Source: Raillietiella orientalis (Eukaryota). From it: 64,000 nucleotides of DNA. The stretch lies in assembly GCA_036172245.1 (NCBI GenBank), contig JAYWIR010000019.1, positions 806,001 through 870,000 of the forward strand. Reading direction: 5' to 3'. Under the pieces are notes generated by a model, which was given only the letters and a program-made list of their open reading frames with translations, did no database searches and was not told where the DNA came from. Positions 1 through 64,000 of the stretch are shown here, piece after piece. Positions within the stretch are counted from its first letter, which is position 1, and every line of letters begins with the position of its first letter. The translations under genes were made by a program, and so were the position numbers.

Positions 1-153
1 AAGTGGCAAAGTATTTTACAGATTTGGCGAATGTGGTCTTGCTGGAGTTGCCGATGGTGCGAAGTGTTTCTGAGATGAGCTTTTTTTGATAAGATGCTGA
101 GTATAATGAGTTTGCAGATCCGTGGATCCACTCCGACCATGAGGTTGCGGATT

Positions 154-660
154 ATTACCCGGGTGCGCCGAGGCGTTTATTATGAAGATAAACACACAAA
201 GTGTAGGGTCATCGGCCCTGCAACGTTCTAGAGAGTTCGGAACCTGCCGAATAACGGCACTCAGGCGGGCGAGGTTCGCCTCGGCATCGGAGGGGGAAGG
301 GAAAAACAAAAAGAAAAATAAGAGCAAGAACACTTCACGAAAAAATTGTAGGGTCAGAAATGGGATCACTGTCCGATGGGGTTGCGTGGTTAGCGTTGCG
401 GGTAACTCAAAAACATCCTTCATAACACTTCCATTTTTGGTCTGAAGTGTGGATATGGTGTTGGATGATCCAGTCCTCCGTTGCCACGCTCTGGATCACG
501 AAGACAATCTGCCTCGAGAGCAGGTATTGGTCCGAAGTTAGCGAGGAGGCTTCCCTTTTTTTTTCTTATGGGGAGTCGTTCAAACTCCTTGGAACCAAAG
601 CAGATTTTTCTTCGTTGATGCAGTATAGGAAGATTTGCTTGTGTGCGTGCGAAATTGTGA
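154..660 (-). mobile_element. 3' end (C-terminal ORF2 remnant + 3' UTR) of L1/Tx1-type non-LTR retrotransposon
   Basis: Minus strand shows GTGATCCC, a pyrimidine tract, then AATAAACGCCTCGGCGCACCCGGGTAATAA, the same 3' architecture as other L1-type ends in the window. Confidence 0.7.
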
Positions 661-1399
661 TATATATATATATATTTTAATTGGTCACGCAGCGATGTTC
701 GGAGCGAGAAATCCTGCTTCCGAAGATGTATCTGCGCGTAGGGAGCCGTTCGTAGGCGCATATAAGTGAGCCTCATGTCTGCAGCAGATGAGGCCATGAT
801 GAGCTTTACGAGCGCACGGCGGACCGTGGTCGCGCCTTAAGAGCGGAAGAGTCTTCGGATTCCTGGCTCTTTAGTGAGCTGCTAGCGAGAGCTCTTTTGT
901 TATACTGCGATCGCAAGTCGCCACCACCACTGCTAACTTTGGCGCTGGTGGTAGTGGTGGCGGTAACAGCCTTTGGGTTGCCACTCGTTCATATGGTGAA
1001 GTGCGCTGCCAACTATTCAGCTGCCAGTCGTTCTCCATGCAGAGTTCACCGCTAGTGCTTTGTGCTCAGCGTTCTACCTACTCTTCCCGGCAAGAAGGAT
1101 TGGGATTCTGCAGGCAGGGCAAGAGTCTGCCTTCATGCCAGGGTGCGAGACAAGCAACCACCAGAGGGGGAGGGGGATTAATCATCTGGAGATTTCACTC
1201 TATACTGAGCGAACTCCTGGCGGAGTAATCCCTGCAGCCTCGCTCAACTCTTTGAGCCCAACTCACTAAGTAATCGTTTTTTTCTCTTTTTGCCGATCCA
1301 CGCATAGAAGCGTGGCTGTGCTTCGAAGCGGAAGTCTTGGTGGTAAACGAGCACTCTTCCAACATGACCACGATTCTAAGGCGGTTGTCTGTGAAAAAC

Positions 1400-2360
1400 A
1401 TACACCAGCTACCGGAGCAGAGCTTGCGGCATTCGGGTGGGCACCCTTTTGAATTGCTGGGAACGTCGCCTGTACGTGTGCGAGGTGATTGCAGCAAGCG
1501 CACCTACTTCTGAGGTACACCTACAAGTGAGCTTACCTTATGAGGCTGGCAAACGTACACGATATCGACCGTTTCGTCGCAGGTGATTGATTGGTTCTTG
1601 TTGGTTGGTCGACCTACTCGTTGCGGTTATATGCGCTCCAGCAACTAGTCAACTGATGCAGCGTGTCTCTGAAAGGGACAGTTTGCCACTCTTCACCATG
1701 TGTGACCATTGCGTGGTCGAGGTTGTAGATTTCTGGCATCAGTAAGAAGCTTTCATCCATTCCCGCGCATCAGTGTGGTTGGAAGATAGAGCACGTCAAT
1801 TACGGTGATATCTTTCCCATCTTGTCAGTGAAATTACCCATTGATGCGAGATGCCTGAGAAGCGACTCTGGAACTGAAAACTCACCTGGTTTCGTCAGTT
1901 TTCGAATCTTCTCGAGTTAACGATACACTTTGCTTTGTAGTTTGTGAGACGTATTTGCAGCAGTGCGGCAGCGTGGTGTCCTAAGTCCGCTTTGCTCAGT
2001 TTTCGATCCGAGGGGATGTCTTCCAATCGATATTCCTCCTAAATCTCATCAGCCAATGGATGTGATCTGGTGAAAAACGTAATGAATGTTTTCTCTCACG
2101 TCTATCTTGGCTACTTCTATGTCAGATCCGATGATTGCTCTGTCTAGCATGGACTGGTTCCTCTAACGTGTCGGGACTAAGTTGAGCACTATGTTGGTGG
2201 CTGTTGTTGTTGCAGCTGGAAGTCTGATGGAATAGAGAGGGGTTCCTGTTTTCCAAGAGTCGAAGCTTGACGATATTCCTCGATAATGAAGTTCCAATCT
2301 CTTGATTTTCACTGCTAACGGGATTTTCTTTTCGTTCAGGAAGACCGTTTCCAGACAGAT
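1400..2360 (-). pseudogene. Possible degraded N-terminal zinc-finger region of a Utopia/NeSL-like element
   Basis: Stop-interrupted minus frame C-I-S...NHLRRNGRYRVR...LTCRC resembles the C..C...RHL...H...LxC module seen at 13345-13480 and 22830-22960; weak. Confidence 0.3.
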
Positions 2361-2379
2361 CTAGAAATCAATTGGGCGT

Positions 2380-3594
2380 AACGGGTGGTCGGACACTGAG
2401 TGGGGAGTGTCACGAAACCCGAGGACGCGATTCCCTATATCGGAGCTGTAGAGGACGTGGTCGACCGGCTTGTGGCTGGCTGTTAGCCATAGCAGTCCGA
2501 AATCGTCGGACAGCCGCCGATACGCCGTCCTGCCTCTGAAGTCCCGGGAATAGACGACTTCATCCGGGATGTTGAAATCCCCAACGACGATGACGATGTC
2601 CTTCGGTGCGACCTTTTGTCGGAGGGCTTCGTGGGGCGGCTCCGCGCACCGGTGCTTGTGTTGGTGGGGTCCGTAAACATTCACGAGGAACAGGTGCACG
2701 CTTGCGGACCAGGACAACCGTAAGGCGATGACTCTTCCAGGTACGGGACAGAAGGTTTCCAGGATGGTGTCGGCGAGCTCGTTCTTGATTGAGATCGCCA
2801 CCCCCATGGTGTGCGACTGTTCCTCGCTGGTGAACAGTTGGGCGTTCAATCGCCTTTCCAAGTCAAGGCTGATTTGCTGCCCCATCACGTGGGTTTCTTG
2901 TAGGCACGCGATGCCGTAGTGCTCAATGTTCCGCACTATTCTTCTTCTCCTTGTCTGATCTTGAAGTCCCTTAACATTCCAGGAGGCGATGCTTAGTCTC
3001 CTGGAGGTGGACAAGAACGAGAGGGCATCAAGAGGGTTTATTTTTTGCCCTTTCTGAGCTTCTTCTGTCGGGGAGATCGTTGTCGTCTTCCCGAGGAAGA
3101 AGGAGCGGGCTTCTCGCTACCGGCATCGCTCTCTGCCGGTTTGGTCGGTCATGTCGTGTTCTTCCATCGAGCGTTCGGCCCTGGCTACCTCCTTGGGCGG
3201 AGGGGTCTCCGAGTTGCCCGTCGCGCAGTAGGCCACCTTAGCCTCGAAAAGCTTGGTCTCCAGCTTTTCGCGTTCGCATGCCTCCACCAACTGATTTATG
3301 TCCTGCTGGACCTCGCAGATGCGAGTGAGGATTTGTTCCTGCTGCACCGCGGTCGGTTCCTGGCGGACCTCCTCGACAAGCTTCACCACCTCCTCGGTTA
3401 GCTGGGGGGCCTCCTGCGTCGCCGGGGTGGGTTCATTAACCTCCATTTTATCGCCTTCCTCTGCATTTTCCCTCTCTTCGGCCTTCAGGGAGGGTTCTTG
3501 CTTCTTCACGAGCAACCTCCTCTTGCCGCCTTTTCTCACTTCAACGAAGCCGTCCGCCGAAACCGGAGCGGCCTCCTTCGCCTTCCTCTGCTTC
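2380..3594 (-). mobile_element. L1/Tx1-type ORF1 C-terminus + APE endonuclease; inverted near-identical copy of 28797-30011
   Basis: ORF 2361-3014 has SWNVKGL, CLQETH, GDFN, DHVL and SDH motifs; translations match those at 29377-30011 and 28797-29274. Confidence 0.95.
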
Positions 3595-4700
3595 ATCGCC
3601 CTTTGAGGTTTGATTACCTCCTCCAACAGCCGTTTCCTAACTGGGGATTGACAGATAGGGAGGATAGGGTATCTCAGCGGGCCGAGAGCTAGCCAGAGGC
3701 CATGTGTCGCCTGCTGTGATCTTAGTAAGTCGGCGACGACTCCACCGACCACCATAATTTCAAATTTTGATCAATTGCGCCGCTGCTGTTCCAGACCCCA
3801 CCCCCAGACGGTAGGCTCCTGTACGTGAGTGCCCAGAAATCTGCCCCGCCAACCGGCCGCGAACCACAATTGGTTCGTAGCCGAGGTGCTGACCCTGAAG
3901 CCGTACGTGCCATCGCGCCTATGTCCTGGCAGGGTCTCATAAGCGAAATGCTCGGCACACTGGAGTACATCAATACGAGACACCATCCTAGCCAGGACAG
4001 GCGCCTCGTGCGTGTACTCAGCTGCGCTCCACATCCTGAAGCGCCAATCGGTCCGCGAAGTGGCTATCCTATATACGGCTCGCGACAAGTCAACACAGTC
4101 AAGTCCAGTGTTATACTTGTTGTATCACATGCCAGCATGGGTACGCTTACCGGTGACCGTGGTGTGCCCGGTCTCAAGCTCGTTGCATTGCCACGACCAG
4201 CCCAAGGTGGTTTGGCCGAGACAGGCGCAAACTGTCATCTGAGCACCCGTTGCCGGGTTGTTGCCGCCGTGGATGATCCGCCCTTCGAATCCCTTCGTTC
4301 CAAGGTAGTCAGCAGCATTTACAAGTTCATCCGTAATACCGCTCCCCGCCTTCCATTCTTCGAACAGTCGGCGGAGGTACCCCGCTCGGGACAACCTACC
4401 AAGTCCACTCTCCCAGAGAGCATTGACTATACTTCCGGGAGGCTCTGTGTTAAAAACGTTGTAGGTGTAACCCGCAACGAACACAGCCAGCTCGGCGTAC
4501 TTGGTCCATCGTCCTAGAAATACGATGGGATTCCTCCGAGCATCACCTCTAGCCAACGGGACCTGGTCAAAACAGCTCACCGCCCCCTGGTGGCCGTAGT
4601 CCCACTTTGCTGCCTCCCTTGCCTTTAACGGCGGTGTTTCCAGGCATTGCTGCCCGTCAACAACCGCAAAGGCAAGCGAAACACAACAAGGAACCCTTTC
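3595..4700 (-). pseudogene. ~360-codon non-TE reading frame (2 internal TGA) fused in frame to the ORF1 C-terminus; possible viral origin
   Basis: ORFs 4125-4580, 3771-4088 and 3117-3755 share one frame, separated only by TGA at 4125-4127 and 3771-3773; W/Y/G-rich globular composition; no TE motifs. Confidence 0.55.
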
Positions 4701-4749
4701 TCACTACGGAGCGCACAGAAAACACGTCCGCCGTGAGCTGTGTCACCAG

Positions 4750-5067
4750 CCAGGCATATGTCGGCTGCCAGGTGGCCTCATCTTCCAGAAGACGCAAGGA
4801 ACGAGATCTCCGGCATTCAACGCCGGTTCTGAAGGAAAGGAAGGAACAGCAGAAGCGCTTTGGCTTCCCGTGTCCCCTCCCCTCCTCATATTTTTATTTA
4901 TATATATTTTTTATACATGTAGTTGTGGTCTCCTCCCTCCGGTTCCGGATATTCGGATTTACCGACCTGCGTGCCGGGGAGTCCTTCGTTTTTCTGTGGC
5001 CTTTATCCGGGAACCCTGCGCCCGGGTAGTTTAGCAATAAACGCCCCGACGCAGCCGGGTAAGAACC
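4750..5067 (+). mobile_element. 3' terminal fragment of L1/Tx1-type element
   Basis: ...WPH...EISGIQRRF* is shared with 26190-26248; ends AATAAACGCCCCGACGCAGCCGGGTAAGAA. Confidence 0.8.
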
Positions 5068-5599
5068 AGCCAGGCACCCCATTTCTTTCATAAGCAAAAG
5101 ATTTAGGGATGGGCTTCCGGTAGCAAGGACAGTCGCCTAAGGCAAGGAAACCGAATCCGTCCGTCCTACGCAGGTGGCGCGGATGCAGCAGCAGTCGTTT
5201 GCTGCCAGCAGTTCACCTCAGGGCGAGGAAGGCCGGAAGACACCGAGAAAACGCCCACAGCTTCGCACGGAGTCCCAGTCACCAGAGCTGCATCTGTGGC
5301 TCGATGGTTTCCGACTCCAAGGTGCCCAAGTCAGCGCTCTGGTGTAGCGCTGCAAAGTCCAGACTCCACAAAGTCTAGGCCGGGTCCGTCACGAAAGAGT
5401 TGGTAGTGTCGTGCCACGACGTCAACAAGCTGTTCTCTGCTCCTTAGGAAAATCTCGTATAGAGATTGCTGTGCACCACAAGGCTACCCTAAAGCCCACC
5501 GACGAGGTGGGAGTTATCATGCACCATCACGGGAAGAACAAAACTCTTCGGGGGCTGGAAGACGAGAGAGCTGGCAAATGCTGCCACTCGTGATATGGC

Positions 5600-6632
5600 G
5601 ATGGGGCTTCTTCGGTGGGCAGAACTTCGTCTTGCCTCCGAGGAACTCATGGTGCCTCCCATTGTGTGGATGGTTCGTTTTCCACCTTGCTTAGAAATAT
5701 GCCTTCCTGCTCTTCATTCACTAGGGTGAATGAAGAGCTGCATAGGGCTCTTACCAGCGGCCAGACGCCGAAGTGGCAAGTCTCCTGCCGGATCTCAGGA
5801 CGAGAGAAATTGTTAAACGGTTGGACCAAGGGAGAACTGGCGGATGCCACGACCCCGAGTGCCCTCCCGCGAGGACTTGCAAGATAGGGCGAGCTGCTCG
5901 GCATCCCGACGGATGACTTGAAGTGGCCCCGGTTTTAATTGGAGCCAGGATTCTCCCCCTCAAGTGGCAAGAGTCGGCGCTGCTGACGTTGCATTGGGGC
6001 CTGCCTTGCAACGCGCGCTGCTTCCACTGGACCTGGGGGAGAGTAAATCCTGAGTGTGCCCGGTGTGGGGTGAGGGAATCGCTCCCCCACCTTCTTGTTG
6101 ACTGTGCTGCTCTCCGACCCCTGCGGGAACGGTTTGGGACGACCCTAGGGCTCCCTACGGGCAGCGCGCCCAGAGACGCTTTCCGCCTCTTCGTGCGGGA
6201 CGCCCTGCAGCCAGCCGCAGTCGTGGCAGCATTATGCTGCATCCGTGGCATCGTGGCGGCGTGGAGTGATACACGCGACGAAGATGTGGACCAGAACGAG
6301 AGGGACGTCATCCCGTATGCTGTTCGCTTCCTGACGAGAGCTTCTGGATGGCCCCAGCTGGGTACAATTCGGATGGACTTAAAGGGCTTCCTTCGAAGGA
6401 TGGGCCCTCCTCCCAGTGCAGAGTGATCCCTTCCCAGCCCTCCAACTTCTTTTTGTTTTCCTTACTTTTTATCCTTCTTTTTGTTTTCTCCCCCATCCCT
6501 TCCACTGCCGAGGAGAGCCACGTCGGGCTGCGTCCCGGCAGGTCCGGTGTTGTGTGGCCGTTAGTGGGGCCTGGTACCACGTTTGTGGAATGTTTTTTTT
6601 AATAAACGCCCCGGGATTACCCGGGTGGAAAT
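5600..6632 (+). mobile_element. L1/Tx1-type ORF2 C-terminus (CCHC) + 3' UTR
   Basis: ORF 5923-6426 LHWGLPCN...ECARCGVRESLPHLLVDC; terminal AATAAA-hairpin at 6601-6630. Confidence 0.9.
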
Positions 6633-6649
6633 CACTAGGGTGAACGTGT

Positions 6650-7365
6650 AGAGCATTCAGAGTGTGAGGTGGTCAATTCACAGTGTAGAGCGATGGCATC
6701 GAGTTCTGGAGGGGTTGCGTTCGCGAACTGTGGCAGGTGAGGGATTCAATCCCGCATCTGCTTTTGCGGTGCCCTCCAAAGACTGTGTCGGAGACTCACA
6801 ATAGCACAGGCACCAGGAGGATACCAATAGAGACGTGCTGCGGAGGTTCTTCGCGCCGGGAGGCCTCTCGAAGGGCGCAATCATCGCAACCATGGGTTGC
6901 ATTCGCGTCATCGTTTCGGCTCGACAGGTGCTGGTAATCACCAGTCATCGAAAAGGGGTCATGAGGATGGCATCCACCTACATGGAAGCAGCCGCAAGGT
7001 AGACTCACCTGATAGGAGAAGCAAAAGAGATTACCGAAATTTACCGCCTGTTTACGGAGAGTTTGGAACGGCGAACCTGGTAAGCCTTCCTTCCCTTTAT
7101 TTATTTTATTTCATTTTTCAATCCCTCGTTCGCTTACGCTCTGAAACTTTCTTGGTGCTTTTTGTTCTCATCCCGGTGATTACGGAGCGCCACCAAAGGT
7201 CCGCCCCTTTCTTTTCATGTTTTTGTTGTTGTCCGTACCCATTACGGACTTTCCGTTTTCCCGACCTGCGTGCTGGTGGATCCTCCCCTATGTTTCTTTG
7301 TTGTCTTGGTTGTGGACATTGTTCCTGACTTATTCATTTAATAAACGTCCCGACGTGACTGGATT
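6650..7365 (+). mobile_element. Degraded L1/Tx1-type ORF2 C-terminus + 3' UTR
   Basis: RDSIPHLLLRCP and ATMGCIR motifs; AATAAACGTCCCGACGTGACTGG at 7340. Confidence 0.7.
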
Positions 7366-7559
7366 TTAAATTTCAACGTTTGGTGCGAACGTGTTTTTTC
7401 GTCGCTCCCGAAATCGCTGGTTACCTACTTGTGCTTCTTTGATGCTGTGCATCCAGAATAACATAACACCTTCTGAAGGAGTGGAAGTAGGAGTAGCGTC
7501 TGCATCTGCAGCTGCGGAACCGACGGCCGCCCACACTGCCTCTTCCTCGGTGCCAGAGA

Positions 7560-7900
7560 CAAGTTTTGCTTACCCTTTGTGCTTTCCTCTCTAGCTTTCA
7601 ATCGTGATTCCAATCCACTGGATCCATGATGAAAACGCATCTGAAAAATGAACTCCCAGGTACTTGATGTCATCCTCCACAGGGCATACTTCTTCCGTTA
7701 AAACAGAGGGATCCAGATCCCGCTGAGCAACCATTGACATTTGAGGGCATTAATCTTTAAGCCCAGAGTCTTTTCCATCGTCTCTACTATACCAAGAAAC
7801 GTATGCTGATCTCTCTCGTCCTTCAGAAAAAAAGAGAACATCCGCATACTAAGTAAGTAAGCTCATATTTATCTATGGTGATGGTTCGCGCGGCAAATCG
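7560..7900 (-). pseudogene. Non-LTR reverse transcriptase fragment
   Basis: Minus strand YADV...LGLKINALKC...DIKYLGVHF (RT motifs 5-7, frameshifted). Confidence 0.65.
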
Positions 7901-8579
7901 ACCTGGACCCCCATCGAGGGGTCGTGCGGTCCTCAGTCCGCTACTGGCAAGCCGTCCACGGCGAGCCAAGCCGCAAGAAAGGCTGCAAAGCCTCGTGCGA
8001 CTCCAAGGGATCCCACCACTTTGCCCGTACCTTCCGTTAAGGAGGAGCAAAAGGAGAATGTGGCGAGTCCGCACCTGTACGCGATCGTTAAAAAGGAGCC
8101 TTTAACGAGGGTTAAAAATACTCCGGAGGCACTCCAGTCCAATGAAGGAACCCCCTAGGACAGCGACGCCGCCTGGATCCTTGTGAGGTGGAAGCAGAGG
8201 AAAAAGAAGCAGAAGGGATCCTTCCCACTTCCCCATCATTAAGGTAGGCGGGGTGAAATAGCAGCCTCGCACGCCACGGGCGTAGAAAAAACTTCAGCCG
8301 CCGCCGCGCGCGCCATCGCTGTTGCCCGCAGCGAGAGGAAAGCAGCTGACGCCAAGACCTCAAAAGCGGCATCGGCCCCAGCAGCACCCTCGGAAGATGT
8401 TGGATCAGTTTTAAGCTGTCAGCAGAAAACCAGACAGGCAAAACGCCTGTCGTACACTCAGCATTCGGACTCCGATGGCAGCGCGAAAGTGCTCCATGTC
8501 CCGGAGCAACCTGAAGCTGCGCGCAAGCGAAAGGTTTTCAGGCGCAATCCTGAAACCGGGAACGGTTCCCGACGCTCCT

Positions 8580-9260
8580 CGGAGCCCGAGGTAGTGCTCC
8601 TCGACTACAGCATCAACTGCACTCCGCGTCCGAACTGAGGCCTCCGTCTCCTGACGCTGGAGCGATTGGATCCTGTGAAGCACCAGCAGGTTCGCACCAA
8701 CTGGTGCTCCACAACTTCGCCACAAGTGCAAGAATCCTGACCTGGAGCTGAAACTCCAGCCGCTCCAGCGTCAAGAGGCCAAGACCGCCGTCCCGACGCG
8801 GAGCTCACAACTCCGCAGGCCTGACCCAGAGCCTCTCTCAGCTCCAAAGGGCGACGTTCACTTGGTGGGGGGCAAACAGAAAGCAAGGGCAAAAAAGGGG
8901 GCCATGAGCGTGTTCCACACCGTGGTCCATTCCAGCAAGAAAAGCTTACCATCCAAGAACGGGCCAATCGCCTTCTCATCCTTTTGGAGGCAGCTGGACC
9001 ATGCCTACGCCAGGGAATATTGCCCCTGCGGCACACCGAGGTGCTTAAGGTACCGCACCGTGGGGATCCCCAAGAGGAACCAGTCGTGCTGCCCTGCCCT
9101 CGCCGAACCAACTGCTACCACGAACGACTTCGCACTGTTCATCTCCAGCCTTGTTCCGCATCGTAGTAGCTCGAAAAAATTTTCCAGCACCTTAGCCGAG
9201 GTGGACATGGGGAGTAGCAGCAAAAGATCGTTCGCATACGCGACACGGCCGGTTTACCTG
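8580..9260 (-). pseudogene. L1/Tx1-type RT fragment
   Basis: AYANDLLL...LEMNSAKS...RYLKHLGVP, homologous to 51795-52430. Confidence 0.85.
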
Positions 9261-9775
9261 CGCACCTGCAACACGTTCACTACCCTATTCTTCCATCGCA
9301 CCGGTATTGGAAGAACAGGGTTCTTTCCGCGTACGTTTTGTTGCCGTTTGCGGCGTACACGTAGCTAACGACGAGGTCGAGAGTCGCACCACCTGAGAAT
9401 CAGCTGGTCGACCCGATCGTCGTGACCTCGAGAGCAAAACAGGTGTCAAAGGAGCAGGACAAACGACCACAGAAACATTAGCAACGGAAGAGGACCAAAG
9501 TTCCCTTTCCTCAGAAAACTGCGGTGATGAAACAGCCAAATGACCAGAAAGCCGGCGATGAGGAAGGTTGGCAATTTGTTAACAAGAAAAAGACCGGTAA
9601 CAAAAATAATAACTCCAAGACGTAAAAAATGGTTCGAAAACAAAAGAATCAAATCGTCCGCGAAGGTAGAGTTACAATCGCTGAACATCTCATACCAAAC
9701 ACAAGAACACATTTGATGCCTTTCGAAGTTGTGTTCCCGTAAACATCTTATTTAACTATTTTTTCAATTATCAAA

Positions 9776-11040
9776 ATGGTCTTAAGGCTTAATTCACCTC
9801 CTCTTTCTCCAAAAAAACTCATGCAAATGGTTCTTCAAGGTTTGATTGATTGATCTGAGGGCAAAACAGCTTGTAAAAGATTCCAGTGCTAAGCATACCA
9901 TTTGATAAACCATGGCTTATTTGAATTTGGAATTATGTGCACTTCACAATCAGCCACAAATTTGGCATGCACATGATTCTGGCTGAAAGTTTCATGTTTG
10001 AAATGGGAAAAATGGAGTGCATGTGGAGATGATGAACTGAATGATAACGAGGACAAGGGAATCCAAATGTGGAAACCAACTCCTAACAAGAAGCTGTCTG
10101 CTTGATTTCTTGAACCTTGCCCCTTCAATGATTCCTTTGAAATGCTGAATGATCATATTGCCAGAATTGGACTAAAGAACAATTTGCTGTTTTGATTCAG
10201 CTATATGTGGCACACAGCCAAAGGTGAAATTAAGCAAGCCTATTGATGGGATGTGTTCTTTGGACAAAATCATCAGTTGCTGGCCTCATTTCCTCAATTA
10301 CAACTGATTCCCCATTTTCCATCTTAATTTTTACATTTATACTCCAGATAGGCAGCCAGCCATCAGTATAGGCACATGCCAAACAAATTACACTCTTTTG
10401 GTGGTCCTCTGGGAACTCCACCATGCAAATATAATCCTCCCAGAGAAGGAAATAACTGTTGTTTTCCGAGAAGTAGAAATTAGATTCCAGAAATGTCTTG
10501 CAATATCAACTGTAAGTAAACTGTCCTGAAATGTGAGGGTTGAGACTGTAACTAAAATAATCAACTGATGGTAAAAAGGATGATCACAGACAAAATTTCA
10601 GCCCTAAACTCAACTGAATGCACAATTGCTGCTTGATATAGGCACATTGTAGACATTCAGCTTGTGTACAAATGCCACCACATACATGGAAGCAGCTGGA
10701 CTCCACCACATTGCTGTTTCCACTGAAGGAATAATAATGGATCATGCTTCAAGAGAAAAGCAGCATTATGATCTTAAGATTAAATGTATAAGCAGGTACA
10801 CCCTTGATTAAACTCCAAGTACGCAGTGCACGATCCCTGCCACAAGAAAGTGAGATTTTACCTGAAGTATGTACACTAATTCCTCAAAATGCTGGACCCC
10901 TACTGCCAGATAACGTCATTTGACAAGACGAACAATCAATCTCCCAATACAGATATATCCATGTTCCGCTCCAGTAAAAAAAGAAAGGATTGTGGAATTC
11001 CTGGCATGCTACTGTGTTCTAAATACCTAAGTCAATGACA
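9776..11040 (+). pseudogene. CpG-poor decayed coding-like sequence, tentatively rhabdovirus-like matrix + glycoprotein remnant
   Basis: Manual translation: MVLRLNSPPLSPKKLMQMVLQGLID*SEGKTACKRF...; second frame IPEMSC..C....C...STECTIAA...WTPPHCCFH*...LDPYC; many stops. Confidence 0.3.
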
Positions 11041-11262
11041 TTAATTTCAAAAATTACCCTTATTATGCAGCTAAGACCCTAACTCTGGATCATGTTTCGA
11101 AAAAATCGCCCGGCGGTTTCAACGAAACTTCCTAATGCTATAATTTTACGATTGCTAGCCACAGATTTAATACTTCCACTGTGAATGTTGGATGTAAGAC
11201 AGGCTAAAATTTGTTTTCTGATATTACAAGCTAAAAACCTTGGTATTATTTTATCATCATCA

Positions 11263-12335
11263 TTATCCCATTCTACTGTGTATCTTAAATGGTGGTTGTC
11301 CTAGCTTCCAAATATAATTCCTAGGAAGAAAAAATAATCCTATGCTTTTATGTGATTCACATACACAAAACGCACTACTCACTGAAAAGCTTCGAAAAGA
11401 CAATTCCATTTGCATTTCTGAATACTACTTATCGGACACATCAGTTAAGGAAATTGAAACACCATACAAATATAGGAATTCATCTGTCTTGGTGTGTGGG
11501 AAATTAACGATGGTTTTTGATAATAAACGGCACAGCATTTCAGACCATCGCGGTAAAAATTTGAAAAACTCGCACCACATGGCAACGTTACCAAGTGGAA
11601 GAGTTCACAACAGTCCATACGCATTTGAACCATGCTATGGATTTATGTAAATAATTGCAAAAATTGGAGATTCAGTGTGTAAACGCGTGTTTTCCAACTT
11701 AATATGGTTTAAAATATGTGTATTTTTTTCCCTATAAAAGTAAGAGAATAAACATGGTAGTGATCTGCAAGGATTTGAGTCTCTCAAATAATCTTGAAGG
11801 TTACACAAAACCTTCAACTTCTTTTGATCAGGTATTCTAAATTCCTTAGACATTTTCGGAATGCAATTCCGAGGTAATTTGGTTAACTCCTTCCTAGTAA
11901 AATGTATAAAAATTGGTTGGTTCTTTTGTGTCCTTCTATTGTTGTTGTTTACTATAGAGCAAACTGTTAATTTAAGCTTTTGCTAGTACAAAATGAATGA
12001 GCATATCAGTATGAACCATCCATGGTTTATAGACATTGGTAAAAACTTGTATCTATGTTTTTGAGCTATTTTTCCCCTGTCCATGTCCTGTGGTAGGCTG
12101 TAAGTTTGCTTCCATAGCGGAAGACAAACGCAACCGATCGAGAAATATTAAACGTAAATGGAGTTTTTTTCTCAAGCTGTTATTGTCCGACTTGTTTCCT
12201 TTTTATTATTACGGCATCCCTCCCTACTCTATCCCACACATGCTCTGAGTTAGAGTCTGCTCCTCTTCCTGAACTCCTAGAACACCTTCAATATAAGTGT
12301 GATCCATGTACATCGAGCGTTGTTCATAAACATTT
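11263..12335 (-). pseudogene. Decayed intronless AT-rich ORF of unknown, possibly viral, origin
   Basis: One minus frame (includes ORF 11635-11853) runs ~325 codons with only ~7 stops in AT-rich DNA and ends in TAA TGA TGA TGA; no TE motifs. Confidence 0.5.
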
Positions 12336-12409
12336 TAGAAAAAATCACCAGAACCTTAATTCACCTATTTTCTTTCAAAAAAAGCCAATTGCTACGACCT
12401 TTATGAAGA

Positions 12410-12912
12410 ATTCACATCGGAACCTACAGATCTTGGCAATGATAACCTCATAATAGGCAAAACTCCTTCACCTGAGATCTCACGCCAACGCTCAATAGTT
12501 GGCCCAATTGAAAAGTAACAATTTATCCCCGAATCTAAGGGGATAGAGTTCGCTGATGAACTCATTAAGGTGATCTGGAGGAGAATGAAGAATTTTACCG
12601 GCACTTGCCCGCATCCGAAACCGGATGCAGAGGACTCCTCCCGGGGACCAGTGATCCCATCCCTTCCCTCCCCACCCCATAAAACTTTGTTCCTCCTGGC
12701 GTTTTTGTTTTTTGTTCTTTTTTTTCTGGTTTTCCCGCTCCCTCCGCCAGTAAAGAGGACCTCACAGACCTGCGGGTCGTTAAGGACAAGTGCAACAAGA
12801 CAGCCAGAACCATGTGTTCTGACTGAAAAAATGCCCCAAAGACTGGACTTAATTATAACATTCCCTGTAGTATTTTAAAAATAAAAGTCCCGGCTTATCC
12901 GGGTGAAGAACC
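12410..12912 (+). mobile_element. 3' end of L1/Tx1-type element
   Basis: Homologous to 55600-56072; ends AATAAAAGTCCCGGCTTATCCGGGTGAAGAA. Confidence 0.85.
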
Positions 12913-12949
12913 TCTGGGTTCTCCTAACTCATCCATTGTTCCCAATACT

Positions 12950-15900
12950 ACAGTGAACCCTTTTTTTGCCTTACGAAACCAGAATCGGTTAAATTTTATG
13001 TCCTCCAAAACCAGAGCCATAAAGAAAATCAAGATCGCTGGTGCATTCACTGAACAAAGGTGGCATCGGCAAAGAAAGTGAGTACGGAAGTACGGAAAGT
13101 GGAAAGGTCCACACTTCGACAGAATGGTCGTAGTACCCCTTCTATCTTTTGTCGCACCAAAGGCAAACCGTCTAACTCTACCTTGCCGTTTTGCAAATAT
13201 CATCCTGAAGGGGAATCAAGCGCTTCAATGCATACTAGACTAGAAAACTCTTTTTTAATTTCATTGTCTATCTCTGTCATCTGTACTAAAGATGTTGCAC
13301 TGACTTCAAGCCAACGGCTATTGGCTCGCTTCCCAGTGGTCCCTATTCTTCGATGTGTAATACCGAAATGTACATTCAAAACAAACACACTTGCTGATGG
13401 AAGGACACATGATTCTCTAAAGAGGCACCTCTCTTCAGTTCACCAGCCTCCCTTCCATAGACATTCCTTGATATGTTGGAATGCAATCCCAAGGCCTCTT
13501 TACCAGTTCAACATCATTGCTGTTGGAAGCACAACAAATATACGCCCCTCAAATCGCCCGCAACGTAAACCTTCCCCCATGTTTGTTCAATCCTGAATTG
13601 TTGCTCATCCTTTCTTACATCTATAGGTCTCAGAAACCACAGCAGATGGCATTTCGGAATGCAAAATAAGAATGCCTATCTTTTACCGCATATCCAACCG
13701 GTTACCACTGGGAATCGGTTCACCCCTCTTAACACAGCTGAACCGTCCTCACGAAAACTTACCCCCTACCCTACCCACGAACCAACAAACTTGCCTATAT
13801 TGGAGGAAAACAAAGGCAATCTTCATTGTTACCTTGGTAGAAACCATTTCCGAAATACTCCACAACCACTTCCAACTCACGCCTATTCAAATATACCGGA
13901 AGTTGGCATAGGTAAAGCAGTTCCTATACATACACCCCTGATCCAACCCTCTCAAACTACCATGTCTGGCACTGAGCTTTAAAGCTATTTTATAGGTCAG
14001 CTCTGGGCTCTTCTTCACACCCCAAAGATAAAGGAGATGGCACACAATGTTAAATGCACTGAGTGACATTACTGGAACTATACAACAGCAATTTAACATT
14101 CTTCCCTTTACTAAGAGTAGGAAACAAAGAATTGGACGTAAACTCACAGTAATCACGTTTTCTGAAAGCATTTAATCCCTGTACCGGCGCAATCGAGAAG
14201 AGCCATGCGGGTAATTCTCCAACCAAATCCCGTTCAGTACTCTAGACCAATCCATTTACTGAAGGATACTTTCAAAAAGAAGTTTTCGAATAAGTCAACT
14301 TCCCTGCAAACTCACACAGAATGAAGCCTAAAAAATCACCTGCTGAAGTGGATTTTTCCCCCATTACTACTCTGGAAACCTTCATGGTCTTAAAAAACTG
14401 CAGACACGTCGCCTGGGAATGACGGTATTCCCCACGCCACACTATTGAAGACTGACCGAGAATGTCTATGTTTATCAGCTCTATTCAGTATATGTCTGGC
14501 GTTACACAAAATCCCCAAAAGCTGGAAATCCTCATGAACAGTGTTAATCCCAAAGAATGCGGCGCCTAATACTTCTGATGTTACCCAATTCGGTCCCATT
14601 GCGATCTCGAACACGATTGAGTAAGTATTCTGTACAATTCTGGCTAAAAGACCGCGCTCATGAATCATGAACAATGGTATTCTTGGGCACCATCAAAAAG
14701 GATCTCTTCCTAATGATGGTGTCCTGAACAAAATTGCTCATTGAGGACAATATTGGAATGTTCCCGAGCCCATCATCACGAATTGGCCATTGCATGGGTT
14801 GACTTTAAAGATGCTATCACCTCTGTCCCCCCTGGGCTTATCTTTCATACATTGCATTCCTATCGTGCTGGTTCCAGTTTTAATGCTCTCCTATGCGATT
14901 TCGATAACAACTCCATCCTCCACTATATCCTGGAGGAAGTACGAACAATATTCCTATTAATGCCGGTGTGCCGCAAGGGAGTCCACTTAGTAAATTATTA
15001 TTAATGTTGAGCTCGAACTCTTCCTTCAGGTTATCCTTGATGATCATGCTGCGATCATGCCATTAGTTTACGCTGTTGACGTACCCCTTAAAGCTAATCT
15101 CTGTGACGATTTACAGCTCGCACTCACTTTCTTTGCCGATGCCACCTTTGAAGCTGGTCTAAGCATCAACCCTAGCAAATGTGGGACGTACTGCTACAAA
15201 GTCCCCCCTCCACGAGTCCTTCCCTTTACATTCCAGTTCTTGGCCTTGCTGCATTTTCCTATCATGAGTCCTACACGTATTCAGGTAAACTAGTTGGATT
15301 TGACCCTATGGTATATAAGGAACATGTTGACGTCTTTGCCCAACGTTTTCAAAACATTGCCCATTCCTCATTAGCCCCCTTGCAGAATCTTGATGCCATT
15401 AAGACTTTTTTTTTTGGCCTCCCTTATCCACGATTTGAGATTAGGGACTAAACCCTTGTCCTCCTGTGAGAAGCTCGAAAAACTCATCAAAAAAACACTG
15501 GAAGAGAGCAGCCCTCCCCTCACCCCCCTGAGTCCTCTAATGAGTACCTTAATAGTCACACAAGAGATAGTTGCCTAGGCATCATGCTACTTGTTGAAGA
15601 AGCACGTACTGTGGTAACGGACTCTGCGTATAAGGTTTTGACGTGCCTTGAACCCAAGTGGCTGAAATTGCGAACACTACTCTTGCCGAAGCCACATCCA
15701 GAAAATCCCGTTCCCATCCTTATCCCTCCCTCATGGCCCGATTCCTTAATGGCTGCAGCCTCCCTTCCCTAGATAACCCAAATGGTGATACCTTCACGAT
15801 ATGGTCGTCAGTAAGACTAGCCAGAAAACATTTACTCATTACTAGGAATTTACAAGATGGTGCCATTCAACGATGTTTCTATGAACGAGATTCTGGATTT

Positions 15901-16070
15901 TCTAAGACCTTGTACCCTTCCAATAGGCGTCAGGTGACACCTCAAATCCATGCCTCCTTCAGAGAATTTAAACGTGCATCCCTACCTGCGTAAACTGACC
16001 AAGGCAGAATAATCGAATGTGATGGTCTGCATCCCGCGTCTATGTTTTTCCTCAGTATCTCCAAATCTTT
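12950..16070 (+). mobile_element. Degraded Utopia/NeSL-type (R2 group) retrotransposon: zinc fingers + RT
   Basis: CVIPKC...SLKRHLSSVH...LICWN; TSPGNDGI; PIAISNT; AWVDFKDA; SINPSKC; LAPLQNLDAIKTFF; DQGRIIEC; truncated before the endonuclease. Confidence 0.85.
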
Positions 16071-16074
16071 CAGG

Positions 16075-19000
16075 TTAAGGTATGAACCGAGTTTAGAGTT
16101 CGGCGATCTGCTCCTGCTCCATTTCTGTTTCCGTTATTGCATCGTCGGGAGGATGTCCCAGTCCATACGTCCAGTAGACTTCAAGACTGTACTGGATGCA
16201 CGCAGCAACCATGATCTTCATTTTCTTTGCATATGTCCTCGGAATATTTAGCTTTCTGAGGACTGCATATTTCTTGGATCCCACGATTCAAGTGAGGCAA
16301 CAATAATGGCTCTCATATCGGCTTGAGAGCCATGTCTTCTAAAGTGTACCACGATGTCTTGGTACTTCCTTTCTATATCTAAACTCGCATTAATGAAGGC
16401 TTTCTCCTTATTCTCGAATAGACACGAAACTTTGAGACAAGGATCCGGTTGGCTTTCCGTAATACGAAGTCAGGCTTCAAGCTGCAGTCCATTACGGGGA
16501 TGATTTGATTCGCTGACGTCAGCTTCCAGTCACCAATATCTTCGGTATCCGCAAGAAGTCTATCAACGATGGAGTTATGTCGAGAATTGTACAGATGAGA
16601 GTGGATCAAGCAGTGATTAAGAATGTGAGGCAGCGTCTCGTCCCAGCGCACACATCTTCGACGTGACCTGACTTCTGAGGTCTCCTTCCAGCACCTCTGA
16701 TTGATAGGAGAATTAATCTGGCAGCATGAATAAAGCGATAATCAGCAAATTGAAGAAAATCACAAGAACCTACAGATCTTGTCTACAGATATAAATATAC
16801 GAAAAACATAAAACATTCATCATAGATAGCCTACGACTTACCAAAACAGCTTCCATAGAAGACCCAATGAAAGGAAAAACATTACAAAAATGGCAACACA
16901 ACTCATAAATACCAAAAGCAACGAACGAGATATACACTGGTATGCCGATTACCAAGGAAACAGCGGAAAGACGACTATAGCCAAACACATATACCTACAA
17001 TACGACGCTCATAAGTCAGGAATTAAGCCGAGGCACGATACAGACCAACCCAGCGCATGGCATCCCTTGATCGGGATGCTTCTCTATCAATTCTGGCCAT
17101 GCTTGCTGCCGCTGCGCATTTCGTACTGAGGCAGAAATTTCCTCCTCGATGACGCATGCAACGCAAGGTCCCTTACTTGGATTCTCGCTTCTCTATTTTG
17201 GAAGGTCGACACAGCAGACATTCGAGCCGAAGCCTGCCTGCCAGTGGACCAAATACTCATAATGCCTTCACTGGTATGGAAAAAAACACCGGAAGTGTCT
17301 CCCAGCAGAAATCCACCAAGCTTATCCTCCGGAGGCGCGGTAAAGCTGTTTTTTCTGAACCACCTCTTTGAGTGATTTCTTGGCTAGGTCTTCAACGGCG
17401 ATGTCCTGCAACGTTAGGAGCTTAAGGCAACTGTCCAGTATGAAGGTTTCAGCTTCATCTGTCGGTCGCATCAAGCTGGGGTATCCATTTCTACGTTCTC
17501 CATATAAATACTGATAAGCTGCTCTAGATGGAAGCTGTAGCAGCTTTTTGATCTTTTTCCTGAGTTCAGCATCCATGGCCTTCCACTCGCTCTTCTGATG
17601 CAACCCTCGCCTTTGGAAATACACTAGGCTAGGGAAGAAAAAGGTTTTTAGAGCATCAATCTTCTGCTAAGGAGAGAGGCCTGATTCCATGATAGTCAAT
17701 TCCTTATCTATCATTCCCTCCCTGGTAGGCGTGGACGTGAACACCTCAATCCCAAAAGGCTTACTCAAATACTTGTACACATCCGAGAGCGATAGGTTGG
17801 GAATCAAGCCACCAACGACTTGCAACTTCAAGCTCCTAATACCCTTCGGTGTTCTTCCAGAATAACATCAGGCATTTCAGCAGGTTTATTCAGAGACCTG
17901 ACCTTTCAATGGGAGACTCTAAATGCTGTAATTTCTTCGGATGTCCTCTTCCGAAATCCCAATGAAGACTAGGTCATCAGTATATGCAAGGAGCGAATCT
18001 TCACCATATGACTCCCTGATAACACGAAGAAGAGGCTCCCACGTCAAGTTAAACAGATGAGAGCTAAACAGGCAACCCTGCTTTACCCCCCTGTTCGACA
18101 TGAAGGGTCCTGTGACTGCAGATTGTAATCGAAGATAGGTAGAACTTCCCGTGTATATATCTTTAACAATTTCCATGAACATTCTCCCTGCTCCGACTGC
18201 CTCCAGAATGCTCAAAAGCATCAGGTGGCTGATGGATCCAAAAGCATCCGCCAAATCTACAAGGACTATCGCTAGATTGGCAGCTCGTCTCTCATGATCG
18301 AGGCGAATCTGAATAACGAAGTTGTTTTTAAGAACTTTATCAAAAGAAAGAAATCCTTTTTGTAGAAGACATATAATCTTGTATTCTAGAATCCGGTCCC
18401 TCAACCTTGCAGAAAGACATTCCGCATATAAGCGATAACAGGAGTTTCCAATTAAGATTGGACGCCAATCTGCAACATTATGAGAAGATGGAGAACGTTT
18501 CGGTAACATCGTTCTTGAACCTTTCCACACTGTTGGAATCTTCCTGCGTTTTAAGAAAATGTTAAATAGCGCAGCCAATAGCTCCGCTTCTGGATCCATC
18601 ATCCTCTAGCCAGAGTAGGTGATGCCATCCATCCCAGAAGAATTTTTGGCCTTCCGCAGCCACAAAGCCATCTCTTCTCGCGTAAATGGAGTCATCTCAA
18701 TTGGGGATGGGAATACGTTCCTCCCAAGTGAAATCATAGCTGGAAGCTCTAGATCAAACTCTACAGAGCTTTCTATTCTTCCAATGTGCTTCTCGATCTC
18801 ATCGGCTTCAATCGGGAAGCGGTTCTCTGTTTGTCCGATAATGATCCTGAATGCTCTTCTATTCAGGCGATACAGCCTTTGGATCTCGGACTTGTCCTAG
18901 GAATCGATCTTCTTGTCTGAGCTTTATGTGGACGTACTAAAGTACTAAAGCACTTTTCTAATGTTTTCCACCAGCTCCTCGTAGGATCTTTCCAGGACAT

Positions 19001-20800
19001 CCCATTCCACTCCCTCGGCTTCCAATAGGTCATTAAATGACTTCTTGTCGTCAAGGAAGTGGTCAGAGGAATCTGCGCGTAGCATCTTTTTTTTTCTTTT
19101 GCGAATCTTAGTAGACTCTGTTTTTTGGACATGAACAACCTTAGAAGCAGCAAAATCTTATTCAGATTGTCATTATTATCTGGTTCGCCAGCTCCAAAAA
19201 CGGAGGGTGCAGCCTCAAAGTCAATTTGAGGCTCGGGTAAGGGAAGATCCCACCACACTCTATAATCCAGGGGCAGAGTTTGACTCGTATCCTCTTCAAT
19301 ACAGCCAACTTCTACATCTTCCTTAATTAATTCCACAATGATATGTCTCAGATCTCTAAAGAATTCATCGCCTTCAGATAATGCAGGCAATTCATGATGC
19401 TTTTGCGCTTCAGCTGCTACCATCTGGGGTCGCTGAATTTCATTTTCTTGTCCTTCTTCTTGCCCTTCTTCAACATTCAGATTACTGAGTCCTTCAGAAA
19501 TTTCTTGTTCCTCTTCAGGAGTGTCCACTGCAGGGGCAGGCAAAGCCCTGCTCTCTGCCCGATCATGCCAGATCTGATGGTTCAGCAATCCTCTTCGCGA
19601 AGGGAATGCCATACCACAGTCCAGCTTGTTGTACCTGATTGGTACTTCCACGACTGATGGGGACGGAGGACCAATCCCCCTTCATCTGGTTGAGCAATTT
19701 GCTCAGGGCAAACATGGTCGGAGGGTCTTCTGCTAACTATAACGTTAGAGCAAACTCGACATTCGTAGACAACTTGTGCCACGTCCACTTTGTGGATATT
19801 CCTGATATATCTCTTAATAGAGTTCACTTGATGGTGCACCGTGGCTGTCCTTGTAACAAATGGGCAATCATCCACACCACAGGAGAGCGATATGGCAAAA
19901 GGGAAAAGAATAGTGACGACGCAACGCTGCGGATCTAACCTCTCTACCCTCTGCATGATTCAATAAACCACGCGCTGTGGTTAGAACGCGCCAACAGCCA
20001 CACCGCACCGTCGAACATGTCTGCTTCCGGAGTGCATACTGTTCAAGGATTTCGCTTTACAGGAAAACCACAAAGACCAAAAATTTGCAATTCAAGGCAA
20101 ACAGCTTCTAACAAACAAAACACAAAGAAGCCAAATTCAAAAAATGTACGCAAAACACACAAAAAAAAAAAAAAAAATAGAAAGAATCCCGGATTTTAAA
20201 ATGAAACCATCACGCCAATTCGTGAAACAACCCAAGATAAACATACAGAATAGCAAACAAACATACATAGCAAAAACACAAAAAACAAAAAAGGACAATT
20301 CCAGAATAACACATAAAAGCAAATCTCAAGAAAGGGACTCGGTTTGGTTCCAGAAGAACTGAGATCCTGCTTTATTTCGAAGCAGACCACCATAGAAGAG
20401 GTCCAGACGCCGCTTCCGCCCAGACGTGGCCTTCGAGGAATGTCCAGACAGTCGGGACAGCCCAGTCCAGTCCCAGTTCTTCAGGGGCAAGGTCTTCACC
20501 GACGAGTTAATCCACGTTCCACATGGATCCAGATACGTGTCAACCAAATAAAAGATAAAAGCAGGCAAATAAAGAATAGAAATTTCTTTAAAACAAACAA
20601 CCGATATAAAACAACGACAAACACAGCACACACAAAAAAAAAGGGAAGACACAGGGCAAACACTGGGAGCAAAAAAAACACACACACAGTAAACACAATA
20701 ACACAATGACAATAGTGATCATATTTCACGAGGACGGGAAGAGGGAACACAGCACACGGAAACACATGGCAACAGTGCAAAAACACCTCACAAAAACACT
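16075..20800 (-). mobile_element. Near full-length degraded Utopia/NeSL-type retrotransposon (zinc fingers, RT, CCHC, restriction-like endonuclease)
   Basis: ORF 17919-18602 WRPI, DLADAFGS, GVKQGC, AYTDD; ORF 16379-16651 ETLPHILNHC...RHN...KPD; N-terminal CGVDDC...H...CRVC at 19582-19956. Confidence 0.92.
16771..17010 (+). other. rep: Endogenous CRESS-DNA-virus Rep (SF3 helicase Walker A region) fragment
   Basis: LQKWQ [frameshift] QLINTKSNERDIHWYADYQGNSGKTTIAKHIY; A-rich insert interrupting the Utopia ORF between ...FLT and G(S)CDFLQFADYRFIH. Confidence 0.8.
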
Positions 20801-20815
20801 TGAAAATTCACTTTC

Positions 20816-20835
20816 ATTAAGCTGATAAGAACAGA
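20816..20835 (-). ncRNA. U2: U2 snRNA fragment (sequence just 3' of the Utopia insertion site), not a complete gene
   Basis: Minus strand TCTGTTCTTATCAGCTTAAT directly after the element's A-rich 3' end (ATAAATAAAAA). Confidence 0.85.
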
Positions 20836-23800
20836 TTTTTATTTATGAAAAAGTTACAAATCTGTGTATGCATGAGCAGCTGTGGCTCTGCCCGATCTAC
20901 TAATCTTTTCTTCTATGCAAATGGACCATTTTGGTGTTGAGCTGATTGTTTACGGTGCTTCCACATCCAGAAACTCCAGCGGGTTGCAAGCATCGTCGGG
21001 TACATGTCCTGGAGGTGTGTCCAGTAGACATCCCTGCTGTATCTGATCACTGATGGGACGATCAGCTCTCTCATCTTGGCTGCGTATTTTCTGGGGACGC
21101 CTAAGCGTTTGGGAACTCCATCGTTCTTAGGATCCCATGATCCTAACTCTCTAACGATGATGGCTTGAACATCAACCTTCATTCCTCCACGCGATAGTGA
21201 AGTGGCGATCTGCTGGTAGTTCTCCTCCTTCTCCAGTCTGGTAGTAAAGAATGCCTCCTCCCCATATTTAAAAAGGCATGCAACATCCAAAACCATTATC
21301 CTTTGATCCTTTTGGAGGACGGTTTCAGGACGAAGTATCGAGTTCGCATCTGGAACTTGTTGATTCGCAGATATCAATCTCCATCCCGCTGTTGTGATGG
21401 AGACCTTTTTCAGTCTCTCCACTACTACGTTATGCCGGAGTTGGTACACGGAGGAGTGCCTCATACAATGATTGAGTATATGAGGCAAAGTCCCGTCCGA
21501 TGTTCCGCATCGACGGCATAGCAGATGCTGCTCCAATCTTCTCGGTATTCCTCGGATCGGCACGAAGGTCAGTCGTGCTGAGTGGATGAAACGAAAATCT
21601 GCGAATCGCAAGTATTCGCCGCTGCTGTCAAAGTGGCTGGAGACAGGATGGAGTCCAGCGCACCGCATGGCTTCCTCCTGATCGGTGTGCTTATTTATCA
21701 GAGAAAGCCATGCAGATTCCCGCTGGAGACTACGGATTGTCGAAGCCACCTTTTTCCTTTGAGTTACTTCAATAGTCACATAGGAAAGGGAGATCATAGG
21801 TCACGGTCAGCCCTTTCCACGTTGCGGACAACCTCCGAGAGGCCTGTCTTCCTACCGCCCAAAGACTTTTGATATCACCTCCTTTACACGGAATTGTGCC
21901 ACCTCGTTCTGACGACGTTGACTTTCCTGGATCGTCATCTGTTGAAGGTGAAAGGGTCTTTTTCAAGACTACTTCCTGTAGAGAGGACATGGTCAGTTTG
22001 TTTAACAGAGGCATCGGGACAAGTAAGGAGCTTGAAGCACAAATCCAAAAGGAAAGTGTCTGCTTCATCATTCCCAGGCAGTCCTTCTTCACATCACCGT
22101 AAATATATTCGTTGGCCGCTCTGGAGGAGATAAAGCACCGCTTTTATCACGCATCTAATTTCTTTGTCGAGGAACGACCAGTCGCCTGTGCGTTCCCAAT
22201 CTTTCAAAATGTATGGGAAGTTAAATGCCTTCAAGGCATCCAACTTTTGTCAAGGTGCTAGGCCACTACACTACAGGCCAGGCCAGCATAAAACTTTTTG
22301 TTCACGAAACGGGTGTTACATTGTAGTGCTTTACGTTGATTGAGGGAAAGGGAAGGAGGAGTGGGCTTTTGCGGGCGGCTTATGGCTTCCACCACGTTTC
22401 GCAGCAGAGGCTCGCCCTCATTGCCCTCAATTAGAGCAGAAAGGGCAGAGTAGCGGTTTCGAGTGGCAAGGGAGGTTGCAGATTACGTCTTGGCCACTTG
22501 CAGGGATCCAGCCACACCGCTCCGCGTGGCACGAAGCCCATTCTCCCGAGAACGACCTTTGACTGTCGTCCATCCTTCAGGGGAATCACGATCCCTGGGG
22601 GATGGGGAGGGCTGCAGCGAATTAGCAGTATTAACGGGTCGCGCTTTCCGGGACATCAGGGACTGCCAGCGGGAGTGATTTCTCAAGCCCGTTGCATTGG
22701 GGAAGCTCATGCTGCAGTGCTCGCGAGGGCATTCTAGCCACGCGGATCCCTGGTCTGCGTGCTCTAATTCGTTTACACTTAAGCAGGTGAGTCGGGAGGG
22801 GTATAGCCAGGGAGCAGTTTCGGCAAATGAGGCTGTGACGTACGATTCGCACTTTGTGTCTTCTGAGTAAGTGCCTCTTCAGGGATTGTAACCATCTCCT
22901 TGCGTATGCCGTCATCTTTTCCCAATGACATCCTTTCACAATGCAGCGCATCATCTTGGGCATCGGGAGTTGGATCAAGAGTTCGTCGTCGTTTACCATT
23001 TTGATGTCACTCCGCTGATGGACTTTGACCTGGAAAGTACGGCTTACCGCCACGTTATTGGACGCAGGCGGCGAGTGCGAGGGGGAGGGGTTCGAACTGC
23101 CGGAGGAAGGGAGGAGGAAGGATTCCCAGACGCTCGGCTTTTTCTTCCCTTTCATGCTGCCTAGGGCTTCCCGGAATCGCATAGTTGCGGGTTTCATCGC
23201 AATTAATTGAGGGACGCAGGGTAGAAGGAGGCGGACTTCCTCTTCTCTCTATCTCACGAATGCAAGATTCGGAGACGGGGGGCGCCTCAGGGGGGCAGTA
23301 AGTTCCTAGGGAACAAGCCGGCGACTTGTTCCACATAGGTTTCGCTTCGCTCCGCTCATGACGTTCGCACGAGCGGGGGCGGAGTCCCGAGACGCTAGTA
23401 CCTGGGGAAGGGGGGTATGTACTACCACGAGTCCAGATCGGGTGGATCCGGCTCGACAGCTCGCAGCGTTTGTGCGGCGGTCTCATTGGAGGGGTTTCAG
23501 TATGCCCTCCGGGACAGACTGCAATGCGTCCCCGTATGAGGCATGGAGCTCGACTGCCCGGGACAGTTCCACCATGTCAGTTTGAGAGGGGGAAGCGATC
23601 GTAAGCACAGAGGCATCAGATGCACTTGGGGATGAATGAAGTTTGTTGGGAGGATTCGTGATCAGGACCGCTTAGTTCAACTGCAGGGACACCTGGTATA
23701 GGGGCATGAATGGGGAAAGCACTGTCGCCTCCCGCATGTGTGCTACGCTCGTGCACCTCGGGGTAGCTACCGTCCAAGTTGTCGTCCGTAAAGTCCAGAG

Positions 23801-25545
23801 AAAAATTGTTTTTTCTTTTCTCTATGGATGTTCCGGATAATCTACGTGCCTTCCTTGGTCATGAACCCATCGGGGCAACGTCTGCACTTGAATTTAAAGG
23901 AGAGAAGCCTTCGAGGCAGGGGCCGGGCAGGGATTCCGCAACTGTGCTTCATCACTGCGGTGTCGAGGACAGGAGACATGCACTTGTCGCAGAATAGCTG
24001 GACACTTGTGGCGAAAATGCCGTGTGTTCTCGTGACGTGCCTCTTGATGCTCCTGCGTCGCTTCTGTTCGGAAGCCCCGACGGAGCAGCCAAGGCATTCT
24101 GGGATGGGGCAGGGCAACGGAAGGGGCGTGACTGCATTGATCCACAGACCGTGATCTGCGTCAACGCCAGGGGCATAGAGTTACTCATGGTCGGCACAGT
24201 GTTATCAGTAAAGTATTAGCAGCGCGGGCATTTAGGTACCCGCTGAGCAGTGGACGCGACGGGAAGTTTTGCACGTAAAAATTCCTATTTGGCAGATGTC
24301 CGTTCACGAGATCGCGAATCCAGACGTGCGGCTTGTAAACCTATTTAACGGTCAGCGATAAATTACACAAATGATGTTGTGGGTGCAGTGCCGCGGCGAG
24401 TTCCGAGGAGAACAGGTGGCGCACACTCAGCACCACCCAGCGCGGGAGGCGAGTTTCCCCCCATGCAGTGACTTTTGGCGGGGTCTTGCACAGGAAACCC
24501 AAGCACACGGGGGTATCCGCTAGGGATAGCTCGAGGGCACGTAGGCGGTTTGTAAACGCAGATGATCTTCGACGCCGAACCTCAAAGGTCGTTGTGCGCA
24601 CGGAACGCCGCAGCATCTATGGCGAAGGACCGACCGCGCATACTTGTTGGCGCGTATACTCCTACATGGAGCGAGCTTCTGGCCGCGTAGTGGATTCTTC
24701 AACGCGCTTTGCAAGAGAACTGCGTATCTCCAGGGTCTCGGACCACGCACTTGTACACCATGGCAGACGGTTTGCAGCCGCAATGAGCCGTCGAAACAAA
24801 ATTGGGGAAATCACTGCACATGCGAGACGCTGCCGCGTGACCTGCGAGGGTCAGCGCGCGTGTCTGGAACGACGGACCGCGGGAGCGCCGAGTAGTTATC
24901 TATGCGAACGGCTTTGCTCTGATCGTTCATTCCGCAGACAAAAAACTGCTGCCATGTTTCAGAATTCGGCTATGCGTTGATAAAAACGAATTAACGGTCG
25001 AATGCAAAAGAACAAAAAGCTACACCCGTTGGAAATTCCGCAGAGTGGAGTGCGTAATTCGGACGACTTGCGGAAATGTTGGAGTCAACTCGCTTTTCAG
25101 TCTAAGGATCAAGACACCCAAGACCACAAGGATTTACCCAAGGATTCCACTCAGACCAGAGATATGACACAGATCGCTGGGACGAGTCCAAACGCAGATA
25201 ACGCTCAATACGAAACTCAAACTTTCGAGCAAAATACGGATTGCCGCACATCTAAGCTTTGAGACACTCGCGATCGCCTAAGGCGAAAAGCACAGATGAC
25301 GGACTACGCTGTATAACCGATAGGCCACAGTACCACTGAACCCAAGAGGTCATCAACCGAGATGGACTTTAGCAAGGCAGGTCAACGTCTTGGTGGTCGA
25401 GCCAGAGGGGAGGGCGGGAAGAGTCCAGAGGTCCAAGACACCGACGAAGACGTATCACTACATCCCACCAGACGATCTTAGAAGTACCAAGTACTGTTGA
25501 TAACGAAGGGAAGCTTTCGACACGACGAACAGAGTAACGCTCACG
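20836..25545 (-). mobile_element. Utopia retrotransposon with internal deletion of the RT core
   Basis: ORF 20913-21797 FADFRFIHSARL, CRRC...LPHILNHC, RHN, RPE..D, GSWDPKND; zinc-finger modules at 22750-22990 and 23842-24117; flanked by U2 5' and 3' fragments; RT motifs missing near 22270. Confidence 0.88.
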
Positions 25546-25580
25546 ACACTTTGATCTTCGCCAAAAGGCCGAGAAGCGAT
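25546..25580 (-). ncRNA. U2: U2 snRNA 5' fragment (nt 1-35)
   Basis: Minus strand ATCGCTTCTCGGCCTTTTGGCGAAGATCAAAGTGT, starting exactly at U2 +1. Confidence 0.93.
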
Positions 25581-25689
25581 AGTCCGTTACATGGGCCTCC
25601 CACTATGTGGCGGGCTAAGGTTGGCTGACTGCGCTTTCTTCATGGGACCCGCTTAAATCAACTAGCATTACATAGCAATAGAAAACTCC

Positions 25690-26466
25690 TTAGTGAGTTC
25701 GAGCAATGCCAGCACTCCTCGCAGTCGTGCCAAGGGTCTCCCACGGGGGTGCGAATTCTTGAGTGTGCCCCCCGAAAAACTCGTTGTCTCTCCTTCGTGC
25801 GTGGACACGTCTGTGTTCCCCCTCCAACGAAAACAGGACGCGCTTCTGCTGGTTCACTGAGGCTTCCGTTGCAACCAGCGAGCGAACCTGGTTTCCGGGG
25901 GAGTTGCGCACTCGAACTGCGGAAGGTGCGAAGCAACGGAATCCCTTCCGCACCCACTGTTTGCCTGCGGTGTCCCCCAAAGGCTGAAACGGAGGTTATC
26001 TTCAGCTCTCCTGCATTCGGGGAGCACCTCCATGGACTTGGTGGGCCGCTTCTTCTCGCGAGGTGCGGTCGGCGCTAACGATGTGTTGCAGCCGCGCCAT
26101 CCTCACGGCCTGTCGCGTGTCGCAGTTGCAGGCGGCCCCAACAGAGGTCAACAGGACTGCAGCCTGCAACATAAGCATGAATTCTTGGTGGCCTCACATC
26201 AACGAGCAAGTGAGGAAGGAGATCTCCGGCATTCAACGCCGGTTCTGAGAAGGAGGAACGGCCAAAGTCAAAGACCCCTGTCTCTTACCAATCCCATATA
26301 TTTTTGTGTTTGTTTATCGTCCCCTCCCTCCCCTTCCGGACTCAGAGTATGCCTATACTGCGTGTCAGGAAGCCCTCCCCTGAATTTCTGTTCCCACTGA
26401 CTGGAAATTTTGTCCCCATAGGATTTCCATTTTTAATAAACGACCTGGCGCAACCGGGTAAGAAAG
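25690..26466. mobile_element. Two opposed L1/Tx1-type C-terminal fragments (minus ~25690-26030; plus ~26030-26466 with 3' end)
   Basis: Minus HRRVHARRR..FFGGHTQEFAP matches 42210-42290; plus EISGIQRRF* and AATAAACGACCTGGCGCAACCGGGTAAGAA. Confidence 0.75.
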
Positions 26467-26479
26467 CAATGCCGGTGCT

Positions 26480-27000
26480 GTGGCTATCCAAAAGAAACTT
26501 TAGCTCACGTTTCATGCCATTGCTAAGCTTACCTCGGAACCATCATTGCACAACGACATGATAGCGCTGTAGATTTGTCATTCAAACTATTAGCTCATTG
26601 GCGGCCCGTCTCTTCGACTGACCGCAGAGTTGATGTTGACAATTCCACCTCAAGACCAGACATTTTTCTTCCAAATGCATCGACCGCGGTCAATGAAGAC
26701 GCCCTGGTGACCTTCGAAAGTCGTTCCTTCTCGTTTGCCCGAGCTCGCAGGATTGAAAAATCTAAACACACAGGAATTGAGTTCAGTCTTAATTGAGAAG
26801 GAGCGTTCTGTATCATCGATGATGGCATTGTGGTTGGTGCCCTTGGCAACTGAAACCCCGAAAATGATAATGCTTTTAAGTTACTTGGCATTCCAGCCCA
26901 TACACTGGGCAACCTTACTAATCACTCCTGTAAGGAAATGATCAAATTTGCACGTGATATTTACATCACAGGCATTTCATCCCAGACGGCTACGAACCTC
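26480..27000 (+). pseudogene. Utopia/NeSL restriction-like endonuclease fragment
   Basis: SRPDIFL...DALVTFE...ARARRIEK; IVVGALGN*NPENDNAFKLLGI. Confidence 0.8.
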
Positions 27001-27653
27001 AAAACCGAGGATGCTGAGATTCGACCTCAGGACTTCTTCTTCCCACATCACAACTTTTTCCTCATTCCTGTGGATCATACGTTCTCCGGCCCTTCCCCAA
27101 CACCTCAGGCATGAGTACGCTCACTCCACAGGAAGATCAGTCGATTGCCGAAGCCTTCCACCTTCCAGCTGAACTTTGAGCTTCCCTGTGAATCCATCAC
27201 CAATTTCCCCTGTGTACCCATAATACTCTCGTACTCTTATTATTGTATGTATAACGAAACACTTACGAAACATGTATTGCTCTTCAAAAACTTACAAAGA
27301 GTGAGTGATAACCATGGTTACTGTCCCTGTTGTGTGTTTTCTAATTATGGTTTGTTATAGTTTTATTACTATTGTGTTATTTTGTGCTTTTCATCCTTTG
27401 TTAAATTTTCACGATCGGTTTTCGAATGTTGGAAATTTCCTCACTGTAACCAAATAACCCCAAGGCGGCACAGGTGTACAACAGAAGTCGTAATAAAATG
27501 CTGCAGGCTGTTTCTGAACTCCTCTTAATAACGAGTCAATACATCGATACTATGTATTTGCCGTTTAATTTAGTCATGTAAATCATTCGCGCAACCGCGA
27601 TTCGTGAAAGAAAAAGAAGAAGCAAAGAAATCTAAAAGAAACAACACTCTGCG

Positions 27654-29274
27654 GTGCAGCTGAGGACTATCGCCAGCACCAGCAGCGCCGGGGTGTCCAC
27701 GGTGGAAGACCTGCGAACCTCCCGAGCGGCAACGGCAGTGCACCAGCACGCCGCGAGGATGCAGCAGCAGGCAGCAGCGATGGAGGAGAGGACGGAGCTA
27801 CCCCAGCCTATGGAGGTAGTAGCATCAAGCGAGGCGTCCCCGGTGAAGGTGGTTGCCGGTGCGACAGGCGGGCCCGTAGGCCTACCCGTTGCTAGGGACG
27901 CCACGCCATCTTGAGCGGCTGCGACCGTGGGGCGGACAGCGTTTTCTTATGCGGCTGTGGCGGCGGGGACGACGATCACCCGACCGGCCCAGACGTTTGG
28001 CAAGCCCGAGGCGGGCAAGATAGAGATCATTGACGAGCCCATCATTAAGATGGGCCCGAATGTCAAGCCGATTACCTTCAAGATCGGCCTGATTAGAATA
28101 CACAACATCAGAGAGGTTTACCTGGCCTTATACCGGTCAAACGTCGACTTTGACGCGGTACAGGCCATAATACCCAGTACCACCGCGTTCACCATCTTTA
28201 CAGATTGTGAACAATTAACGGAGGCCCTGATTAAGAAGGGCATGAACACCCAAGGCAGGGTGGTCCGCGGCATCGGGGATATGCCGCATACTACGGAATT
28301 TCTCGGTGGTGTCTGCGGGACCACCAGCAGGCAGGCGGTGTGGGCGTTTCTAATCAAACACTGAGAAGTTCTGGAAGTGGAATTCCGGAGAAGTTCTGGA
28401 AGTGGAATTCCGGAACTACTCCGGAAAGGCGTTTTCGGGCGAAGTGGTCGCCAAGGTGGAGTTGTTCGACGAGGCGCACATCCCGTGGGTTGCCCACATC
28501 GATGGGAACTCCCAGGAAGTACATGTCAGGTATCGCCAGCCGCCGGTGTTCTGTACGCGCTGCAAACATCTCTGTCATCGGGTGAGCGCGTGCCCTAGGT
28601 CTCGGTGCTTCCGCTGCGGGGAGCAGGGACACCAGGTGCGCAGCTGCAGCATGCCCGAGGTGTGCGCATTTTGTAAGGAGCCGGGACACGCGAGGTGGTG
28701 GTGTCCCGAGTACGCCAACGGGCGTACGATGCGTGGAATCTCCCCCGTGCGGGAGAAGGTTTTGACGGAGGTGACGAAGCCTCAAAAGCAGGCGGAGAAG
28801 CAGAGGAAGGCGAAGGAGGCCGCTCCGGTTTCGGCGGACGGCTTCGTTGAAGTGAGAAAAGGCGGCAAGAGGAGGTTGCTCGTGAAGAAGCAAGAACCCT
28901 CCCTGAAGGCCGAAGAGAGGGAAAATGCAGAGGAAGGCGATAAAATGGAGGTTAATGAACCCACCCCGGCGACGCAGGAGGCCCCCCAGCTAACCGAGGA
29001 GGTGGTGAAGCTTGTCGAGGAGGTCCGCCAGGAACCGACCGCGGTGCAGCAGGAACAAATCCTCACTCGCATCTGCGAGGTCCAGCAGGACATAAATCAG
29101 TTGGTGGAGGCATGCGAACGCGAAAAGCTGGAGACCAAGCTTTTCGAGGCTAAGGTGGCCTACTGCGCGACGGGCAACTCGGAGACCCCTCCGCCCAAGG
29201 AGGTAGCCAGGGCCGAACGCTCGATGGAAGAACACGACATGACCGACCAAACCGGCAGAGAGCGATGCCGGTAG
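27654..29274 (+). pseudogene. L1/Tx1-type ORF1 with three CCHC zinc knuckles (stops and frameshift)
   Basis: CTRCKHLCHRVSAC, CFRCGEQGHQVRSC, CAFCKEPGHARWWC; stops at 27912 and 28362; 25-bp tandem duplication 28363-28412 shifts the frame. Confidence 0.9.
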
Positions 29275-29376
29275 CGAGAAGCCCGCTCCTTCTTCCTCGG
29301 GAAGACGACAACGATCTCCCCGACAGAAGAAGCTCAGAAAGGGCAAAAAATAAACCCTCTTGATGCCCTCTCGTTC

Positions 29377-30222
29377 TTGTCCACCTCCAGGAGACTAAGC
29401 ATCGCCTCCTGGAATGTTAAGGGACTTCAAGATCAGACAAGGAGAAGAAGAATAGTGCGGAACATTGAGCACTACGGCATCGCGTGCCTACAAGAAACCC
29501 ACGTGATGGGGCAGCAAATCAGCCTTGACTTGGAAAGGCGATTGAACGCCCAACTGTTCACCAGCGAGGAACAGTCGCACACCATGGGGGTGGCGATCTC
29601 AATCAAGAACGAGCTCGCCGACACCATCCTGGAAACCTTCTGTCCCGTACCTGGAAGAGTCATCGCCTTACGGTTGTCCTGGTCCGCAAGCGTGCACCTG
29701 TTCCTCGTGAATGTTTACGGACCCCACCAACACAAGCACCGGTGCGCGGAGCCGCCCCACGAAGCCCTCCGACAAAAGGTCGCACCGAAGGACATCGTCA
29801 TCGTCGTTGGGGATTTCAACATCCCGGATGAAGTCGTCTATTCCCGGGACTTCAGAGGCAGGACGGCGTATCGGCGGCTGTCCGACGATTTCGGACTGCT
29901 ATGGCTAACAGCCAGCCACAAGCCGGTCGACCACGTCCTCTACAGCTCCGATATAGGGAATCGCGTCCTCGGGTTTCGTGACACTCCCCACTCAGTGTCC
30001 GACCACCCGTTGATGCGGTTTTCCCTGGGGACCAAGAACCCTCTCCAAAAGAAGGCACCTAGGGCGGCGTTCATCAGCATGCCCGCCTGGTTCGAAGCGC
30101 TACCCGAGCACCAAGAGCTTATAGAGGCGATTCTGCAGGCGGCCACCATCAGCAGAGTCGCCGATTCAGAGACCCAAAGAAGCAGCCTTGAAGTGAACAC
30201 CATGAAATTGTGGTACGAATGA
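29377..30222 (+). CDS. L1/Tx1-type ORF2 APE endonuclease domain, 3'-truncated
   Basis: SWNVKGL, LQETH, NVYGP, GDFN, DHVL, SDH motifs. Confidence 0.93.
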   Translation: MSTSRRLSIASWNVKGLQDQTRRRRIVRNIEHYGIACLQETHVMGQQISLDLERRLNAQLFTSEEQSHTMGVAISIKNELADTILETFCPVPGRVIALRLSWSASVHLFLVNVYGPHQHKHRCAEPPHEALRQKVAPKDIVIVVGDFNIPDEVVYSRDFRGRTAYRRLSDDFGLLWLTASHKPVDHVLYSSDIGNRVLGFRDTPHSVSDHPLMRFSLGTKNPLQKKAPRAAFISMPAWFEALPEHQELIEAILQAATISRVADSETQRSSLEVNTMKLWYE

Positions 30223-31645
30223 GAAAATAAATTCACCCCGCCCTTTGTGGGACTTGGGGAAGTAAATGTGTGCTTATAACCTGATGTATCTTGTACTTTT
30301 TCACTGAAAAAATTTCCATTGTCAGTGCTGAGTTCACATATTTCGAAGTGTTATTAACTCAGTTTAATTAGTGATCGATACTGGGATTTCGGATTTCAGC
30401 ACAAAAAGCATTGCTCAAGAAATGAAAACTGTCAAACGTTGAACGATCACAGTACGCTTAACATCAGATCGTTTCGACACATGCAAACAGAAGTGAAGAT
30501 TCGAGAGCACAAACAAACAGTAAGTGTGAATAGAATACCGTTCATCCTTGGCAGCAATATGATGAGTCCGAAGAAGTCAGCAAAAGTCGAAGAAAAGCTT
30601 CTATTTGGAAGAAAATCTTCGAACGAAGAACCACGTACTGAGGAAAATAGGAAAGCACAAAAGACAACGTAACCAACGACTTGATGGAGGAAGAAAAGGA
30701 ATTAGGATGGCGATCTTGTCCTTTCCATCTTCCTGCGTATGTTTTAAGCAAACTTCTTATACCTGCGTGAGCATTGCGGTCACCCCGTCGTCATCCTGGG
30801 AAAAGAAGACTTGTTAAAAAGGGAGTCTTTATCGATGTTGTCCTTCGCGGAGCACCTACTTGTAGTCACTGCTCGTGCAGGCAGCACTGACCTGCGCGAA
30901 TGAGAAGCTCAGGTCATGCCAATTCAGGAGCACCGGCTAACCAGTGCGAAGGAAATAATGCCTCAGGCAACAGCAGGACACCACGTCTGCAGAACTGGCG
31001 ACTCTTACGGACTTAGAGCTTGCGAATAGGAGCACCACCTGTATCAAAAATGATCCCTGGACGGGAAGTCTCTATCTCAAAGGTTAGATATCGAAGAAGG
31101 TTGCTACGCCTCAAACAAACTATGTTGCCACGGCAGCGGACTGAGTTTTGCCCGTGTTCAAGGAGTCAAATTACCCAGTGGGGAGACGTTTAAAAAACCA
31201 TATTCCCTCACCGATTGTGGCCATTTCTGCAGAATGTGAGCTCTCTCCTACTTTTCCAGTGTTCGGAGGACGAGATGGCGGCAGTCTAGTGGTTTTGGCG
31301 CACCCGAAAACCTTAGAGCCGCTGAAGATCAGGGACCTGCTCTGGGTGAGATTTCCCGCCAGAAAAGAAGCGTAAAATGACGAAATTTTCTCGGTTTTAC
31401 GATGAAGACGTTTCGCTTCTGTCTACGATCCTTCCATGACCGTATGGAACGTCAGTGGTCAGTGGAACGACTCGGAGGGAAGCACGATCTCAGAATCGCT
31501 AAAAATTTTCTGTCTGGAGTTTCCGGTAGAAGCAGGTCATCCGCCGACTGCAAAGTACTGTCTGTTCATCGAGGTGGAAACAAACGATTGGAAGAATCGA
31601 AAACACAGAGGCTGAAGTGGAGGATTTGTAGACTCGCCTGTCGGT

Positions 31646-31679
31646 CACTTTGATCTAAGCCCAAAGTTCTAGAAGCGAT
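31646..31679 (-). ncRNA. U2: Degenerate U2 snRNA 5' fragment
   Basis: ATCGCTTCTAGAACTTTGGGCTTAGATCAAAGTG; 29/34 identity to the U2 5' end as I recall it, beginning at +1. Confidence 0.75.
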
Positions 31680-31699
31680 ATCCTTCACTAGAACCCATT

Positions 31700-32190
31700 C
31701 TTAAAAACGGGTAGGAAGTAATGAAGAAATGAAATGACGGTATAGTTGAGGACAGAGACTGGAGTTCTGTGAGTTCAAATGTCCATTCTCAAGACACGTT
31801 GGAAAGCCCGGAACGAGTACAATAAGATGATACCAAATACATGAAAGTGCAAGAGCGCGGTTGTTGCTGTCAGCCATCCCTTTCTTCCAAACCAGGCACT
31901 GAATGCCGAAAATCGCCGTTCTTGACACTTCTAGATGCTGTCCTCCATCAAACGCAGTCGTGCTGGCGGGTGACCTCCATTGGCTGCGTCTGCACCTCCG
32001 ACCGGTGGTGCGAATGCAACCCATCGTGCCGATAGCTGCGTGCAATCGGAGACTGCCTCTCCCTCACGAGAATCGCCGCAGAAAGTCATGGACGATGTTG
32101 TCCTAGCGCTAGAAAACTGATGACAGTTTGTTGGCGCTGGCAACGCAGTCGAGGAGCAGGTGCCGGATCCCTTCCCAGGACCTGCTTGTA
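31700..32190 (-). mobile_element. L1/Tx1-type C-terminal fragment
   Basis: AAIGTMGCIR motif, homologous to 57100-57140 and 6880-6910. Confidence 0.65.
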
Positions 32191-32351
32191 AAATCAATTA
32201 AACCAAAAGTACGATTCACTTTTCCAGTAGGAAACCCTCTATGGTTGCCTCGAGAGCAGACCACGAGCAGGGCAAACCATTCAAGTTGAGACTACTGCAG
32301 GAGATCCCCTGATGAACATCCTGAAGAACTTCCTTTACTGTCCTCAGCTTA

Positions 32352-33272
32352 CAGCCCGCGTCGGAGGCCTTGTGGTTTAGGCTTCCGCGTGTGGCACCAC
32401 GCGCCGCGGGTTCGAATACTCCTGTAGAAACTGACGCCACTGCGCCGTTGGGTACTGAGTTTCTCCTGAAATGGCGCTGGTGGGCCGAGACATTCGGGCG
32501 TGGCACCGGCGGTGGATTAAGCCGGAGGCCCCCGATGAAGGCCGGAACAATGGGAGTCTACTTTCGGGTCCTCCCAGGAATCAAGGAATGGGGAGTTCTC
32601 CCTCCTGTCGTGCAACGGAGAGCGGACCCCCCCTTCACCGGGGGACCCCTCCGGTTTCAAGATGGAGCAGGAGCCCTCACGGGCACCTCTCCAGTTGTTT
32701 TAAGGGGCGGACCCCTTTTTTGCAGGGGTCCCTTCGAGTCGTCGCCTCTTCACAGAGTGCACAAGGAAGCAAGAGAGAGCGATTCCCTGCGGGAAGCTGC
32801 AGCGCCCCTTCTGAGTTTCGGAAGCGTCCCTTCGGGGTTCTCTTCAGAGGAGTGAACAGGAGCCGTTCCCTTGCGGGCTCCCTCCGGAGAAGAAATTCCT
32901 ACAAGCGGATCCTTTCCGGGTTCCCTTAGGAGAAGTTGAAATGGAGAGGACCACTCCCCTTTCGGGTTCCGGTGGTCCCTCCGGAGAGAATGAGGAAGGA
33001 GATTCCCTTCGGGGTTCCCCTTCGGAGACAACCAGGGTGGGAGGTGCGATCCCCCCCGTCCGGGAGGGATCCCTCCCCAAGCGTGAGAGGAACGGAGTCC
33101 GAGCCCTTCCTGGATTCATAGGGCGGACCTCCATCCCGGGGTGCCCCCTATCCTGAAGAATTACACGCCCGCCTACGGGTTGCCGCGGGCGGAGGGGCGT
33201 GGAAACAAAACAGTGTGTGTTAATGTTTAAAAAGAGCCACGTGCGCCGCGAGGCACGCGACCGGCTCTGAGG
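32352..33272 (+). mobile_element. SINE-like insertion with tRNA-derived head, hairpin-rich body and 16-bp TSD
   Basis: TACTGTCCTCAGCTTA at 32336-32351 and 33273-33288; A-box-like AGGCCTTGTGG and B-box-like GGTTCGAATAC (32409-32419); terminal hairpin 33234-33267. Confidence 0.7.
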
Positions 33273-34099
33273 TACTGTCCTCAGCTTAGAGGTCAGCTTC
33301 ATGCCTGCATAAAGTTAACTGCGAGGACGCCCAGTCTAATTCAGCGTAACCTAACCTAACGTGCCACCCTATTCTCTAGTTGGGCTTGCCGGTATTTCCT
33401 CTGTCTTACCTCAGTCGCATTGCTTGAAGTTGTTTCTACGCAACTTTTACACTCTTTGCTGGATTCCGGTTCTAAGACTGCAACCGCAGCTGTTCTATCA
33501 CTCCATTCCTGAGTCTGCAGACGATACCACTGTGGCAGCGCCGTGCACGGCTCCAACACAATCGTCCACATACCTTCTGGAAATCCTCATATTTCAAGTT
33601 TTCAGAAGGAAGCCCACTTCAAAGCCGACGAGAAGACATCCGGGGGTTCTCTTTTGAAGATGGTGCCCACAAACAAATGCATATGCTGAAACGTAGTCAA
33701 CACGCTGTACAAATTAATACGTGTTCTACAGAGAAACAGTGTTGTGCAGTTGAGTCCGTCGATATATTGTAATGTGGAGTTGAATTCCTTTTTCTTAAAT
33801 AATAAAAATAAATAAGGGAATTATGATCGATTTATTTCATCAGTTGTATCGACAAGAGCATCACTGCTCTCATAACGTGCTTCGAGGCAATCTTTCGGGT
33901 CAGACTCCTGGTTTGAATAGCCACCAGGGACTGAAGCCCGTGGAAAATTGGCAGCTCGCAGTGAGTGGAGTTGATAATTCTAACACGTCAGTGATTATCC
34001 TATTGATCTTGAAAGATATTTAAAACTCAAAAATGTGGCTTTTGCATTGTGAAAGTGAATGTTCACTCTCTCGTCCATTCACGTCCTCGACGGGCGTAC

Positions 34100-36300
34100 T
34101 CTCCAAAACGCTGCACATACATAACGCGACGCTGTCACGGAGTGAGCATTCCATACTCATTTCCAAACACCAACGTAAGAACGCAAACGTTAAAATCGCT
34201 GTAATTCAAGTTGACAATAAGTTTCGATGGTTCACAAGAACATACGAGAATAATTTCACGTTTTTTCCGCGTTAACACGAGGCTGATGGCAAACTCCACA
34301 GCAGCTTTCATCTCCTGTCGCATCAGAGAGATCGCTGAACGGCGCTTTTGGGTTTCGGCGAACAAACGCAATCTGCAGCGTCGAACGGCTCGCCGGTCAT
34401 CACGGCGACGTGCTCCTTACTTTCATTTAAGAGCAATGAGAAAAACGACCGTGCATGACGTCAGTAGCAGAATGCTTGTGCTTCAAAGAGAAACAGAAAG
34501 CTCTTACACCCTTGGAGATAAAAATGAACAATTCACTTGTTCCGGTCCTCCAAAGACGAAAACAGTTACATCCGTTGTCTGACCTCCATAAGTCTGGGAA
34601 CAACTTGCCAAATTCCTTAGAGTGAATTAAAACTCCCCGTCACTCCCACAGAGCAACTGGTCGGTTCCGAAGTCACCCCCTCAGCGGGTGCCCACATTTC
34701 CATGCACATCGCCTCTTGCGTGATAGGAGAAACCAAGGGGATCAGACCGAGAAAGCACTTCCCGTCCAAAGCACCAAATTTCAGTTCACAGTCAGTCGGT
34801 CCCTGTTTCCCGACAAGTGGCGCTTCCGCATTCACCCCGACTGAAGGAACTGCTACCAGCAAGTGGCACTGGAATGCACACTTTCCCAATGCAGGAAGCA
34901 CTCACGACGCGCGGAAAGGTGAGCTTAGCGCCTTGAAAACGCAACGGGAGGCAATTCACCCGCTCAACTCATCTCCCACCTACGTGAGACCTATCCAAGG
35001 AAGCCAACGGTTTGCTCCCACTCCTGCCAGAAGCATTGCCTGCGCCTTACTTCAACTTGGGCAAGCATTCCTGCCAACAGGGGTTCTTTTGCGCCCGTCG
35101 CTCTGACTGCTATCCTCTCGTCCCAGAAATCCCCCGAATCTTCCCACCTTGCTAGAAATTTCCCCTTTTGCAGAAAAGATATCGTGAGCGGAGGACACAT
35201 TGGAAATACGCCTCCACTTCCCGCCTTGCAAGCACACCTCGCTATCGGGCGGGAATTCCGGGAACGAAACCCGCGTAACCATCCACGGTCATCTGCGCAC
35301 GTCCGAAAGTCCGCTGATTCCCGGGTGAGTGTCGGATGCGCACACTTCTGGCCGTCAGCAGTGACGACGAGGATGCCGCGTCGTACGCCCATGGCTTTTC
35401 CGTCGCCATGCAGCAACGGGAAGCCGTGGTTTCCCCCACGGCGAAAGGCCGCAGGACGCGAACCGTGGTACGGAAGCATCTTCCCAAGCAAGCATCTGGC
35501 GAAACGTATCTCTTTCCATTCCTTCTCTCGAGAATATCTTCCGAAGAGGCGCATAGGTGCCAAGCACCGCGTACGCATGCGCGGAAGTTTGCAGGCCGTT
35601 GTCCAGCCAGGCTTTTCCAAATCGCTTGATTGGAGTACGGGGAACTGAAGAAATTCTCACCGAACGCATCTCCGGAAGCATGGTTCCGCCAAAGATCTCG
35701 TGGGAGCAGTCGCTGTTGCGTTGGGCAGCACTGGAAGCACACGTCCGATGAACTGCCAGGGAAGAACGTACTGACCTCGGAAGGGATGCTGCGGATTCGG
35801 TCGCTGCACAACTGCAGCCAGCGGGGCAAGTGGCTCATGAGCAGTGCGCGGAATGGCAAAGTGCTTTGGACGAAAGCTTGCCAACTCGGAACGTGCGTGG
35901 TCTGCGCAAAAGTTCCAATCGCATGTCCTAAGGTGCATCTGTTTGGCGTCGAAGGGATGCCCGCAAAACGTGGCTCCGCTGCTGGTGCAAGAGCAATGTA
36001 TCAAATACGTCACGTGGTTTTCACACCATGGTACTGTGCACATGTGAAAGAGAAGGCCGCCATATCGATTGGTGCGAAGTGGGAATGCTGGAACGGTCGG
36101 TTTCCAAAGCAGCGTCTGCTAGCGCACCATAGCAACTACGCAGAGACTGCATTCTCAAGACGCATTGCATTCTCAAAGTTGCTCACGTCCCTTCCGAATG
36201 TTTGAAACCAAGGACAGCAGAAAAACCGCCTATATTCCAGCAGCTTTGGGTGACTTCCCAACATATGCTCTGAGTATTCCGAAGTCCAGTGCCGCATCTC
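34100..36300 (+). pseudogene. Heavily degraded L1-type ORF2 (RT to CCHC)
   Basis: Remnants TKGIRP, WKYASTSRLASTPRYRAG, CVVCAK...HLFG in the expected order. Confidence 0.5.
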
Positions 36301-38535
36301 AGAGAGGTGTATGATCACCGACTGGACACATGGAAGAAAATGCAATGATTGCATTACTGCTGTGTTTCCAGGAATTCCAGAAGCCACTTAAACCTCTCAC
36401 ATTCAAGTCTTTGCATGAAATACATTTCCTTCCCCTACTCGTGCAAAAGAGGACAGGGTTGCTAATTATCTTGAGAATTGCACAAGCCTTGCCATTTGCT
36501 CGACACCAGACAGTCTCAACGATCTTCAAGTACTGAAGACCAGACGAATTCATCTTAGTTCTGCTACTGAAATTCACTGTCTACTGTTTGATTGTCCTCA
36601 TCCAGACGTGTTTTGTTTTCTTATCCTACGCAACCGAGAATTCAAGTCGCTCCGATTCCTCGGAAAAGTTATGCATTCCACGATGTGCTCACTGATGAAA
36701 CATAAACGGCCAGTCGAGCGATAAGCTCTGTTCACAGTGTTTTCTAATGTCTTCTTGTCCATTGTCTCTTCCCAGTAATCCCCTCGCTCATGCTGCCTTA
36801 TTGCAATTCATCTTCGTTCCCGCACTCTCTTTCTGCATAACACCATCGCATGCCATCGTTCACGTGGTCGCACTCTACGTGGAAGGCGAAGTAACCAATC
36901 TTCCGTTTTCCATACGTGTTGACGATAGCAGACTGCCAGCATGTACTCCAAAAGTCCATTTCTTCATCCTTCTACTTCTACTGCTTGCATTTCTATTCAG
37001 CTGGCCTTGAAACCGCCATTCCATCTTTTCAGACCACCGTACTGCTTTCGTTCCCTAGCAACGTTTAATCACGAATTCTCATGTGTGACCTCACGGTAAC
37101 TACGGAGATTCTTTCATCTGCGTCCTTTCCCCTTCCCATCACAACTGCGTTCCAGCGGATGAGCGTTTCCAGCGAGAAAGTTCAGGTTGGATAACGTTGA
37201 GAACACTGAGGAAAGCAGGCAATGCCCATAGCTCGAAGCATAACTCTTATCTGTTGAAGGTGGAAGTCTTCCCATTTATGAGTTACGTTTTCTGGAGAAC
37301 ACGGATCTCGTTTTCCCACTCTGCGGGCATGGGGCGGCGCGCTGCCAAAGACCACCCAAGCGAAAGCCCTCACCAGCTAGAAGACACGTTCCCACGTTTT
37401 GCGGGCATCCCTTCGACGCCAAACAGATGCACCTTAGGACATGCGATTGGAACTTTTGCGCAGACCACGCACGTTCCGAGTTGGCAAGCTTTCGTCCAAA
37501 GCACTTTGCCATTCCGCGCACTGCTCATGAGCCACTTGCCCCGCTGGCTGCAGTTGTGCAGCGACCGAATCCGCAGCATCCCTTCCGAGGTCAGTACGTT
37601 CTTCCCTGGCAGTTCATCGGACGTGTGCTTCCAGTGCTGCCCAACGCAACAGCGACTGCTCCCACGAGATCTTTGGCGGAACCATGCTTCCGGAGATGCG
37701 TTCGGTGAGAATTTCTTCAGTTCCCCGTACTCCAATCAAGCGATTTGGAAAAGCCTGGCTGGACAACGGCCTGCAAACTTCCGCGCATGCGTACGCGGTG
37801 CTTGGCACCTATGCGCCTCTTCGGAAGATATTCTCGAGAGAAGGAATGGAAAGAGATACGTTTCGCCAGATGCTTGCTTGGGAAGATGCTTCCGTACCAC
37901 GGTTCGCGTCCTGCGGCCTTTCGCCGTGGGGGAAACCACGGCTTCCCGTTGCTGCATGGCGACGGAAAAGCCATGGGCGTACGACGCGGCATCCTCGTCG
38001 TCACTGCTGACGGCCAGAAGTGTGCGCATCCGACACTCACCCGGGAATCAGCGGACTTTCGGACGTGCGCAGATGACCGTGGATGGTTACGCGGGTTTCG
38101 TTCCCGGAATTCCCGCCCGATAGCGAGGTGTGCTTGCAAGGCGGGAAGTGGAGGCGTATTTCCAATGTGTCCTCCGCTCACGATATCTTTTCTGCAAAAG
38201 GGGAAATTTCTAGCAAGGTGGGAAGATTCGGGGGATTTCTGGGACGAGAGGATAGCAGTCAGAGCGACGGGCGCAAAAGAACCCCTGTTGGCAGGAATGC
38301 TTGCCCAAGTTGAAGTAAGGCGCAGGCAATGCTTCTGGCAGGAGTGGGAGCAAACCGTTGGCTTCCTTGGATAGGTCTCACGTAGGTGGAAGATGAGTTG
38401 AGCGGGTGAATTGCCTCCCGTTGCGTTTTCAAGGCGCTAAGCTCACCTTTCCGCGCGTCGTGAGTGCTTCCTGCATTGGGAAAGTGTGCATTCCAGTGCC
38501 ACTTGCTGGTAGCAGTTCCTTCAGTCGGGGTGAAT
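34830..38535. repeat. 1144-bp inverted repeat (34830-35973 / 37392-38535), 1418-bp spacer
   Basis: Mirror-image identical ORF translations; end coordinates sum to 73365; I noticed a single mismatch near 34975/38390. Confidence 0.95.
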
Positions 38536-39500
38536 ATTGCTTCTGCAAATACATTACAAGTAGCTCACTTTTTGACCGAATTGAACATGACCGTTGAGAA
38601 TGTCCTGCAAATTCGTCAGTACTGTGATGACTTAATATTCGTGGGTCACACTGGACCGTGTTCATTCGTCCTTCAGCATCTTGATGAAACATCGTCACCG
38701 AATTGGGGATGTATGCAAGGATGGGGGCTGACTTCTTCTCCATCGGCACAAGACAAACACTGTGCAGTGGATGTTCAGGTAAGGTGTCACTGTAGTTTGA
38801 GAGTGGTCACTGTGGTTTGATTAGACTCTGAGCGGCGCCGTTGTCGCAGTCTCTGTCAGCATAATTGGTTCTTCTGTGACTTGTGATTGCAAGGTTAACG
38901 ATGCGACACGGTAAGAGACCATTCCATTTCTGGGTTCTGGTTGCCAGTTTGTTCTCACATGGATGGAACACGGAATTTTTTTTAGTGATGTTTTATGAGA
39001 GTGGGCTGAAAAGTTCCATTTTGAGAGTTGCCTCGCCTCCCCTCACGGGACATCCATGTTGCTTCAGGTTGGATGAGTTTGCTGCAATTGGAAATGCAGA
39101 AATGCCTCTTATGCGCTGCGCCCTTATGCTCCCTGTCATGGGGTAATGCGTGCCCTTATCATCTTCGTGTTCGTTTCGCGAAACGTCAACGGCAGTGAAG
39201 CACTGCAGCCGTTCGCTACTTTCTTGCATGACTGCGAAAGCTGCAGGAAAAATTTTCCTCTCCGTGTGGTTTGCTGAGACGGCGATGTGAATCCCACGTT
39301 CGGACTTTACACGAAAGGACTTTCCTTGGATGCAGTTCTTCCGCGTTCTCGCAGCCGCGATAGAAAGTGAACGTTCTTCCGAATGGATGTGTTCCAATCT
39401 TTGAAGAAATCGCCCTTTTCAGCCCCACCGATTTGGGAGATCGAAGCGCCACCTATTCGACGCCTTTCCACATAAACTGCCGATTCCCGAAAGAACAGTT
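37392..39500 (-). pseudogene. Heavily degraded L1-type ORF2 (RT)
   Basis: Remnants RSPKSVGL, HIAVSANHTERKIF, EEVSPIL, IRSKSELL in RT order. Confidence 0.45.
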
Positions 39501-40454
39501 TTTCTGGGTGGATTTCGTTAAGGCCTCTTCATCGGAATAACACCGTGAAGGAAAGCAGTGGGATCACTTATCTCTTTTTGCCATCGCAGTGGTTTCATAA
39601 AACGCCTTCATTCTCTTCTTCCACTTTACATCTTTCTAAATAAATGTGCAACTTGTTGAAGAATAAACATCTGCTTCGTGTAGTTTAAAACAGACAACAG
39701 CTTGAATCGTGAATTTCACGCTTACGTGTTGATGTGTTCACCAAAAGGGAAGGAAATGAGTTATTTTTGATTGAAACTGATTGAGGTCACCTTTTCCATA
39801 GTATAAACTCTTGTGCTGGTCTCACCTAGGTGACGCAGAAATCAGCATTCGCACAAGCTGGAAGCCTTCAGTGCAACGTTGGTAAAACATATTGAAAAAG
39901 CTCCGTAGAGAGGGCAGAATTTCACTTCTGCGATTCCGTTTGACGGTAATGAAGGAAAAGAGGGAGACCCCTAATAGGTAATACCTAAAAGGTTTAAAAC
40001 GCGCGATATCACGTATGCAGCGATCAATTTTCTCGCAAATTAAATGGTATTAAGCACAATCGGGTTGAGCAGCTTGGAAACATGGATACAGTTTTGCATC
40101 CATGGACAAGAGCTATGCAACAGTTACAACAAGAACTGTGACGCCCCAAACAAGCCATAGTGATACCAAAGAGGACTGCGTTCGGACTCGGTCGACAGAG
40201 CAGGGTCACCCCGCGAGGAGACTTGAAAAAAAGCATCCTCCTCCTCCCGTCGTAATCATCTCTGCAGAAACAGCGCGCTGTCTTGCTTTCCCATGTTCGA
40301 AAGAAGAGATTACGGCAGTTTGGTTGGATGAGTGGCCTCGATGTACCTCAACACCACGGAGCCATTGAAGATATGGGCTGGAAGGCATTTTCCGTCAGAA
40401 AAAAACCGCAGAAAAAAGAAACTTTCTCGGTTTCACGATAGAAACGATTTGCTT

Positions 40455-40560
40455 CTTCTGACAAAATGGAACATCAATGGCCTGAAGAATGAAGCGAAGA
40501 GGAGATCAATCGCTTTGAATTGCTCTGAATTCTCCGTCTGTTGCTTTTGCTGTACCTAGC
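40455..40560 (+). pseudogene. APE endonuclease N-terminal fragment
   Basis: LLLTKWNINGLKNEAKRRSI. Confidence 0.65.
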
Positions 40561-41899
40561 AGTCTGCCCGCGCGAACGAATTGCAAGGTGTACATCCCAG
40601 TTGCGCCGTACCGTCTGGTCATGAAGATCCAAAGACACGATGGGAGCCCTCGGAAACTAAAAGAGGCTAAAGCGAAGGATTGGTTGAGACGCATAGCGCT
40701 CACTGGACGTATTTCAGGTGGGGGGAAAGTGGTGACCAGAGAAAATGACCGTCAACTGCAAGGAAGTGGTAGGAGCTCTTTGACTTTAAATTTTTCTATG
40801 AAAGCGCGAAACGGGTACGATGGGATCGTAGACAAATGATTGAAAGGGCATAAGTGCGGTCGCTGGTTTCGACCGCTTTCTCCTTTTGGAACCTCTACTG
40901 AAAATTGGCGATTTCTATTCTGGGCCCTTATTTCTAGGTAGGTCCCCTTTTCAGAGGTACTCATGTTGGCCTCCTTTTGCTGCGTCTGCGACTTCGGCAG
41001 ATGGCTCCGACGCATTTTATTGTGCGGATTGCTGCCGCACGCGAAAGAACGCCGCAGCAACTCAGGGACAGTGTTTTGCTGGTACGGGAGCGCTGATGCT
41101 AGTTTGTCGTTCGATCTTCGTGGCCACCGCCCTCGAAGGTCAGGTGCCGGATTCATTCTACCGACAGATACTAACAGATACCTGACGGGCAGCAATACTG
41201 CCAAATAGGTCGGACGTGCTTTTCGTTCACTCCGCGGCTGTTGAGTCAATGGTTTTCACTTGTAAGTGATCTGTATGAATTCCATGATGTCGAAGGCAGC
41301 GGTGTCTGACACCACGAGAAGAAAACGCCGGGAGCGTAGTCCGCATCGCCCTGAGAGTAAACAGAAATAGGGACATCTGCCGGCACGAACCCATCCCGCA
41401 CGTCCGCGGGTGTATCGCCAGCGGCCAGAGCCTAACAACCAGACCATATTAAGGAAAACCATAACCCGATCCTTTTCTTCAAGTTAGGTATTTTATATAG
41501 TTCTGGGAGAGCCCGCTCTTTCTCGGAAGCAATGTACGCTCACGGCGTCAAACAAGAAAAGCTTCTTGAGATGGACATCGGCAGCGAAGTGCAGTATGTT
41601 TGGGTGATCTTCAAGAAGGCAGTTCTTGCTCTAAGACTGCTAACAACCCAAGCAGTGATGAGAAGCAGGAAGCTCTTCCTTATCACGATAGACCACTTCT
41701 CAGAACCGGCGCCGGGTGCCAAAGATTTCCATCTAAATTTCTTCACTGATGTGAGGCTATCTGACAGCGATCCTCATGTTGCAGGCTGCAATCCTGAAAA
41801 CCTCTTTTGTAGCGACTGAGGGCTTCAGCACGTGGCTGGCCATGAATATAACGTGCATGCAACAGATCGCTACGATGACCACTCTTAGCGGGACCTCCT

Positions 41900-42510
41900 T
41901 AGAGTGGCCGTCGTGCGAGAACCATTGGTGAAGGAGCATTGCATGCGTCGAGAAGCGGAAGATGACGCCGATAGCAGTGTCTCTCTAATGCAAGAGCGCT
42001 GAAGACAGTCTTCGCCACGAAAAGCAGCAAAAGCAGCAAAATCCACAGTCTTTGGAAGGCACCGCAGTCGAAAAGCAGGTGTCAGAGCGATTCCGCTGCT
42101 CCGCATTTCTTACAGTGCAGGGTGGCAACTTTCTTGGAAACTAGGTAGACGCGATGATTGCAATAAAAGCTTTGATGCAACAGCAAAACCAAGCTCTGTT
42201 TCCACTGAAGAGGAAACACAGACGTGTGCACGCACGACAGAGGAAGCACAGGTTCTTCGGAGAGCACATTCAGAAGTTCGCACCAAGAATCAGCGCTTCC
42301 ACCCTCGCTTCTTTCCCTATTTATTTATTGTCTTCTTTATCCATTTCCTACTATTCAGAAGCCGGCATGCGCGCCGCCGGTAATCCCGATGAATCGTCCC
42401 TTTTCTCAAGGTTTTCCTTGTCGTTTCGAGGGCTTACCCTTCTTCCCTTGAAACTTGTGGTTTGTTTCGTTTAAGCAAAATGAATGTCCCGGGTTGACCG
42501 GGTGATAACC
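41900..42510 (+). mobile_element. L1/Tx1-type 3' end
   Basis: C-terminus homologous to 25750-25840 (minus); ends AATGAATGTCCCGGGTTGACCGGGTGATAA. Confidence 0.7.
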
Positions 42511-42639
42511 TCTTCAACTTGAAAAGCAAACGGATGTGCGTTTTTGCCCTTCCGTTTGCAGTTCAGTTTTCCTTGTTTACCGATGTGCCCGTGGTAAAGT
42601 TTACGTTGCATATGGCGCAGAGGAAAAAACAACAAAAAC

Positions 42640-45425
42640 ATGAGGGAAATCGTTTCTGTTGCTGAGGTGGCAGCGATGCCTCTCACAAAGGAACAACTTG
42701 TCGGGTCAACGGTGAAAGCATTCGCTCAGGTCGCAGAACGAATCATCGTCCGACAGCCCTGGAATGCATGACAAATGGTAACAAACCTGTAGTCAACTAT
42801 GAGGCTAGTCACCCTATGCTGGAGCGTTTCGGGCGCCAGTATGGCTAGGAACCCCGACGAACCAAAGTTCCGAAGAGCCAGCTTAGCTCCCTGACGCCTA
42901 TCATTGGCAGTAGGTATTGGAGGCTGTCCTGCAAGTACTCCCTCCTAAATCATCACTTGCTGAGCACACCGCTCAACATTAATGGGTGTGGAAGACCGAT
43001 CGTGGTGCGACTGAGAGGGATTCCGGAAGTCCTGAAGGACCGTCAGGTGATTGCGGTCCTAAAGAAAATCGCCACCATACACACACTGTGGAGGCTGCCT
43101 AACCCAGCTCTATATGCCTCCAGACACAGCTGGCTGGCAAGAGGGCGTGTAACAGTGAGCAATCACCGCGAAACTCCCACTCGGCTGCAGCTGAAGTGAA
43201 CAGCAATCCGTCTGTGGTCTTCAAAGCAACTGCGCGTCTGTGGGAAATGTGGCACCGAGGGGCACCAAATGATGTGTTCCTAATAAGCATTACTGCCACG
43301 AGTCTGGACACAGAAAAAAAAGGTGCCCGGAACTCGTGGAGGGGAAAAAAAAACAGAGAAAGGCTGACGGAGCGTGGGGAAACAAGCGCCGCACATCAGT
43401 GCAAAAGAAAGAAAAAAACTCCGGAAATAAAGAAAAAAATGCACGCCAATATACAAACTCACTCGCCAAGAATAAAACAAGCGTTGAAAAAAGAGAAACG
43501 CGTTGAGGAAAAGCCGCACGTGTCAGCGGCTCCCGAGCTTGGCGTTGAAACCAACAGGACCCCGATATCTTGCAAGGAAGCTTCAGAGTGATCCTCCCGA
43601 ACGCAGAGGAGGCAAGGAAAGCTCTCAAGATCGTGGTCAAGCCTAAAAAACCTCGCACAAAGGCCTCCGGATAAAGGGGTCGTGCGACCGTTCGACCGTC
43701 GCGGAAAAGCAGAGCGCACGGGCAAAGAAGGCGGCAAAAAGTTGCTCATCCGCAGCAAAGGCACCTCACCGAACAACTGCTGCGAAGAAGGAAGAGATGC
43801 AGCCGCATCTCTTCCTTCTCCTGAATCTCACGCTCACTTGGCGCCTGACGCAGCCATGAGAGAAACTGCTCGTGCGAGCGCACTGCCCCTGGCGGCCGCA
43901 CGGGCAACGCGTCGTCTCTGCACTGACGAGAAGGCAGCGTTCTTGAGAGCGCAAGTGAAGTGACTCACTCCTGCACTCCAAGTGGCAGCCAAAGCAGGTC
44001 CTGTGACGCTAACAAAGGCAACGCCATCTCTAAAAGACAGGAAAAACGGTGACCACAAGGAGGGCAAATAAAGGGATTCGAAGAGAAGGAAAAAAGCAAA
44101 TTTCCAAACTTCTCACAACTGCACAGCATCAAGGTACGCAGGTGCCATAAACCTTCTGCGGAAATTAGGAAGAAGAGGATTCTGCGCCTGCTTCCAGCGC
44201 TGTCGTCTTCACGCGAACGCAACGCCCGAGAGTTTCCGTTGCTGCAGACGAAACGGCTCCAGCGAGAGCAGCAGAAAACGCTGGAAGGGAAGCAGTCCAT
44301 GTCTCGATGCATTCCCATGAACAGACCAGGTTCCCCTCCGTGCGCTTCCGGTCCAGGGACCGACGGCGCGCAGCTCAGCACTTGCGCCAGGAGACGAGCT
44401 CGCGTAGCCAAACCGCGAAAAAACACGGACCAATGCACGGCTAGGAAGCCGAGGTTTGGTCAGAGATGCACAAGGTCTGCGCCACTGAGGAATCGCCCAC
44501 GGGCAGTGCGGCAGAGCACGGGGGAGCGAACGTGCTCAGAAACTTGCCATGGTTGCGAGGTGAATACTCGTCGGATGGCGGAGGCAACCACCATCGCTTT
44601 CCCAGAAATACTAAGGAGAGTCGCTTCCTCTCGTTGCCTCAGCGTTGCTTGCTAAAATGTCGATGGGATGTGCAACGATGAGAAGAAGTGCAGAGTGGCG
44701 AACGCTCTGTGCCGCTTTGAATTGGCGCTTCTACAGGAGATTCACCAAAATTCCAATGAACATGCAGCCCAGTGTGAGCAGCGCACAGGCGAAACACTAT
44801 TCTGGCTAGGAGCCACCAAAGCAACGTGCGGATTCAAGTCTCTCGTCTATCGAAGGATAGCGACAGCGAAACGTAGAGTTCGACGTTGAAGACCGAATTG
44901 GCCAACTTGTTCTTCAGCGGTCGGATTCCAGCGACCAGGTCGTGACGGGGAGGGAAAAGGGAGGGAACTTCCAGGCGCCGAGTGGCTTTTCTCGCCACGC
45001 CTATAGAATTCACTTTTTCCGTGTGCTCGAAAGTTCACCAACTCCGCAGTCCAAGCAGCACAACTCGTCGCACTGGACTTCAACGCCCATCAGTTTTCCA
45101 ACGAGACGAGATTTCTGGCATACAGGACGCGGGGAGACGAGATATGCGTCTCCGTGCACGCATGTAAAGTGCGTACCTGCGAGCCTGGAATTAAGAGGTC
45201 CGTAGACCACATCTACTTCGTTGAGCACGTGCACCCACGAGCAGGGTGGAGGAACAGAGCAAAGTCTGCGTTATCGGATCAACTCAGGCTGAAGTCCGAG
45301 CTTCTTACTACGAGCATGGGGCCTAGGTCAAATGTTCGGAGAAGACCGAGGGATTTACATAATCATTCCGAGGCTGCAGAGCGTCCACGCGGGTACCGGT
45401 GCAGCTTGGTTATTAAGGAGCTCGC
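42640..45425 (+). mobile_element. Degraded L1/Tx1-type ORF1 + APE
   Basis: PIVVRLRGIP...IHTLWR (cf. 46540-46630); LSVAC*NVDG...ALLQEIH, VDHIY, LSDQ. Confidence 0.75.
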
Positions 45426-46140
45426 TTCTCAACCGGATGCACCGGGGCGTTTACTCCTCCGAATAAGAGAAATCGAGAATCTGTGGCTTACCCAGTGGTC
45501 CAGCCCACGAGCGAACAAACTATAGAGAGCCTGCCGGGTCACTGGTTCGGAGACCGGTACGGTCCACCACGACAGCAGAGGAGGTGGGGATAAAACAAAA
45601 AGAAAAACATCTGGGGGCACAAGAAGGGATCACAGTCTGCTGGGGGATTCTTTCTAGGATGCCGGCAAGCTCGTCTTTGATATGCGTGTTCAGGTGGGCC
45701 CATCCTGTCGCCATCCACATGAATTGGGCGGCGCACCCTTATTCGATGGCACCCTTATCGTGATTCCTCCTGTTGCCTTGCTCCAAGCGGCGACGATCCC
45801 GCGAAAACAGCACAGGGCTGCTAACGAGGCCGCAGACCGGGAGACATCGCAAAGAAAGAGGGTTTTCACTGCTTCCCTGGGGTTGCCGCAGGAAATTCCG
45901 ATGGCCGCGGCTAAGCGGAGCCAAGGGAGTGAAAGGGCAACACAATCGACAAGAAGGTGGGGGAAGGACTCCCGGTCCCCACACCTAACAAAATTTGGGT
46001 TGAAACCCCCCCGCGTCCAGTGGTGGCGGCAAACGTTGCAGGGGAGACCCCAATGCAGCACCAAAGCGAAGACGGTCAAACGTGTTTGGTCAAACGCCCG
46101 ACTCTCGAGTTCTCATTGGTGTGTGTTCCGTGACTCTGTC
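45426..46140 (-). mobile_element. 5'-truncated L1/Tx1-type 3' end
   Basis: LHWGLPCN...RCGDRESFPHLLVDC; ends GTAAACGCCCCGGTGCATCCGGTTGAGAA. Confidence 0.88.
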
Positions 46141-46149
46141 GCAGAAATG

Positions 46150-47500
46150 CCTAAATCCACCACTACAGAGTAACGGTCGAACGTCCCCTATCCCCATGGA
46201 GGGGGGGACACCTGCTCCCGAAGCATCATCCCCCGCGCCGGCGAGGGACTATAGAGCCGTGGTCGCCGCGCCATCTGCAGCGGTCATGGCCGGGGCTCAG
46301 GTCTACAAGGCCTACAACTATAACCCCAGTCTGCTGTACAAGGTAGGCCCCTCCTTCGAGGAGGAGCTACGCAGATTGGATGTGAAAAAGAAAGAGCTGT
46401 TGCGGTTCACCATCCGCAGCGGTGACAGCACGTCGAGCTGACCTGCAAAGAGGCAGGGTTAGCACAAAGACTGCTGCTAACTTCCGTGAGGATAGAGGGC
46501 CGCCAGCTCTTCCCCGTCCCAGTAGACAACTCTATAGTTGTCCACTTTAGAGAAATCACTCTGCGGATGCCTCCGAGCGCCGTCAGGGCTGAGCTTAGTA
46601 AATTTCGCACCGTATATGCGTTGTGGGCCAAGTCCAATAAATTCCGTACATACGACGGACTTCTAAGCGGGCTCGCTGCAGCGCGCATCACGGCTGCCGA
46701 TGACGTGGATATTCCCCATAAACTGGTAGTCGGCGGAGATTCCGTCGACATCTGGTATTTGGGGAAACCCAAATACTGCGCGTTCTGTGATGCTACGGGG
46801 CACGTTAAGAAACGGTCCCCCAACATCACTTGCCACAAGTGCGAGGCAATGGGGCACATCGAAGTGTGCCCCAAAAGGTCTCCGCGCGTACCGATTGCTG
46901 TTTCGAGCAGCAAAGGGAGCACGACCAAGAATAATTCCTGGAAAGCCTAGGCCCATGTCCGAAAACGAGGCCGACCCGGAGGAGGCTAAAAAGGCCGTGC
47001 CGACCACCCCGTCTGCAGCAACGCAGGCAACCGAGGTGGAAGGCGAAGAGCCTAGCCGCCGCGCTGTAGTAGCCAGTCTAGACCGAGAAAAAGGTCGTCC
47101 GACGTCCAGATGAAAGGAAGGGGACCGGGACCTCGGACTCCGAGCCGGAGGCCGGAAGCGCACCATCTGCGTCTGCACTCCCAAGGAAGTCCGGACATAA
47201 GACCCGTAACCCGAGGAGGATCGTCTCCTCCGAGGAAGGGGAATCCTCCGGAAAGGAGGGTGTGACGAGCGCTGGAGAGATGGAAACGTCTTCTGACGCC
47301 CTCCCACGAGCAGCCACGGAGAAGCCGATTGAGGCGGAAAGGGTCGCTGGGGCGCCTTTTGTCTTAGGTTCGCCTAGAAGCATCCCGCCGCTTCAGAGCC
47401 GGGAGGCGCAGCATCACTTTCCCAGTAGTAATGCCGGGACTCGCCACCTGCCGCCAATTACGCGTCGTCAGCTGGACCGTCAGCGGGCATTGCGATGACG
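46150..47500 (+). pseudogene. L1/Tx1-type ORF1 with zinc knuckles
   Basis: CAFCDATGH, CHKCEAMGHIEVCP, followed by a low-complexity tail. Confidence 0.82.
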
Positions 47501-48759
47501 GTAGGAGGCTGTGCGGAAGTGCTTCGACTGCGCTCCTAAGCTAGCTGGAATATCTCTCTGTACATGTCTTCCTGGCTGCAATGGGAGATGAAAGATCACA
47601 GGGCAGTGTATTCCTTGACCTTTCCGGTTTCCTGGTCTATCTCCCTTGACATTGCTCCGGAATATCGCCTGGTCACTAGTGCTATCAAAAGGAAAACCAA
47701 AAGAACACTATTTGGCGAAGGTAAGTGCGACTCGACTGTCTGTTTGCTTATTCGTTCATAGCGTGGTTCCATGTGTTTTGTATTTTTTGTTTTTCACGTG
47801 CATGCATCTCTCTGTAATTGAATGAATTTACTTTATTTCATTTCATTTGATTTTATTTTTTATTTACTTATTGTCGTTCATTTATTTGTTTTTATTTTTA
47901 TTATAATTAGTTCTATTATTTTGAGCGCTCCCCATAGGCTAGTGTGTGGCCACAAAAACTGCAAGACCACGTGGCTTGTCCACAATGGTGATCTTGCAAG
48001 GGTGGCACAGGATTTAAGTTGCCCAGCTGTATTGAATATAATTCCATTACATTTAATGTACTTATCTAGTTCAACAATTTTCCACAGCACTTGCAACTCG
48101 AATCCATTACTGTTAGTTGAATTATATAACGCTCGATGTTTTACTGTAGGCCTCGATTGAAACGCTTAAAATTAGTTAAATAGTATATCAGAACTATATC
48201 TGAAATACATATACGTTTAAACTCAGTCCTCTAACATTTCTTGCCAATGATTTTACTGAATATGCTTCAATTACAAATGAACGCGGATAGTATAATATAT
48301 TTATCGAACTTGAGAAATTCTTGTCTCTGCTGCTTTTAAAACGTTGCAACCGTAATCTTTGTTATCACCGTGAGAAGGCAAACAACAAGAAAATAAAATA
48401 TCATTCCCTCCCCCCCTTTCCCTTAATTTAGTTGCAGCAACCAGAGACAAATACCTTCTCGCCTCCATCACTAACCACTACCCTTTTCCCTATTAGCAAT
48501 CTTCCACGACTTTTTTCCCCTAACTTATTACCCCAATTAACCCCCAATTATCTCCCCCTAGCATCCCTTTCTCAGTCGGTTTAAGGGCTTCCTTTGTACT
48601 GAGATTGCAGAAAGGGCTGTCCCTTTCTGGACTTGCACGTCTTTGCCGATCTTTGTGCTTGCTCTCGAGATGGACGTGCAGGGTTGCCAGCTCTGATTGC
48701 GAATTTCCGACATAGTATTTATTAACATTTAATAAATCGATTCGCGCTTAGTTCTTACG

Positions 48760-50395
48760 CCAAAGCAATGTCTTCTCATAAGAAACCCCCCTCCCTATCG
48801 TTTTCTTTGATGAGCATAAAGATCTTTATTTGTCCCTCCCCGTTCCTTTAACTTGTCCATGCCCAATGCCCAAGTGTTCCTTCTCCACTTCGGCCTGCGA
48901 TCCGTCAGACAGGAAAAAGAACATCAAGTCACATTCCAGAGGATCCATGGTCCTTGTCCTTCGACTGTGGTTCTTTTTTGTTCTAAATGCATGGAAGAAA
49001 TTGACAATCCAATAGCAACTCTTGATGGTCATAAGTGCTCCTCAAATAATTTTCTCCCTACCCCGCTAACATCTCTACAGTACAATTTCTCGGTTTGCGG
49101 ACTAAACCTTCACCACCCACCTGCCAAGATCTCACAGAAGGTGCAAACAATCGGGAGCTAAAGAGAGCTTCTAAGAACATGATGTCATCTCAGACTGCCC
49201 TCTTCCTTTGCCCCCCTTCGAGCTCGATCAGCCGCCAGTGTTCCCTCCTCACACCCAGCAGATTTCCCCCAGACTTTGACACTAGTAGATCCATAAGAAT
49301 GCTCCTCGAAAACGAATAAGCATTCCAGTCGCTCTCTCCGGACGTCCTCAGAGAGATCAGTCCTGAAGCCAATATTCAAACCTCCAGCTCAGGAGTTCCA
49401 GCGCATAACCCCTCATACTCTGACATCATCAAACGCCAGACCAAGATATTGAAGCTCCCTGATAACATTCATAGCCATCTGATGAAGCATGACTCTTCTG
49501 CTAAGCAATCTACCCAGTCAATTATCTGTCCGCCCATATCCGCTGCCCCATCTTCCTCCATTAAAATGCAGAGGCTCAATAAGAAAAAGTGCGTCCGTTC
49601 CCTGCTTAACTCATCGGAGACAGAATCGCCCCTAAACCCGTCTCCGCAAACTCTTCCTTTTCCCACTCATCAGAAAGCTCAGCCTGTTCGAGCCTTCCCT
49701 TTAGATGAAAAACCGAGTACTGATCGCTTCAGCAAAGTTCGAGAGTTTTCAAACCCTATTTCGCCCCGGTTTCGAAAAGTAATGGCAGCCTCCGCAGCTA
49801 CGCGCCATGAAGCATCAAGACCTACCCGCAGATCCACCCTCCTCTCGCCAATTTGGATATGTTTCCAATACACAATGGTGACATTGCTCTTACTTCAGAC
49901 AACCCTCTGTTGGCCCACTACCCACTCCCCAAAATTTTGAACTGCATTATCCGGAACTGTGGATCGAAAATCTCCACCCTTGAGTCCAGAAGAAATTTGG
50001 CATCCCTGAAAAGACACCTAGCGCCACATCACAAGCTCCCTTTTTACGACCATTAATTAATTTGTCGCACATGCTTTCAAGAAGTCCCCCTCTCAACTAA
50101 GTATATTTGCTTTCGTAAAACTCCGTTGAAGTCCCTTTACACTCCAATCTTTATGCTTTCTAGCTACTGCTGCACAGGTGAAGACTGCTTAGAATCCTTC
50201 ACCACTACAAGGGGCCAAAGTAACCACCTTGGAAAGCATAAGCGCGTAGTGGGAAGAGCAAAAGCAAGAAGGTTGATAACAAGGGCTCCCTCTTTTCACA
50301 TAGTTACCTCCAACAGATTCTTACCACTTATGCAAGAGGAAAGTCCTCCTTCAGAACTAGCGAATGTTCATCCTTCACGTTTTCCTCGATGAAAA
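48760..50395 (+). pseudogene. Utopia/NeSL N-terminal zinc-finger region
   Basis: CPMPKC...NIKSH, FCSKC...HKC, CIIRNC...SLKRHLAPHH...LICRTC, C...C...FTTTRGQSNHLGKH. Confidence 0.8.
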
Positions 50396-50586
50396 CCTGC
50401 ATTCGCGTGTGGGTAGGAGAGGAAGACTGCCGACTGGGCTCTCTGACCACCACAGGTTAGAGCTCCTTCCGTCAGGCAAGGGGCTTCCGTTGCAAAACTG
50501 GAGGATGCCCGCGGACTGCCTCGCCAGCCGGAGGCTGCGGAGCATCTCCGTGAACACCACCGAGGCTTCGCCATTCAAGAACTCGC

Positions 50587-52708
50587 TTCTCACTTCGTTG
50601 CGCCGGGGCGTTTATTCTTCCGAATAAAACGAGAGTCTGTGGCTTAACTGGTGGTCCAGCTACGCACGAATAAACAACATTAAGCCTGCCGGGTCACCGG
50701 CTCGCAGTTCGGTACGGTCGACCACGACAACAAAGGAAGTCGGGACAAAACAAAAAGATATAACGAACACTAAAAAAATATATATAAAAACAAGACCTGG
50801 GGGGCACGGGAAGGGATCACAGTCTGCTGCGGAGCCAATTCATCCTTTCTGGGATGCCGGCAAGCTGTTCTTGGATTGGTGAATCCAGATGGGTCCATCC
50901 TGTCGCCGTCCTCATAAATTCGCCTGCGCATTGGACGGCACCCTTATCGCTTGGTCCTCCCGTTGGCTTGCTTCAAGCAGCGACGATCCCGCGAAAGCAG
51001 CACAGAGCTGCTAACGAGGTCGCAGGCCGAAGGGCGTCGGCAACGAAGAGGGCTTTCAATGCGTCCCTGGGGTTGCCGCAGGGGATTCCGGTTGCCGCGG
51101 CGAAGCGGTTCCAAAGGGGCCCAATAGCAACACAATCTATAAGGGGGTAGGGGAGGAACTCCCGTTCTCCACAACTCAAACAATTAGGTTTTACAGTTCC
51201 CCAGGTCCAATGGTGTCGGCGGGCGTTTCAGGGGAGTCCCCAATGAAGCAACAGTAGCGCCGACTCCTGCCATTTTAAAAAGAGGGTTGAAGTGTTCATG
51301 AGCACCGGGGGTCACTTCAAATCTTCCGGCGGAACTTCTAGCAGCTCACCCCAGCGCAAAAGTCCAATAGGGGTGGTAATCCGGGCCGCAGTATCGCAGA
51401 GAACCCCCGTTTTCCATTCCCCGATCTTTTTCTCCGTACCGGAGATTTTCGCGTCCACTTCCCATGCCGCCGCACTATTGCTGTCCAGATGGTCCACGAG
51501 GGAAGACAGCATTGCAGCGAGGGAAGTTTTCCTTGCCCACGCTCGTCTTTCGGGGTTCTCCAGGATCTCCCGGAGCGTGAGGCGTTCGTTGCGCGCAAAC
51601 AGTTGTCTGCGATATTGCTCGGCGCGTTGCTCGTTACTCCTCGCCCACGTGTAAACGGTTTCCTGGAGCCAGGCAGTTCCGTTAACGGGGCGACAAAAGA
51701 GCCATCCCGCGTTCATCCTCATCAGATCAGTCATCCTCCACCGCTGCAAACCGCAGTGGGCGACTTGGCGGCGACGACACAGTGCAAGGAAGGATCACAG
51801 TCCCACCTTGCCGGTGGCCACTTTGACGAGGAGACTTGCAGGCTCGCACCAGCTCCTGCTCCAATACTTCGCCACTAGGGCGAGTAACCGGAACTGGAGC
51901 TGGAGCTCCAGCCGCTCCAGCGTCAGGAGGCCGAGACCGCCGTCCCGACCCGTAGCGCTCAAGTCCACAAGCCGGAACCGGGCCCTTCCTCTGCCCCACA
52001 GGGCAATCCTTAGAGGGTCCTTCGTCCGCTTTTTTTGTCTCTGCAGTGGGGGACAAACAAAAAGTAGGGAATGGACGAGGGGGAGCGCGAACGCGTTCCA
52101 AACCGCGGCCCGTTCAGGCAGGAAAAACCTGCCGCCTCGGAACGGGTCGATCGCCGTCTGTACCTTCTGAAGGCAGCTGGACCACGCATCCGAAGGGAGA
52201 TAATCCCTCATCGGTACACCGAGGTACTTGAAGTACCTCACCGTGGGGATCCCCAAACGGACCCAGTTCTGCTGCCCTGCCCACGCCGCACCAACTGGTA
52301 TCACGGACGACTTCGCTCTGTTCACCGTTAATCCTGTTCCCCGACTCAGCAGGTCAAAGAACTCCTCGACCGCCGAAGCCGGGGTGGACATAGGGAGCAG
52401 CAGCAGAAGGTCGTCCGCGTACGCTGAAACGGCCGGCGTACCGGGGCAGTCGTGCGGCAGGTGCGCCTGAGTTTACCTGTACGCTCTCAGTACCAACTCG
52501 AAGTAGGTACTGAAGAGCAAGGGACTCAGGCTGTCTCCCTGCCGTATCTCACGCCGCACCGGCACGCCGTGCACGGTTTGCCCGCTGAAGAAAACGTTGA
52601 TAAGCGCGTCGCGCCAGCTGGAGCGCAGGTAGGCCAACAAAGAGGCCGGGAAGCCCAAGCGTTCCAGAAGCTCCAACAGGAGATTCTGGTCGACGCAGTC
52701 GAATGCTT
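50587..52708 (-). mobile_element. L1/Tx1-type RT-CCHC-3' UTR
   Basis: AFDCVDQ, RQGDSLSPLLF, AYADD, KYLGVP, RDGGLG, LHWGLP; 3' AATAAACGCCCCGGCGCAAC...TGAGAA. Confidence 0.93.
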
Positions 52709-52719
52709 TGTGCCTGTAC

Positions 52720-53235
52720 GCAAGAACGCCTCCCGAGTGGGATGTCTCACAACTCCTGCTCCCAGAAGGTGCTCCAGCGATCGGGGAGGAGGAGAAAAAG
52801 TTTCTCGACTAGCCATTCACGATGGGCGAGATCATCTCGGCCATCGGAAAGCTCAAGAGGCGCAAGGCTCCAGGGGAGGACGGCCTGCCCGCGGAGTTTT
52901 ATCAAACCTTCGCGGCTGAGCTAACCACCCTGGTACATCAACTCACCTTGCTGATACGCGAGACAGGTGACGTTCCCGCCTCGTTTTGTTCGGAAAAGGT
53001 GCGGCTCCTCCCTAAGGAAGGGGATCTGAGGAGCATGAACAACTGGCGTCCCATCACAGAGGCGGAGCAGAGCGTTTTGGCAGAGCGTAAGGTTTGGGCA
53101 GAGCGTTTGGGACGGGTTGCAAACGTTTTCATTAGCCCGGAACAGACATGTGCTGTTCCCGGGCGAAGCATGGAGGCGAACCTATTCCACGCTTCCACAT
53201 GGTTAGAGCTCCAACAAGGAAAGGCTTTATTGAGC
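52720..53235 (+). pseudogene. Inverted RT N-terminal segment (probable 5' inversion of the 50587-52708 element)
   Basis: KAPGEDGLPAEFY, WRPIT, EQTCAVPGRSMEAN. Confidence 0.88.
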
Positions 53236-53239
53236 AACC

Positions 53240-53690
53240 GGAATTCTGGTGAGGCCGTCGCAACTTTTCCTCGTTTGCCGACCCCTGGGCACAGGTCGGC
53301 GTCGATGAAGACATGGTCGATGCTGCGGGCCATTCCCTTAGCGTCCACCAACAAGTTGCGCGTGCGCATGGCAGCGCACAACTCGTTGGCCGTGCGTTCC
53401 TGTGCTTCGGGCTCACCTGACAGCAGACGGAGATTAAAATCCCCCTCCATTAGGTGAGCATTCCGCACGTTCGTTTCTGCCAGCCAATCGCGCTTTAGCC
53501 TTAACTTCTCCCTGCCTGCGATTCGATTGCAGGAGATTTGCCACTTCGGCGTCCGGCTGCTATGAAGCGCCCTTCTCAGGAAGGGCATCTCCGTAGCGAG
53601 GGGTGTTCTCTCCGCCCACGTGCAGCTCGCGGGAAATTCCAGTATTTCCCTCAGAGTGCAGCGGGCGTATATGCCGGCCCGCACGCAGTA
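53240..53690 (-). pseudogene. Fused APE fragment and post-RT fragment of L1/Tx1-type elements
   Basis: GDFNLRLLSG...IDHVFID (53240-53500); LREILE...PKWQISC..IAGREKL (53500-53690). Confidence 0.8.
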
Positions 53691-56072
53691 CCTCGCCAAA
53701 CTCTGGGCTGAGCTGCTGGGATGGGTAGCGGAATCCGTGGTCAGTCCGGAACAGACTTCGGCTGTTCCCGGACGAACCATGGAGGCCAACCTGTTCCTCG
53801 CCAGCACCTTTTGGCAGTTGCAACAACGCTAGGCGCAGCTAGGTCGGGAGAGTCCTGGACTCTCCACTGACCAAGGGGAAGGAAGCCAGGGGGAAGATGC
53901 GGCTCCCGGAGCCCTTGCGGTCGCACTCGATTAGCGAGAAGCTTTACACTGCGTCGACCAGGAACTCCCTCTGGAACTCTTGAAACGCATGGGATTTCCG
54001 GCCGACTTCCTGCCTACCTGCGCTCCTGCTGGCGCTTCGCGTTAATTAATATCAATTTCAGCGGCCGGCACGTGTACGGCGTGCCGGTTCGTCGCGGCAT
54101 CCGGCAGGGTGACAGCCTGAGTCCCCTGCTTTTCAGCATCTACTTTCAGTTGGTGCTGAGAGCATACAGGGAGACTTTGGCAACCCTGCCGAGCTCGTGT
54201 CCCGGCACGCCTGCCGTGTCGGCCTATGCCGACGACCTCCTGCCTCTGCTTCCTGGGTCCACACCGGCATCGGCGCTCGATGATTTCTTCAAGTTGCTGC
54301 GCCGTGGGACATGCCTCGAGGTGAACAGGACGAAGTCGTCGATCATCTTCTCTGACTCGTCGCAGGCAGGACGGTCGGACCGGATCCTCTTGAGGATCCC
54401 CACGGGCGGGTACACCAAGTACCTTGGCGTTCCGTTGGGGGAATTCTGCATTGCAGAAGCCTGGTCCGACCGTCTTCAAAAGGTGGAGTTAGCGATCGGC
54501 CCGTTCCGGGACGGCAAGTTTTACTTGCAGGAACCGGCCGCGGTGTGGAACGCCTTTGCGGCCCCCCTCCTTCACCCCCTACTTTTTGTGTGTTCCGCCC
54601 CTCCCCAAATTAGGACAAGGACAAAGGGCCTCATTAGAAACACCCTCTGGGACAATCGGAGGCCCCGCGTCCGGCTTAAAGACTTGTGGGCTCCACGCAG
54701 GGACGGTGGACTCCTGACGTTGGAGCGCATGGAGCGACAGCTCCAATTTAGAAAACTTGCCCTTGTGGCAAAGTTTTGGACAGCACCCTGGTGTGCTCCA
54801 TTGAAACTCCTCGCCCACAGGGCAACCGGCTGCCACGGATTGACCTCAATCCTGGTAGCCAACGACCGTAGCCTGAACCATTGTGGGTTTTAGCTACGCG
54901 ATCTGGTTGCCCTGGTGAGCGAGAATCCGTGTATCTCCTGCATCCCCGCGGACTGGACTACCTGGCTCCAGGAGTCCGTTTCCGCGTGGGCCAAAATTAG
55001 CGGCTGCAGCGATGAGGACTTCTCCTGCCTCCGTAGAGGCAGGTACGCTGGTCAGCCCCTGCGGGAGATCGTTTCCAACCCACAAAAGCTTTTCTGGGCT
55101 TCATTCACCTCCCTTGCCCCCGTGCTGCCCTCACTCAGAGAAGCCAGGGACAGCCAAGAGGGGGCTTCTTACGAAGTGTCCTGCCTCATCGGAGGCAGGA
55201 AAAAACTGATCAAGGCGTGGACGTCCCGGGAACTAGAGGACGCTACAACCCCGAGTGTCCCGCCAAATGGAATTGTGCGCTGGGGCGAGCTGCTCGGCAT
55301 GCCTCCGGAGGAGGTGAAGTGGCCCCCGGCGTATTGGGACAGTGACACCCTCCCTTGGATTGACAGGAGACGGACTGCTTGTGCTCCATTGGGGACTTTT
55401 GAGCAGAGCACGCCTGTCTCACTAGACATTGGGGAGATTGGATGCCCATTGTACAGAATGTGGGGAAAGGGAGACCTTCCCCCACTTACTAATCGAATGT
55501 GTTGGCCTCCGCCACGCGTGGGATCGACTCTCGTCGGCCATAAACGTAGCGGTGGGCGACCCTAAAAATATTTTTCGTCTCCTCCTGATGCGGAACTGCG
55601 TGTCAGGTGCCGCGTGTGTTGAAGTTCTCTGCTGCATACGAGGAATATTGAACAAGTGGAACGCGTCGATAAGAGGCCGCAGTAGTCGGAATGCCATCCA
55701 CTGGGCGGTCATCTCCATGGAGAAGGCTTCCCGTTGGCGCCGGCTAAGGAAAATTCTGCCAGCACTTGTCTGTATCCAGAACCAGATGCAGAGGCCCCCC
55801 ACGGCGTACTGTAATCCCTTCCCTTCCCTCCCATCCCCCATAAACATTATCCTCCAAGGGTTTTCCTTTTTTTTTTGTTTTTTCTCTTTTTCCCGTCCCC
55901 TTCGCCAGTGGAGAGGACGACCTTACCGGCATACTGGTCGGAAAGGACAGGTGCATAAAACAGTATGAACAATGTGTTCTGACTGGAACACAAATACAGA
56001 CGTCAGGACTATATTATAAAATAGATAATTGTACAATTTTTAATAATAAAAGCCCCGGCTTACCAGGGTGAA
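53690..56072 (+). mobile_element. 5'-truncated L1/Tx1-type element (RT, CCHC, 3' UTR)
   Basis: GIRQGDSLSPLLF, AYADD, KYLGVP, CTECGERETFPHLLIEC; ends AATAAAAGCCCCGGCTTACCAGGGTGAAGA. Confidence 0.95.
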
Positions 56073-56075
56073 GAT

Positions 56076-56201
56076 CCACTGCCGAGGAGAGTCACACCGG
56101 GCTGCGTCCCAGCAGGTCCGGTGTTGTGTGGCCATTAGTGGGGCCTCGTACCACGTTCTGAAGAGTTTTTTCAATAAACGCTCCGGCGTACCCGGGTGAC
56201 A
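56076..56201 (+). mobile_element. ~125-bp 3' UTR-only copy related to 6501-6630
   Basis: CCACTGCCGAGGAGAG...GGGCTGCGTCCC...GTACCACGTT shared; ends AATAAACGCTCCGGCGTACCCGGGTGACAA. Confidence 0.85.
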
Positions 56202-58620
56202 ACGCCAAATCCGTGGACCGGGTCAGGCGGTCCATGGGGAACTGCTCGCAGAACTCCCAGACCGATTCCTTAAAAAGCTCCCAGTCCTGGAGTCTTTGGA
56301 GTGTGACGCCTCTCAGGAATTCGCGAAGATGTTCCTTCGCACCTGAGAGTCGCGTCAAGTCCCCCGGCAGACACCACGCCCTGGATGGCGGCCCCTTGTC
56401 GCGCGGGAGCATCTCGAAAATTAACCGGGAATGGTCCGACAGCGTCGGCGCAAGCTTCCCCCGTTTGCCGACCCGTGAACACAGGTCAGCGTCGAGCAAG
56501 ACGTGGTCGATGCTGTGGACCATTCCCCTCTCACCCGCAAACAAGTTGCGCGCGCGCATGGCGGCGCACAACTCGTTCATCGCGTTCTCCTGTGCTTGGA
56601 GCTAACCTGATAGCAGGCATTGAAGTTTATCACTTGGTCACGCCGGGGTGTTTATTTATAATAAACCGGTCAGGGACAATGTCCCTAACCAACACAACGA
56701 CAGAGAGCAAAGAGAAGTTACCGACACGCAGGCCGAGTAAACAAACCGCTCGCAACATGGGAGGAGTAAGGGGATAACATAAACAACATAAACGGGAGGG
56801 AAGGGTAACGGATCTTTGGCGAGGCTCCGTACTCACGGGGATTCAAACAAGGAGCACCTGGAATGTTACGGGGACTAAGGGGACGAATGTGGAAAAAAAA
56901 AAGAAACTAACTCATGCAGGGTGGGGCAAGGATTGCCGGGTGGGCCACTGCGGAGCGTGTGAAAACCGGCGGTGTATATCGGCGAGATCCCTTCTTGACT
57001 CCTGACAAATGAAGCCATCTGGCGGTTGCTTCTATGTAGGAGGATGCTTTGCCGATCACCTCTTGGTGCTGCCCGTTGATTAACAGCGCCTGAAGGGCTG
57101 ACACTATGGCGCGTATGCAACCGATGGTTGCAATCCTGGCACTTGTGGACAGCCCGCTCGGCGTGAAGAATCGTCGCAAGTCTCTTGCGGTGTCCACAGG
57201 ATGCAAGAGTGCTGTTGTTAGCCTCCTCCAGGGTCCTTGTAGGACACCGCAGTCCAGAAGTAGGTGCGGGTTCTACTCCGTTGTCCCGCAGACGCAAGTC
57301 TCCCGGAGACACGATGCCGACGCTGGTTGCACTAAAAAACCCCAGTGACCAAGAACAGCACGGCTTGTTTTCATACGAGGGGGAGCAGCGAACTGTCTAG
57401 AAACTGTGGAGGAACTACAAGTTCTTCGGGGTTGACACCAAGTTCCACACCCCACCGAAAGAGTCCCTTCGCAGTAACACGAGGAGTGGAGGCGTCCGCC
57501 AACTCACTCGTCTTTCAGGCGCCAAGGAGTTTGGTTTTTCCCGCTATCGTGCAGGAAACCTCCCACCTCGCCGGTTGGCAACTGTCGCTTCTTGCCCTGA
57601 GGGTAGACAGCGCTGGGGAGAGAGGCGTAGCAGGCAAGATAGAAAATTTCACCTCGTGCTGCAGTATCTCTTCCAAAGGTCGCGGAAGAAGATGGCAGGA
57701 GGCGAAGATCTTCATGGAGCATTCCTTGGAACGCCGCCCAGGATTCAACAGACTCCTGCCGCCAAGCGTCGAAGTTCATTGGACGGCAGGAGATCCACGA
57801 GTGGGCGTATAGAAGTTCGGCCAATTGCCGCAAGGAATAGCCGAAACCTCGCTTCCTGTATTAGGTGCCCGGAAACAGCCAGAGCAGTCCTCCGCTGCCG
57901 GTGCATCTCCTCAGGAGGATGCGTGCAGGCACACACGGGGGGCTGTCCACAGCTGGGCATACAGTGCCAGCAGTCGGAACTGCACCTGCAGTCCGATTCG
58001 CTCCATTGTCAGGATACCCAAACCAGCATCCCGACGTAGAGCCGTCAAGTCTTTCAGGAGGATCCTGGATCTCGCCGGACCCCAAAAAGCGTTCCTGAGC
58101 AGGCGTTGAGCCCGCTGTTTTGGTAGATTGAAGTTTATCACCCGGTCACGCCGGGGCAGGTAGATTGAAGTCTCCCCCTATCAGGTGAGCCTTCCACACG
58201 TTCGTGTCAGCCAGCCAGTCGCGCTTCAGGGTTTCCAGCAACACTGTGCTTTCGCGGTAACCCTGCTTGCCGATGGGGGCGAACACGTTTGTGACGATCA
58301 GTTCGATCGAGTCGGACCACCTGAGAATCAGCTGGCCGACCCGACCGTCGTCATCAAAGCGCACGCCCTTCACGGCCGCGTCGACGGCTGGCTTCACGAA
58401 GGACGCGACCCCACAGGAGTTGCGGACGCCGTATTGCCGGTACAACCGACCCCCCGCGATCGTCTCGATCTCCTGGACGTCTGCCGCGGTGATCATGTGG
58501 ATCTCCTGCAACAGGGCCAGGTCGAACTCTCGCAGGGTGTCGGCCGTGTCCCGTCTGCTGCCGTCGTCGCGCAGCCCGTTGACATTCCTACAGGCCACGC
58601 GGATACGACGGCGACAGGCG
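56202..58620 (-). mobile_element. APE domain (58159-58620 and 56202-56626) split at GDFN by a 1.5-kb 3' fragment (56627-58121) and a 24-bp hairpin insert (58135-58158)
   Basis: CRNVNGL, LQEIH, GGDFN on one side; IDHVLLD, SDH on the other; GGTAGATTGAAGT duplicated at 58122-58134 and 58159-58171. Confidence 0.85.
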
Positions 58621-60249
58621 AACCCAGGGTTTACTCCTGGGAAAGTGGCGCTGCGGCGTCCACCACCTGTTGGGGCGGGACGCTAGGAGTATGAGGGAGT
58701 GAAGCTTCGGGCACCTGATCCCCCTCCTGAATGGGTGCCTGTGTGTCCGGCGGCTCCCACGAACGCACCCTCGTGTAGCGCGGACAGTGTTCAAAGAGAT
58801 TCGTGACCTCCCTCATTAGGATGCGGACGGTTCTTCAGCATTCCTTGTGCATCGAAAAAAGGATCTGCGACGACGCGGTGGTGCCGACGTGATGCGCTTT
58901 TCCGTCGTCAGTCTCTCTAGCGTCATCAAGACAGAGCGCTGCGCGTCACCGAGGACAACATTGACACTGGCGAAGGAGCTCGGTGGACGCCGAGGGAGAG
59001 GTGGTGATGGGACTCTGAAAGAGGATCCTCGAAGGCATCGGCGGCATCTCTGGCCTCTCGGAAGGCTGCGCAGGCTGCCGGCTGCCAAGCAGCACCTTTC
59101 GTGGCGGGTGATTCCGTAGCCCTTCGGATACTGAGCCGGGCTCAATGAGGACGCCGTCCGGGTAAAGGGGCTGTCCCTCTCAGCGCACCTGGAGGGAGTC
59201 GGAGCCGACGCGGCGTCTCCAGCAAAGGGTGCGCGTCGTGACGGCTTACATCGCAGAAAAGGGGAGCAGAAAAGACCAGCTGACGATGGAGAAGCTCGGG
59301 CACTCAGAAGACTCCTGTCTCTGCGGATAGGAGAACGGGAAATTCTGCGTGGGGAGCGTCCCGGACGGGGGCAGTGGCAGGTCGAGAGAGGCAGCACCCC
59401 CGTGACACGAGGGATGCTGATAGAAACATCCGAAGGTTCAAGCCCCCGGGAAGCCACCTCACCATTGACCAAAGACGCTAATAGTCCTCTTCCTCGAGTG
59501 AAATCCTGGATTGAAAGACTGGTAGAGAATGGAGAATTGGAATCCATGGAAACCAGAATTCACTCCGGAATCAAAGCATGCCGCATTTCCCGGATCCATG
59601 CGACCTCAACCAGAGGATTGTGGGATAAAGAAAAAAATCCAGAAGGAGTGGTGACTCCTGAACGTACGCACGCTGGGTGCGCTCCCTCGGCGACGTGAGT
59701 CCGGGAGGGAAATCCCTGCGAAATCCCTGTCGAAAGACCTATCAGGTGCTTCAACATTGAGAGCCCGCAACTTCGCCCATCTTATGATGATGCTCCTGAT
59801 GTTGAGGGGGCGGTAGGGCGTACCATGGTGTTGTCGAGGAACTTTTTTTTTCCTTCGAACATTCCTGTTAAAATCTCTGTTTTCATTTTCTTCTGCATGC
59901 CATTCAGCACCTTCAGCGCAGTCCAGCCCTGGAGCAGCGTCAGAACATGGGAAAACGTAGAGCTGGGTTACTGTCCCCACAGGCTTTCCAGAGTTCATCT
60001 CAGCTATTACCTGTCCAATGTTTCAGTCGGGAGTTACTAAGAATGCTTCCGTGGTAATGCATTAGGAGGTCATCCTCAGCATCTGGTGGTAAGTCGCTCC
60101 TACACATCTCTCTGCCAACCGCTAACAGTTCACGTTGCGGATCCCGTGGCTCTTGGCGGCCTCGTGCAGTGCGTCGTCTTGGGTTCATATGTTTCTTCAT
60201 TTCCTCATGGATGCTGCCTCTGATGATCAGGTGCTACTCATTGGTAGCT

Positions 60250-61800
60250 CGATGCTTCCAGAGTTCGCGAGTCATGTGGTTGAATCTTCCTATTATCCTT
60301 TTGATCTCAAGACACAGTCGCATTCTTTGGCTGTTGCTACTCTTGGCGCACTGTCTGCAGTCAAGGATTCACGTTCCTAGCCTTTGAATCATCCATTTCT
60401 AGGTCTCTCAAGGGACTCTAACGAAATAAGGTATCACCACGGCCAGCTCCCCCTGACACAGTTCTTCACCTCGAGGCATCATCTTGAATTGGTAATTCAT
60501 CACCGGTGACTGTTGCTTCTTCCACGTGAGATCGATGTTCCTCGGTCTCTGTACTTCCCTATTAAGGCTGATGTCAGGCCTCTCGAGTTGTCAGTCAACT
60601 CCGCATAAACTGCATGTGCCACATAAGGCCATTCGTCCCATTTTCTGGTGAGATTCAGGAGTTTTCGTGCATCCATGTCTTCCAAGTCTTGGTCCAGCAA
60701 CTTCATCCCGGTCCCACCTTTCTCTCACAAGCGACATAAGACTTTTAGCCGTACCCGTGGCTTGCACTCTCTCTGCAGGATCTTCCTTCGAAGCTGCTCT
60801 ACTTTCATCCTCGTTCTCTTATCTAGTCGACAGAAGACCGCTCCGAAGAGCACCTTGGAAAGAAGAACTTCCTTCGACAAGTTGACCTGCAGTTTCGTGC
60901 TGGAGTCCGCGCGGATGTACTTCATTGCAAGAATTTCTGTCCACAGCGTTTGCGAAGCTGAGGTTTCTCCGGTGTGGATTCCCAGGTAACCTAACTTTAT
61001 CCACCACTCTGAGACTTTCTTTCGTTAGTGTGGAAAGATCCTGGTTTCCGATGGACAACAGTTTTCCATTGCTGTGACCACTTGCAGAAATGCGTGCTTT
61101 TCGTCTTTCATAAAGAAGAGAAGATCATCCGTATGCTAGATGGGTCAGGTGGTCGTCTCCGATTGTGAGTACTTGGAGGCGGGAACTTTTCGGTCACAAT
61201 CGACGACACAGCTCCCATGTAAATCACGAACAGCATCGGACTTAGGGAGTCCTTGACGAACACCACTTTCTTTGAGGATTGCCTTCCCCTTGTATCCGTT
61301 GATTCGGATTTCGAAATGCACTTTTCTGAGGGTCATCTGCACATACTCCAGGAAGCACTGTGGATAGATGTTGACGCAGGAACCTCGAGCTACTTTCCTG
61401 TTTCCGTAGGCTAAGATTGCCTCGAAGCCATATATAAACCCATATATACTTATATATGGGTTTACCTACCATAGAACATCTTCCAGCTTTCCAGATACGT
61501 CGAAAGTCACCGGAAGGCGTTATCACTGAAGCAATGTCCCATTCCAACTTCCCCCGCATTATCGGCAAGCTTTACGCCTGCAGGACTCTCGAAAATTCTA
61601 AAATGCTTGCTTTTGGTGATTTGAGGTCTTTTGAGGACATTATATGGATCCTTAGAACAATCAGATTCAGCTTCATGATTAGGTGATAGATAAGACTGCT
61701 TTTCGATTTTTCTTTATTGGGACAACGATGCTTTTCCAAATGTGTTTTCAAAATTCGGTGCAAAAGGGGCTTGCTTTTGGGGGGGAGGAACGATGATTTT
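60250..61800 (-). pseudogene. Degraded non-LTR (L1-like) RT region
   Basis: IRING...SGVRQG, AYG/YTDD-like remnant near 61125-61135, VRLPG, CKPRVRLKVLC (cf. PRVRLKDLW). Confidence 0.65.
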
Positions 61801-62283
61801 TCCAAGTATAGTAACTCTTTTTAGTTTTTCAAAGAAATGATGAGAAGTTACTTATAAAATTAGTTATAGTTGTGTTTGATTCACTTGCATGTGGTAATTA
61901 TTTTGGATTACAGAAGATTTTGGTCCTCTCAATTTGTTTACGTATTCACTGTTGGATTTCTTTTTTACTATTTTCATCATTTAAAAATGCAGATTTATCC
62001 TCTTTACAACCCAAAAGGAACAGAATGGCTTTCACAACTGTATAAATACCGTACTACAAAAAACTAAAAAACCGAATGGCAATGAAAGCCGATTTCGTCG
62101 TTCGGGATTTGGTATGCTTGTGACCCAGACAAAACTGGTAAATAGCGACCCGCAGTGCAATGCATTTTAGAACTTGAGAATGTCCAGCTTCAACAGGTGC
62201 ACGTTGTTATTGAGAGAATAAAAGTATGGGGAATTTATTCGGGAGCACAAAGCTGCCCGGTTGCATTTTCAATGTTAATCCAG

Positions 62284-64000
62284 ACTTCTAGTGTTTCACT
62301 CGTTGAGAAAATGGAACCAAAATCTAGAAAAATTGGCAGATATGACGGTGAAATAAACTGTTTTCAGGTAAAATTCAGGTTCGCTTGCCATATTATCACT
62401 TTTGCTTTATGTATTGTTTTACAATTTGCCTATTGATAAATGTAGCATCTAATCGGATCGTGCACAACAAATGCAACCCTAAGTGAGTGTTTCCAAAGGA
62501 TTTTTTTTTTTATAGGAGGACATTGTGGCCCTCAGGGATTACATCACCGATATTCTGGCAGAAAATGAGTATCTTGCCGGTGAAATCGAAAAGCTTTTAA
62601 CCGATCACATGCTGTTCATTCAGAAATTTATTCGGAAGGATGTGAGTTTTCAAACCTTGCCTGATAAGGTATGAAGATTACCTGGTTTTTTTTCTGTCCA
62701 CTCATTCTAAAGTTTTACTTCACATAGTTTGTCTGAAACAAAGCATCTTTAAGTAACTTAATTTTTATAGTTTTGTTTCTTTGTAAGCTTATATGTACAG
62801 ACATGTTTTTATGTTCCTCTTTTCTTGTCCAAACTGTTGTGCATCCTGCAGTATTGAAATATTTTAGTCTCCGTATGAATGTGAAATATATGATGAAAGT
62901 CAGCATCCAGTAAGTTTGACAGAGTATCAAAATACTGTTGAAAAGGAAATCTGGGAGGTTTGTTAAGTAAAACCTTGTTTCACATTCCATTTTTTAATGT
63001 AGCATAGAAAAGAATATTATGAAGAGCTGCAAATGCATAAATCACAAATACATGATATACTGAAACAATACAAAAGAAAAATGGATGAAATGAGGCATCA
63101 TGATACAATCATAGCAAGCCTTAAAGCAACTGTTGAGACTTTAAGATTATATAACTGTGAAATGAAAATTGATCCTCGCACAGAACAAAAAACTGGAAAA
63201 ATGTTGCAAGCAATAAAAGAAAAAAACAGTGAATTACAGTGCCTACAAAATTCATATGAAACATCTAGAGAACAGTTGAAGTATCTTAAAAACCAAAAAG
63301 CAAAGCTTGAAAGTGACTTAGTTGAGCAGTTCACAATCAATGGCTACTTACAAAAGCAACTGGAAATTGCTATGAACAAAGTGGGTGATATGATTGCCCT
63401 CACTGAAAAACTAAGTCTCGAGAAGAGCATGACTGCAGCAAGTGAACATCAAATGAAAGGTGCAGCAGTGAATAAAATTGAAAACTTCTTTCAATAAAAC
63501 TAATGTGCACTAATGTAAAAGAAATATTAATTCTGTTATACGCGGTTATATCTGTACACCTTTCCAATTTCAGGGTAATTATTAAACAAACTTTAGGTAG
63601 CTAGCAACAGTAACAACCTATGTGACAGCAAGTACAAAGTAATTCAATTAATCTTTTATTTATAGTAGAACTACACTTAATGCAGAAGCAACTTGAGACT
63701 GCAACTGAGAATTTGAAAAGGAAACATGAAACTGAAATAGAACATCAGAGAAAATGCTATGAACTAATAGTGATCAACTTGCAAAATATACTTTGTAATG
63801 AAAAACAGGTAAGCACTGAATCATTCTGAATGTGCTGAAAGGCACTATATCTGGTATCAACATTAATAATTCATAGGAAAAGGAAGGTTTAAACACACAG
63901 ATTAATATTAGCATCAAAGAAACAAAGACACTCAGACAGCAACTAAAGGATATGCAGGAAATACGAGGAGAGTCTCAATATGTTACAGAAAATTACCTAG
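62284..64000 (+). CDS. Spliced host gene, coiled-coil protein (partial; runs off the window)
   Basis: Open exons with AG/GT ends: 62284-62367, 62516-62668 (EDIVALRDYITDILAENEYL...), 63003-~63400, ~63666-63808, 63877-64000; heptad-rich E/K/Q/L composition. Confidence 0.8.

Follow-up and report, generated by a model that had tools for sequence, protein, structure and literature searches.

A LINE-rich island adjoining a host gene in the Raillietiella orientalis genome: probable repeat island or piRNA cluster?

The stretch of DNA analysed here (the window, 64,000 nucleotides) consists of about 61 kb rich in LINE fragments, followed by a host gene. The first-pass annotation had taken the 61 kb for a transposon and virus trap resembling a dual-strand piRNA cluster. 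The question is whether its sequence calls for such a function, or whether the locus is an ordinary repeat island. We examined in turn the composition of the island, its elements, and its virus-like content.

Composition and boundary of the island

Pfam was run with curated cut-offs on 238 stop-to-stop ORFs, each of at least 90 aa. Five of the 238 scored above the cut-offs and all were LINE-type: Exo_endo_phos was found in ORFs 2364-3116 (-), 29275-30219 (+), and 58149-58682 (-), and RVT_1 in ORFs 17922-18605 (-) and 53871-54890 (+). No LTR-retrotransposon or DNA-transposon domain was detected by Pfam in any of the 238 ORFs, and self-blastn of the window found no long direct repeat pairs with >80% identity, in agreement with the earlier statement that no LTR element was recognisable.

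Using Pfam, profile, and tblastn searches, we placed 26 LINE fragments in positions 1-61,800, 14 on the plus strand and 12 on the minus strand. The L1-like fragments were searched with a profile of 13 public ORF2 proteins, an iterated profile, and tblastn. LINE sequence with hard evidence amounted to 21,389 nt (34.6% of positions 1-61,800), and the hand-drawn element spans to 33,340 nt (54%), with 16.3 kb on the plus and 17.1 kb on the minus strand; the share of the island without an element assignment was 46-65%, and this share may include content other than LINEs. The first-pass annotation had described the region as almost wholly truncated, nested non-LTR fragments on both strands. Truncation, nesting, and the use of both strands were borne out by the 26 fragments, but "almost wholly" overstated a coverage of 34.6-54%. 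The longest block without a placed element spans 10.2 kb (30,220-40,448), and six-frame read-through of 30,220-34,721 and 34,720-37,421 gave no Pfam family in any of the 12 frames. AT-rich stretches without a placed element were also seen at 9.5-12.5 kb and 47.5-48.5 kb.

Nesting was observed in two places: copy A of a restriction-like-endonuclease LINE carries a 234-bp insert relative to copy B, and copy B, which is Utopia-like, lies inside a U2 fragment. Recent activity was indicated by a young L1-like twin pair in inverted orientation (2380-3770 versus 28767-30011, 99.2% identity by self-blastn). Diverged copies with 66-80% identity and distinct junctions occur across the window. In a DNA run (X1), 458 contigs fell on 21 of the 30 bins of 44-64 kb, a depth that does not equal copy number; they were mostly of 85-95% likeness, 414 of the 458 being below 95%, and no contig fell on the gene bins at 61,343-63,343. 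These contigs indicated that diverged copies of the LINE families in the window are numerous in the run.

The abrupt end at an ordinary host gene, claimed at first reading, was confirmed. The last LINE match ends at 61,363, the GC content falls from about 0.5 to 0.33-0.38 past 61.5 kb, and about 0.5 kb separates the island end from an AT-rich, multi-exon coiled-coil gene on the plus strand (62146-64000), recognised from ORFs, translations, and GT/AG borders judged by eye. Its exon-like ORFs lie at 62146-62367, 62516-62668, 63003-63461, 63668-63808, and 63877-64000 (+). Pfam gave nothing above cut-off for this gene, and an atlas search gave only a generic coiled-coil lead. Three non-TE decayed ORFs had also been reported within the island, of which one weak candidate was recovered: a minus-strand ORF with one in-frame stop (3774-4700), whose DUF1990-like stretch at 3774-4124 scored 22.6 bits against a Pfam cut-off of 23 (20.1 bits on read-through).

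L1-like elements

The reverse transcriptase of ORF 53871-54890 matched human L1 ORF2p in the PDB (five chains, E 1.1e-06 to 3.5e-06) and R2 at 1.3e-04. Both an apurinic-type N-terminal endonuclease and a reverse transcriptase were present, as indicated by Exo_endo_phos in three ORFs, RVT_1, and the 13-protein ORF2 profile. The best match of the endonuclease ORF among 1.84 billion representatives had 34% identity (E 7.1e-10). A motif scan showed that ten LINE 3' ends belonging to several families have a terminal motif in common.

In the left part of the window, this motif, AATAAACG followed by CCTCGGCGCACCCGGGTAA, marks a LINE 3' end at 151-201 (-). The 5' part of an L1-like LINE at 2380-3770 (-) comprises the C-terminal part of ORF1 and the endonuclease (Exo_endo_phos, 56.1 bits; self-blastn) and is broken directly 3' of the SDH motif, as seen in the junction view. 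A 3' UTR piece at 4770-5062 (+), with tblastx similarity to 26186-26464, has the motif at its end, and a second one at 6764-7366 (+), homologous to 56619-57252 on the opposite strand, has a degenerate motif. Between them, a 5'-truncated element at 5494-6627 (+) retains the zinc-knuckle region of the ORF2 C-terminus and the 3' end (profile match at 5950-6147; tblastn to 5.7e-43; motif at 6601). Reverse-transcriptase fragments were found at 7594-7862 (-), with an IKYLGV motif (profile and iterated profile), and at 8686-9244 (-) (iterated profile E 1.9e-17 and 8e-09; tblastn 57% identity to 51798-52472). A Walker-like motif on the plus strand of 7594-7862 was rejected as spurious. A 330-bp copy consisting of the 3' UTR only lies at 12590-12906 (+) (73% identity to 55752-56081; motif scan). 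Further along are a 5'-truncated element with the ORF2 C-terminus and 3' end at 25702-26460 (+), which abuts the endonuclease domain termed E below (tblastx, motif, and tblastn), and a young 5' part at 27915-30219 (+) with the endonuclease (Exo_endo_phos, 55.2 bits) and an ORF1 with CCHC knuckles (zf-CCHC, 19.9 bits, under cut-off).

The right part begins with an N-terminal endonuclease scrap at 40449-40544 (+) (iterated profile E 1.1e-06) and a C-terminal ORF2 fragment at 41696-42312 (-) (tblastn E 2.8e-16). An ORF1-like region followed by an endonuclease N-terminus occupies 42850-44883 (+) (iterated profile E 3.2e-19 at 44656-44862; tblastn with the ORF1 at 46.4 kb); that ORF1-like fragment itself, at 46426-47500 (+), contains a CCHC knuckle (zf-CCHC E 0.0072, under cut-off; tblastn E 4.3e-09). 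An ORF2 C-terminus with its 3' region lies between them at 45136-46068 (-) (tblastn E 1.6e-26; 73% identity to 50531-51253). Two 5'-truncated elements extend from the reverse transcriptase to the 3' end, at 50590-52712 (-) (profile E 1.1e-14 and 9.6e-12; motif at 50616) and at 53686-56199 (+) (RVT_1, 34.4 bits; human L1 ORF2p in the PDB), and a reverse-transcriptase fragment is located between them at 52813-53250 (+) (profile E 2e-28). The 3' UTR of the element at 53686-56199 contains a 330-bp copy of a different family (55752-56081). Another 5'-truncated element extends from the C-terminal part of ORF2 to the 3' end at 56630-58120 (-) (tblastn; motif at 56656), with an endonuclease fragment at 58158-58643 (-) (Exo_endo_phos, 26.3 bits; profile E 4.5e-16). 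A nest had been proposed at 56.6-58.6 kb, for which follow-up gave no confirmation. The last reverse-transcriptase fragment before the boundary lies at 60743-61363 (-) (iterated profile E 1.4e-16 and 4.2e-10).

Restriction-like-endonuclease elements and the Rep-like insert

The second group of elements matched R2 proteins in the PDB through the reverse transcriptase of copy A (E 1.2e-22) and the endonuclease region of copy B (E 6.4e-10). Copy A (16121-19960, -) contains putative zinc fingers, the reverse transcriptase (PDB match at 17922-18605), and the endonuclease domain (tblastn). Copy B is 4.7 kb long (20836-25543, -), and its endonuclease-domain ORF is intact (295 aa, 20916-21800). Copy C (13054-16120, +) comprises a putative zinc-finger N-terminus, the reverse transcriptase, and the beginning of the C-terminal domain (copies A and B as tblastn queries, E 4.6e-10, 2.3e-10, and 0.005; profile match at 14932-15012). 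The endonuclease domain E (26440-27006, +; translation, and tblastn E 8e-15 to residues 95-273 of copy B) is probably the continuation of copy C, and the element C + E, split by a 10.3-kb block, is then probably a third case of nesting; the C-terminal ORF of copy A extends over the C/E junction, which makes the position of that junction ambiguous. A putative zinc-finger N-terminal fragment, D, lies at 49320-50389 (+) (tblastn E 2.1e-15 and 1.2e-13). The N-terminal zinc-finger-like motifs were seen in translations (GLLNHQIWH and GLRNHSRWH-type), with Pfam zf-C2H2 at only E 0.2; Utopia has one to three.

Utopia elements are non-LTR retrotransposons of the NeSL clade that encode a restriction-like endonuclease and target U2 snRNA genes, and Kojima and Jurka (2015, PMC4640811) placed their insertion point between U2 nt 38 and 39. 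Immediately 5' of copy B we found U2 nt 1-37 (25544-25580, -; an exact 21-mer, and Rfam U2 at 28.5 bits, below the gathering score of 46), and immediately 3' of it U2 nt 39-58 (20816-20835, -; sequence comparison). Among the copies, only B sits at this site. Thus, of the L1/Tx1 and Utopia composition given by the first-pass annotation, the former stood as L1-like on the endonuclease, the reverse transcriptase, and the L1 ORF2p match, and the latter held for copy B on its U2 flanks; such flanks are absent from copies A, C/E, and D.

The insert in copy A (16775-17008, +), absent from copy B, has a GC content of 0.37 versus 0.46 in its flanks and possibly a 7-bp target duplication (ACCTACA). A custom profile built from 61 IMG/VR Reps (length 292) matched ORF 16830-17126 (+) alone among 2,387 ORFs (E 6.3e-5), over profile positions 139-181, which correspond to the Walker A region of the SF3 helicase; the reversed window gave a best E of 4.9, and ten shuffled windows best E values from 0.43 to 12. 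When the Reps were used in tblastn, the same place was hit with a best E of 6e-6, and 11 of the 61 Reps had E<1, ten of them <0.1. The matching stretch comprises about 45 residues around Walker A. Around it, six frames showed no cluster of HUH endonuclease motifs I-III, and Walker B and motif C were absent from the piece. Pfam Rep and helicase models did not recognise it (the weak P-loop matches were nSTAND3 and G-alpha, E 0.14), a PDB search returned no match, and IMG/VR held no close relative. The "clear" CRESS Rep fragment reported earlier is accordingly reduced to a 234-bp, Rep-like Walker A piece.

Origin of the island and comparison with known systems

We consider it probable (about 0.6) that the 61 kb are an ordinary repeat island of the R. 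orientalis genome and of a common kind, namely a LINE graveyard adjoining a host gene. Two kinds of LINE would have retrotransposed repeatedly into older copies, one insertion landing in a U2 snRNA fragment: L1-like elements, which are rich in GC and encode an apurinic-type endonuclease, and Utopia/R2-like elements, which are lower in GC and encode a restriction-like one. Most copies would have been 5'-truncated on arrival or broken later by newer insertions, leaving a two-strand mosaic, and a 234-bp scrap similar to the helicase P-loop region in the Rep genes of small circular DNA viruses would have been caught in one Utopia/R2-like copy. The element types, orientations, insert, U2 flanks, and boundary were observed directly, and from the sequence we infer the order of the insertion events. 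The island presumably grew either because the host pays no price when an element lands in a dead repeat or because dead repeats are preferred targets of some of these LINEs. The sequence can be explained without a special trap or memory function, and a passive origin may be compatible with later use as a source of small RNAs.

Dual-strand clusters are recognised by a ping-pong signature (10-nt overlap) among small RNAs that derive from both strands. That the island is a working cluster of this type, transcribed from both strands, with LINE debris and the Rep-like scrap giving rise to piRNAs for the silencing of matching elements, and perhaps of a related virus, is a tentative reading that we regard as rather unlikely. 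The near-equal LINE orientations (a feature not specific to piRNA clusters), the virus-like piece within a retroelement, and the sharp edge at a gene are consistent with it, as is the enrichment of virus-derived elements in small-RNA-defined clusters that ter Horst et al. described for 28 of 48 arthropod genomes (10.1101/396382). However, mixed-orientation LINE debris, a tiny virus-like piece, and an edge gene fit a piRNA cluster and any repeat island equally well, and no feature that we can read from the DNA sets the locus apart from the latter. The virus-like content is a single piece that neither Pfam nor the PDB search recognised. The neighbouring coiled-coil gene has the island behind it, its transcription leading in the other direction, and therefore its read-through cannot supply the island. 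The many diverged copies of the same LINE families in run X1 also weigh against the cluster, and the distribution of its contigs between the LINE part and the gene bins hints weakly at a similar composition across the genome.

A further reading, improbable in our estimate, places the island in a cluster that builds itself through target-specific LINEs homing into other LINE copies, as in the Zepp type of green algae; the island might then mark pericentromeric or centromeric chromatin. The 3' terminal motif common to several families, the site specificity of one family for U2 nt 38/39, and the bounding of the block between C and E by the 3' ends of two different elements point in this direction, but no two insertions in the window were found to share their exact target nucleotide in a LINE, the flanks that follow the 3' end at 50,590 and the one at 56,199 meet shared homologous sequence at unequal distances, and neither the unconfirmed nest nor the ambiguous C/E junction helps the case. 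Doubtful to a slightly greater degree is a combination of the two readings, in which LINEs homing into LINE copies or fixed sites such as U2 enlarge a two-strand locus that is also transcribed into piRNAs. If true, the targeting habit of the elements rather than chance insertion would build a silencing memory of the host, with stray virus cDNA swept in. Assembly artefacts are a very unlikely source of parts of the mosaic. A fold-back chimera could have made the inverted repeat at 34830-38535, whose arms (34830-35973 and 37392-38535; 99.9% identity) differ at about one of 1,144 positions, are sharply bordered, and lie only 1.4 kb apart; six-frame Pfam found no protein domain in it, and palindromes of this sort are known to arise as artefacts of long reads. 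Elsewhere the window consists of the diverged copies with distinct junctions described above, which assemblers do not invent.

The preferred reading, an ordinary repeat island, can be set beside known systems. In the account of ter Horst et al., piRNA clusters are defined by small-RNA mapping (proTRAC), operationally as loci to which small RNAs of 24-32 nt with a 1U bias map densely and uniquely, and in arthropods are usually found at TE-rich loci with virus-derived pieces (10.1101/396382); mosquito (Aedes) clusters are described as rich in virus-derived elements (PMC7161354, 10.1101/2022.08.22.504762). The window is likewise rich in transposon fragments, carries one virus-derived piece, and adjoins a gene, but it is known from sequence alone, its virus-like piece is single, its elements have no antisense orientation bias, and its flanking gene points away. 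Zepp and ZeppL are L1 clusters of green algae in which LINEs are nested in LINEs. The island resembles them in LINE-in-LINE nesting on a large scale, and differs in that several unrelated LINE groups take part and that no target nucleotide was found to have been used twice.

Animal genomes are known to contain endogenous Rep fragments derived from circular Rep-encoding single-stranded DNA viruses. The present piece is similarly short, helicase-like, and contained in a retrotransposon copy, whereas it covers only the surroundings of Walker A, lacks the other Rep motifs, and has no close IMG/VR relative. Compared with L1-group LINEs, of which human L1 ORF2p (8C8J, 8SXT) provides the nearest solved relatives, the L1-like elements are very divergent in sequence, and their 3' ends show no visible poly(A) but a fixed GC-rich motif that follows AATAAACG. 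They have in common with that group an EEP-fold (endonuclease/exonuclease/phosphatase) nuclease that precedes a reverse transcriptase, a zinc knuckle at the C-terminus, an ORF1 with CCHC knuckles, and the 5' truncation of most copies. Unlike Utopia, copies A, C/E, and D are not flanked by U2 sequence, and with just 20 nt of U2 on its 3' side copy B is not surrounded by an intact U2 gene. Copy B nevertheless shares with Utopia a reverse transcriptase resembling that of R2, a CCHC motif with a restriction-like endonuclease at the C-terminus, possibly the N-terminal zinc fingers, and, with U2 nt 1-37 on one side and nt 39-58 on the other, the published insertion site (PMC4640811).

LINE content and limits of the island

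All 238 stop-to-stop ORFs of at least 90 aa in the window were scanned against Pfam with the curated cut-offs, and the five that exceeded them all carried LINE domains, namely Exo_endo_phos at 2364-3116 (-), 29275-30219 (+), and 58149-58682 (-), and RVT_1 at 17922-18605 (-) and 53871-54890 (+). A third RVT_1 match at 52476-52808 (25.0 bits) remained below the cut-off of 29.6, as did two zf-CCHC matches among these ORFs. At E values up to 0.01, LTR-retrotransposon, DNA-transposon, and viral Pfam families matched 0 of the 238 ORFs, in agreement with the first-pass annotation, which had recognised no LTR element. The Pfam scan of shorter ORFs (55-89 aa) covered the first 300 of 393, those up to 49.2 kb, and gave nothing real (no match in 150 ORFs, then one sub-threshold match in 150).

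Thirteen long public LINE ORF2 proteins, used as tblastn queries, detected seven segments of the window; a profile of these proteins, iterated with the window's own matches, added further segments, and tblastn with the proteins of better-preserved copies linked additional pieces. Within the island (1-61,800), 21,389 nt (34.6%) were supported by a match (domain, profile, or tblastn) or by homology within the window to a sequence so matched, a figure that leaves out the 2.3-kb 5' part of the Utopia-like copy B, which was defined by its U2 flank. When gaps within elements were bridged by hand, 26 fragments accounted for 33,340 nt (54%; plus strand, 16,272 nt; minus strand, 17,089 nt). This tally per strand confirmed that truncated non-LTR fragments lie on both strands, whereas the earlier description of the island as made almost wholly of them was not borne out at either coverage.

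The biggest block without element assignment was 30,220-40,448. A six-frame read-through of 30,220-37,421, with X at stops, gave Pfam families in none of 12 frames, and a coding signal sought in the repeat pair at 31.1-32.1 and 40.1-41.1 kb was not found. The inverted repeat at 34830-38535 likewise held a protein domain in no frame; its arms (34830-35973 and 37392-38535) were 99.9% identical over 1,144 bp, with sharp borders and a 1.4-kb spacer. Such a structure could be a source of hairpin RNA, or could have arisen by inverted duplication very recently or through a fold-back in the assembly.

The GC content was approximately 0.50-0.59 across most of 1-60 kb, lower (0.43-0.45) in the 12-22 kb block, and dropped to 0.33-0.38 beyond 61.5 kb. 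The final LINE match was a reverse-transcriptase fragment at 60,743-61,363 (-), detected by the iterated profile, and from 62,146 (+) onwards a coiled-coil protein was represented by five exon-like ORFs, whose GT/AG borders were judged by eye. The island ends at a host gene, as had been proposed, and this gene is transcribed away from it. None of the host exons exceeded the Pfam cut-offs, and a host exon gave only a generic coiled-coil lead in the protein atlas. A perfect 14-bp palindrome at approximately 61434-61463 (TAAACCCATATATA, a 2-nt spacer, and the reverse complement) lies past the last LINE fragment, in the transition to the host gene. Two AT-rich stretches within the GC-rich island (9500-12500 and 47500-48500; GC 0.33-0.40), both without an assigned element, resembled the host gene region in composition, and the bin at 47,336-48,002 had a very deep cover of contigs from X1, a DNA run matched to 44-64 kb, probably due to simple A/T-rich repeats. 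Scans of the window for tRNA genes and for Rfam families at the gathering score found none, and the tandem repeats were small, being three rows (two arrays) of two copies with a 25-bp period.

Two groups of LINEs and their insertions

In one group, which was GC-rich, CCHC knuckles were present in ORF1, and the elements further encoded an apurinic-type endonuclease, a reverse transcriptase, and, at the C-terminus, a zinc knuckle. For the reverse-transcriptase ORF at 53871-54890, the nearest solved structure was human L1 ORF2p (approximately 1e-06, versus 1.3e-04 for R2). Together with the domain order, this bears out the L1-like part of the L1/Tx1 assignment made earlier. A young element of this group was represented by its 5' part at 27915-30219 (+). 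When the endonuclease ORF of the youngest element was compared with 1.84 billion representative proteins, 369 matched at E <=0.001 and none at 1e-10; the best showed 34% identity (E 7.1e-10), and the relatives were remote LINE endonucleases only. In a word-indexed search against longer proteins, no match was obtained with this ORF, with the restriction-like-endonuclease ORF, or with the Rep-like ORF described later.

A 5' part of an L1-like LINE also occurred as an inverted twin 25 kb apart (2380-3621 and 28767-30011, 99.2%), in which the break in the minus copy comes a few bases past the SDH motif ending the endonuclease and the plus copy continues. In addition, one terminal motif recurred at ten LINE 3' ends of visibly different families. 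It consists of AATAAA[C/A]G and, after it, a near-palindrome rich in GC (roughly CCCCGGCGYAMCCGGGTRA); a poly(A) was not visible. It was located at 181, 50616, and 56656 on the minus strand and at 5036, 6601, 7340, 12880, 26435, 56045, and 56173 on the plus strand. This commonality suggests a common 3' recognition signal.

The other group, R2/Utopia-like, encoded a restriction-like endonuclease and was lower in GC content. R2 proteins in the PDB were matched by the reverse transcriptase at 17922-18605 (-) with E 1.2e-22; for the ORF at 20916-21800 (-), the match was to the R2 C-terminal endonuclease region (E 6.4e-10), and in the protein atlas, the endonuclease-domain ORF was related only to an "arthropod hypothetical protein". 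The copies assigned to this group were C (13.05-16.1 kb, +), A (16.1-19.96 kb, -), B (20.8-25.5 kb, -), fragment E (26.44-27.0 kb, +), and D (49.3-50.4 kb, +). A relaxed-score Rfam scan gave a single match, to U2, at a sub-threshold 28.5 bits: nt 1 to approximately 37 of U2, almost intact, at 25,580-25,544 (-). Nucleotides 39-58 of U2, with one mismatch, were found at 20,835-20,816, directly past the 3' UTR of copy B, and this pattern was matched in none of 100 shuffles. In the passages of Kojima and Jurka (PMC4640811) that describe Utopia, these restriction-like-endonuclease elements have a downstream U2 flank that starts from nt 39, as does copy B. Because its U2 flanks fit the Utopia site, we regard copy B (20816-25580, -) as a Utopia-like element of 4.7 kb that is nested in a fragment of U2. 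The earlier naming of Utopia elements thus holds for copy B, whereas U2 flanks are missing at the other copies. Copy B was full length with both target flanks; it was followed by just 20 nt of U2, which implies either a fragmentary U2 target or loss of the remainder.

In the C-terminal region, copy C (13054-16120) stops at approximately residue 73; the co-oriented E (26440-27006), 10.3 kb away, begins at approximately residue 92. The intervening sequence holds copies A and B, the U2 pieces, and the 3' end of an L1-like element. To judge from this arrangement, C and E look like one element split by later insertions; the junction is ambiguous owing to its overlap with the C-terminal ORF of copy A. 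Both edges of the 10.3-kb block were 3' ends of different elements. Nesting was also seen at 55,752-56,081, where the 3' UTR of one family holds a 330-bp copy of a different family. A nest proposed at 56.6-58.6 kb, in which the element at 56.6-58.1 kb would interrupt an endonuclease copy at 58.2 kb, was not confirmed, and a search of the window for one target nucleotide reused by different LINEs showed no case.

The Rep-like insert and a possible gene remnant

From 123 IMG/VR loci chosen by Rep motif pattern, 61 Rep ORFs were extracted. With tblastn, 11 of the 61 matched one place, approximately 16,860-17,063 (+), at E <1 (10 of these <0.1; best E 6e-6), with the Walker A region aligned every time. 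A profile of the 61 Reps gave a sole match among 2,387 ORFs, at 16830-17126 (E 6.3e-5; profile positions 139-181 of 292), the best E values of the controls being 4.9 for the reversed window and 0.43 to 12 for 10 block-shuffled windows. The match falls within an insert in copy A placed at approximately 16,775-17,008, copy A having a net extra of approximately 246 bp relative to copy B between 16,767 and 17,030. The GC content of the insert was 0.37, compared with 0.46 in its flanks, and a possible 7-bp duplication (ACCTACA) was seen, so short a repeat being weak evidence. The HUH motif, Walker B, and motif C were all absent from the Rep-like piece. In Pfam it drew nSTAND3 and G-alpha only (E 0.14), and its ORF had no PDB match, no IMG/VR relative, nothing in the protein index, and no NCBIfam match of note. 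Taken together, the insert is a probable short Rep-derived scrap; the Walker A match supports the CRESS Rep fragment annotated at first pass, but a piece so short and without matches in curated databases is not a "clear" one. Two other motif candidates were rejected: the Walker-like GDGSRGKS at 7.88 kb was antisense to a LINE reverse transcriptase, and HLQG at 22.5 kb was antisense to a zinc-finger ORF.

Three decayed non-TE ORFs had also been listed, and we found a sole candidate, at 3774-4700 (-): a frame of 309 codons, interrupted by one stop, in which a stretch of 35 residues resembles DUF1990. This stretch scored 22.6 bits against the Pfam cut-off of 23 and 20.1 bits in read-through, and was not significant once the number of scanned ORFs was allowed for. 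The frame may be a piece of a decayed non-TE gene or a chance match.

Repeat island or piRNA cluster

The definition of piRNA clusters rests on mapped small RNAs, according to a passage in 10.1101/396382. The features tested here, namely mixed orientation, one virus-like scrap, and an edge at a gene, do not separate a piRNA cluster from a repeat island. On 44-64 kb, 458 X1 contigs covered 21 of 30 bins, with 0 contigs in 61,343-63,343. Their likeness to the window was >=99% for 12, 95-99% for 32, 90-95% for 237, and <90% for 177, contig depth not being equal to copy number. That so many contigs are diverged shows that these LINE families are present in numerous further copies in the X1 organism. 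This is a weak hint towards the condition named at first pass as refuting a piRNA cluster, namely a composition that is similar genome-wide. The most economical reading of the sequence is an ordinary graveyard of LINEs and Utopia-like elements with one captured virus-like scrap. A role of the island as a source of small RNAs has roughly three chances in ten, and none of the present results supports it.

The main use of the window is as a worked example, in that a two-strand mosaic rich in TEs and holding a virus scrap does not by itself constitute evidence of a piRNA cluster. Of local interest are the full-length Utopia-like copy with U2 flanks, the terminal motif shared among LINEs, and the Rep-like piece in a retroelement. 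If small RNAs were found to originate here, the island would add one to the arthropod loci that give rise to piRNAs and would be unusual only in being built of LINEs without LTR elements, which probably mirrors the repeat repertoire of the genome.

Follow-up and report, generated by a model that had tools for sequence, protein, structure and literature searches.

A putative endogenous fragment of a toti-like virus capsid gene joined in frame to a LINE ORF1

An interrupted reading frame and its LINE surroundings

The window, by which we mean the whole 64,000-nucleotide stretch of DNA that was analysed, contains on its minus strand a single reading frame in which a piece of viral affinity passes directly into the ORF1 of a LINE. 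This locus is referred to as copy A, and a LINE on the plus strand, copy B, serves as the reference for it. The features concerned are the following.

4771–4985, plus strand: short piece from the 3' terminus of another LINE, oppositely oriented and bordering the 5' side of the viral piece (blastn and tblastx)
3648–4700, minus strand: putative endogenous viral element of ~350 codons, 5'-truncated and homologous to the C-terminal third of toti-like ORF1 (capsid/coat) (phmmer, tblastn and fold)
4125–4127, minus strand: first in-frame TGA of the viral piece, codon 192 of P0001 (frame translation)
3771–3773, minus strand: second in-frame TGA of the viral piece, codon 310 of P0001 (frame translation)
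3601–3647, minus strand: start of the LINE ORF1 part, SPVRKRLLEEVIKPQ..., homologous to copy B at the equal position, diverged, with a 3-nt indel (alignment)
3117–3600, minus strand: C-terminal charged half of the LINE ORF1, 100% identical to copy B, with the TAG at 3117–3119 (alignment)
2380–3116, minus strand: N-terminal apurinic-type endonuclease domain of the LINE ORF2, in frame with ORF1 and 100% identical to copy B (PF03372, E 5.5e-15; alignment)
28354–29274, plus strand: copy B LINE ORF1 (reference), comprising an N-terminal part, CCHC knuckles and then the shared C-terminal half (translation and domain search)
29275–30222, plus strand: endonuclease domain of the copy B LINE ORF2, with one in-frame TAG between it and ORF1 (translation and domain search)

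The minus-strand frame is closed on its upstream side by a TGA at 4701–4703 and ends at the ORF1 stop codon, and the three stop-to-stop frames from which it is assembled (4125–4700, 3771–4124 and 3117–3770) are contiguous and share one phase. Both of the internal TGA codons fall within well-aligned blocks, with no frameshift, and the earliest in-frame Met is codon 155, and a stop follows at codon 192 (P0001 frame). Between 3648 and 4700 there are 2 stops in 351 codons, against a mean of 12.0 for all 351-codon windows in the six frames; two or fewer are encountered in 1.4% of these windows and in none of 2000 shuffles, and the openness of this segment exceeds chance. An earlier note on this DNA, made from the letters alone, had described one minus-strand frame running from ~4700 into ORF1 with just two TGA stops. 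This frame is present in the translation, as is every one of the peptides quoted from it (HAGM*YNKY, RRN*SKFE, and SPVRKRLLEEVIKPQ versus SPVREKVLTEVTKPQ); the accompanying description of the upstream part as W/G/Y-rich is modestly true, the values for 3648–4700 being W 3.7%, G 10.3% and Y 3.7%.

Downstream of the viral piece, positions 2380–3600 are complementary to 28791–30011 over 1221 nt with 0 differences, and this 100% match corresponds to the identical block that had been noticed previously. The adjoining 3601–3650 are still alignable to copy B, with many differences and the 3-nt indel. Here too the previous observations are confirmed: 3601–3647 aligns, in diverged form, to copy B at the same position, in keeping with a join at a homologous site, and the alignment contains several synonymous differences between SPVRKRLLEEVIKPQ and SPVREKVLTEVTKPQ. 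The assignment of the downstream part to a retrotransposon ORF1 is likewise upheld through copy B, which has a CCHC knuckle in ORF1 (sub-threshold, at 19.9 versus 20.8 bits) and, in the frame that follows, an Exo_endo_phos endonuclease (E 1e-14). The domain search gave no CCHC match in the ORF1 of copy A and, with its late Met (codon 155) and its stops at codons 192 and 310, copy A would not appear capable of yielding a functional non-LTR ORF1 protein. Moreover, its LINE homology breaks off at 2380, just past the endonuclease, and the reverse transcriptase is missing. No LINE-like sequence was found beyond 2380, the region 1–2400, in which no interrupted older element was discernible either, has no similarity to the remainder of the window, and the repeat comparison of the window found no duplication flanking the insertion.

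More generally, the window is a mosaic of LINE pieces that are truncated and lie in both orientations; one such similarity, D8, pairs 4771–4832 with 26187–26248 at 81% identity. It also harbours two separate inverted-repeat pairs (I1 and I2), each perfectly identical over 1.1–1.2 kb and with sharp ends, which would not ordinarily be expected of old TE debris. No relatives of the copy B ORF1 were found by search, and the reverse-transcriptase ORF in the window matches one protein at 59% identity, its other matches, including some from fish, being distant; the Atlas clusters were taxonomically mixed.

Viral affinity of the upstream piece

The nature of the upstream piece is indicated most directly by a phmmer search of the domain against 1.84 billion representative sequences, which returned 76 proteins with E ≤ 1e-3, 32 of them at ≤ 1e-10, the best value being 3.1e-34. 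Many of the matched proteins are 1400–1700 aa long and are aligned over approximately residues 1000–1450. When the 76 were compared with the window by tblastn, 71 produced one HSP apiece, all on the minus strand in the 3648–4700 region, with solid toti-like homology spanning ~4601 to 3657. Names are attached to 8 of the 20 clusters examined, and every one of these denotes an ORF1, coat or capsid protein from a toti or toti-like virus: Totiviridae sp. 2, Bactrocera minax totivirus, Solenopsis midden virus, Nilaparvata lugens toti-like virus 1, Corcyphos virus 2, Linepithema humile toti-like virus 1, the Zeugodacus toti-like viruses and Hubei toti-like virus 18. Several of the unnamed matching clusters reside on contigs of ~7 kb.

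A search of IMG/VR with a 4-row alignment led to one viral contig, L001 (6,891 nt), the one relative whose genome was examined for its layout: ORF1 (56–4273, 1405 aa) overlaps ORF2 (3823–6684, 953 aa), and the latter carries PF02123 RdRP_4 (E 5.1e-14). Residues 920–1196 of the L001 ORF1 align with the element at 30% identity (E 2e-35). Given the ~7-kb contigs on which an RdRp accompanies it, the toti-like ORF1 family is unlikely to stem from hosts instead of viruses. Additionally, a profile built from 26 full-length ORF1s matches subunit A of Omono River virus (9thi_A, E 1.1e-8). Taken together, the part that is present corresponds to approximately residues 920–1450 of toti-like ORF1; the gene is incomplete at the locus, without the region of the invariant HN..H..NGN motif, and no match to an RdRp was found anywhere in the 64-kb window at E ≤ 10. 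The viral piece is thus a fragment and not a virus genome. With at most 31% identity to any of the 1.84 billion representatives, it records a deeply divergent toti-like lineage; a quick tree of 43 rows places it on a branch of its own, outside every named clade.

The structural predictions point in the same direction. The AlphaFold model of the domain has a pLDDT of 81.1 and a pTM of 0.77, and a structure search of BFVD yielded nine matches with E ≤ 1e-3, headed by Hubei toti-like virus 19 (2.9e-22, TMq 0.75) and including the coat protein of Leptopilina boulardi toti-like virus (3.3e-20). Only 2 of 48,161 solved chains gave Z ≥ 5, namely, the capsids of Giardiavirus (8r0f_B; Z 7.3, 302 aligned, rmsd 6.1) and Omono River virus (7d0k_A; Z 6.8, 251 aligned, rmsd 5.1, chain 1215–1614), these Z values of 6.8–7.3 being moderate and, as the tool itself warns, within a range that common arrangements can reach. 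The third solved-structure match is a megabirnavirus capsid with Z 3.8, and Foldseek returned 0 matches between the model and the PDB at E ≤ 1e-3. The predicted fold is that of a toti-type capsid shell protein, of which the fragment would form a part, and it does not resemble an obvious autonomous module. Thus, what the earlier note offered as an impression, namely, a likeness to the capsids of toti-like dsRNA viruses, is upheld by sequence, profile and fold, and the contrary outcomes that it named (best hits to ordinary non-LTR ORF1 or host proteins, or the absence of a homologue or coding signal) did not occur.

Several other searches were uninformative. A word-indexed protein search with the whole domain found no relatives, the uninterrupted 191-aa piece had no usable match in the ESM Atlas, IMG/VR gave no match with P0002 as the query, and single viral ORF1s found nothing relevant among PDB sequences. 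The sole match of the domain in Pfam and NCBIfam was a sub-threshold stretch of DUF1990 (PF09348), scoring 22.6 and 19.8 bits (cut-off 23) and covering ~35 of 157 profile positions. An oomycete RxLR/WY effector was suggested only by 8woj_A (RxLR121; E 0.01, 57 residues), and the toti-like matches on the same residues are far stronger. In view of the phmmer matches to toti-like proteins, both candidates were rejected as chance.

The virus–LINE joint and its possible origin

The joint lies at ~3645–3657: most of the toti HSPs finish at 3657–3690 and the LINE homology begins at ~3647, leaving at most ~10 nt between the two. The viral piece and the LINE ORF1 have the same sense (minus strand) and the same frame, and they abut directly. 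The joint is situated just past the point at which the knuckles of copy B end, and the viral piece occupies the place of the N-terminal and zinc-knuckle half of the copy B ORF1, in agreement with the proposal in the earlier note that this half had been replaced. With the foreign piece 5' and the LINE 3' in the same orientation, the layout is the one expected of a template-switch chimera.

The element is best described as a disrupted endogenous viral element (EVE), 5'-truncated, with two in-frame stops and with LINE sequences on both sides, and at present the locus does not code for a protein. The evidence does not support a fusion that functions or propagates. No second fusion or copy of the viral piece is present within the 64-kb window, and the 51 patterns matched by the domain in a metagenome scan included no relative; no TE domain was detected by Pfam in the 76 matched proteins. 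Conversely, the copy B ORF1 has no match at E ≤ 1 among 83 stored toti-family proteins, and the endonuclease ORF has one chance-level match (E 0.95) in the same set. The locus had been put forward as a candidate chimera or captured domain; it is a virus–retrotransposon chimera at the sequence level, but the stops, the late Met, the missing reverse transcriptase and the failure to find another copy speak against a working or propagating fusion.

Double-stranded RNA viruses have no DNA stage and require a reverse transcriptase for entry into DNA, and, therefore, every genomic fossil of such a virus must be the work of a host retroelement's reverse transcriptase. We consider it probable that the locus holds a non-retroviral EVE, namely, a DNA copy of the 3' third of a toti-like capsid ORF1 (of the Omono River virus/arthropod toti-like type), 5'-truncated, broken by stops and fused to the middle of a LINE ORF1, most likely via a LINE template switch. 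A LINE reverse transcriptase, engaged in copying LINE RNA, would have switched within ORF1 onto viral plus-strand RNA, copied ~1 kb of it and then halted, giving a 5'-virus/3'-LINE chimeric insertion in which the common reading frame would be a one-in-three accident. The LINE 3' part would have been removed at 2380 by a later event, and 2380–3600 would have been made identical to the copy 25 kb away, either through gene conversion or as an artefact of assembly or polishing. If the locus, which lies in a region rich in TE fragments, has any activity, it might conceivably serve to template small RNAs directed against viruses or TEs.

The direct, same-sense and in-frame arrangement fits a jump from LINE RNA to viral RNA, the mechanism that we infer, although the shared sense (1 in 2) and the shared frame (1 in 3) are each weak evidence alone. 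As the LINE part stops at 2380, the 3' end, the poly(A) and the target-site duplication by which a single TPRT event would be recognized are not demonstrable; the missing LINE 3' end and target-site duplication could stem from a later deletion. There is, moreover, an apparent mismatch in age, with two nonsense codons in the viral part as against 1221 nt of LINE that are 100% identical to copy B. Since the two halves look unequal in age, an extra event, be it conversion, a patch or an assembly artefact, must be assumed. Compared with the rest of the LINE part, the 47–50 nt adjoining the joint differ much more from copy B, implying that the original LINE partner was not of the exact lineage of copy B.

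It is also conceivable, if rather unlikely, that the two halves are unrelated neighbours, an older toti-like EVE and a LINE fragment having been brought together as DNA, whether through nested insertion, deletion, gene conversion or the repair of a double-strand break, with their orientation and frame agreeing by coincidence. The same strand and frame would be shared by chance in ~1 in 6 cases, the surrounding window is built of truncated LINE pieces in both orientations, and the LINE piece itself is truncated at both ends, unlike the product of retrotransposition; the absence of differences in 1221 nt of LINE, when the 1053-nt viral piece has two nonsense codons, suggests different ages. However, such a history does not readily account for viral and LINE homologies that lie within ~10 nt of each other, or for the fact that the LINE bases closest to the joint are the diverged ones, from which it follows that the joint already contained older LINE sequence when the 100% block came into being. 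Moreover, a dsRNA virus needs a reverse transcriptase to enter DNA, and a template switch would be expected to leave a sense retroelement immediately 3' of the viral sequence.

Two further accounts carry much less weight. In a LINE lineage, the C-terminal part of a toti-like capsid could have taken the place of the N-terminal/zinc-knuckle (RNA-binding) half of ORF1 and been retrotransposed within the hybrid, in which case the locus would be a decayed, truncated copy; were this true, a non-LTR retrotransposon would have recruited a dsRNA-virus capsid module into its own RNA-packaging protein. The join is indeed in frame and just after the end of the copy B knuckles, the viral piece runs for ~1 kb without a frameshift (single tblastn HSPs), its predicted fold is confident (pLDDT 81), and several of the SPVRKRLLEEVIKPQ/SPVREKVLTEVTKPQ differences are synonymous, as expected of a partner LINE lineage evolving as a coding element. 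Nevertheless, we judge this capture very improbable: there is no start codon before codon 155, there are two stops, this copy has neither a reverse transcriptase nor a 3' end, and no second copy occurs in the 64-kb window. Furthermore, the LINE ORF1 matches 0 of 83 toti-family proteins (E ≤ 1), 0 of the 76 matched proteins have a Pfam TE domain, and the fragment would be only part of a capsid shell protein and not an obvious autonomous module. About as improbable, in our estimation, is that the joint or the 100% block results from mis-assembly or polishing across LINE copies, with the viral piece not truly contiguous with the LINE ORF1. The two perfectly identical inverted-repeat pairs (1.1–1.2 kb, sharp ends) in the window are the kind of feature that invites this explanation, but the boundary of the block at 3600 differs from the joint at ~3650, and, because ~47 nt of diverged LINE lie between them, collapse of the identical block alone cannot create the joint; a dsRNA virus would, in addition, be absent from DNA reads unless integrated.

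Comparison with known elements

The locus is a viral fossil of a known kind, distinguished by its preserved virus-to-retrotransposon joint; to our knowledge, a joint that names the responsible retroelement is rarely preserved in dsRNA virus fossils. Should reads confirm the joint, it would show in a concrete case the capture of a dsRNA virus by a LINE and not by an LTR element. If further intact copies of the fusion existed, it would be a much rarer thing, a retrotransposon using a viral capsid module.

Toti-like EVEs have been described in ticks (PMC10675110), ants (PMC6540820) and horseshoe crabs (PMC12282059). They are reportedly likewise toti-like capsid or RdRp fragments in host DNA, often partial and interrupted by stops, and kin of arthropod toti-like viruses, whereas the element described here is deeply divergent (best identity 31%), is alone on its branch and keeps a direct joint to LINE coding sequence. 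For the toti-like EVE of planthoppers, the passages describing it mention a piggyBac neighbour rather than a LINE joint.

Template switching by LINE reverse transcriptases, giving rise to 5'-foreign/3'-LINE chimeras, is established for cellular RNAs, according to two reports (bioRxiv 10.1101/2025.02.02.635956; PMC2104539). The U6/L1 and mRNA/L1 chimeras of the former and the tripartite chimeric pseudogene of Magnaporthe in the latter, as outlined there, similarly have the foreign copy 5' and the LINE 3', in the same orientation and directly fused. The present case differs from the chimeras so outlined in that the foreign RNA is viral, the LINE 3' end is missing, and the joint is inside ORF1 and in frame.

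Two instances of RNA-virus sequences associated with retrotransposons are also instructive. In Bursaphelenchus xylophilus, a nodavirus-like EVE (eBxnv-1) lies within a Bel/Pao LTR retrotransposon (PMC5177903), and this piece of an RNA-virus gene embedded in a retrotransposon likewise suggests retroelement-mediated capture; that EVE is, as summarized there, an RdRp in an expressed LTR element with intact LTRs, whereas copy A presents a broken capsid fragment fused to a non-LTR ORF1. The R1 LINEs carry a tobamovirus-like helicase domain in ORF2 (PMC4686597) and also present an RNA-virus domain in frame with a LINE protein; there, the domains are reportedly full-length and belong to a propagating family, whereas here a single decayed copy is seen.

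Reading frame and viral identity

The domain upstream of the LINE ORF1 fragment occupies 351 codons of the minus strand (3648-4700). Three contiguous stop-to-stop stretches of this strand (4125-4700, 3771-4124 and 3117-3770) share a single frame. The landmarks are as follows:

4771-4985, plus strand: short 3' fragment of another LINE, on the 5' side of the element
4701-4703, minus strand: TGA at the upstream end of the frame
4125-4127, minus strand: first in-frame TGA interruption, at codon 192
3771-3773, minus strand: second in-frame TGA interruption
3117-3119, minus strand: TAG stop of ORF1, followed in the same frame by the endonuclease ORF

The 351 codons contain two stops, compared with an average of 12.0 for all windows of that length across the six frames; two or fewer are seen in 1.4% of these windows and in none of 2000 shuffles. 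Trp, Gly and Tyr account for 3.7, 10.3 and 3.7% of the domain, respectively, and the peptides quoted in the earlier note, which proposed an unknown domain fused in frame to a retrotransposon ORF1, are all present at the locus.

Pfam, NCBIfam, the PDB sequences and a word-indexed protein search were uninformative for this domain; DUF1990 (a sub-threshold stretch only) and RxLR121 (a weak match, E 0.01), the sole results, are taken as chance hits in view of the stronger toti-like matches. Exhaustive phmmer searching of 1.84 billion representatives returned 76 proteins at E ≤ 1e-3, 32 of them at E ≤ 1e-10, the best matching at E 3.1e-34 with 31% identity; many are 1400-1700 residues long and align through approximately residues 1000-1450. 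Eight of the 20 clusters looked up are named, and all eight are ORF1, coat or capsid proteins of toti or toti-like viruses: Totiviridae sp. 2, Bactrocera minax totivirus, Solenopsis midden virus, Nilaparvata lugens toti-like virus 1, Corcyphos virus 2, Linepithema humile toti-like virus 1, the Zeugodacus toti-like viruses and Hubei toti-like virus 18. Several unnamed clusters lie on contigs of 6.8-7.5 kb. In the one relative for which the genome was fetched (L001, an IMG/VR contig of 6,891 nt), a 1405-residue ORF1 overlaps a 953-residue ORF2 containing RdRP_4 (E 5.1e-14), and the domain aligns to residues 920-1196 of this ORF1 (30% identity, E 2e-35). Moreover, a profile of 26 full-length ORF1s matches the Omono River virus subunit A among the PDB sequences (9thi_A, E 1.1e-8), the match running through a repeated HN..MH..NGN motif.

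Across those 26 ORF1s, a motif of the form H-N..H..N-G-N is found in mid-ORF1 (residues 574-584 of the relative P0003), in which H574, H579, N582, G583 and N584 are invariant and N575 nearly so; it occurs twice in 9thi_A, falls outside the part of ORF1 kept in the window, and is a candidate site for processing or assembly. A Pfam family, the parvovirus-type PLA2-like domain, reaches E ≤ 1e-3 in a single one of the 76 matches. This 716-residue protein (P0041) carries PF08398 at residues 12-53 (E 2.1e-12) and the toti-like capsid stretch at 530-700; one possibility is a further chimeric endogenous element, another a gene model joined in error.

Fold and extent of the element

When modelled with AlphaFold, with X at both stops and a 44-row alignment, the read-through domain reaches a mean pLDDT of 81.1 and a pTM of 0.77. 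Nine BFVD entries match the model at E ≤ 1e-3, the strongest being Hubei toti-like virus 19 (2.9e-22, query TM-score 0.75), the Leptopilina boulardi toti-like virus coat protein (3.3e-20) and Sanxia water strider virus 20 (2.3e-19), with the Solenopsis midden virus capsid in sixth place (1.7e-17). Foldseek found no match in the PDB at E ≤ 1e-3. In a scan of 48,161 chains that does not rely on Foldseek, only two reach Z ≥ 5: the capsids of Giardiavirus (8r0f_B; Z 7.3, rmsd 6.1, 302 aligned) and Omono River virus (7d0k_A; Z 6.8, rmsd 5.1, 251 aligned, chain residues 1215-1614). The next-ranked chain is a megabirnavirus capsid (Z 3.8), with unrelated ones appearing from Z 3.7 on. As Z values under 8 can come from common arrangements, we count these as support only because the top three chains are dsRNA-virus capsids and agree with the sequence evidence.

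When the 76 relatives were compared with the window by tblastn, 71 gave one HSP each and five gave none at E ≤ 1e-3; all HSPs are on the minus strand within 4694-3552, mostly from 4598-4601 to 3657-3690, and the viral piece is therefore free of frameshifts. The rest of the window contains nothing resembling ORF1 upstream of approximately residue 900, or the RdRp. Given this single-HSP extent and the lack of other viral parts, together with a first in-frame Met as late as codon 155 and a stop at codon 192, the element is a piece of a capsid gene, truncated at the 5' end and carrying nonsense codons; it is an endogenous viral element, and neither a virus nor a working gene. In a quick tree of 43 rows (the element and the 42 of 83 stored relatives that cover at least 240 query residues), from which we draw no further conclusion, it stands alone near the midpoint root, inside no named clade.

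The LINE part and the origin of the joint

The LINE fragment (copy A) shares 1221 nt with the LINE at 28 kb (copy B), 2380-3600 being 100% complementary to 28791-30011. The ORF1 frame of copy B (28354-29274) has a CCHC knuckle scoring 19.9 bits against a cut-off of 20.8, and its single in-frame TAG is followed by an Exo_endo_phos domain (E 1.1e-14); copy A has the same endonuclease (E 5.5e-15), and the charged C-terminal half of ORF1 is common to both. Some 47-50 nt immediately upstream of the identical block (3601-3650) can still be aligned with the homologous part of copy B; they contain a 3-nt indel and numerous differences, of which several are synonymous. The copy A piece lacks the reverse transcriptase and the 3' end; it is an internal fragment, since LINE homology ends abruptly at 2380 and region 1-2400 has no similarity to the rest of the window. 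In this family, a single TAG (29272-29274 in copy B, 3117-3119 in copy A) splits the same-frame ORF1 and endonuclease ORF2, an arrangement suggesting that translation of ORF2 depends on read-through of the stop codon or on reinitiation.

At the joint, toti homology ends at approximately 3657 and LINE ORF1 homology starts at approximately 3647, both in sense orientation on the same strand. To our knowledge, a dsRNA virus can become DNA only via a cellular reverse transcriptase. The most likely origin, we infer, is a template jump: the LINE reverse transcriptase, which starts copying LINE RNA at its 3' end, would have jumped within ORF1 onto viral plus-strand RNA, copied approximately 1 kb and stopped, the common frame being a one-in-three accident. 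The same arrangement, foreign 5' and LINE 3', is described for chimeras that LINEs form with cellular RNAs (bioRxiv 10.1101/2025.02.02.635956; PMC2104539). A simple single event is, however, opposed by the absence at copy A of a poly(A), a target-site duplication and the LINE 3' end, and by the contrast between a LINE block 100% identical to copy B and a viral piece with two nonsense codons. The account therefore has to include a subsequent conversion or patch, or else an artefact of assembly or polishing.

That the viral piece and the LINE fragment are unrelated neighbours, lying side by side in transposon debris, we regard as rather unlikely. It is quite improbable that a LINE lineage has been propagating with a capsid-derived ORF1 domain. 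The in-frame join after the knuckle region and the synonymous differences near the joint speak for this reading; against it, copy A is a dead, truncated copy, and the window, the 83 stored relatives and a JGI metagenome scan yielded no further fusion. An assembly artefact at the joint seems quite improbable too. Caution about the assembly is warranted by a second perfect inverted pair (34830-35973 and 37392-38535; 100% complementary 1144-nt arms, 1418 nt apart), yet collapse of the identical block could not alone have produced the joint, as the block boundary at 3600 lies approximately 47 nt from it. Two such pairs, of 1144 and 1221 nt, are odd for old transposon debris; they might be products of a recent inverted duplication or of gene conversion, part of a foldback-type element, or artefacts of assembly or polishing.

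Known counterparts and the surrounding window

In mosquitoes, endogenous viral elements occur mostly in association with LTR elements and piRNA clusters; in mammals, bornavirus-like elements are associated with LINE-1. The locus is of a kind already known: in planthoppers, toti-like endogenous elements are described as ubiquitous (PMC10636211), and they are reported too in ticks (PMC10675110), ants (PMC6540820) and horseshoe crabs (PMC12282059), and RNA-virus pieces within retrotransposons are exemplified by the RdRp of a nodavirus within a Bel/Pao element (PMC5177903) and a viral helicase in R1 LINEs (PMC4686597). Particular to this locus are the deeply divergent toti-like lineage and the preserved in-frame joint to a LINE ORF1.

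No ordinary host gene was recognised among the 74 frames of at least 130 residues, and the window as a whole thus resembles a transposon graveyard. A different non-LTR element lies in a low-GC stretch (17922-21800, minus strand), with RVT_1 at 17922-18605 (E 6.9e-18), a C2H2-like motif in frame 18863-19681 and a CxxC...H...C tail in 20913-21800. Additional pieces of LINE reverse transcriptase and endonuclease are found at 53871-54890 (plus) and 58149-58682 (minus).

Follow-up and report, generated by a model that had tools for sequence, protein, structure and literature searches.

tRNA-derived SINEs are usually about 80–600 bp long and have no internal Pol III terminator, some families of L1 have tandem-repeat 5' UTRs, and SVA, which is confined to hominids, is a composite of Alu-like and HERV-K-derived segments with a poly(A) end. 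Stringent LINEs and the SINEs associated with them carry a 3' stem-loop in which the letters of the stem may vary, and L1-clade examples are found in plants and a green alga (PMC3747384). The same source treats it as an open question whether ancestral L1-clade LINEs recognized a specific 3' structure before some lineages relaxed to poly(A) (PMC3747384). Elements mobilized by LINEs are flanked by target-site duplications (TSDs) in the range of 7–20 bp, as given in work on Sadhu elements (PMC2848041). Here, we describe an insert at 32352–33272 in a 64-kb window from Raillietiella orientalis, the window being the whole stretch of 64,000 nucleotides that was analyzed. This insert is probably a young copy of a family of non-coding, non-autonomous non-LTR retroposons that depend on a LINE, and it was most likely inserted by the enzymes of LINEs in its neighborhood. 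As a genomic parasite it is of an ordinary kind but unusually long and hairpin-rich.

The insert is bracketed by a perfect 16-bp direct repeat, TACTGTCCTCAGCTTA, whose left copy lies at 32336–32351 and whose right copy lies at 33273–33288 on the + strand (16/16 identical). The original prediction of a 16-bp direct repeat around ~920 bp is thereby borne out, as the sequence enclosed by the two copies measures 921 bp. The repeat reaches 19 nt if one mismatch is allowed, and the chance expectation for a perfect 16-mer repeat within ~1.2 kb is ~2e-4 by an arithmetic estimate. The GC content of the insert is 0.615, whereas the 1-kb flanks have values of 0.487 and 0.437. Because alignments of copies from two other samples, X1 and X2, reach 33276, the first 2–4 bases of the right TSD may belong to the element (microhomology). 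A length of 16 bp falls inside the 7–20 bp range of LINE-mobilized elements (PMC2848041). The element is probably in the + orientation, as its right end carries an A-run and a hairpin and the loose end of the X2 copy has an A8 run.

A direct repeat by itself is compatible with more than one mode of insertion, and a GC hairpin near the 3' end is also a trait of Helitrons. However, integrases leave duplications of 4–6 bp, most transposases leave 2–10 bp, and Helitrons leave none, all of which are unlike the 16 bp found here. Moreover, the termini of the insert read CAGCCC...CTGAGG, which corresponds neither to the TG..CA ends of LTRs nor to the TC..CTRR ends that Helitrons place between A and T, and no terminal inverted repeat was present among the 4 inverted pairs found. 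Helitron, MITE, and solo LTR were rejected on these ends, the 16-bp TSD, and the absent terminal inverted repeat. Another insertion class, be it a solo LTR, a Helitron, a MITE or a different DNA transposon, or a templated insertion that involves no transposon, is therefore extremely unlikely.

The element has no coding capacity. Its six ORFs of at least 110 aa matched 0 Pfam families (6/6 without a family), and tblastn with six LINE proteins gave no match between 30011 and 34800. A fragment of a protein-coding TE was rejected, as neither a Pfam family nor a LINE-protein match was found in the element. The exhaustive protein search covered the longest of the six ORFs, which had one match among 1.84 billion proteins. 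This sole match was a 26-aa Gly/Ala-rich stretch of which an unrelated repeat protein has 5 copies, and it was judged to be spurious low complexity.

Within the 64-kb window, the insert is a single copy by blastn, no further TSD was seen, and a blastn search with the flanks did not reveal the insertion site a second time in unoccupied form. Two patterns taken from the head of the element gave 0 matches in public metagenome contigs and 0 in public genome contigs. Copies elsewhere were observed in the contigs of two public sequencing runs, X1 and X2, which derive from other samples (shares 0.10 and 0.04); no RNA run was among the matches listed. In X1, 100 contigs align with the element at identities that span 80–99%: two contigs at 99% or more, 15 at 95–99%, 38 at 90–95%, and 45 below 90%. 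These contigs contain 15 internal joints that skip 52–213 nt of a central repeat array, and a fraction of 0.51 continue into unlike sequence. X2 contributes one contig of 955 nt, which covers 32370–33276, almost exactly the span of the element. It stops at both element ends, and its loose end beyond the element reads TAGCGAACC followed by A8. The cover from both runs is confined to 16 of 30 bins, all of which hold the element, whereas the depth is 0 in both runs for the 14/14 flank bins (31900–32326 and 33303–33700), a pattern that low coverage or another species would also produce. As X1 and X2 consist of contigs only, zero flank depth shows neither an empty site nor copy number. The element belongs to a repeated, multi-copy family with common ends, and the sharing of these ends by the X1 and X2 copies fits a non-autonomous retroposon. 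The proposal of a non-autonomous family has held up to this extent: the insert is non-coding, lies between TSDs, and belongs to a repeated family whose copies in other samples have the same ends. The family may already be catalogued in Repbase, Dfam, or SINEBase. Speaking against a LINE-dependent retroposon, the summed X1 depth is 29–39 over the head and 7.0 and 4.7 in the last two element bins; LINE-type copies truncated at the 5' end would show the reverse, although contig depth cannot rank the parts of the element.

A processed retrocopy of a cellular gene for a structured lncRNA, or of an rDNA spacer transcript, would share several of these properties. The element is non-coding, GC-rich, and hairpin-rich, a TSD is present, and the A-run in the loose end of X2 resembles that of a polyadenylated transcript. 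However, the identities and internal joints of the 100 X1 contigs represent many diverged copies of differing internal length. In addition, the X2 contig stops at the element ends as interspersed repeats do, with no gene or rDNA unit beyond them, and Rfam returned no match to the element, rRNA included. Such a retrocopy is very improbable.

The head of the element (32352–32440, + strand) is predicted to form two hairpins and a closing stem at -37.8 kcal/mol (z -1.94, 5/200 shuffles as good). The hairpins, GGAGGCCT/AGGCTTCC and GCGTGTG/CACGCGC, are enclosed by the stem 32353–32360/32405–32412. Two variants in the second hairpin, at 32400 and 32404, are both C>T and retain G:U pairs on the + strand. 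The first ~70 nt had been described as tRNA-like in the original prediction, a description that the searches did not sustain. ARAGORN detected 0 tRNA genes in the window, and Rfam gave no match at E ≤ 1 over the 2 kb from 31800 to 33800 on either strand. When the head alone (131 nt) was submitted to cmscan, the best model was tRNA-Sec, which scored 13.9 bits where the gathering score is 47 (E = 2.1). The tRNA origin of the head is not confirmed.

A true tRNA-derived Pol III SINE would consist of a decayed tRNA head with A and B boxes, a long body, and a LINE-type tail. The sequence GGTTCGAATAC at 32409–32419 matches the B-box consensus in 10/11 places and lies 58 nt in from the 5' end, close to the place that the T-loop of a tRNA would occupy. 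The cmscan alignment with the tRNA-clan model also runs end to end through the head, and in it GCGTCGG at 32358–32364 and CTGACGC at 32431–32437 form a 7-bp stem like that of an acceptor arm. However, the anticodon arm is absent from this alignment and the T stem is unpaired, while the minimum free energy (MFE) fold of the head is a three-way junction with no cloverleaf. B-boxes with one mismatch occur in the window at chance level (26 vs 29.5 in shuffles), and a degenerate A-box pattern has 9 matches in the window and 0 in the head. Moreover, 921 nt is well above the usual lengths of SINEs and of Pol III transcripts, and the 921-bp insert holds a T4 run at 32698–32701 and a T6 run at 32716–32721. 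The T6 run, which resembles a Pol III terminator on the + strand, had been reported one base away from this position. It is present as claimed, but as a Pol III stop it is specific to the present copy, as X2 and one X1 contig interrupt it by a T>C change at 32716 and a G inserted behind 32719. Likewise, X2 and most or all of the X1 contigs differ at positions 32700 and 32701 of the T4 run. Both stops are thus interrupted in other copies, which counts in favor of a Pol III SINE. We nevertheless consider a tRNA-derived SINE to be rather unlikely.

Downstream of the head, all the hairpins and tetraloops named in the original prediction were found in the sequence: GGACCCC/GGGGTCC at 32709–32731, GGAGCC/GGCTCC at 32859–32881, GGACCAC/GTGGTCC at 32948–32978, GATCCC/GGGATC at 33048–33072, and CCC-TTCG-GGG at 32828 and 33005. 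The MFE of the element has a z of -3.19 on the + strand and -3.38 on the - strand, and 0/60 dinucleotide shuffles reached the value of either strand; with 20 shuffles the z values were -2.56 and -2.80. Perfect hairpins with a stem of at least 5 number 16 rows, compared with 7.6 +/- 3.2 (maximum 18) in 300 shuffles. The element does fold better than its dinucleotide shuffles. However, the fold excess is about equal on both strands, and three of nine control windows, namely the ones with inverted LINE copies, fold more strongly than the element, so the phrase "highly structured RNA" was overstated. A satellite RNA or a retrocopied structured ncRNA had also been proposed, but 0 Rfam matches to a ribozyme, a satellite, or a known structured ncRNA were obtained, and a known ncRNA or ribozyme was rejected accordingly.

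The center of the element is an array of degenerate repeats (32600–33130, + strand), which comprises the repeat families D1–D3 at spacings of 41–94 and varies in length among copies. Each unit of the array carries a short GC hairpin, which is often closed by TTCG. The autocorrelation of the element peaks at 94–95 (z about 5) and at 149 and 177 (z about 4), where the 95th-percentile shuffle maximum is 3.45. TRF, at a score of at least 30, detected no tandem repeats within the element, because the repeats are too diverged and are seen only by the repeat search and by autocorrelation. TTCG occurs 9 times on the + strand of the element and CGAA once, compared with 254 and 275 in the whole window. 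This TTCG bias and the variants that keep G:U pairs hint at an RNA read from the + strand.

The 3' end of the element (33229–33272, + strand) consists of an A5 run at 33229–33233, a 13-bp hairpin with a GCGA loop, and GAGG. The hairpin at 33233–33268 has a predicted energy of -21.7 kcal/mol (z -2.32, 6/200 shuffles as good), and the present copy has neither poly(A) nor a 3' simple repeat. Ten LINE tails in the 64 kb share the motif AATAAA-NG-CCCGG-loop-CCGGG-TGA, also without poly(A). Those of L1-type LINEs at 12875–12916 (53.9 bits, the best model match), 56040–56081 (52.1 bits), and 6596–6638 (49.3 bits), all on the + strand, read AATAAA-AG-CCCGG-loop-CCGGG-TGA. The tail of the element and those of the local LINEs have the same order of A5-G, hairpin, and TGA, and their alignment reveals this layout alone in common. 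A covariance model of the LINE tails recovered 10 LINE tails at E ≤ 0.01 and left the element tail unmatched even at E ≤ 10, and blastn detected no similarity between the element tail and the local LINE tails. The resemblance therefore appears to be one of layout, without homology. Of the claim that the 3' end mimics the local L1-type tails, the A-rich/hairpin/TGA arrangement stands, but homology does not, and the mimicry is a matter of layout only. Even the structure of the LINE tail is unproven, because its stem has 0 compensatory changes in 10 copies. A scan for an A-run, a perfect stem of at least 5, and TGA returned 11 rows, about 7 sites, in the window, compared with a mean of 2.1 in 20 shuffles. 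Given these counts, chance is an unlikely reason for this layout to sit right at the end of an insert bounded by TSDs. L1-type LINEs with such tails are a possible class of partner.

The local LINEs encode endonuclease, RT, and CCHC domains, with a weak match to zf-RVT in Pfam, and a Pfam search of 116 ORFs from the window detected LINE domains only. One pair of these LINEs is 99.2% identical, implying that activity was recent. A search with the LINE RT found a best relative at 59% identity and others at 25–35%, suggesting that the LINEs of this lineage are poorly sampled. The LINE endonuclease matched a mixture of bacterial and fungal protein clusters, and a longer protein search with it gave no match.

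These LINEs also bear on the idea that the element is an internally deleted LINE, in which a tandem "monomer" 5' UTR has been joined to the 3' UTR of a LINE family absent from the window and the product mobilized in trans by its parent. The degenerate tandem units in the center vary in copy number, much as in those L1 families whose 5' UTRs are built of tandem repeats, and the tail is arranged in broadly the same way as those of the local LINEs. In addition, the X1 summed depth is higher over the head and body than over the tail, as if the former also occurred in other elements, although depth of this kind cannot rank the parts. On the other hand, blastn at word size 7 found no similarity to any LINE in the window, a comparison that took in the stretch preceding the young ORF1 at 28354, and no ORF remnant was found in the element. 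The failure of the LINE-tail model to match the element tail and the stop of the X2 contig at the element ends, with no run into LINE sequence, also argue against such a derivation, which is distinctly unlikely.

The preferred reading, that of a LINE-dependent retroposon, divides the element into three parts, namely a conserved structured head, a degenerate hairpin array of variable length, and a tail in which an A-run is followed by a stable hairpin with a GNRA cap and then by TGAGG(TA), and which in the present copy lacks poly(A). An RNA of ~0.9 kb would be read from what is presumably the + strand. The endonuclease of an L1-type LINE would then make a staggered nick in the chromosome, where the RT of that LINE would copy the RNA into DNA (target-primed reverse transcription). 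The insertion would leave a target-site duplication of 12–16 bp. In this process, the tail hairpin may serve as the handle by which a "stringent" LINE RT picks up the RNA. It is also conceivable, as a tentative proposal, that a family of ~0.9-kb hairpin-array RNAs parasitizes the hairpin-ended stringent LINEs of the L1 clade through tail layout only (A-run, stem-loop, and TGA), with recognition by structure and not by tail sequence inherited from a LINE. The variable array of UUCG-capped hairpins would then have a function of its own, such as offering a binding platform to the CCHC ORF1 protein or stabilizing the RNA.

For annotation, the element represents a repeat family to mask and an insertion marker in a eukaryotic lineage with poorly sampled LINEs. 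The window is also a compact test case, in which ten L1-type hairpin tails lie beside a non-coding element with the same layout and a different stem. This case bears on the stringent-versus-poly(A) history of L1-clade LINEs (PMC3747384). Otherwise, the element is an ordinary genomic parasite.

Comparing the element with known systems, retrozymes and other circular RNA retroelements that carry ribozymes or are viroid-like resemble it in being non-coding, highly base-paired RNAs of ~1 kb that are copied into the genome. However, the element has no match in Rfam to a hammerhead, HDV-like, twister, or other ribozyme at E ≤ 1, and its 16-bp TSD and single, non-tandem copy point to a LINE-type insertion. 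The stringent SINE/LINE pairs, which include eel UnaSINE1/UnaL2, the monocot L1-clade pairs, and Chlamydomonas SINEX-3_CR/L1-1_CR, are also similar: their SINEs are likewise non-autonomous and TSD-flanked and end in a 3' stem-loop with conserved flanking letters rather than in bare poly(A), and the accompanying LINEs have a stem-loop at the same position of the tail (PMC3747384). In contrast to the element, whose tail is unmatched by the local LINE-tail model, these pairs share recognizable tail sequence (PMC3747384). The element also differs from their SINEs in having no demonstrable tRNA in its head and a length of 921 nt, which is two to ten times that usual for SINEs.

SVA is similar to the element in being composite, non-coding, dependent on LINE-1, longer than a SINE, and equipped with variable central tandem repeats (PMC3287187). 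Nothing suggests common ancestry of the two. Sadhu of Arabidopsis, which we liken to the element by description only, is about 900 bp long without a conserved ORF and has no tRNA or 5S similarity and no clear A or B boxes (PMC2848041). Its TSDs of 7–18 bp bracket the 16 bp of the element, and Sadhu is presumed to be mobilized by a LINE (PMC2848041). However, Sadhu has a poly(A) end, a CAATCGTTSC start, and a polypyrimidine patch (PMC2848041), none of which is present in the element, whereas the element has a hairpin end, a GC-rich sequence, and an internal array of hairpin repeats. On the best reading, the element has the lifestyle of a SINE and an architecture nearer to that of Sadhu or SVA.

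The element is delimited by the 16-mer TACTGTCCTCAGCTTA, which direct reading and a repeat search placed at 32336–32351 and again at 33273–33288, in agreement with the perfect target site duplication (TSD) of the original prediction. This repeat lengthens to 19 nt if one mismatch is allowed, and its two copies enclose 921 bp (32352–33272) with a GC content of 0.615 and a CpG observed/expected ratio of 0.82, next to flanks with GC contents of 0.487 and 0.437. As the chance expectation for an exact 16-nt repeat inside 1.2 kb is about 2e-4 (our own arithmetic), the bracket around the element is not a product of chance. The 3' end consists of A5, a GCGA-looped hairpin of 13 bp (33233–33268), and GAGG. 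When 32100–33500 was read, the predicted layout matched almost to the base: every named hairpin, both CCC-TTCG-GGG loops, and the 3' end were found in the element, as was the internal T6 run (32716–32721), which is accompanied by a T4 run at 32698–32701.

The element is single-copy in the 64-kb window by blastn. We compared 31900–33700 with assembled contigs of two public sequencing runs of other samples, X1 and X2, which give presence, common boundaries, and diversity rather than copy number or an empty site. Of the 30 bins, the two runs covered the 16 that lie on the element, whereas the depth was 0 in both runs for all 14 flank bins. Among the 100 aligned X1 contigs, 2 were at least 99% identical, 15 were 95–99%, 38 were 90–95%, and 45 were below 90% identical; 73 of the 100 lay only partly on the compared stretch, and the fraction continuing into unlike sequence was 0.51. 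X2 supplied one 955-nt contig that spans 32370–33276 with 66 differing letters and 54 gap positions and thus starts and stops at the element ends; beyond the 3' end, it reads TAGCGAACC and then A8. X1 also contained 15 joints, each skipping 52–213 nt and all inside 32420–33101, implying that the number of central units differs among copies. The T4 run is disrupted at 32700 and 32701 in X2 and in the majority, if not all, of the X1 contigs, and the T6 run is disrupted by a T>C change at 32716 and a G inserted behind 32719 in X2 and one X1 contig. The element is therefore a member of a repeated family with common ends. Because the X1 and X2 alignments extend as far as 33276, the element may itself include the first 2–4 TSD bases, which would suit priming by microhomology.

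No Pfam family was found for any of the six element ORFs of at least 110 aa, and tblastn with six LINE proteins gave no match between 30011 and 34800. The longest ORF (176 aa) had one match among 1.84 billion proteins (E = 5e-9), covering 26 Gly/Ala-rich residues that form five repeats in an unrelated 1010-aa repeat protein, and we took this match as spurious. On these results, we rejected a coding transposable element fragment. The structured or satellite RNA that had been considered possible found no counterpart, as no Rfam family, ribozymes included, matched the element region at E ≤ 1. The element is thus neither coding nor a known RNA.

The proposed tRNA-like head was not borne out. ARAGORN detected zero tRNAs in the whole window, and Rfam gave no match at E ≤ 1 across 2 kb around the element and none at gathering scores across the whole window. 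A separate search of the head region (131 nt, E ≤ 10) ranked tRNA-Sec first with 13.9 bits (E = 2.1), under the gathering score of 47; the alignment shows a 7-bp acceptor-like stem, an unpaired T stem, and no anticodon arm. The B-box-like GGTTCGAATAC (32409–32419) sits at the expected T-loop position, so that a decayed tRNA origin keeps some, though low, probability. It is one of 26 one-mismatch matches to the consensus in the window, no more than the 29.5 expected, and a degenerate A-box pattern had no match within the head. The predicted fold of the head (32352–32440) is a three-way junction, in which a stem (32353–32360 with 32405–32412) surrounds two hairpins (−37.8 kcal/mol, z = −1.94).

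The whole element folds with −421.9 kcal/mol on the plus strand and −408.3 on the minus strand. None of 60 dinucleotide shuffles per strand folded as well, with z-scores of −3.19 (+) and −3.38 (−), or −2.56 and −2.80 with a smaller set of 20 shuffles. Nine 921-nt stretches of the window with a comparable GC content served as controls, and the element folds more strongly than six of them (z = −0.5, −2.28, 0.13, −0.75, −0.28, and −1.53); the other three (−11.86, −8.46, and −5.39) contain inverted LINE copies, so that fold z-scores in this transposon-dense window are dominated by inverted repeats and call for caution. Inverted LINE copies with 72% identity (51810–52708 and 53939–54830) drive the 921-nt z-scores of the region 52000–58900 to −5 to −12, far beyond shuffles. 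The description "highly structured" is thus too strong for the element, whose structure exceeds dinucleotide shuffles, but moderately and to the same degree on either strand. Many short local GC hairpins, and not a long-range fold, account for the excess. Perfect hairpins with stems of at least 5 bp occupy 16 rows, compared with 7.6 ± 3.2 (maximum 18) in 300 shuffles. TTCG, which in RNA gives the stable UUCG loop, occurs nine times on the plus strand versus one CGAA, compared with 254 and 275 in the entire window. This bias is one strand-specific hint, and the loops are not independent events because they are located in duplicated units. Repeat search and autocorrelation place these degenerate repeats in a central array (about 32600–33130), with families spaced 41–54 and 83–94 nt and autocorrelation peaks of z about 5 at 94–95 nt and of z about 4 at both 149 and 177 nt (95th percentile of shuffle maxima, 3.45); TRF did not score the array as a tandem repeat.

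The window is littered with remnants of eukaryotic transposable elements, with LINE pieces throughout (tblastn) and Pfam matches to APE-type endonuclease, reverse transcriptase, CCHC knuckles, and, weakly, zf-RVT. CpG is undepleted (observed/expected 0.89), and among public relatives of the LINE reverse transcriptase the closest has only 59% identity and the others 25–35%. The host seems to be a eukaryote from a little-sampled lineage in which CpG decay is not strong. LINE activity is recent, since the fragments 2380–3621 and 30011–28767 are 99.2% identical. This inverted pair, two internal pieces of one LINE that match over 1,245 bp and hold a CCHC ORF1 and endonuclease, belongs to a young family, and its similarity ends abruptly on both sides, shared internal boundaries that are odd for 5'-truncated copies. 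Located 1.5 kb downstream of the element is a 1,144-bp inverted repeat (34830–35973 and 37392–38535, 99.9% identical) with about 1.4 kb between its arms. Pfam matched none of its ORFs; possible readings are a foldback element, an inverted duplication of recent date, and an artefact of assembly.

Five plus-strand LINE tails (6596–6638, 12875–12916, 42474–42515, 56040–56081, and 56168–56209) share AATAAA-NG-CCCGG-loop-CCGGG-TGA followed by about 10 further bases without poly(A), and the original prediction was right about the A-rich/hairpin/TGA ends of the local L1-type elements. At E ≤ 0.01, a covariance model built from them retrieved ten such tails across the window: these five, 5031–5072 and 26430–26471 on the plus strand, and 145–186, 56620–56661, and 58128–58169 on the minus strand. 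Their 5-bp stem shows pairing in 92% of cells, with conserved sequence and no compensatory changes. L1-type LINEs that look active and carry hairpin tails are present in the window, and the tail is possibly of the "stringent" kind, selected by the reverse transcriptase for its 3' structure. At 56040–56209, a tandem pair of tail motifs is spaced by about 128 bp, and its second unit of about 125 bp (56075–56198) is 86% identical to 6501–6627. Either a LINE copy cut to a very short length by 5' truncation was inserted directly at another's end, or a LINE 3' UTR carries two hairpin modules.

The element tail (33229–33272) has the same order of parts as the LINE tails, with a different and longer stem. 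The LINE-tail model did not match it even at E ≤ 10, nor did blastn find similarity between them; the mimicry that had been proposed is therefore, on these searches, one of layout. A scan for A-run, perfect stem, and TGA returned about seven distinct sites in 128 kb over both strands (shuffle mean, 2.1 rows), one exactly at the end of the TSD-bounded element, and this terminal position is informative. That a hairpin-array RNA mimics a stringent L1-clade tail by layout alone is the boldest reading, which we consider less likely than not.

The element, we conclude, most likely belongs to a family of non-coding retroposons that depend on LINEs, and is a young copy. Its mobilisation by target-primed reverse transcription, the part played by the hairpin, and the identities of the LINE partner and of the polymerase that makes the RNA are what we infer. 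In this scheme, a LINE reverse transcriptase would take up a plus-strand RNA of about 0.9 kb, probably by its terminal hairpin together with the adjoining A-run and TGA. Stringent LINE/SINE pairs work in this way, with conserved flanks and stem letters that may vary (PMC3747384). Copying at a staggered nick would then leave the 16-bp TSD; LINE-mobilised elements have TSDs of 7–20 bp (PMC2848041).

By lifestyle, the element is a SINE; measured against the definition of a tRNA-derived SINE, it deviates in its head and in its length of 921 bp. The family may already be catalogued in Repbase, Dfam, or SINEBase. Its architecture is nearest to Sadhu and SVA, which are long, non-coding, LINE-dependent elements. 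Like the element, Sadhu is about 900 bp long and has neither an ORF nor A or B boxes, and its TSDs of 7–18 bp include the 16 bp found here, whereas it differs in its poly(A) end and 5' motifs (PMC2848041). SVA carries a variable repeat array at its centre (PMC3287187).
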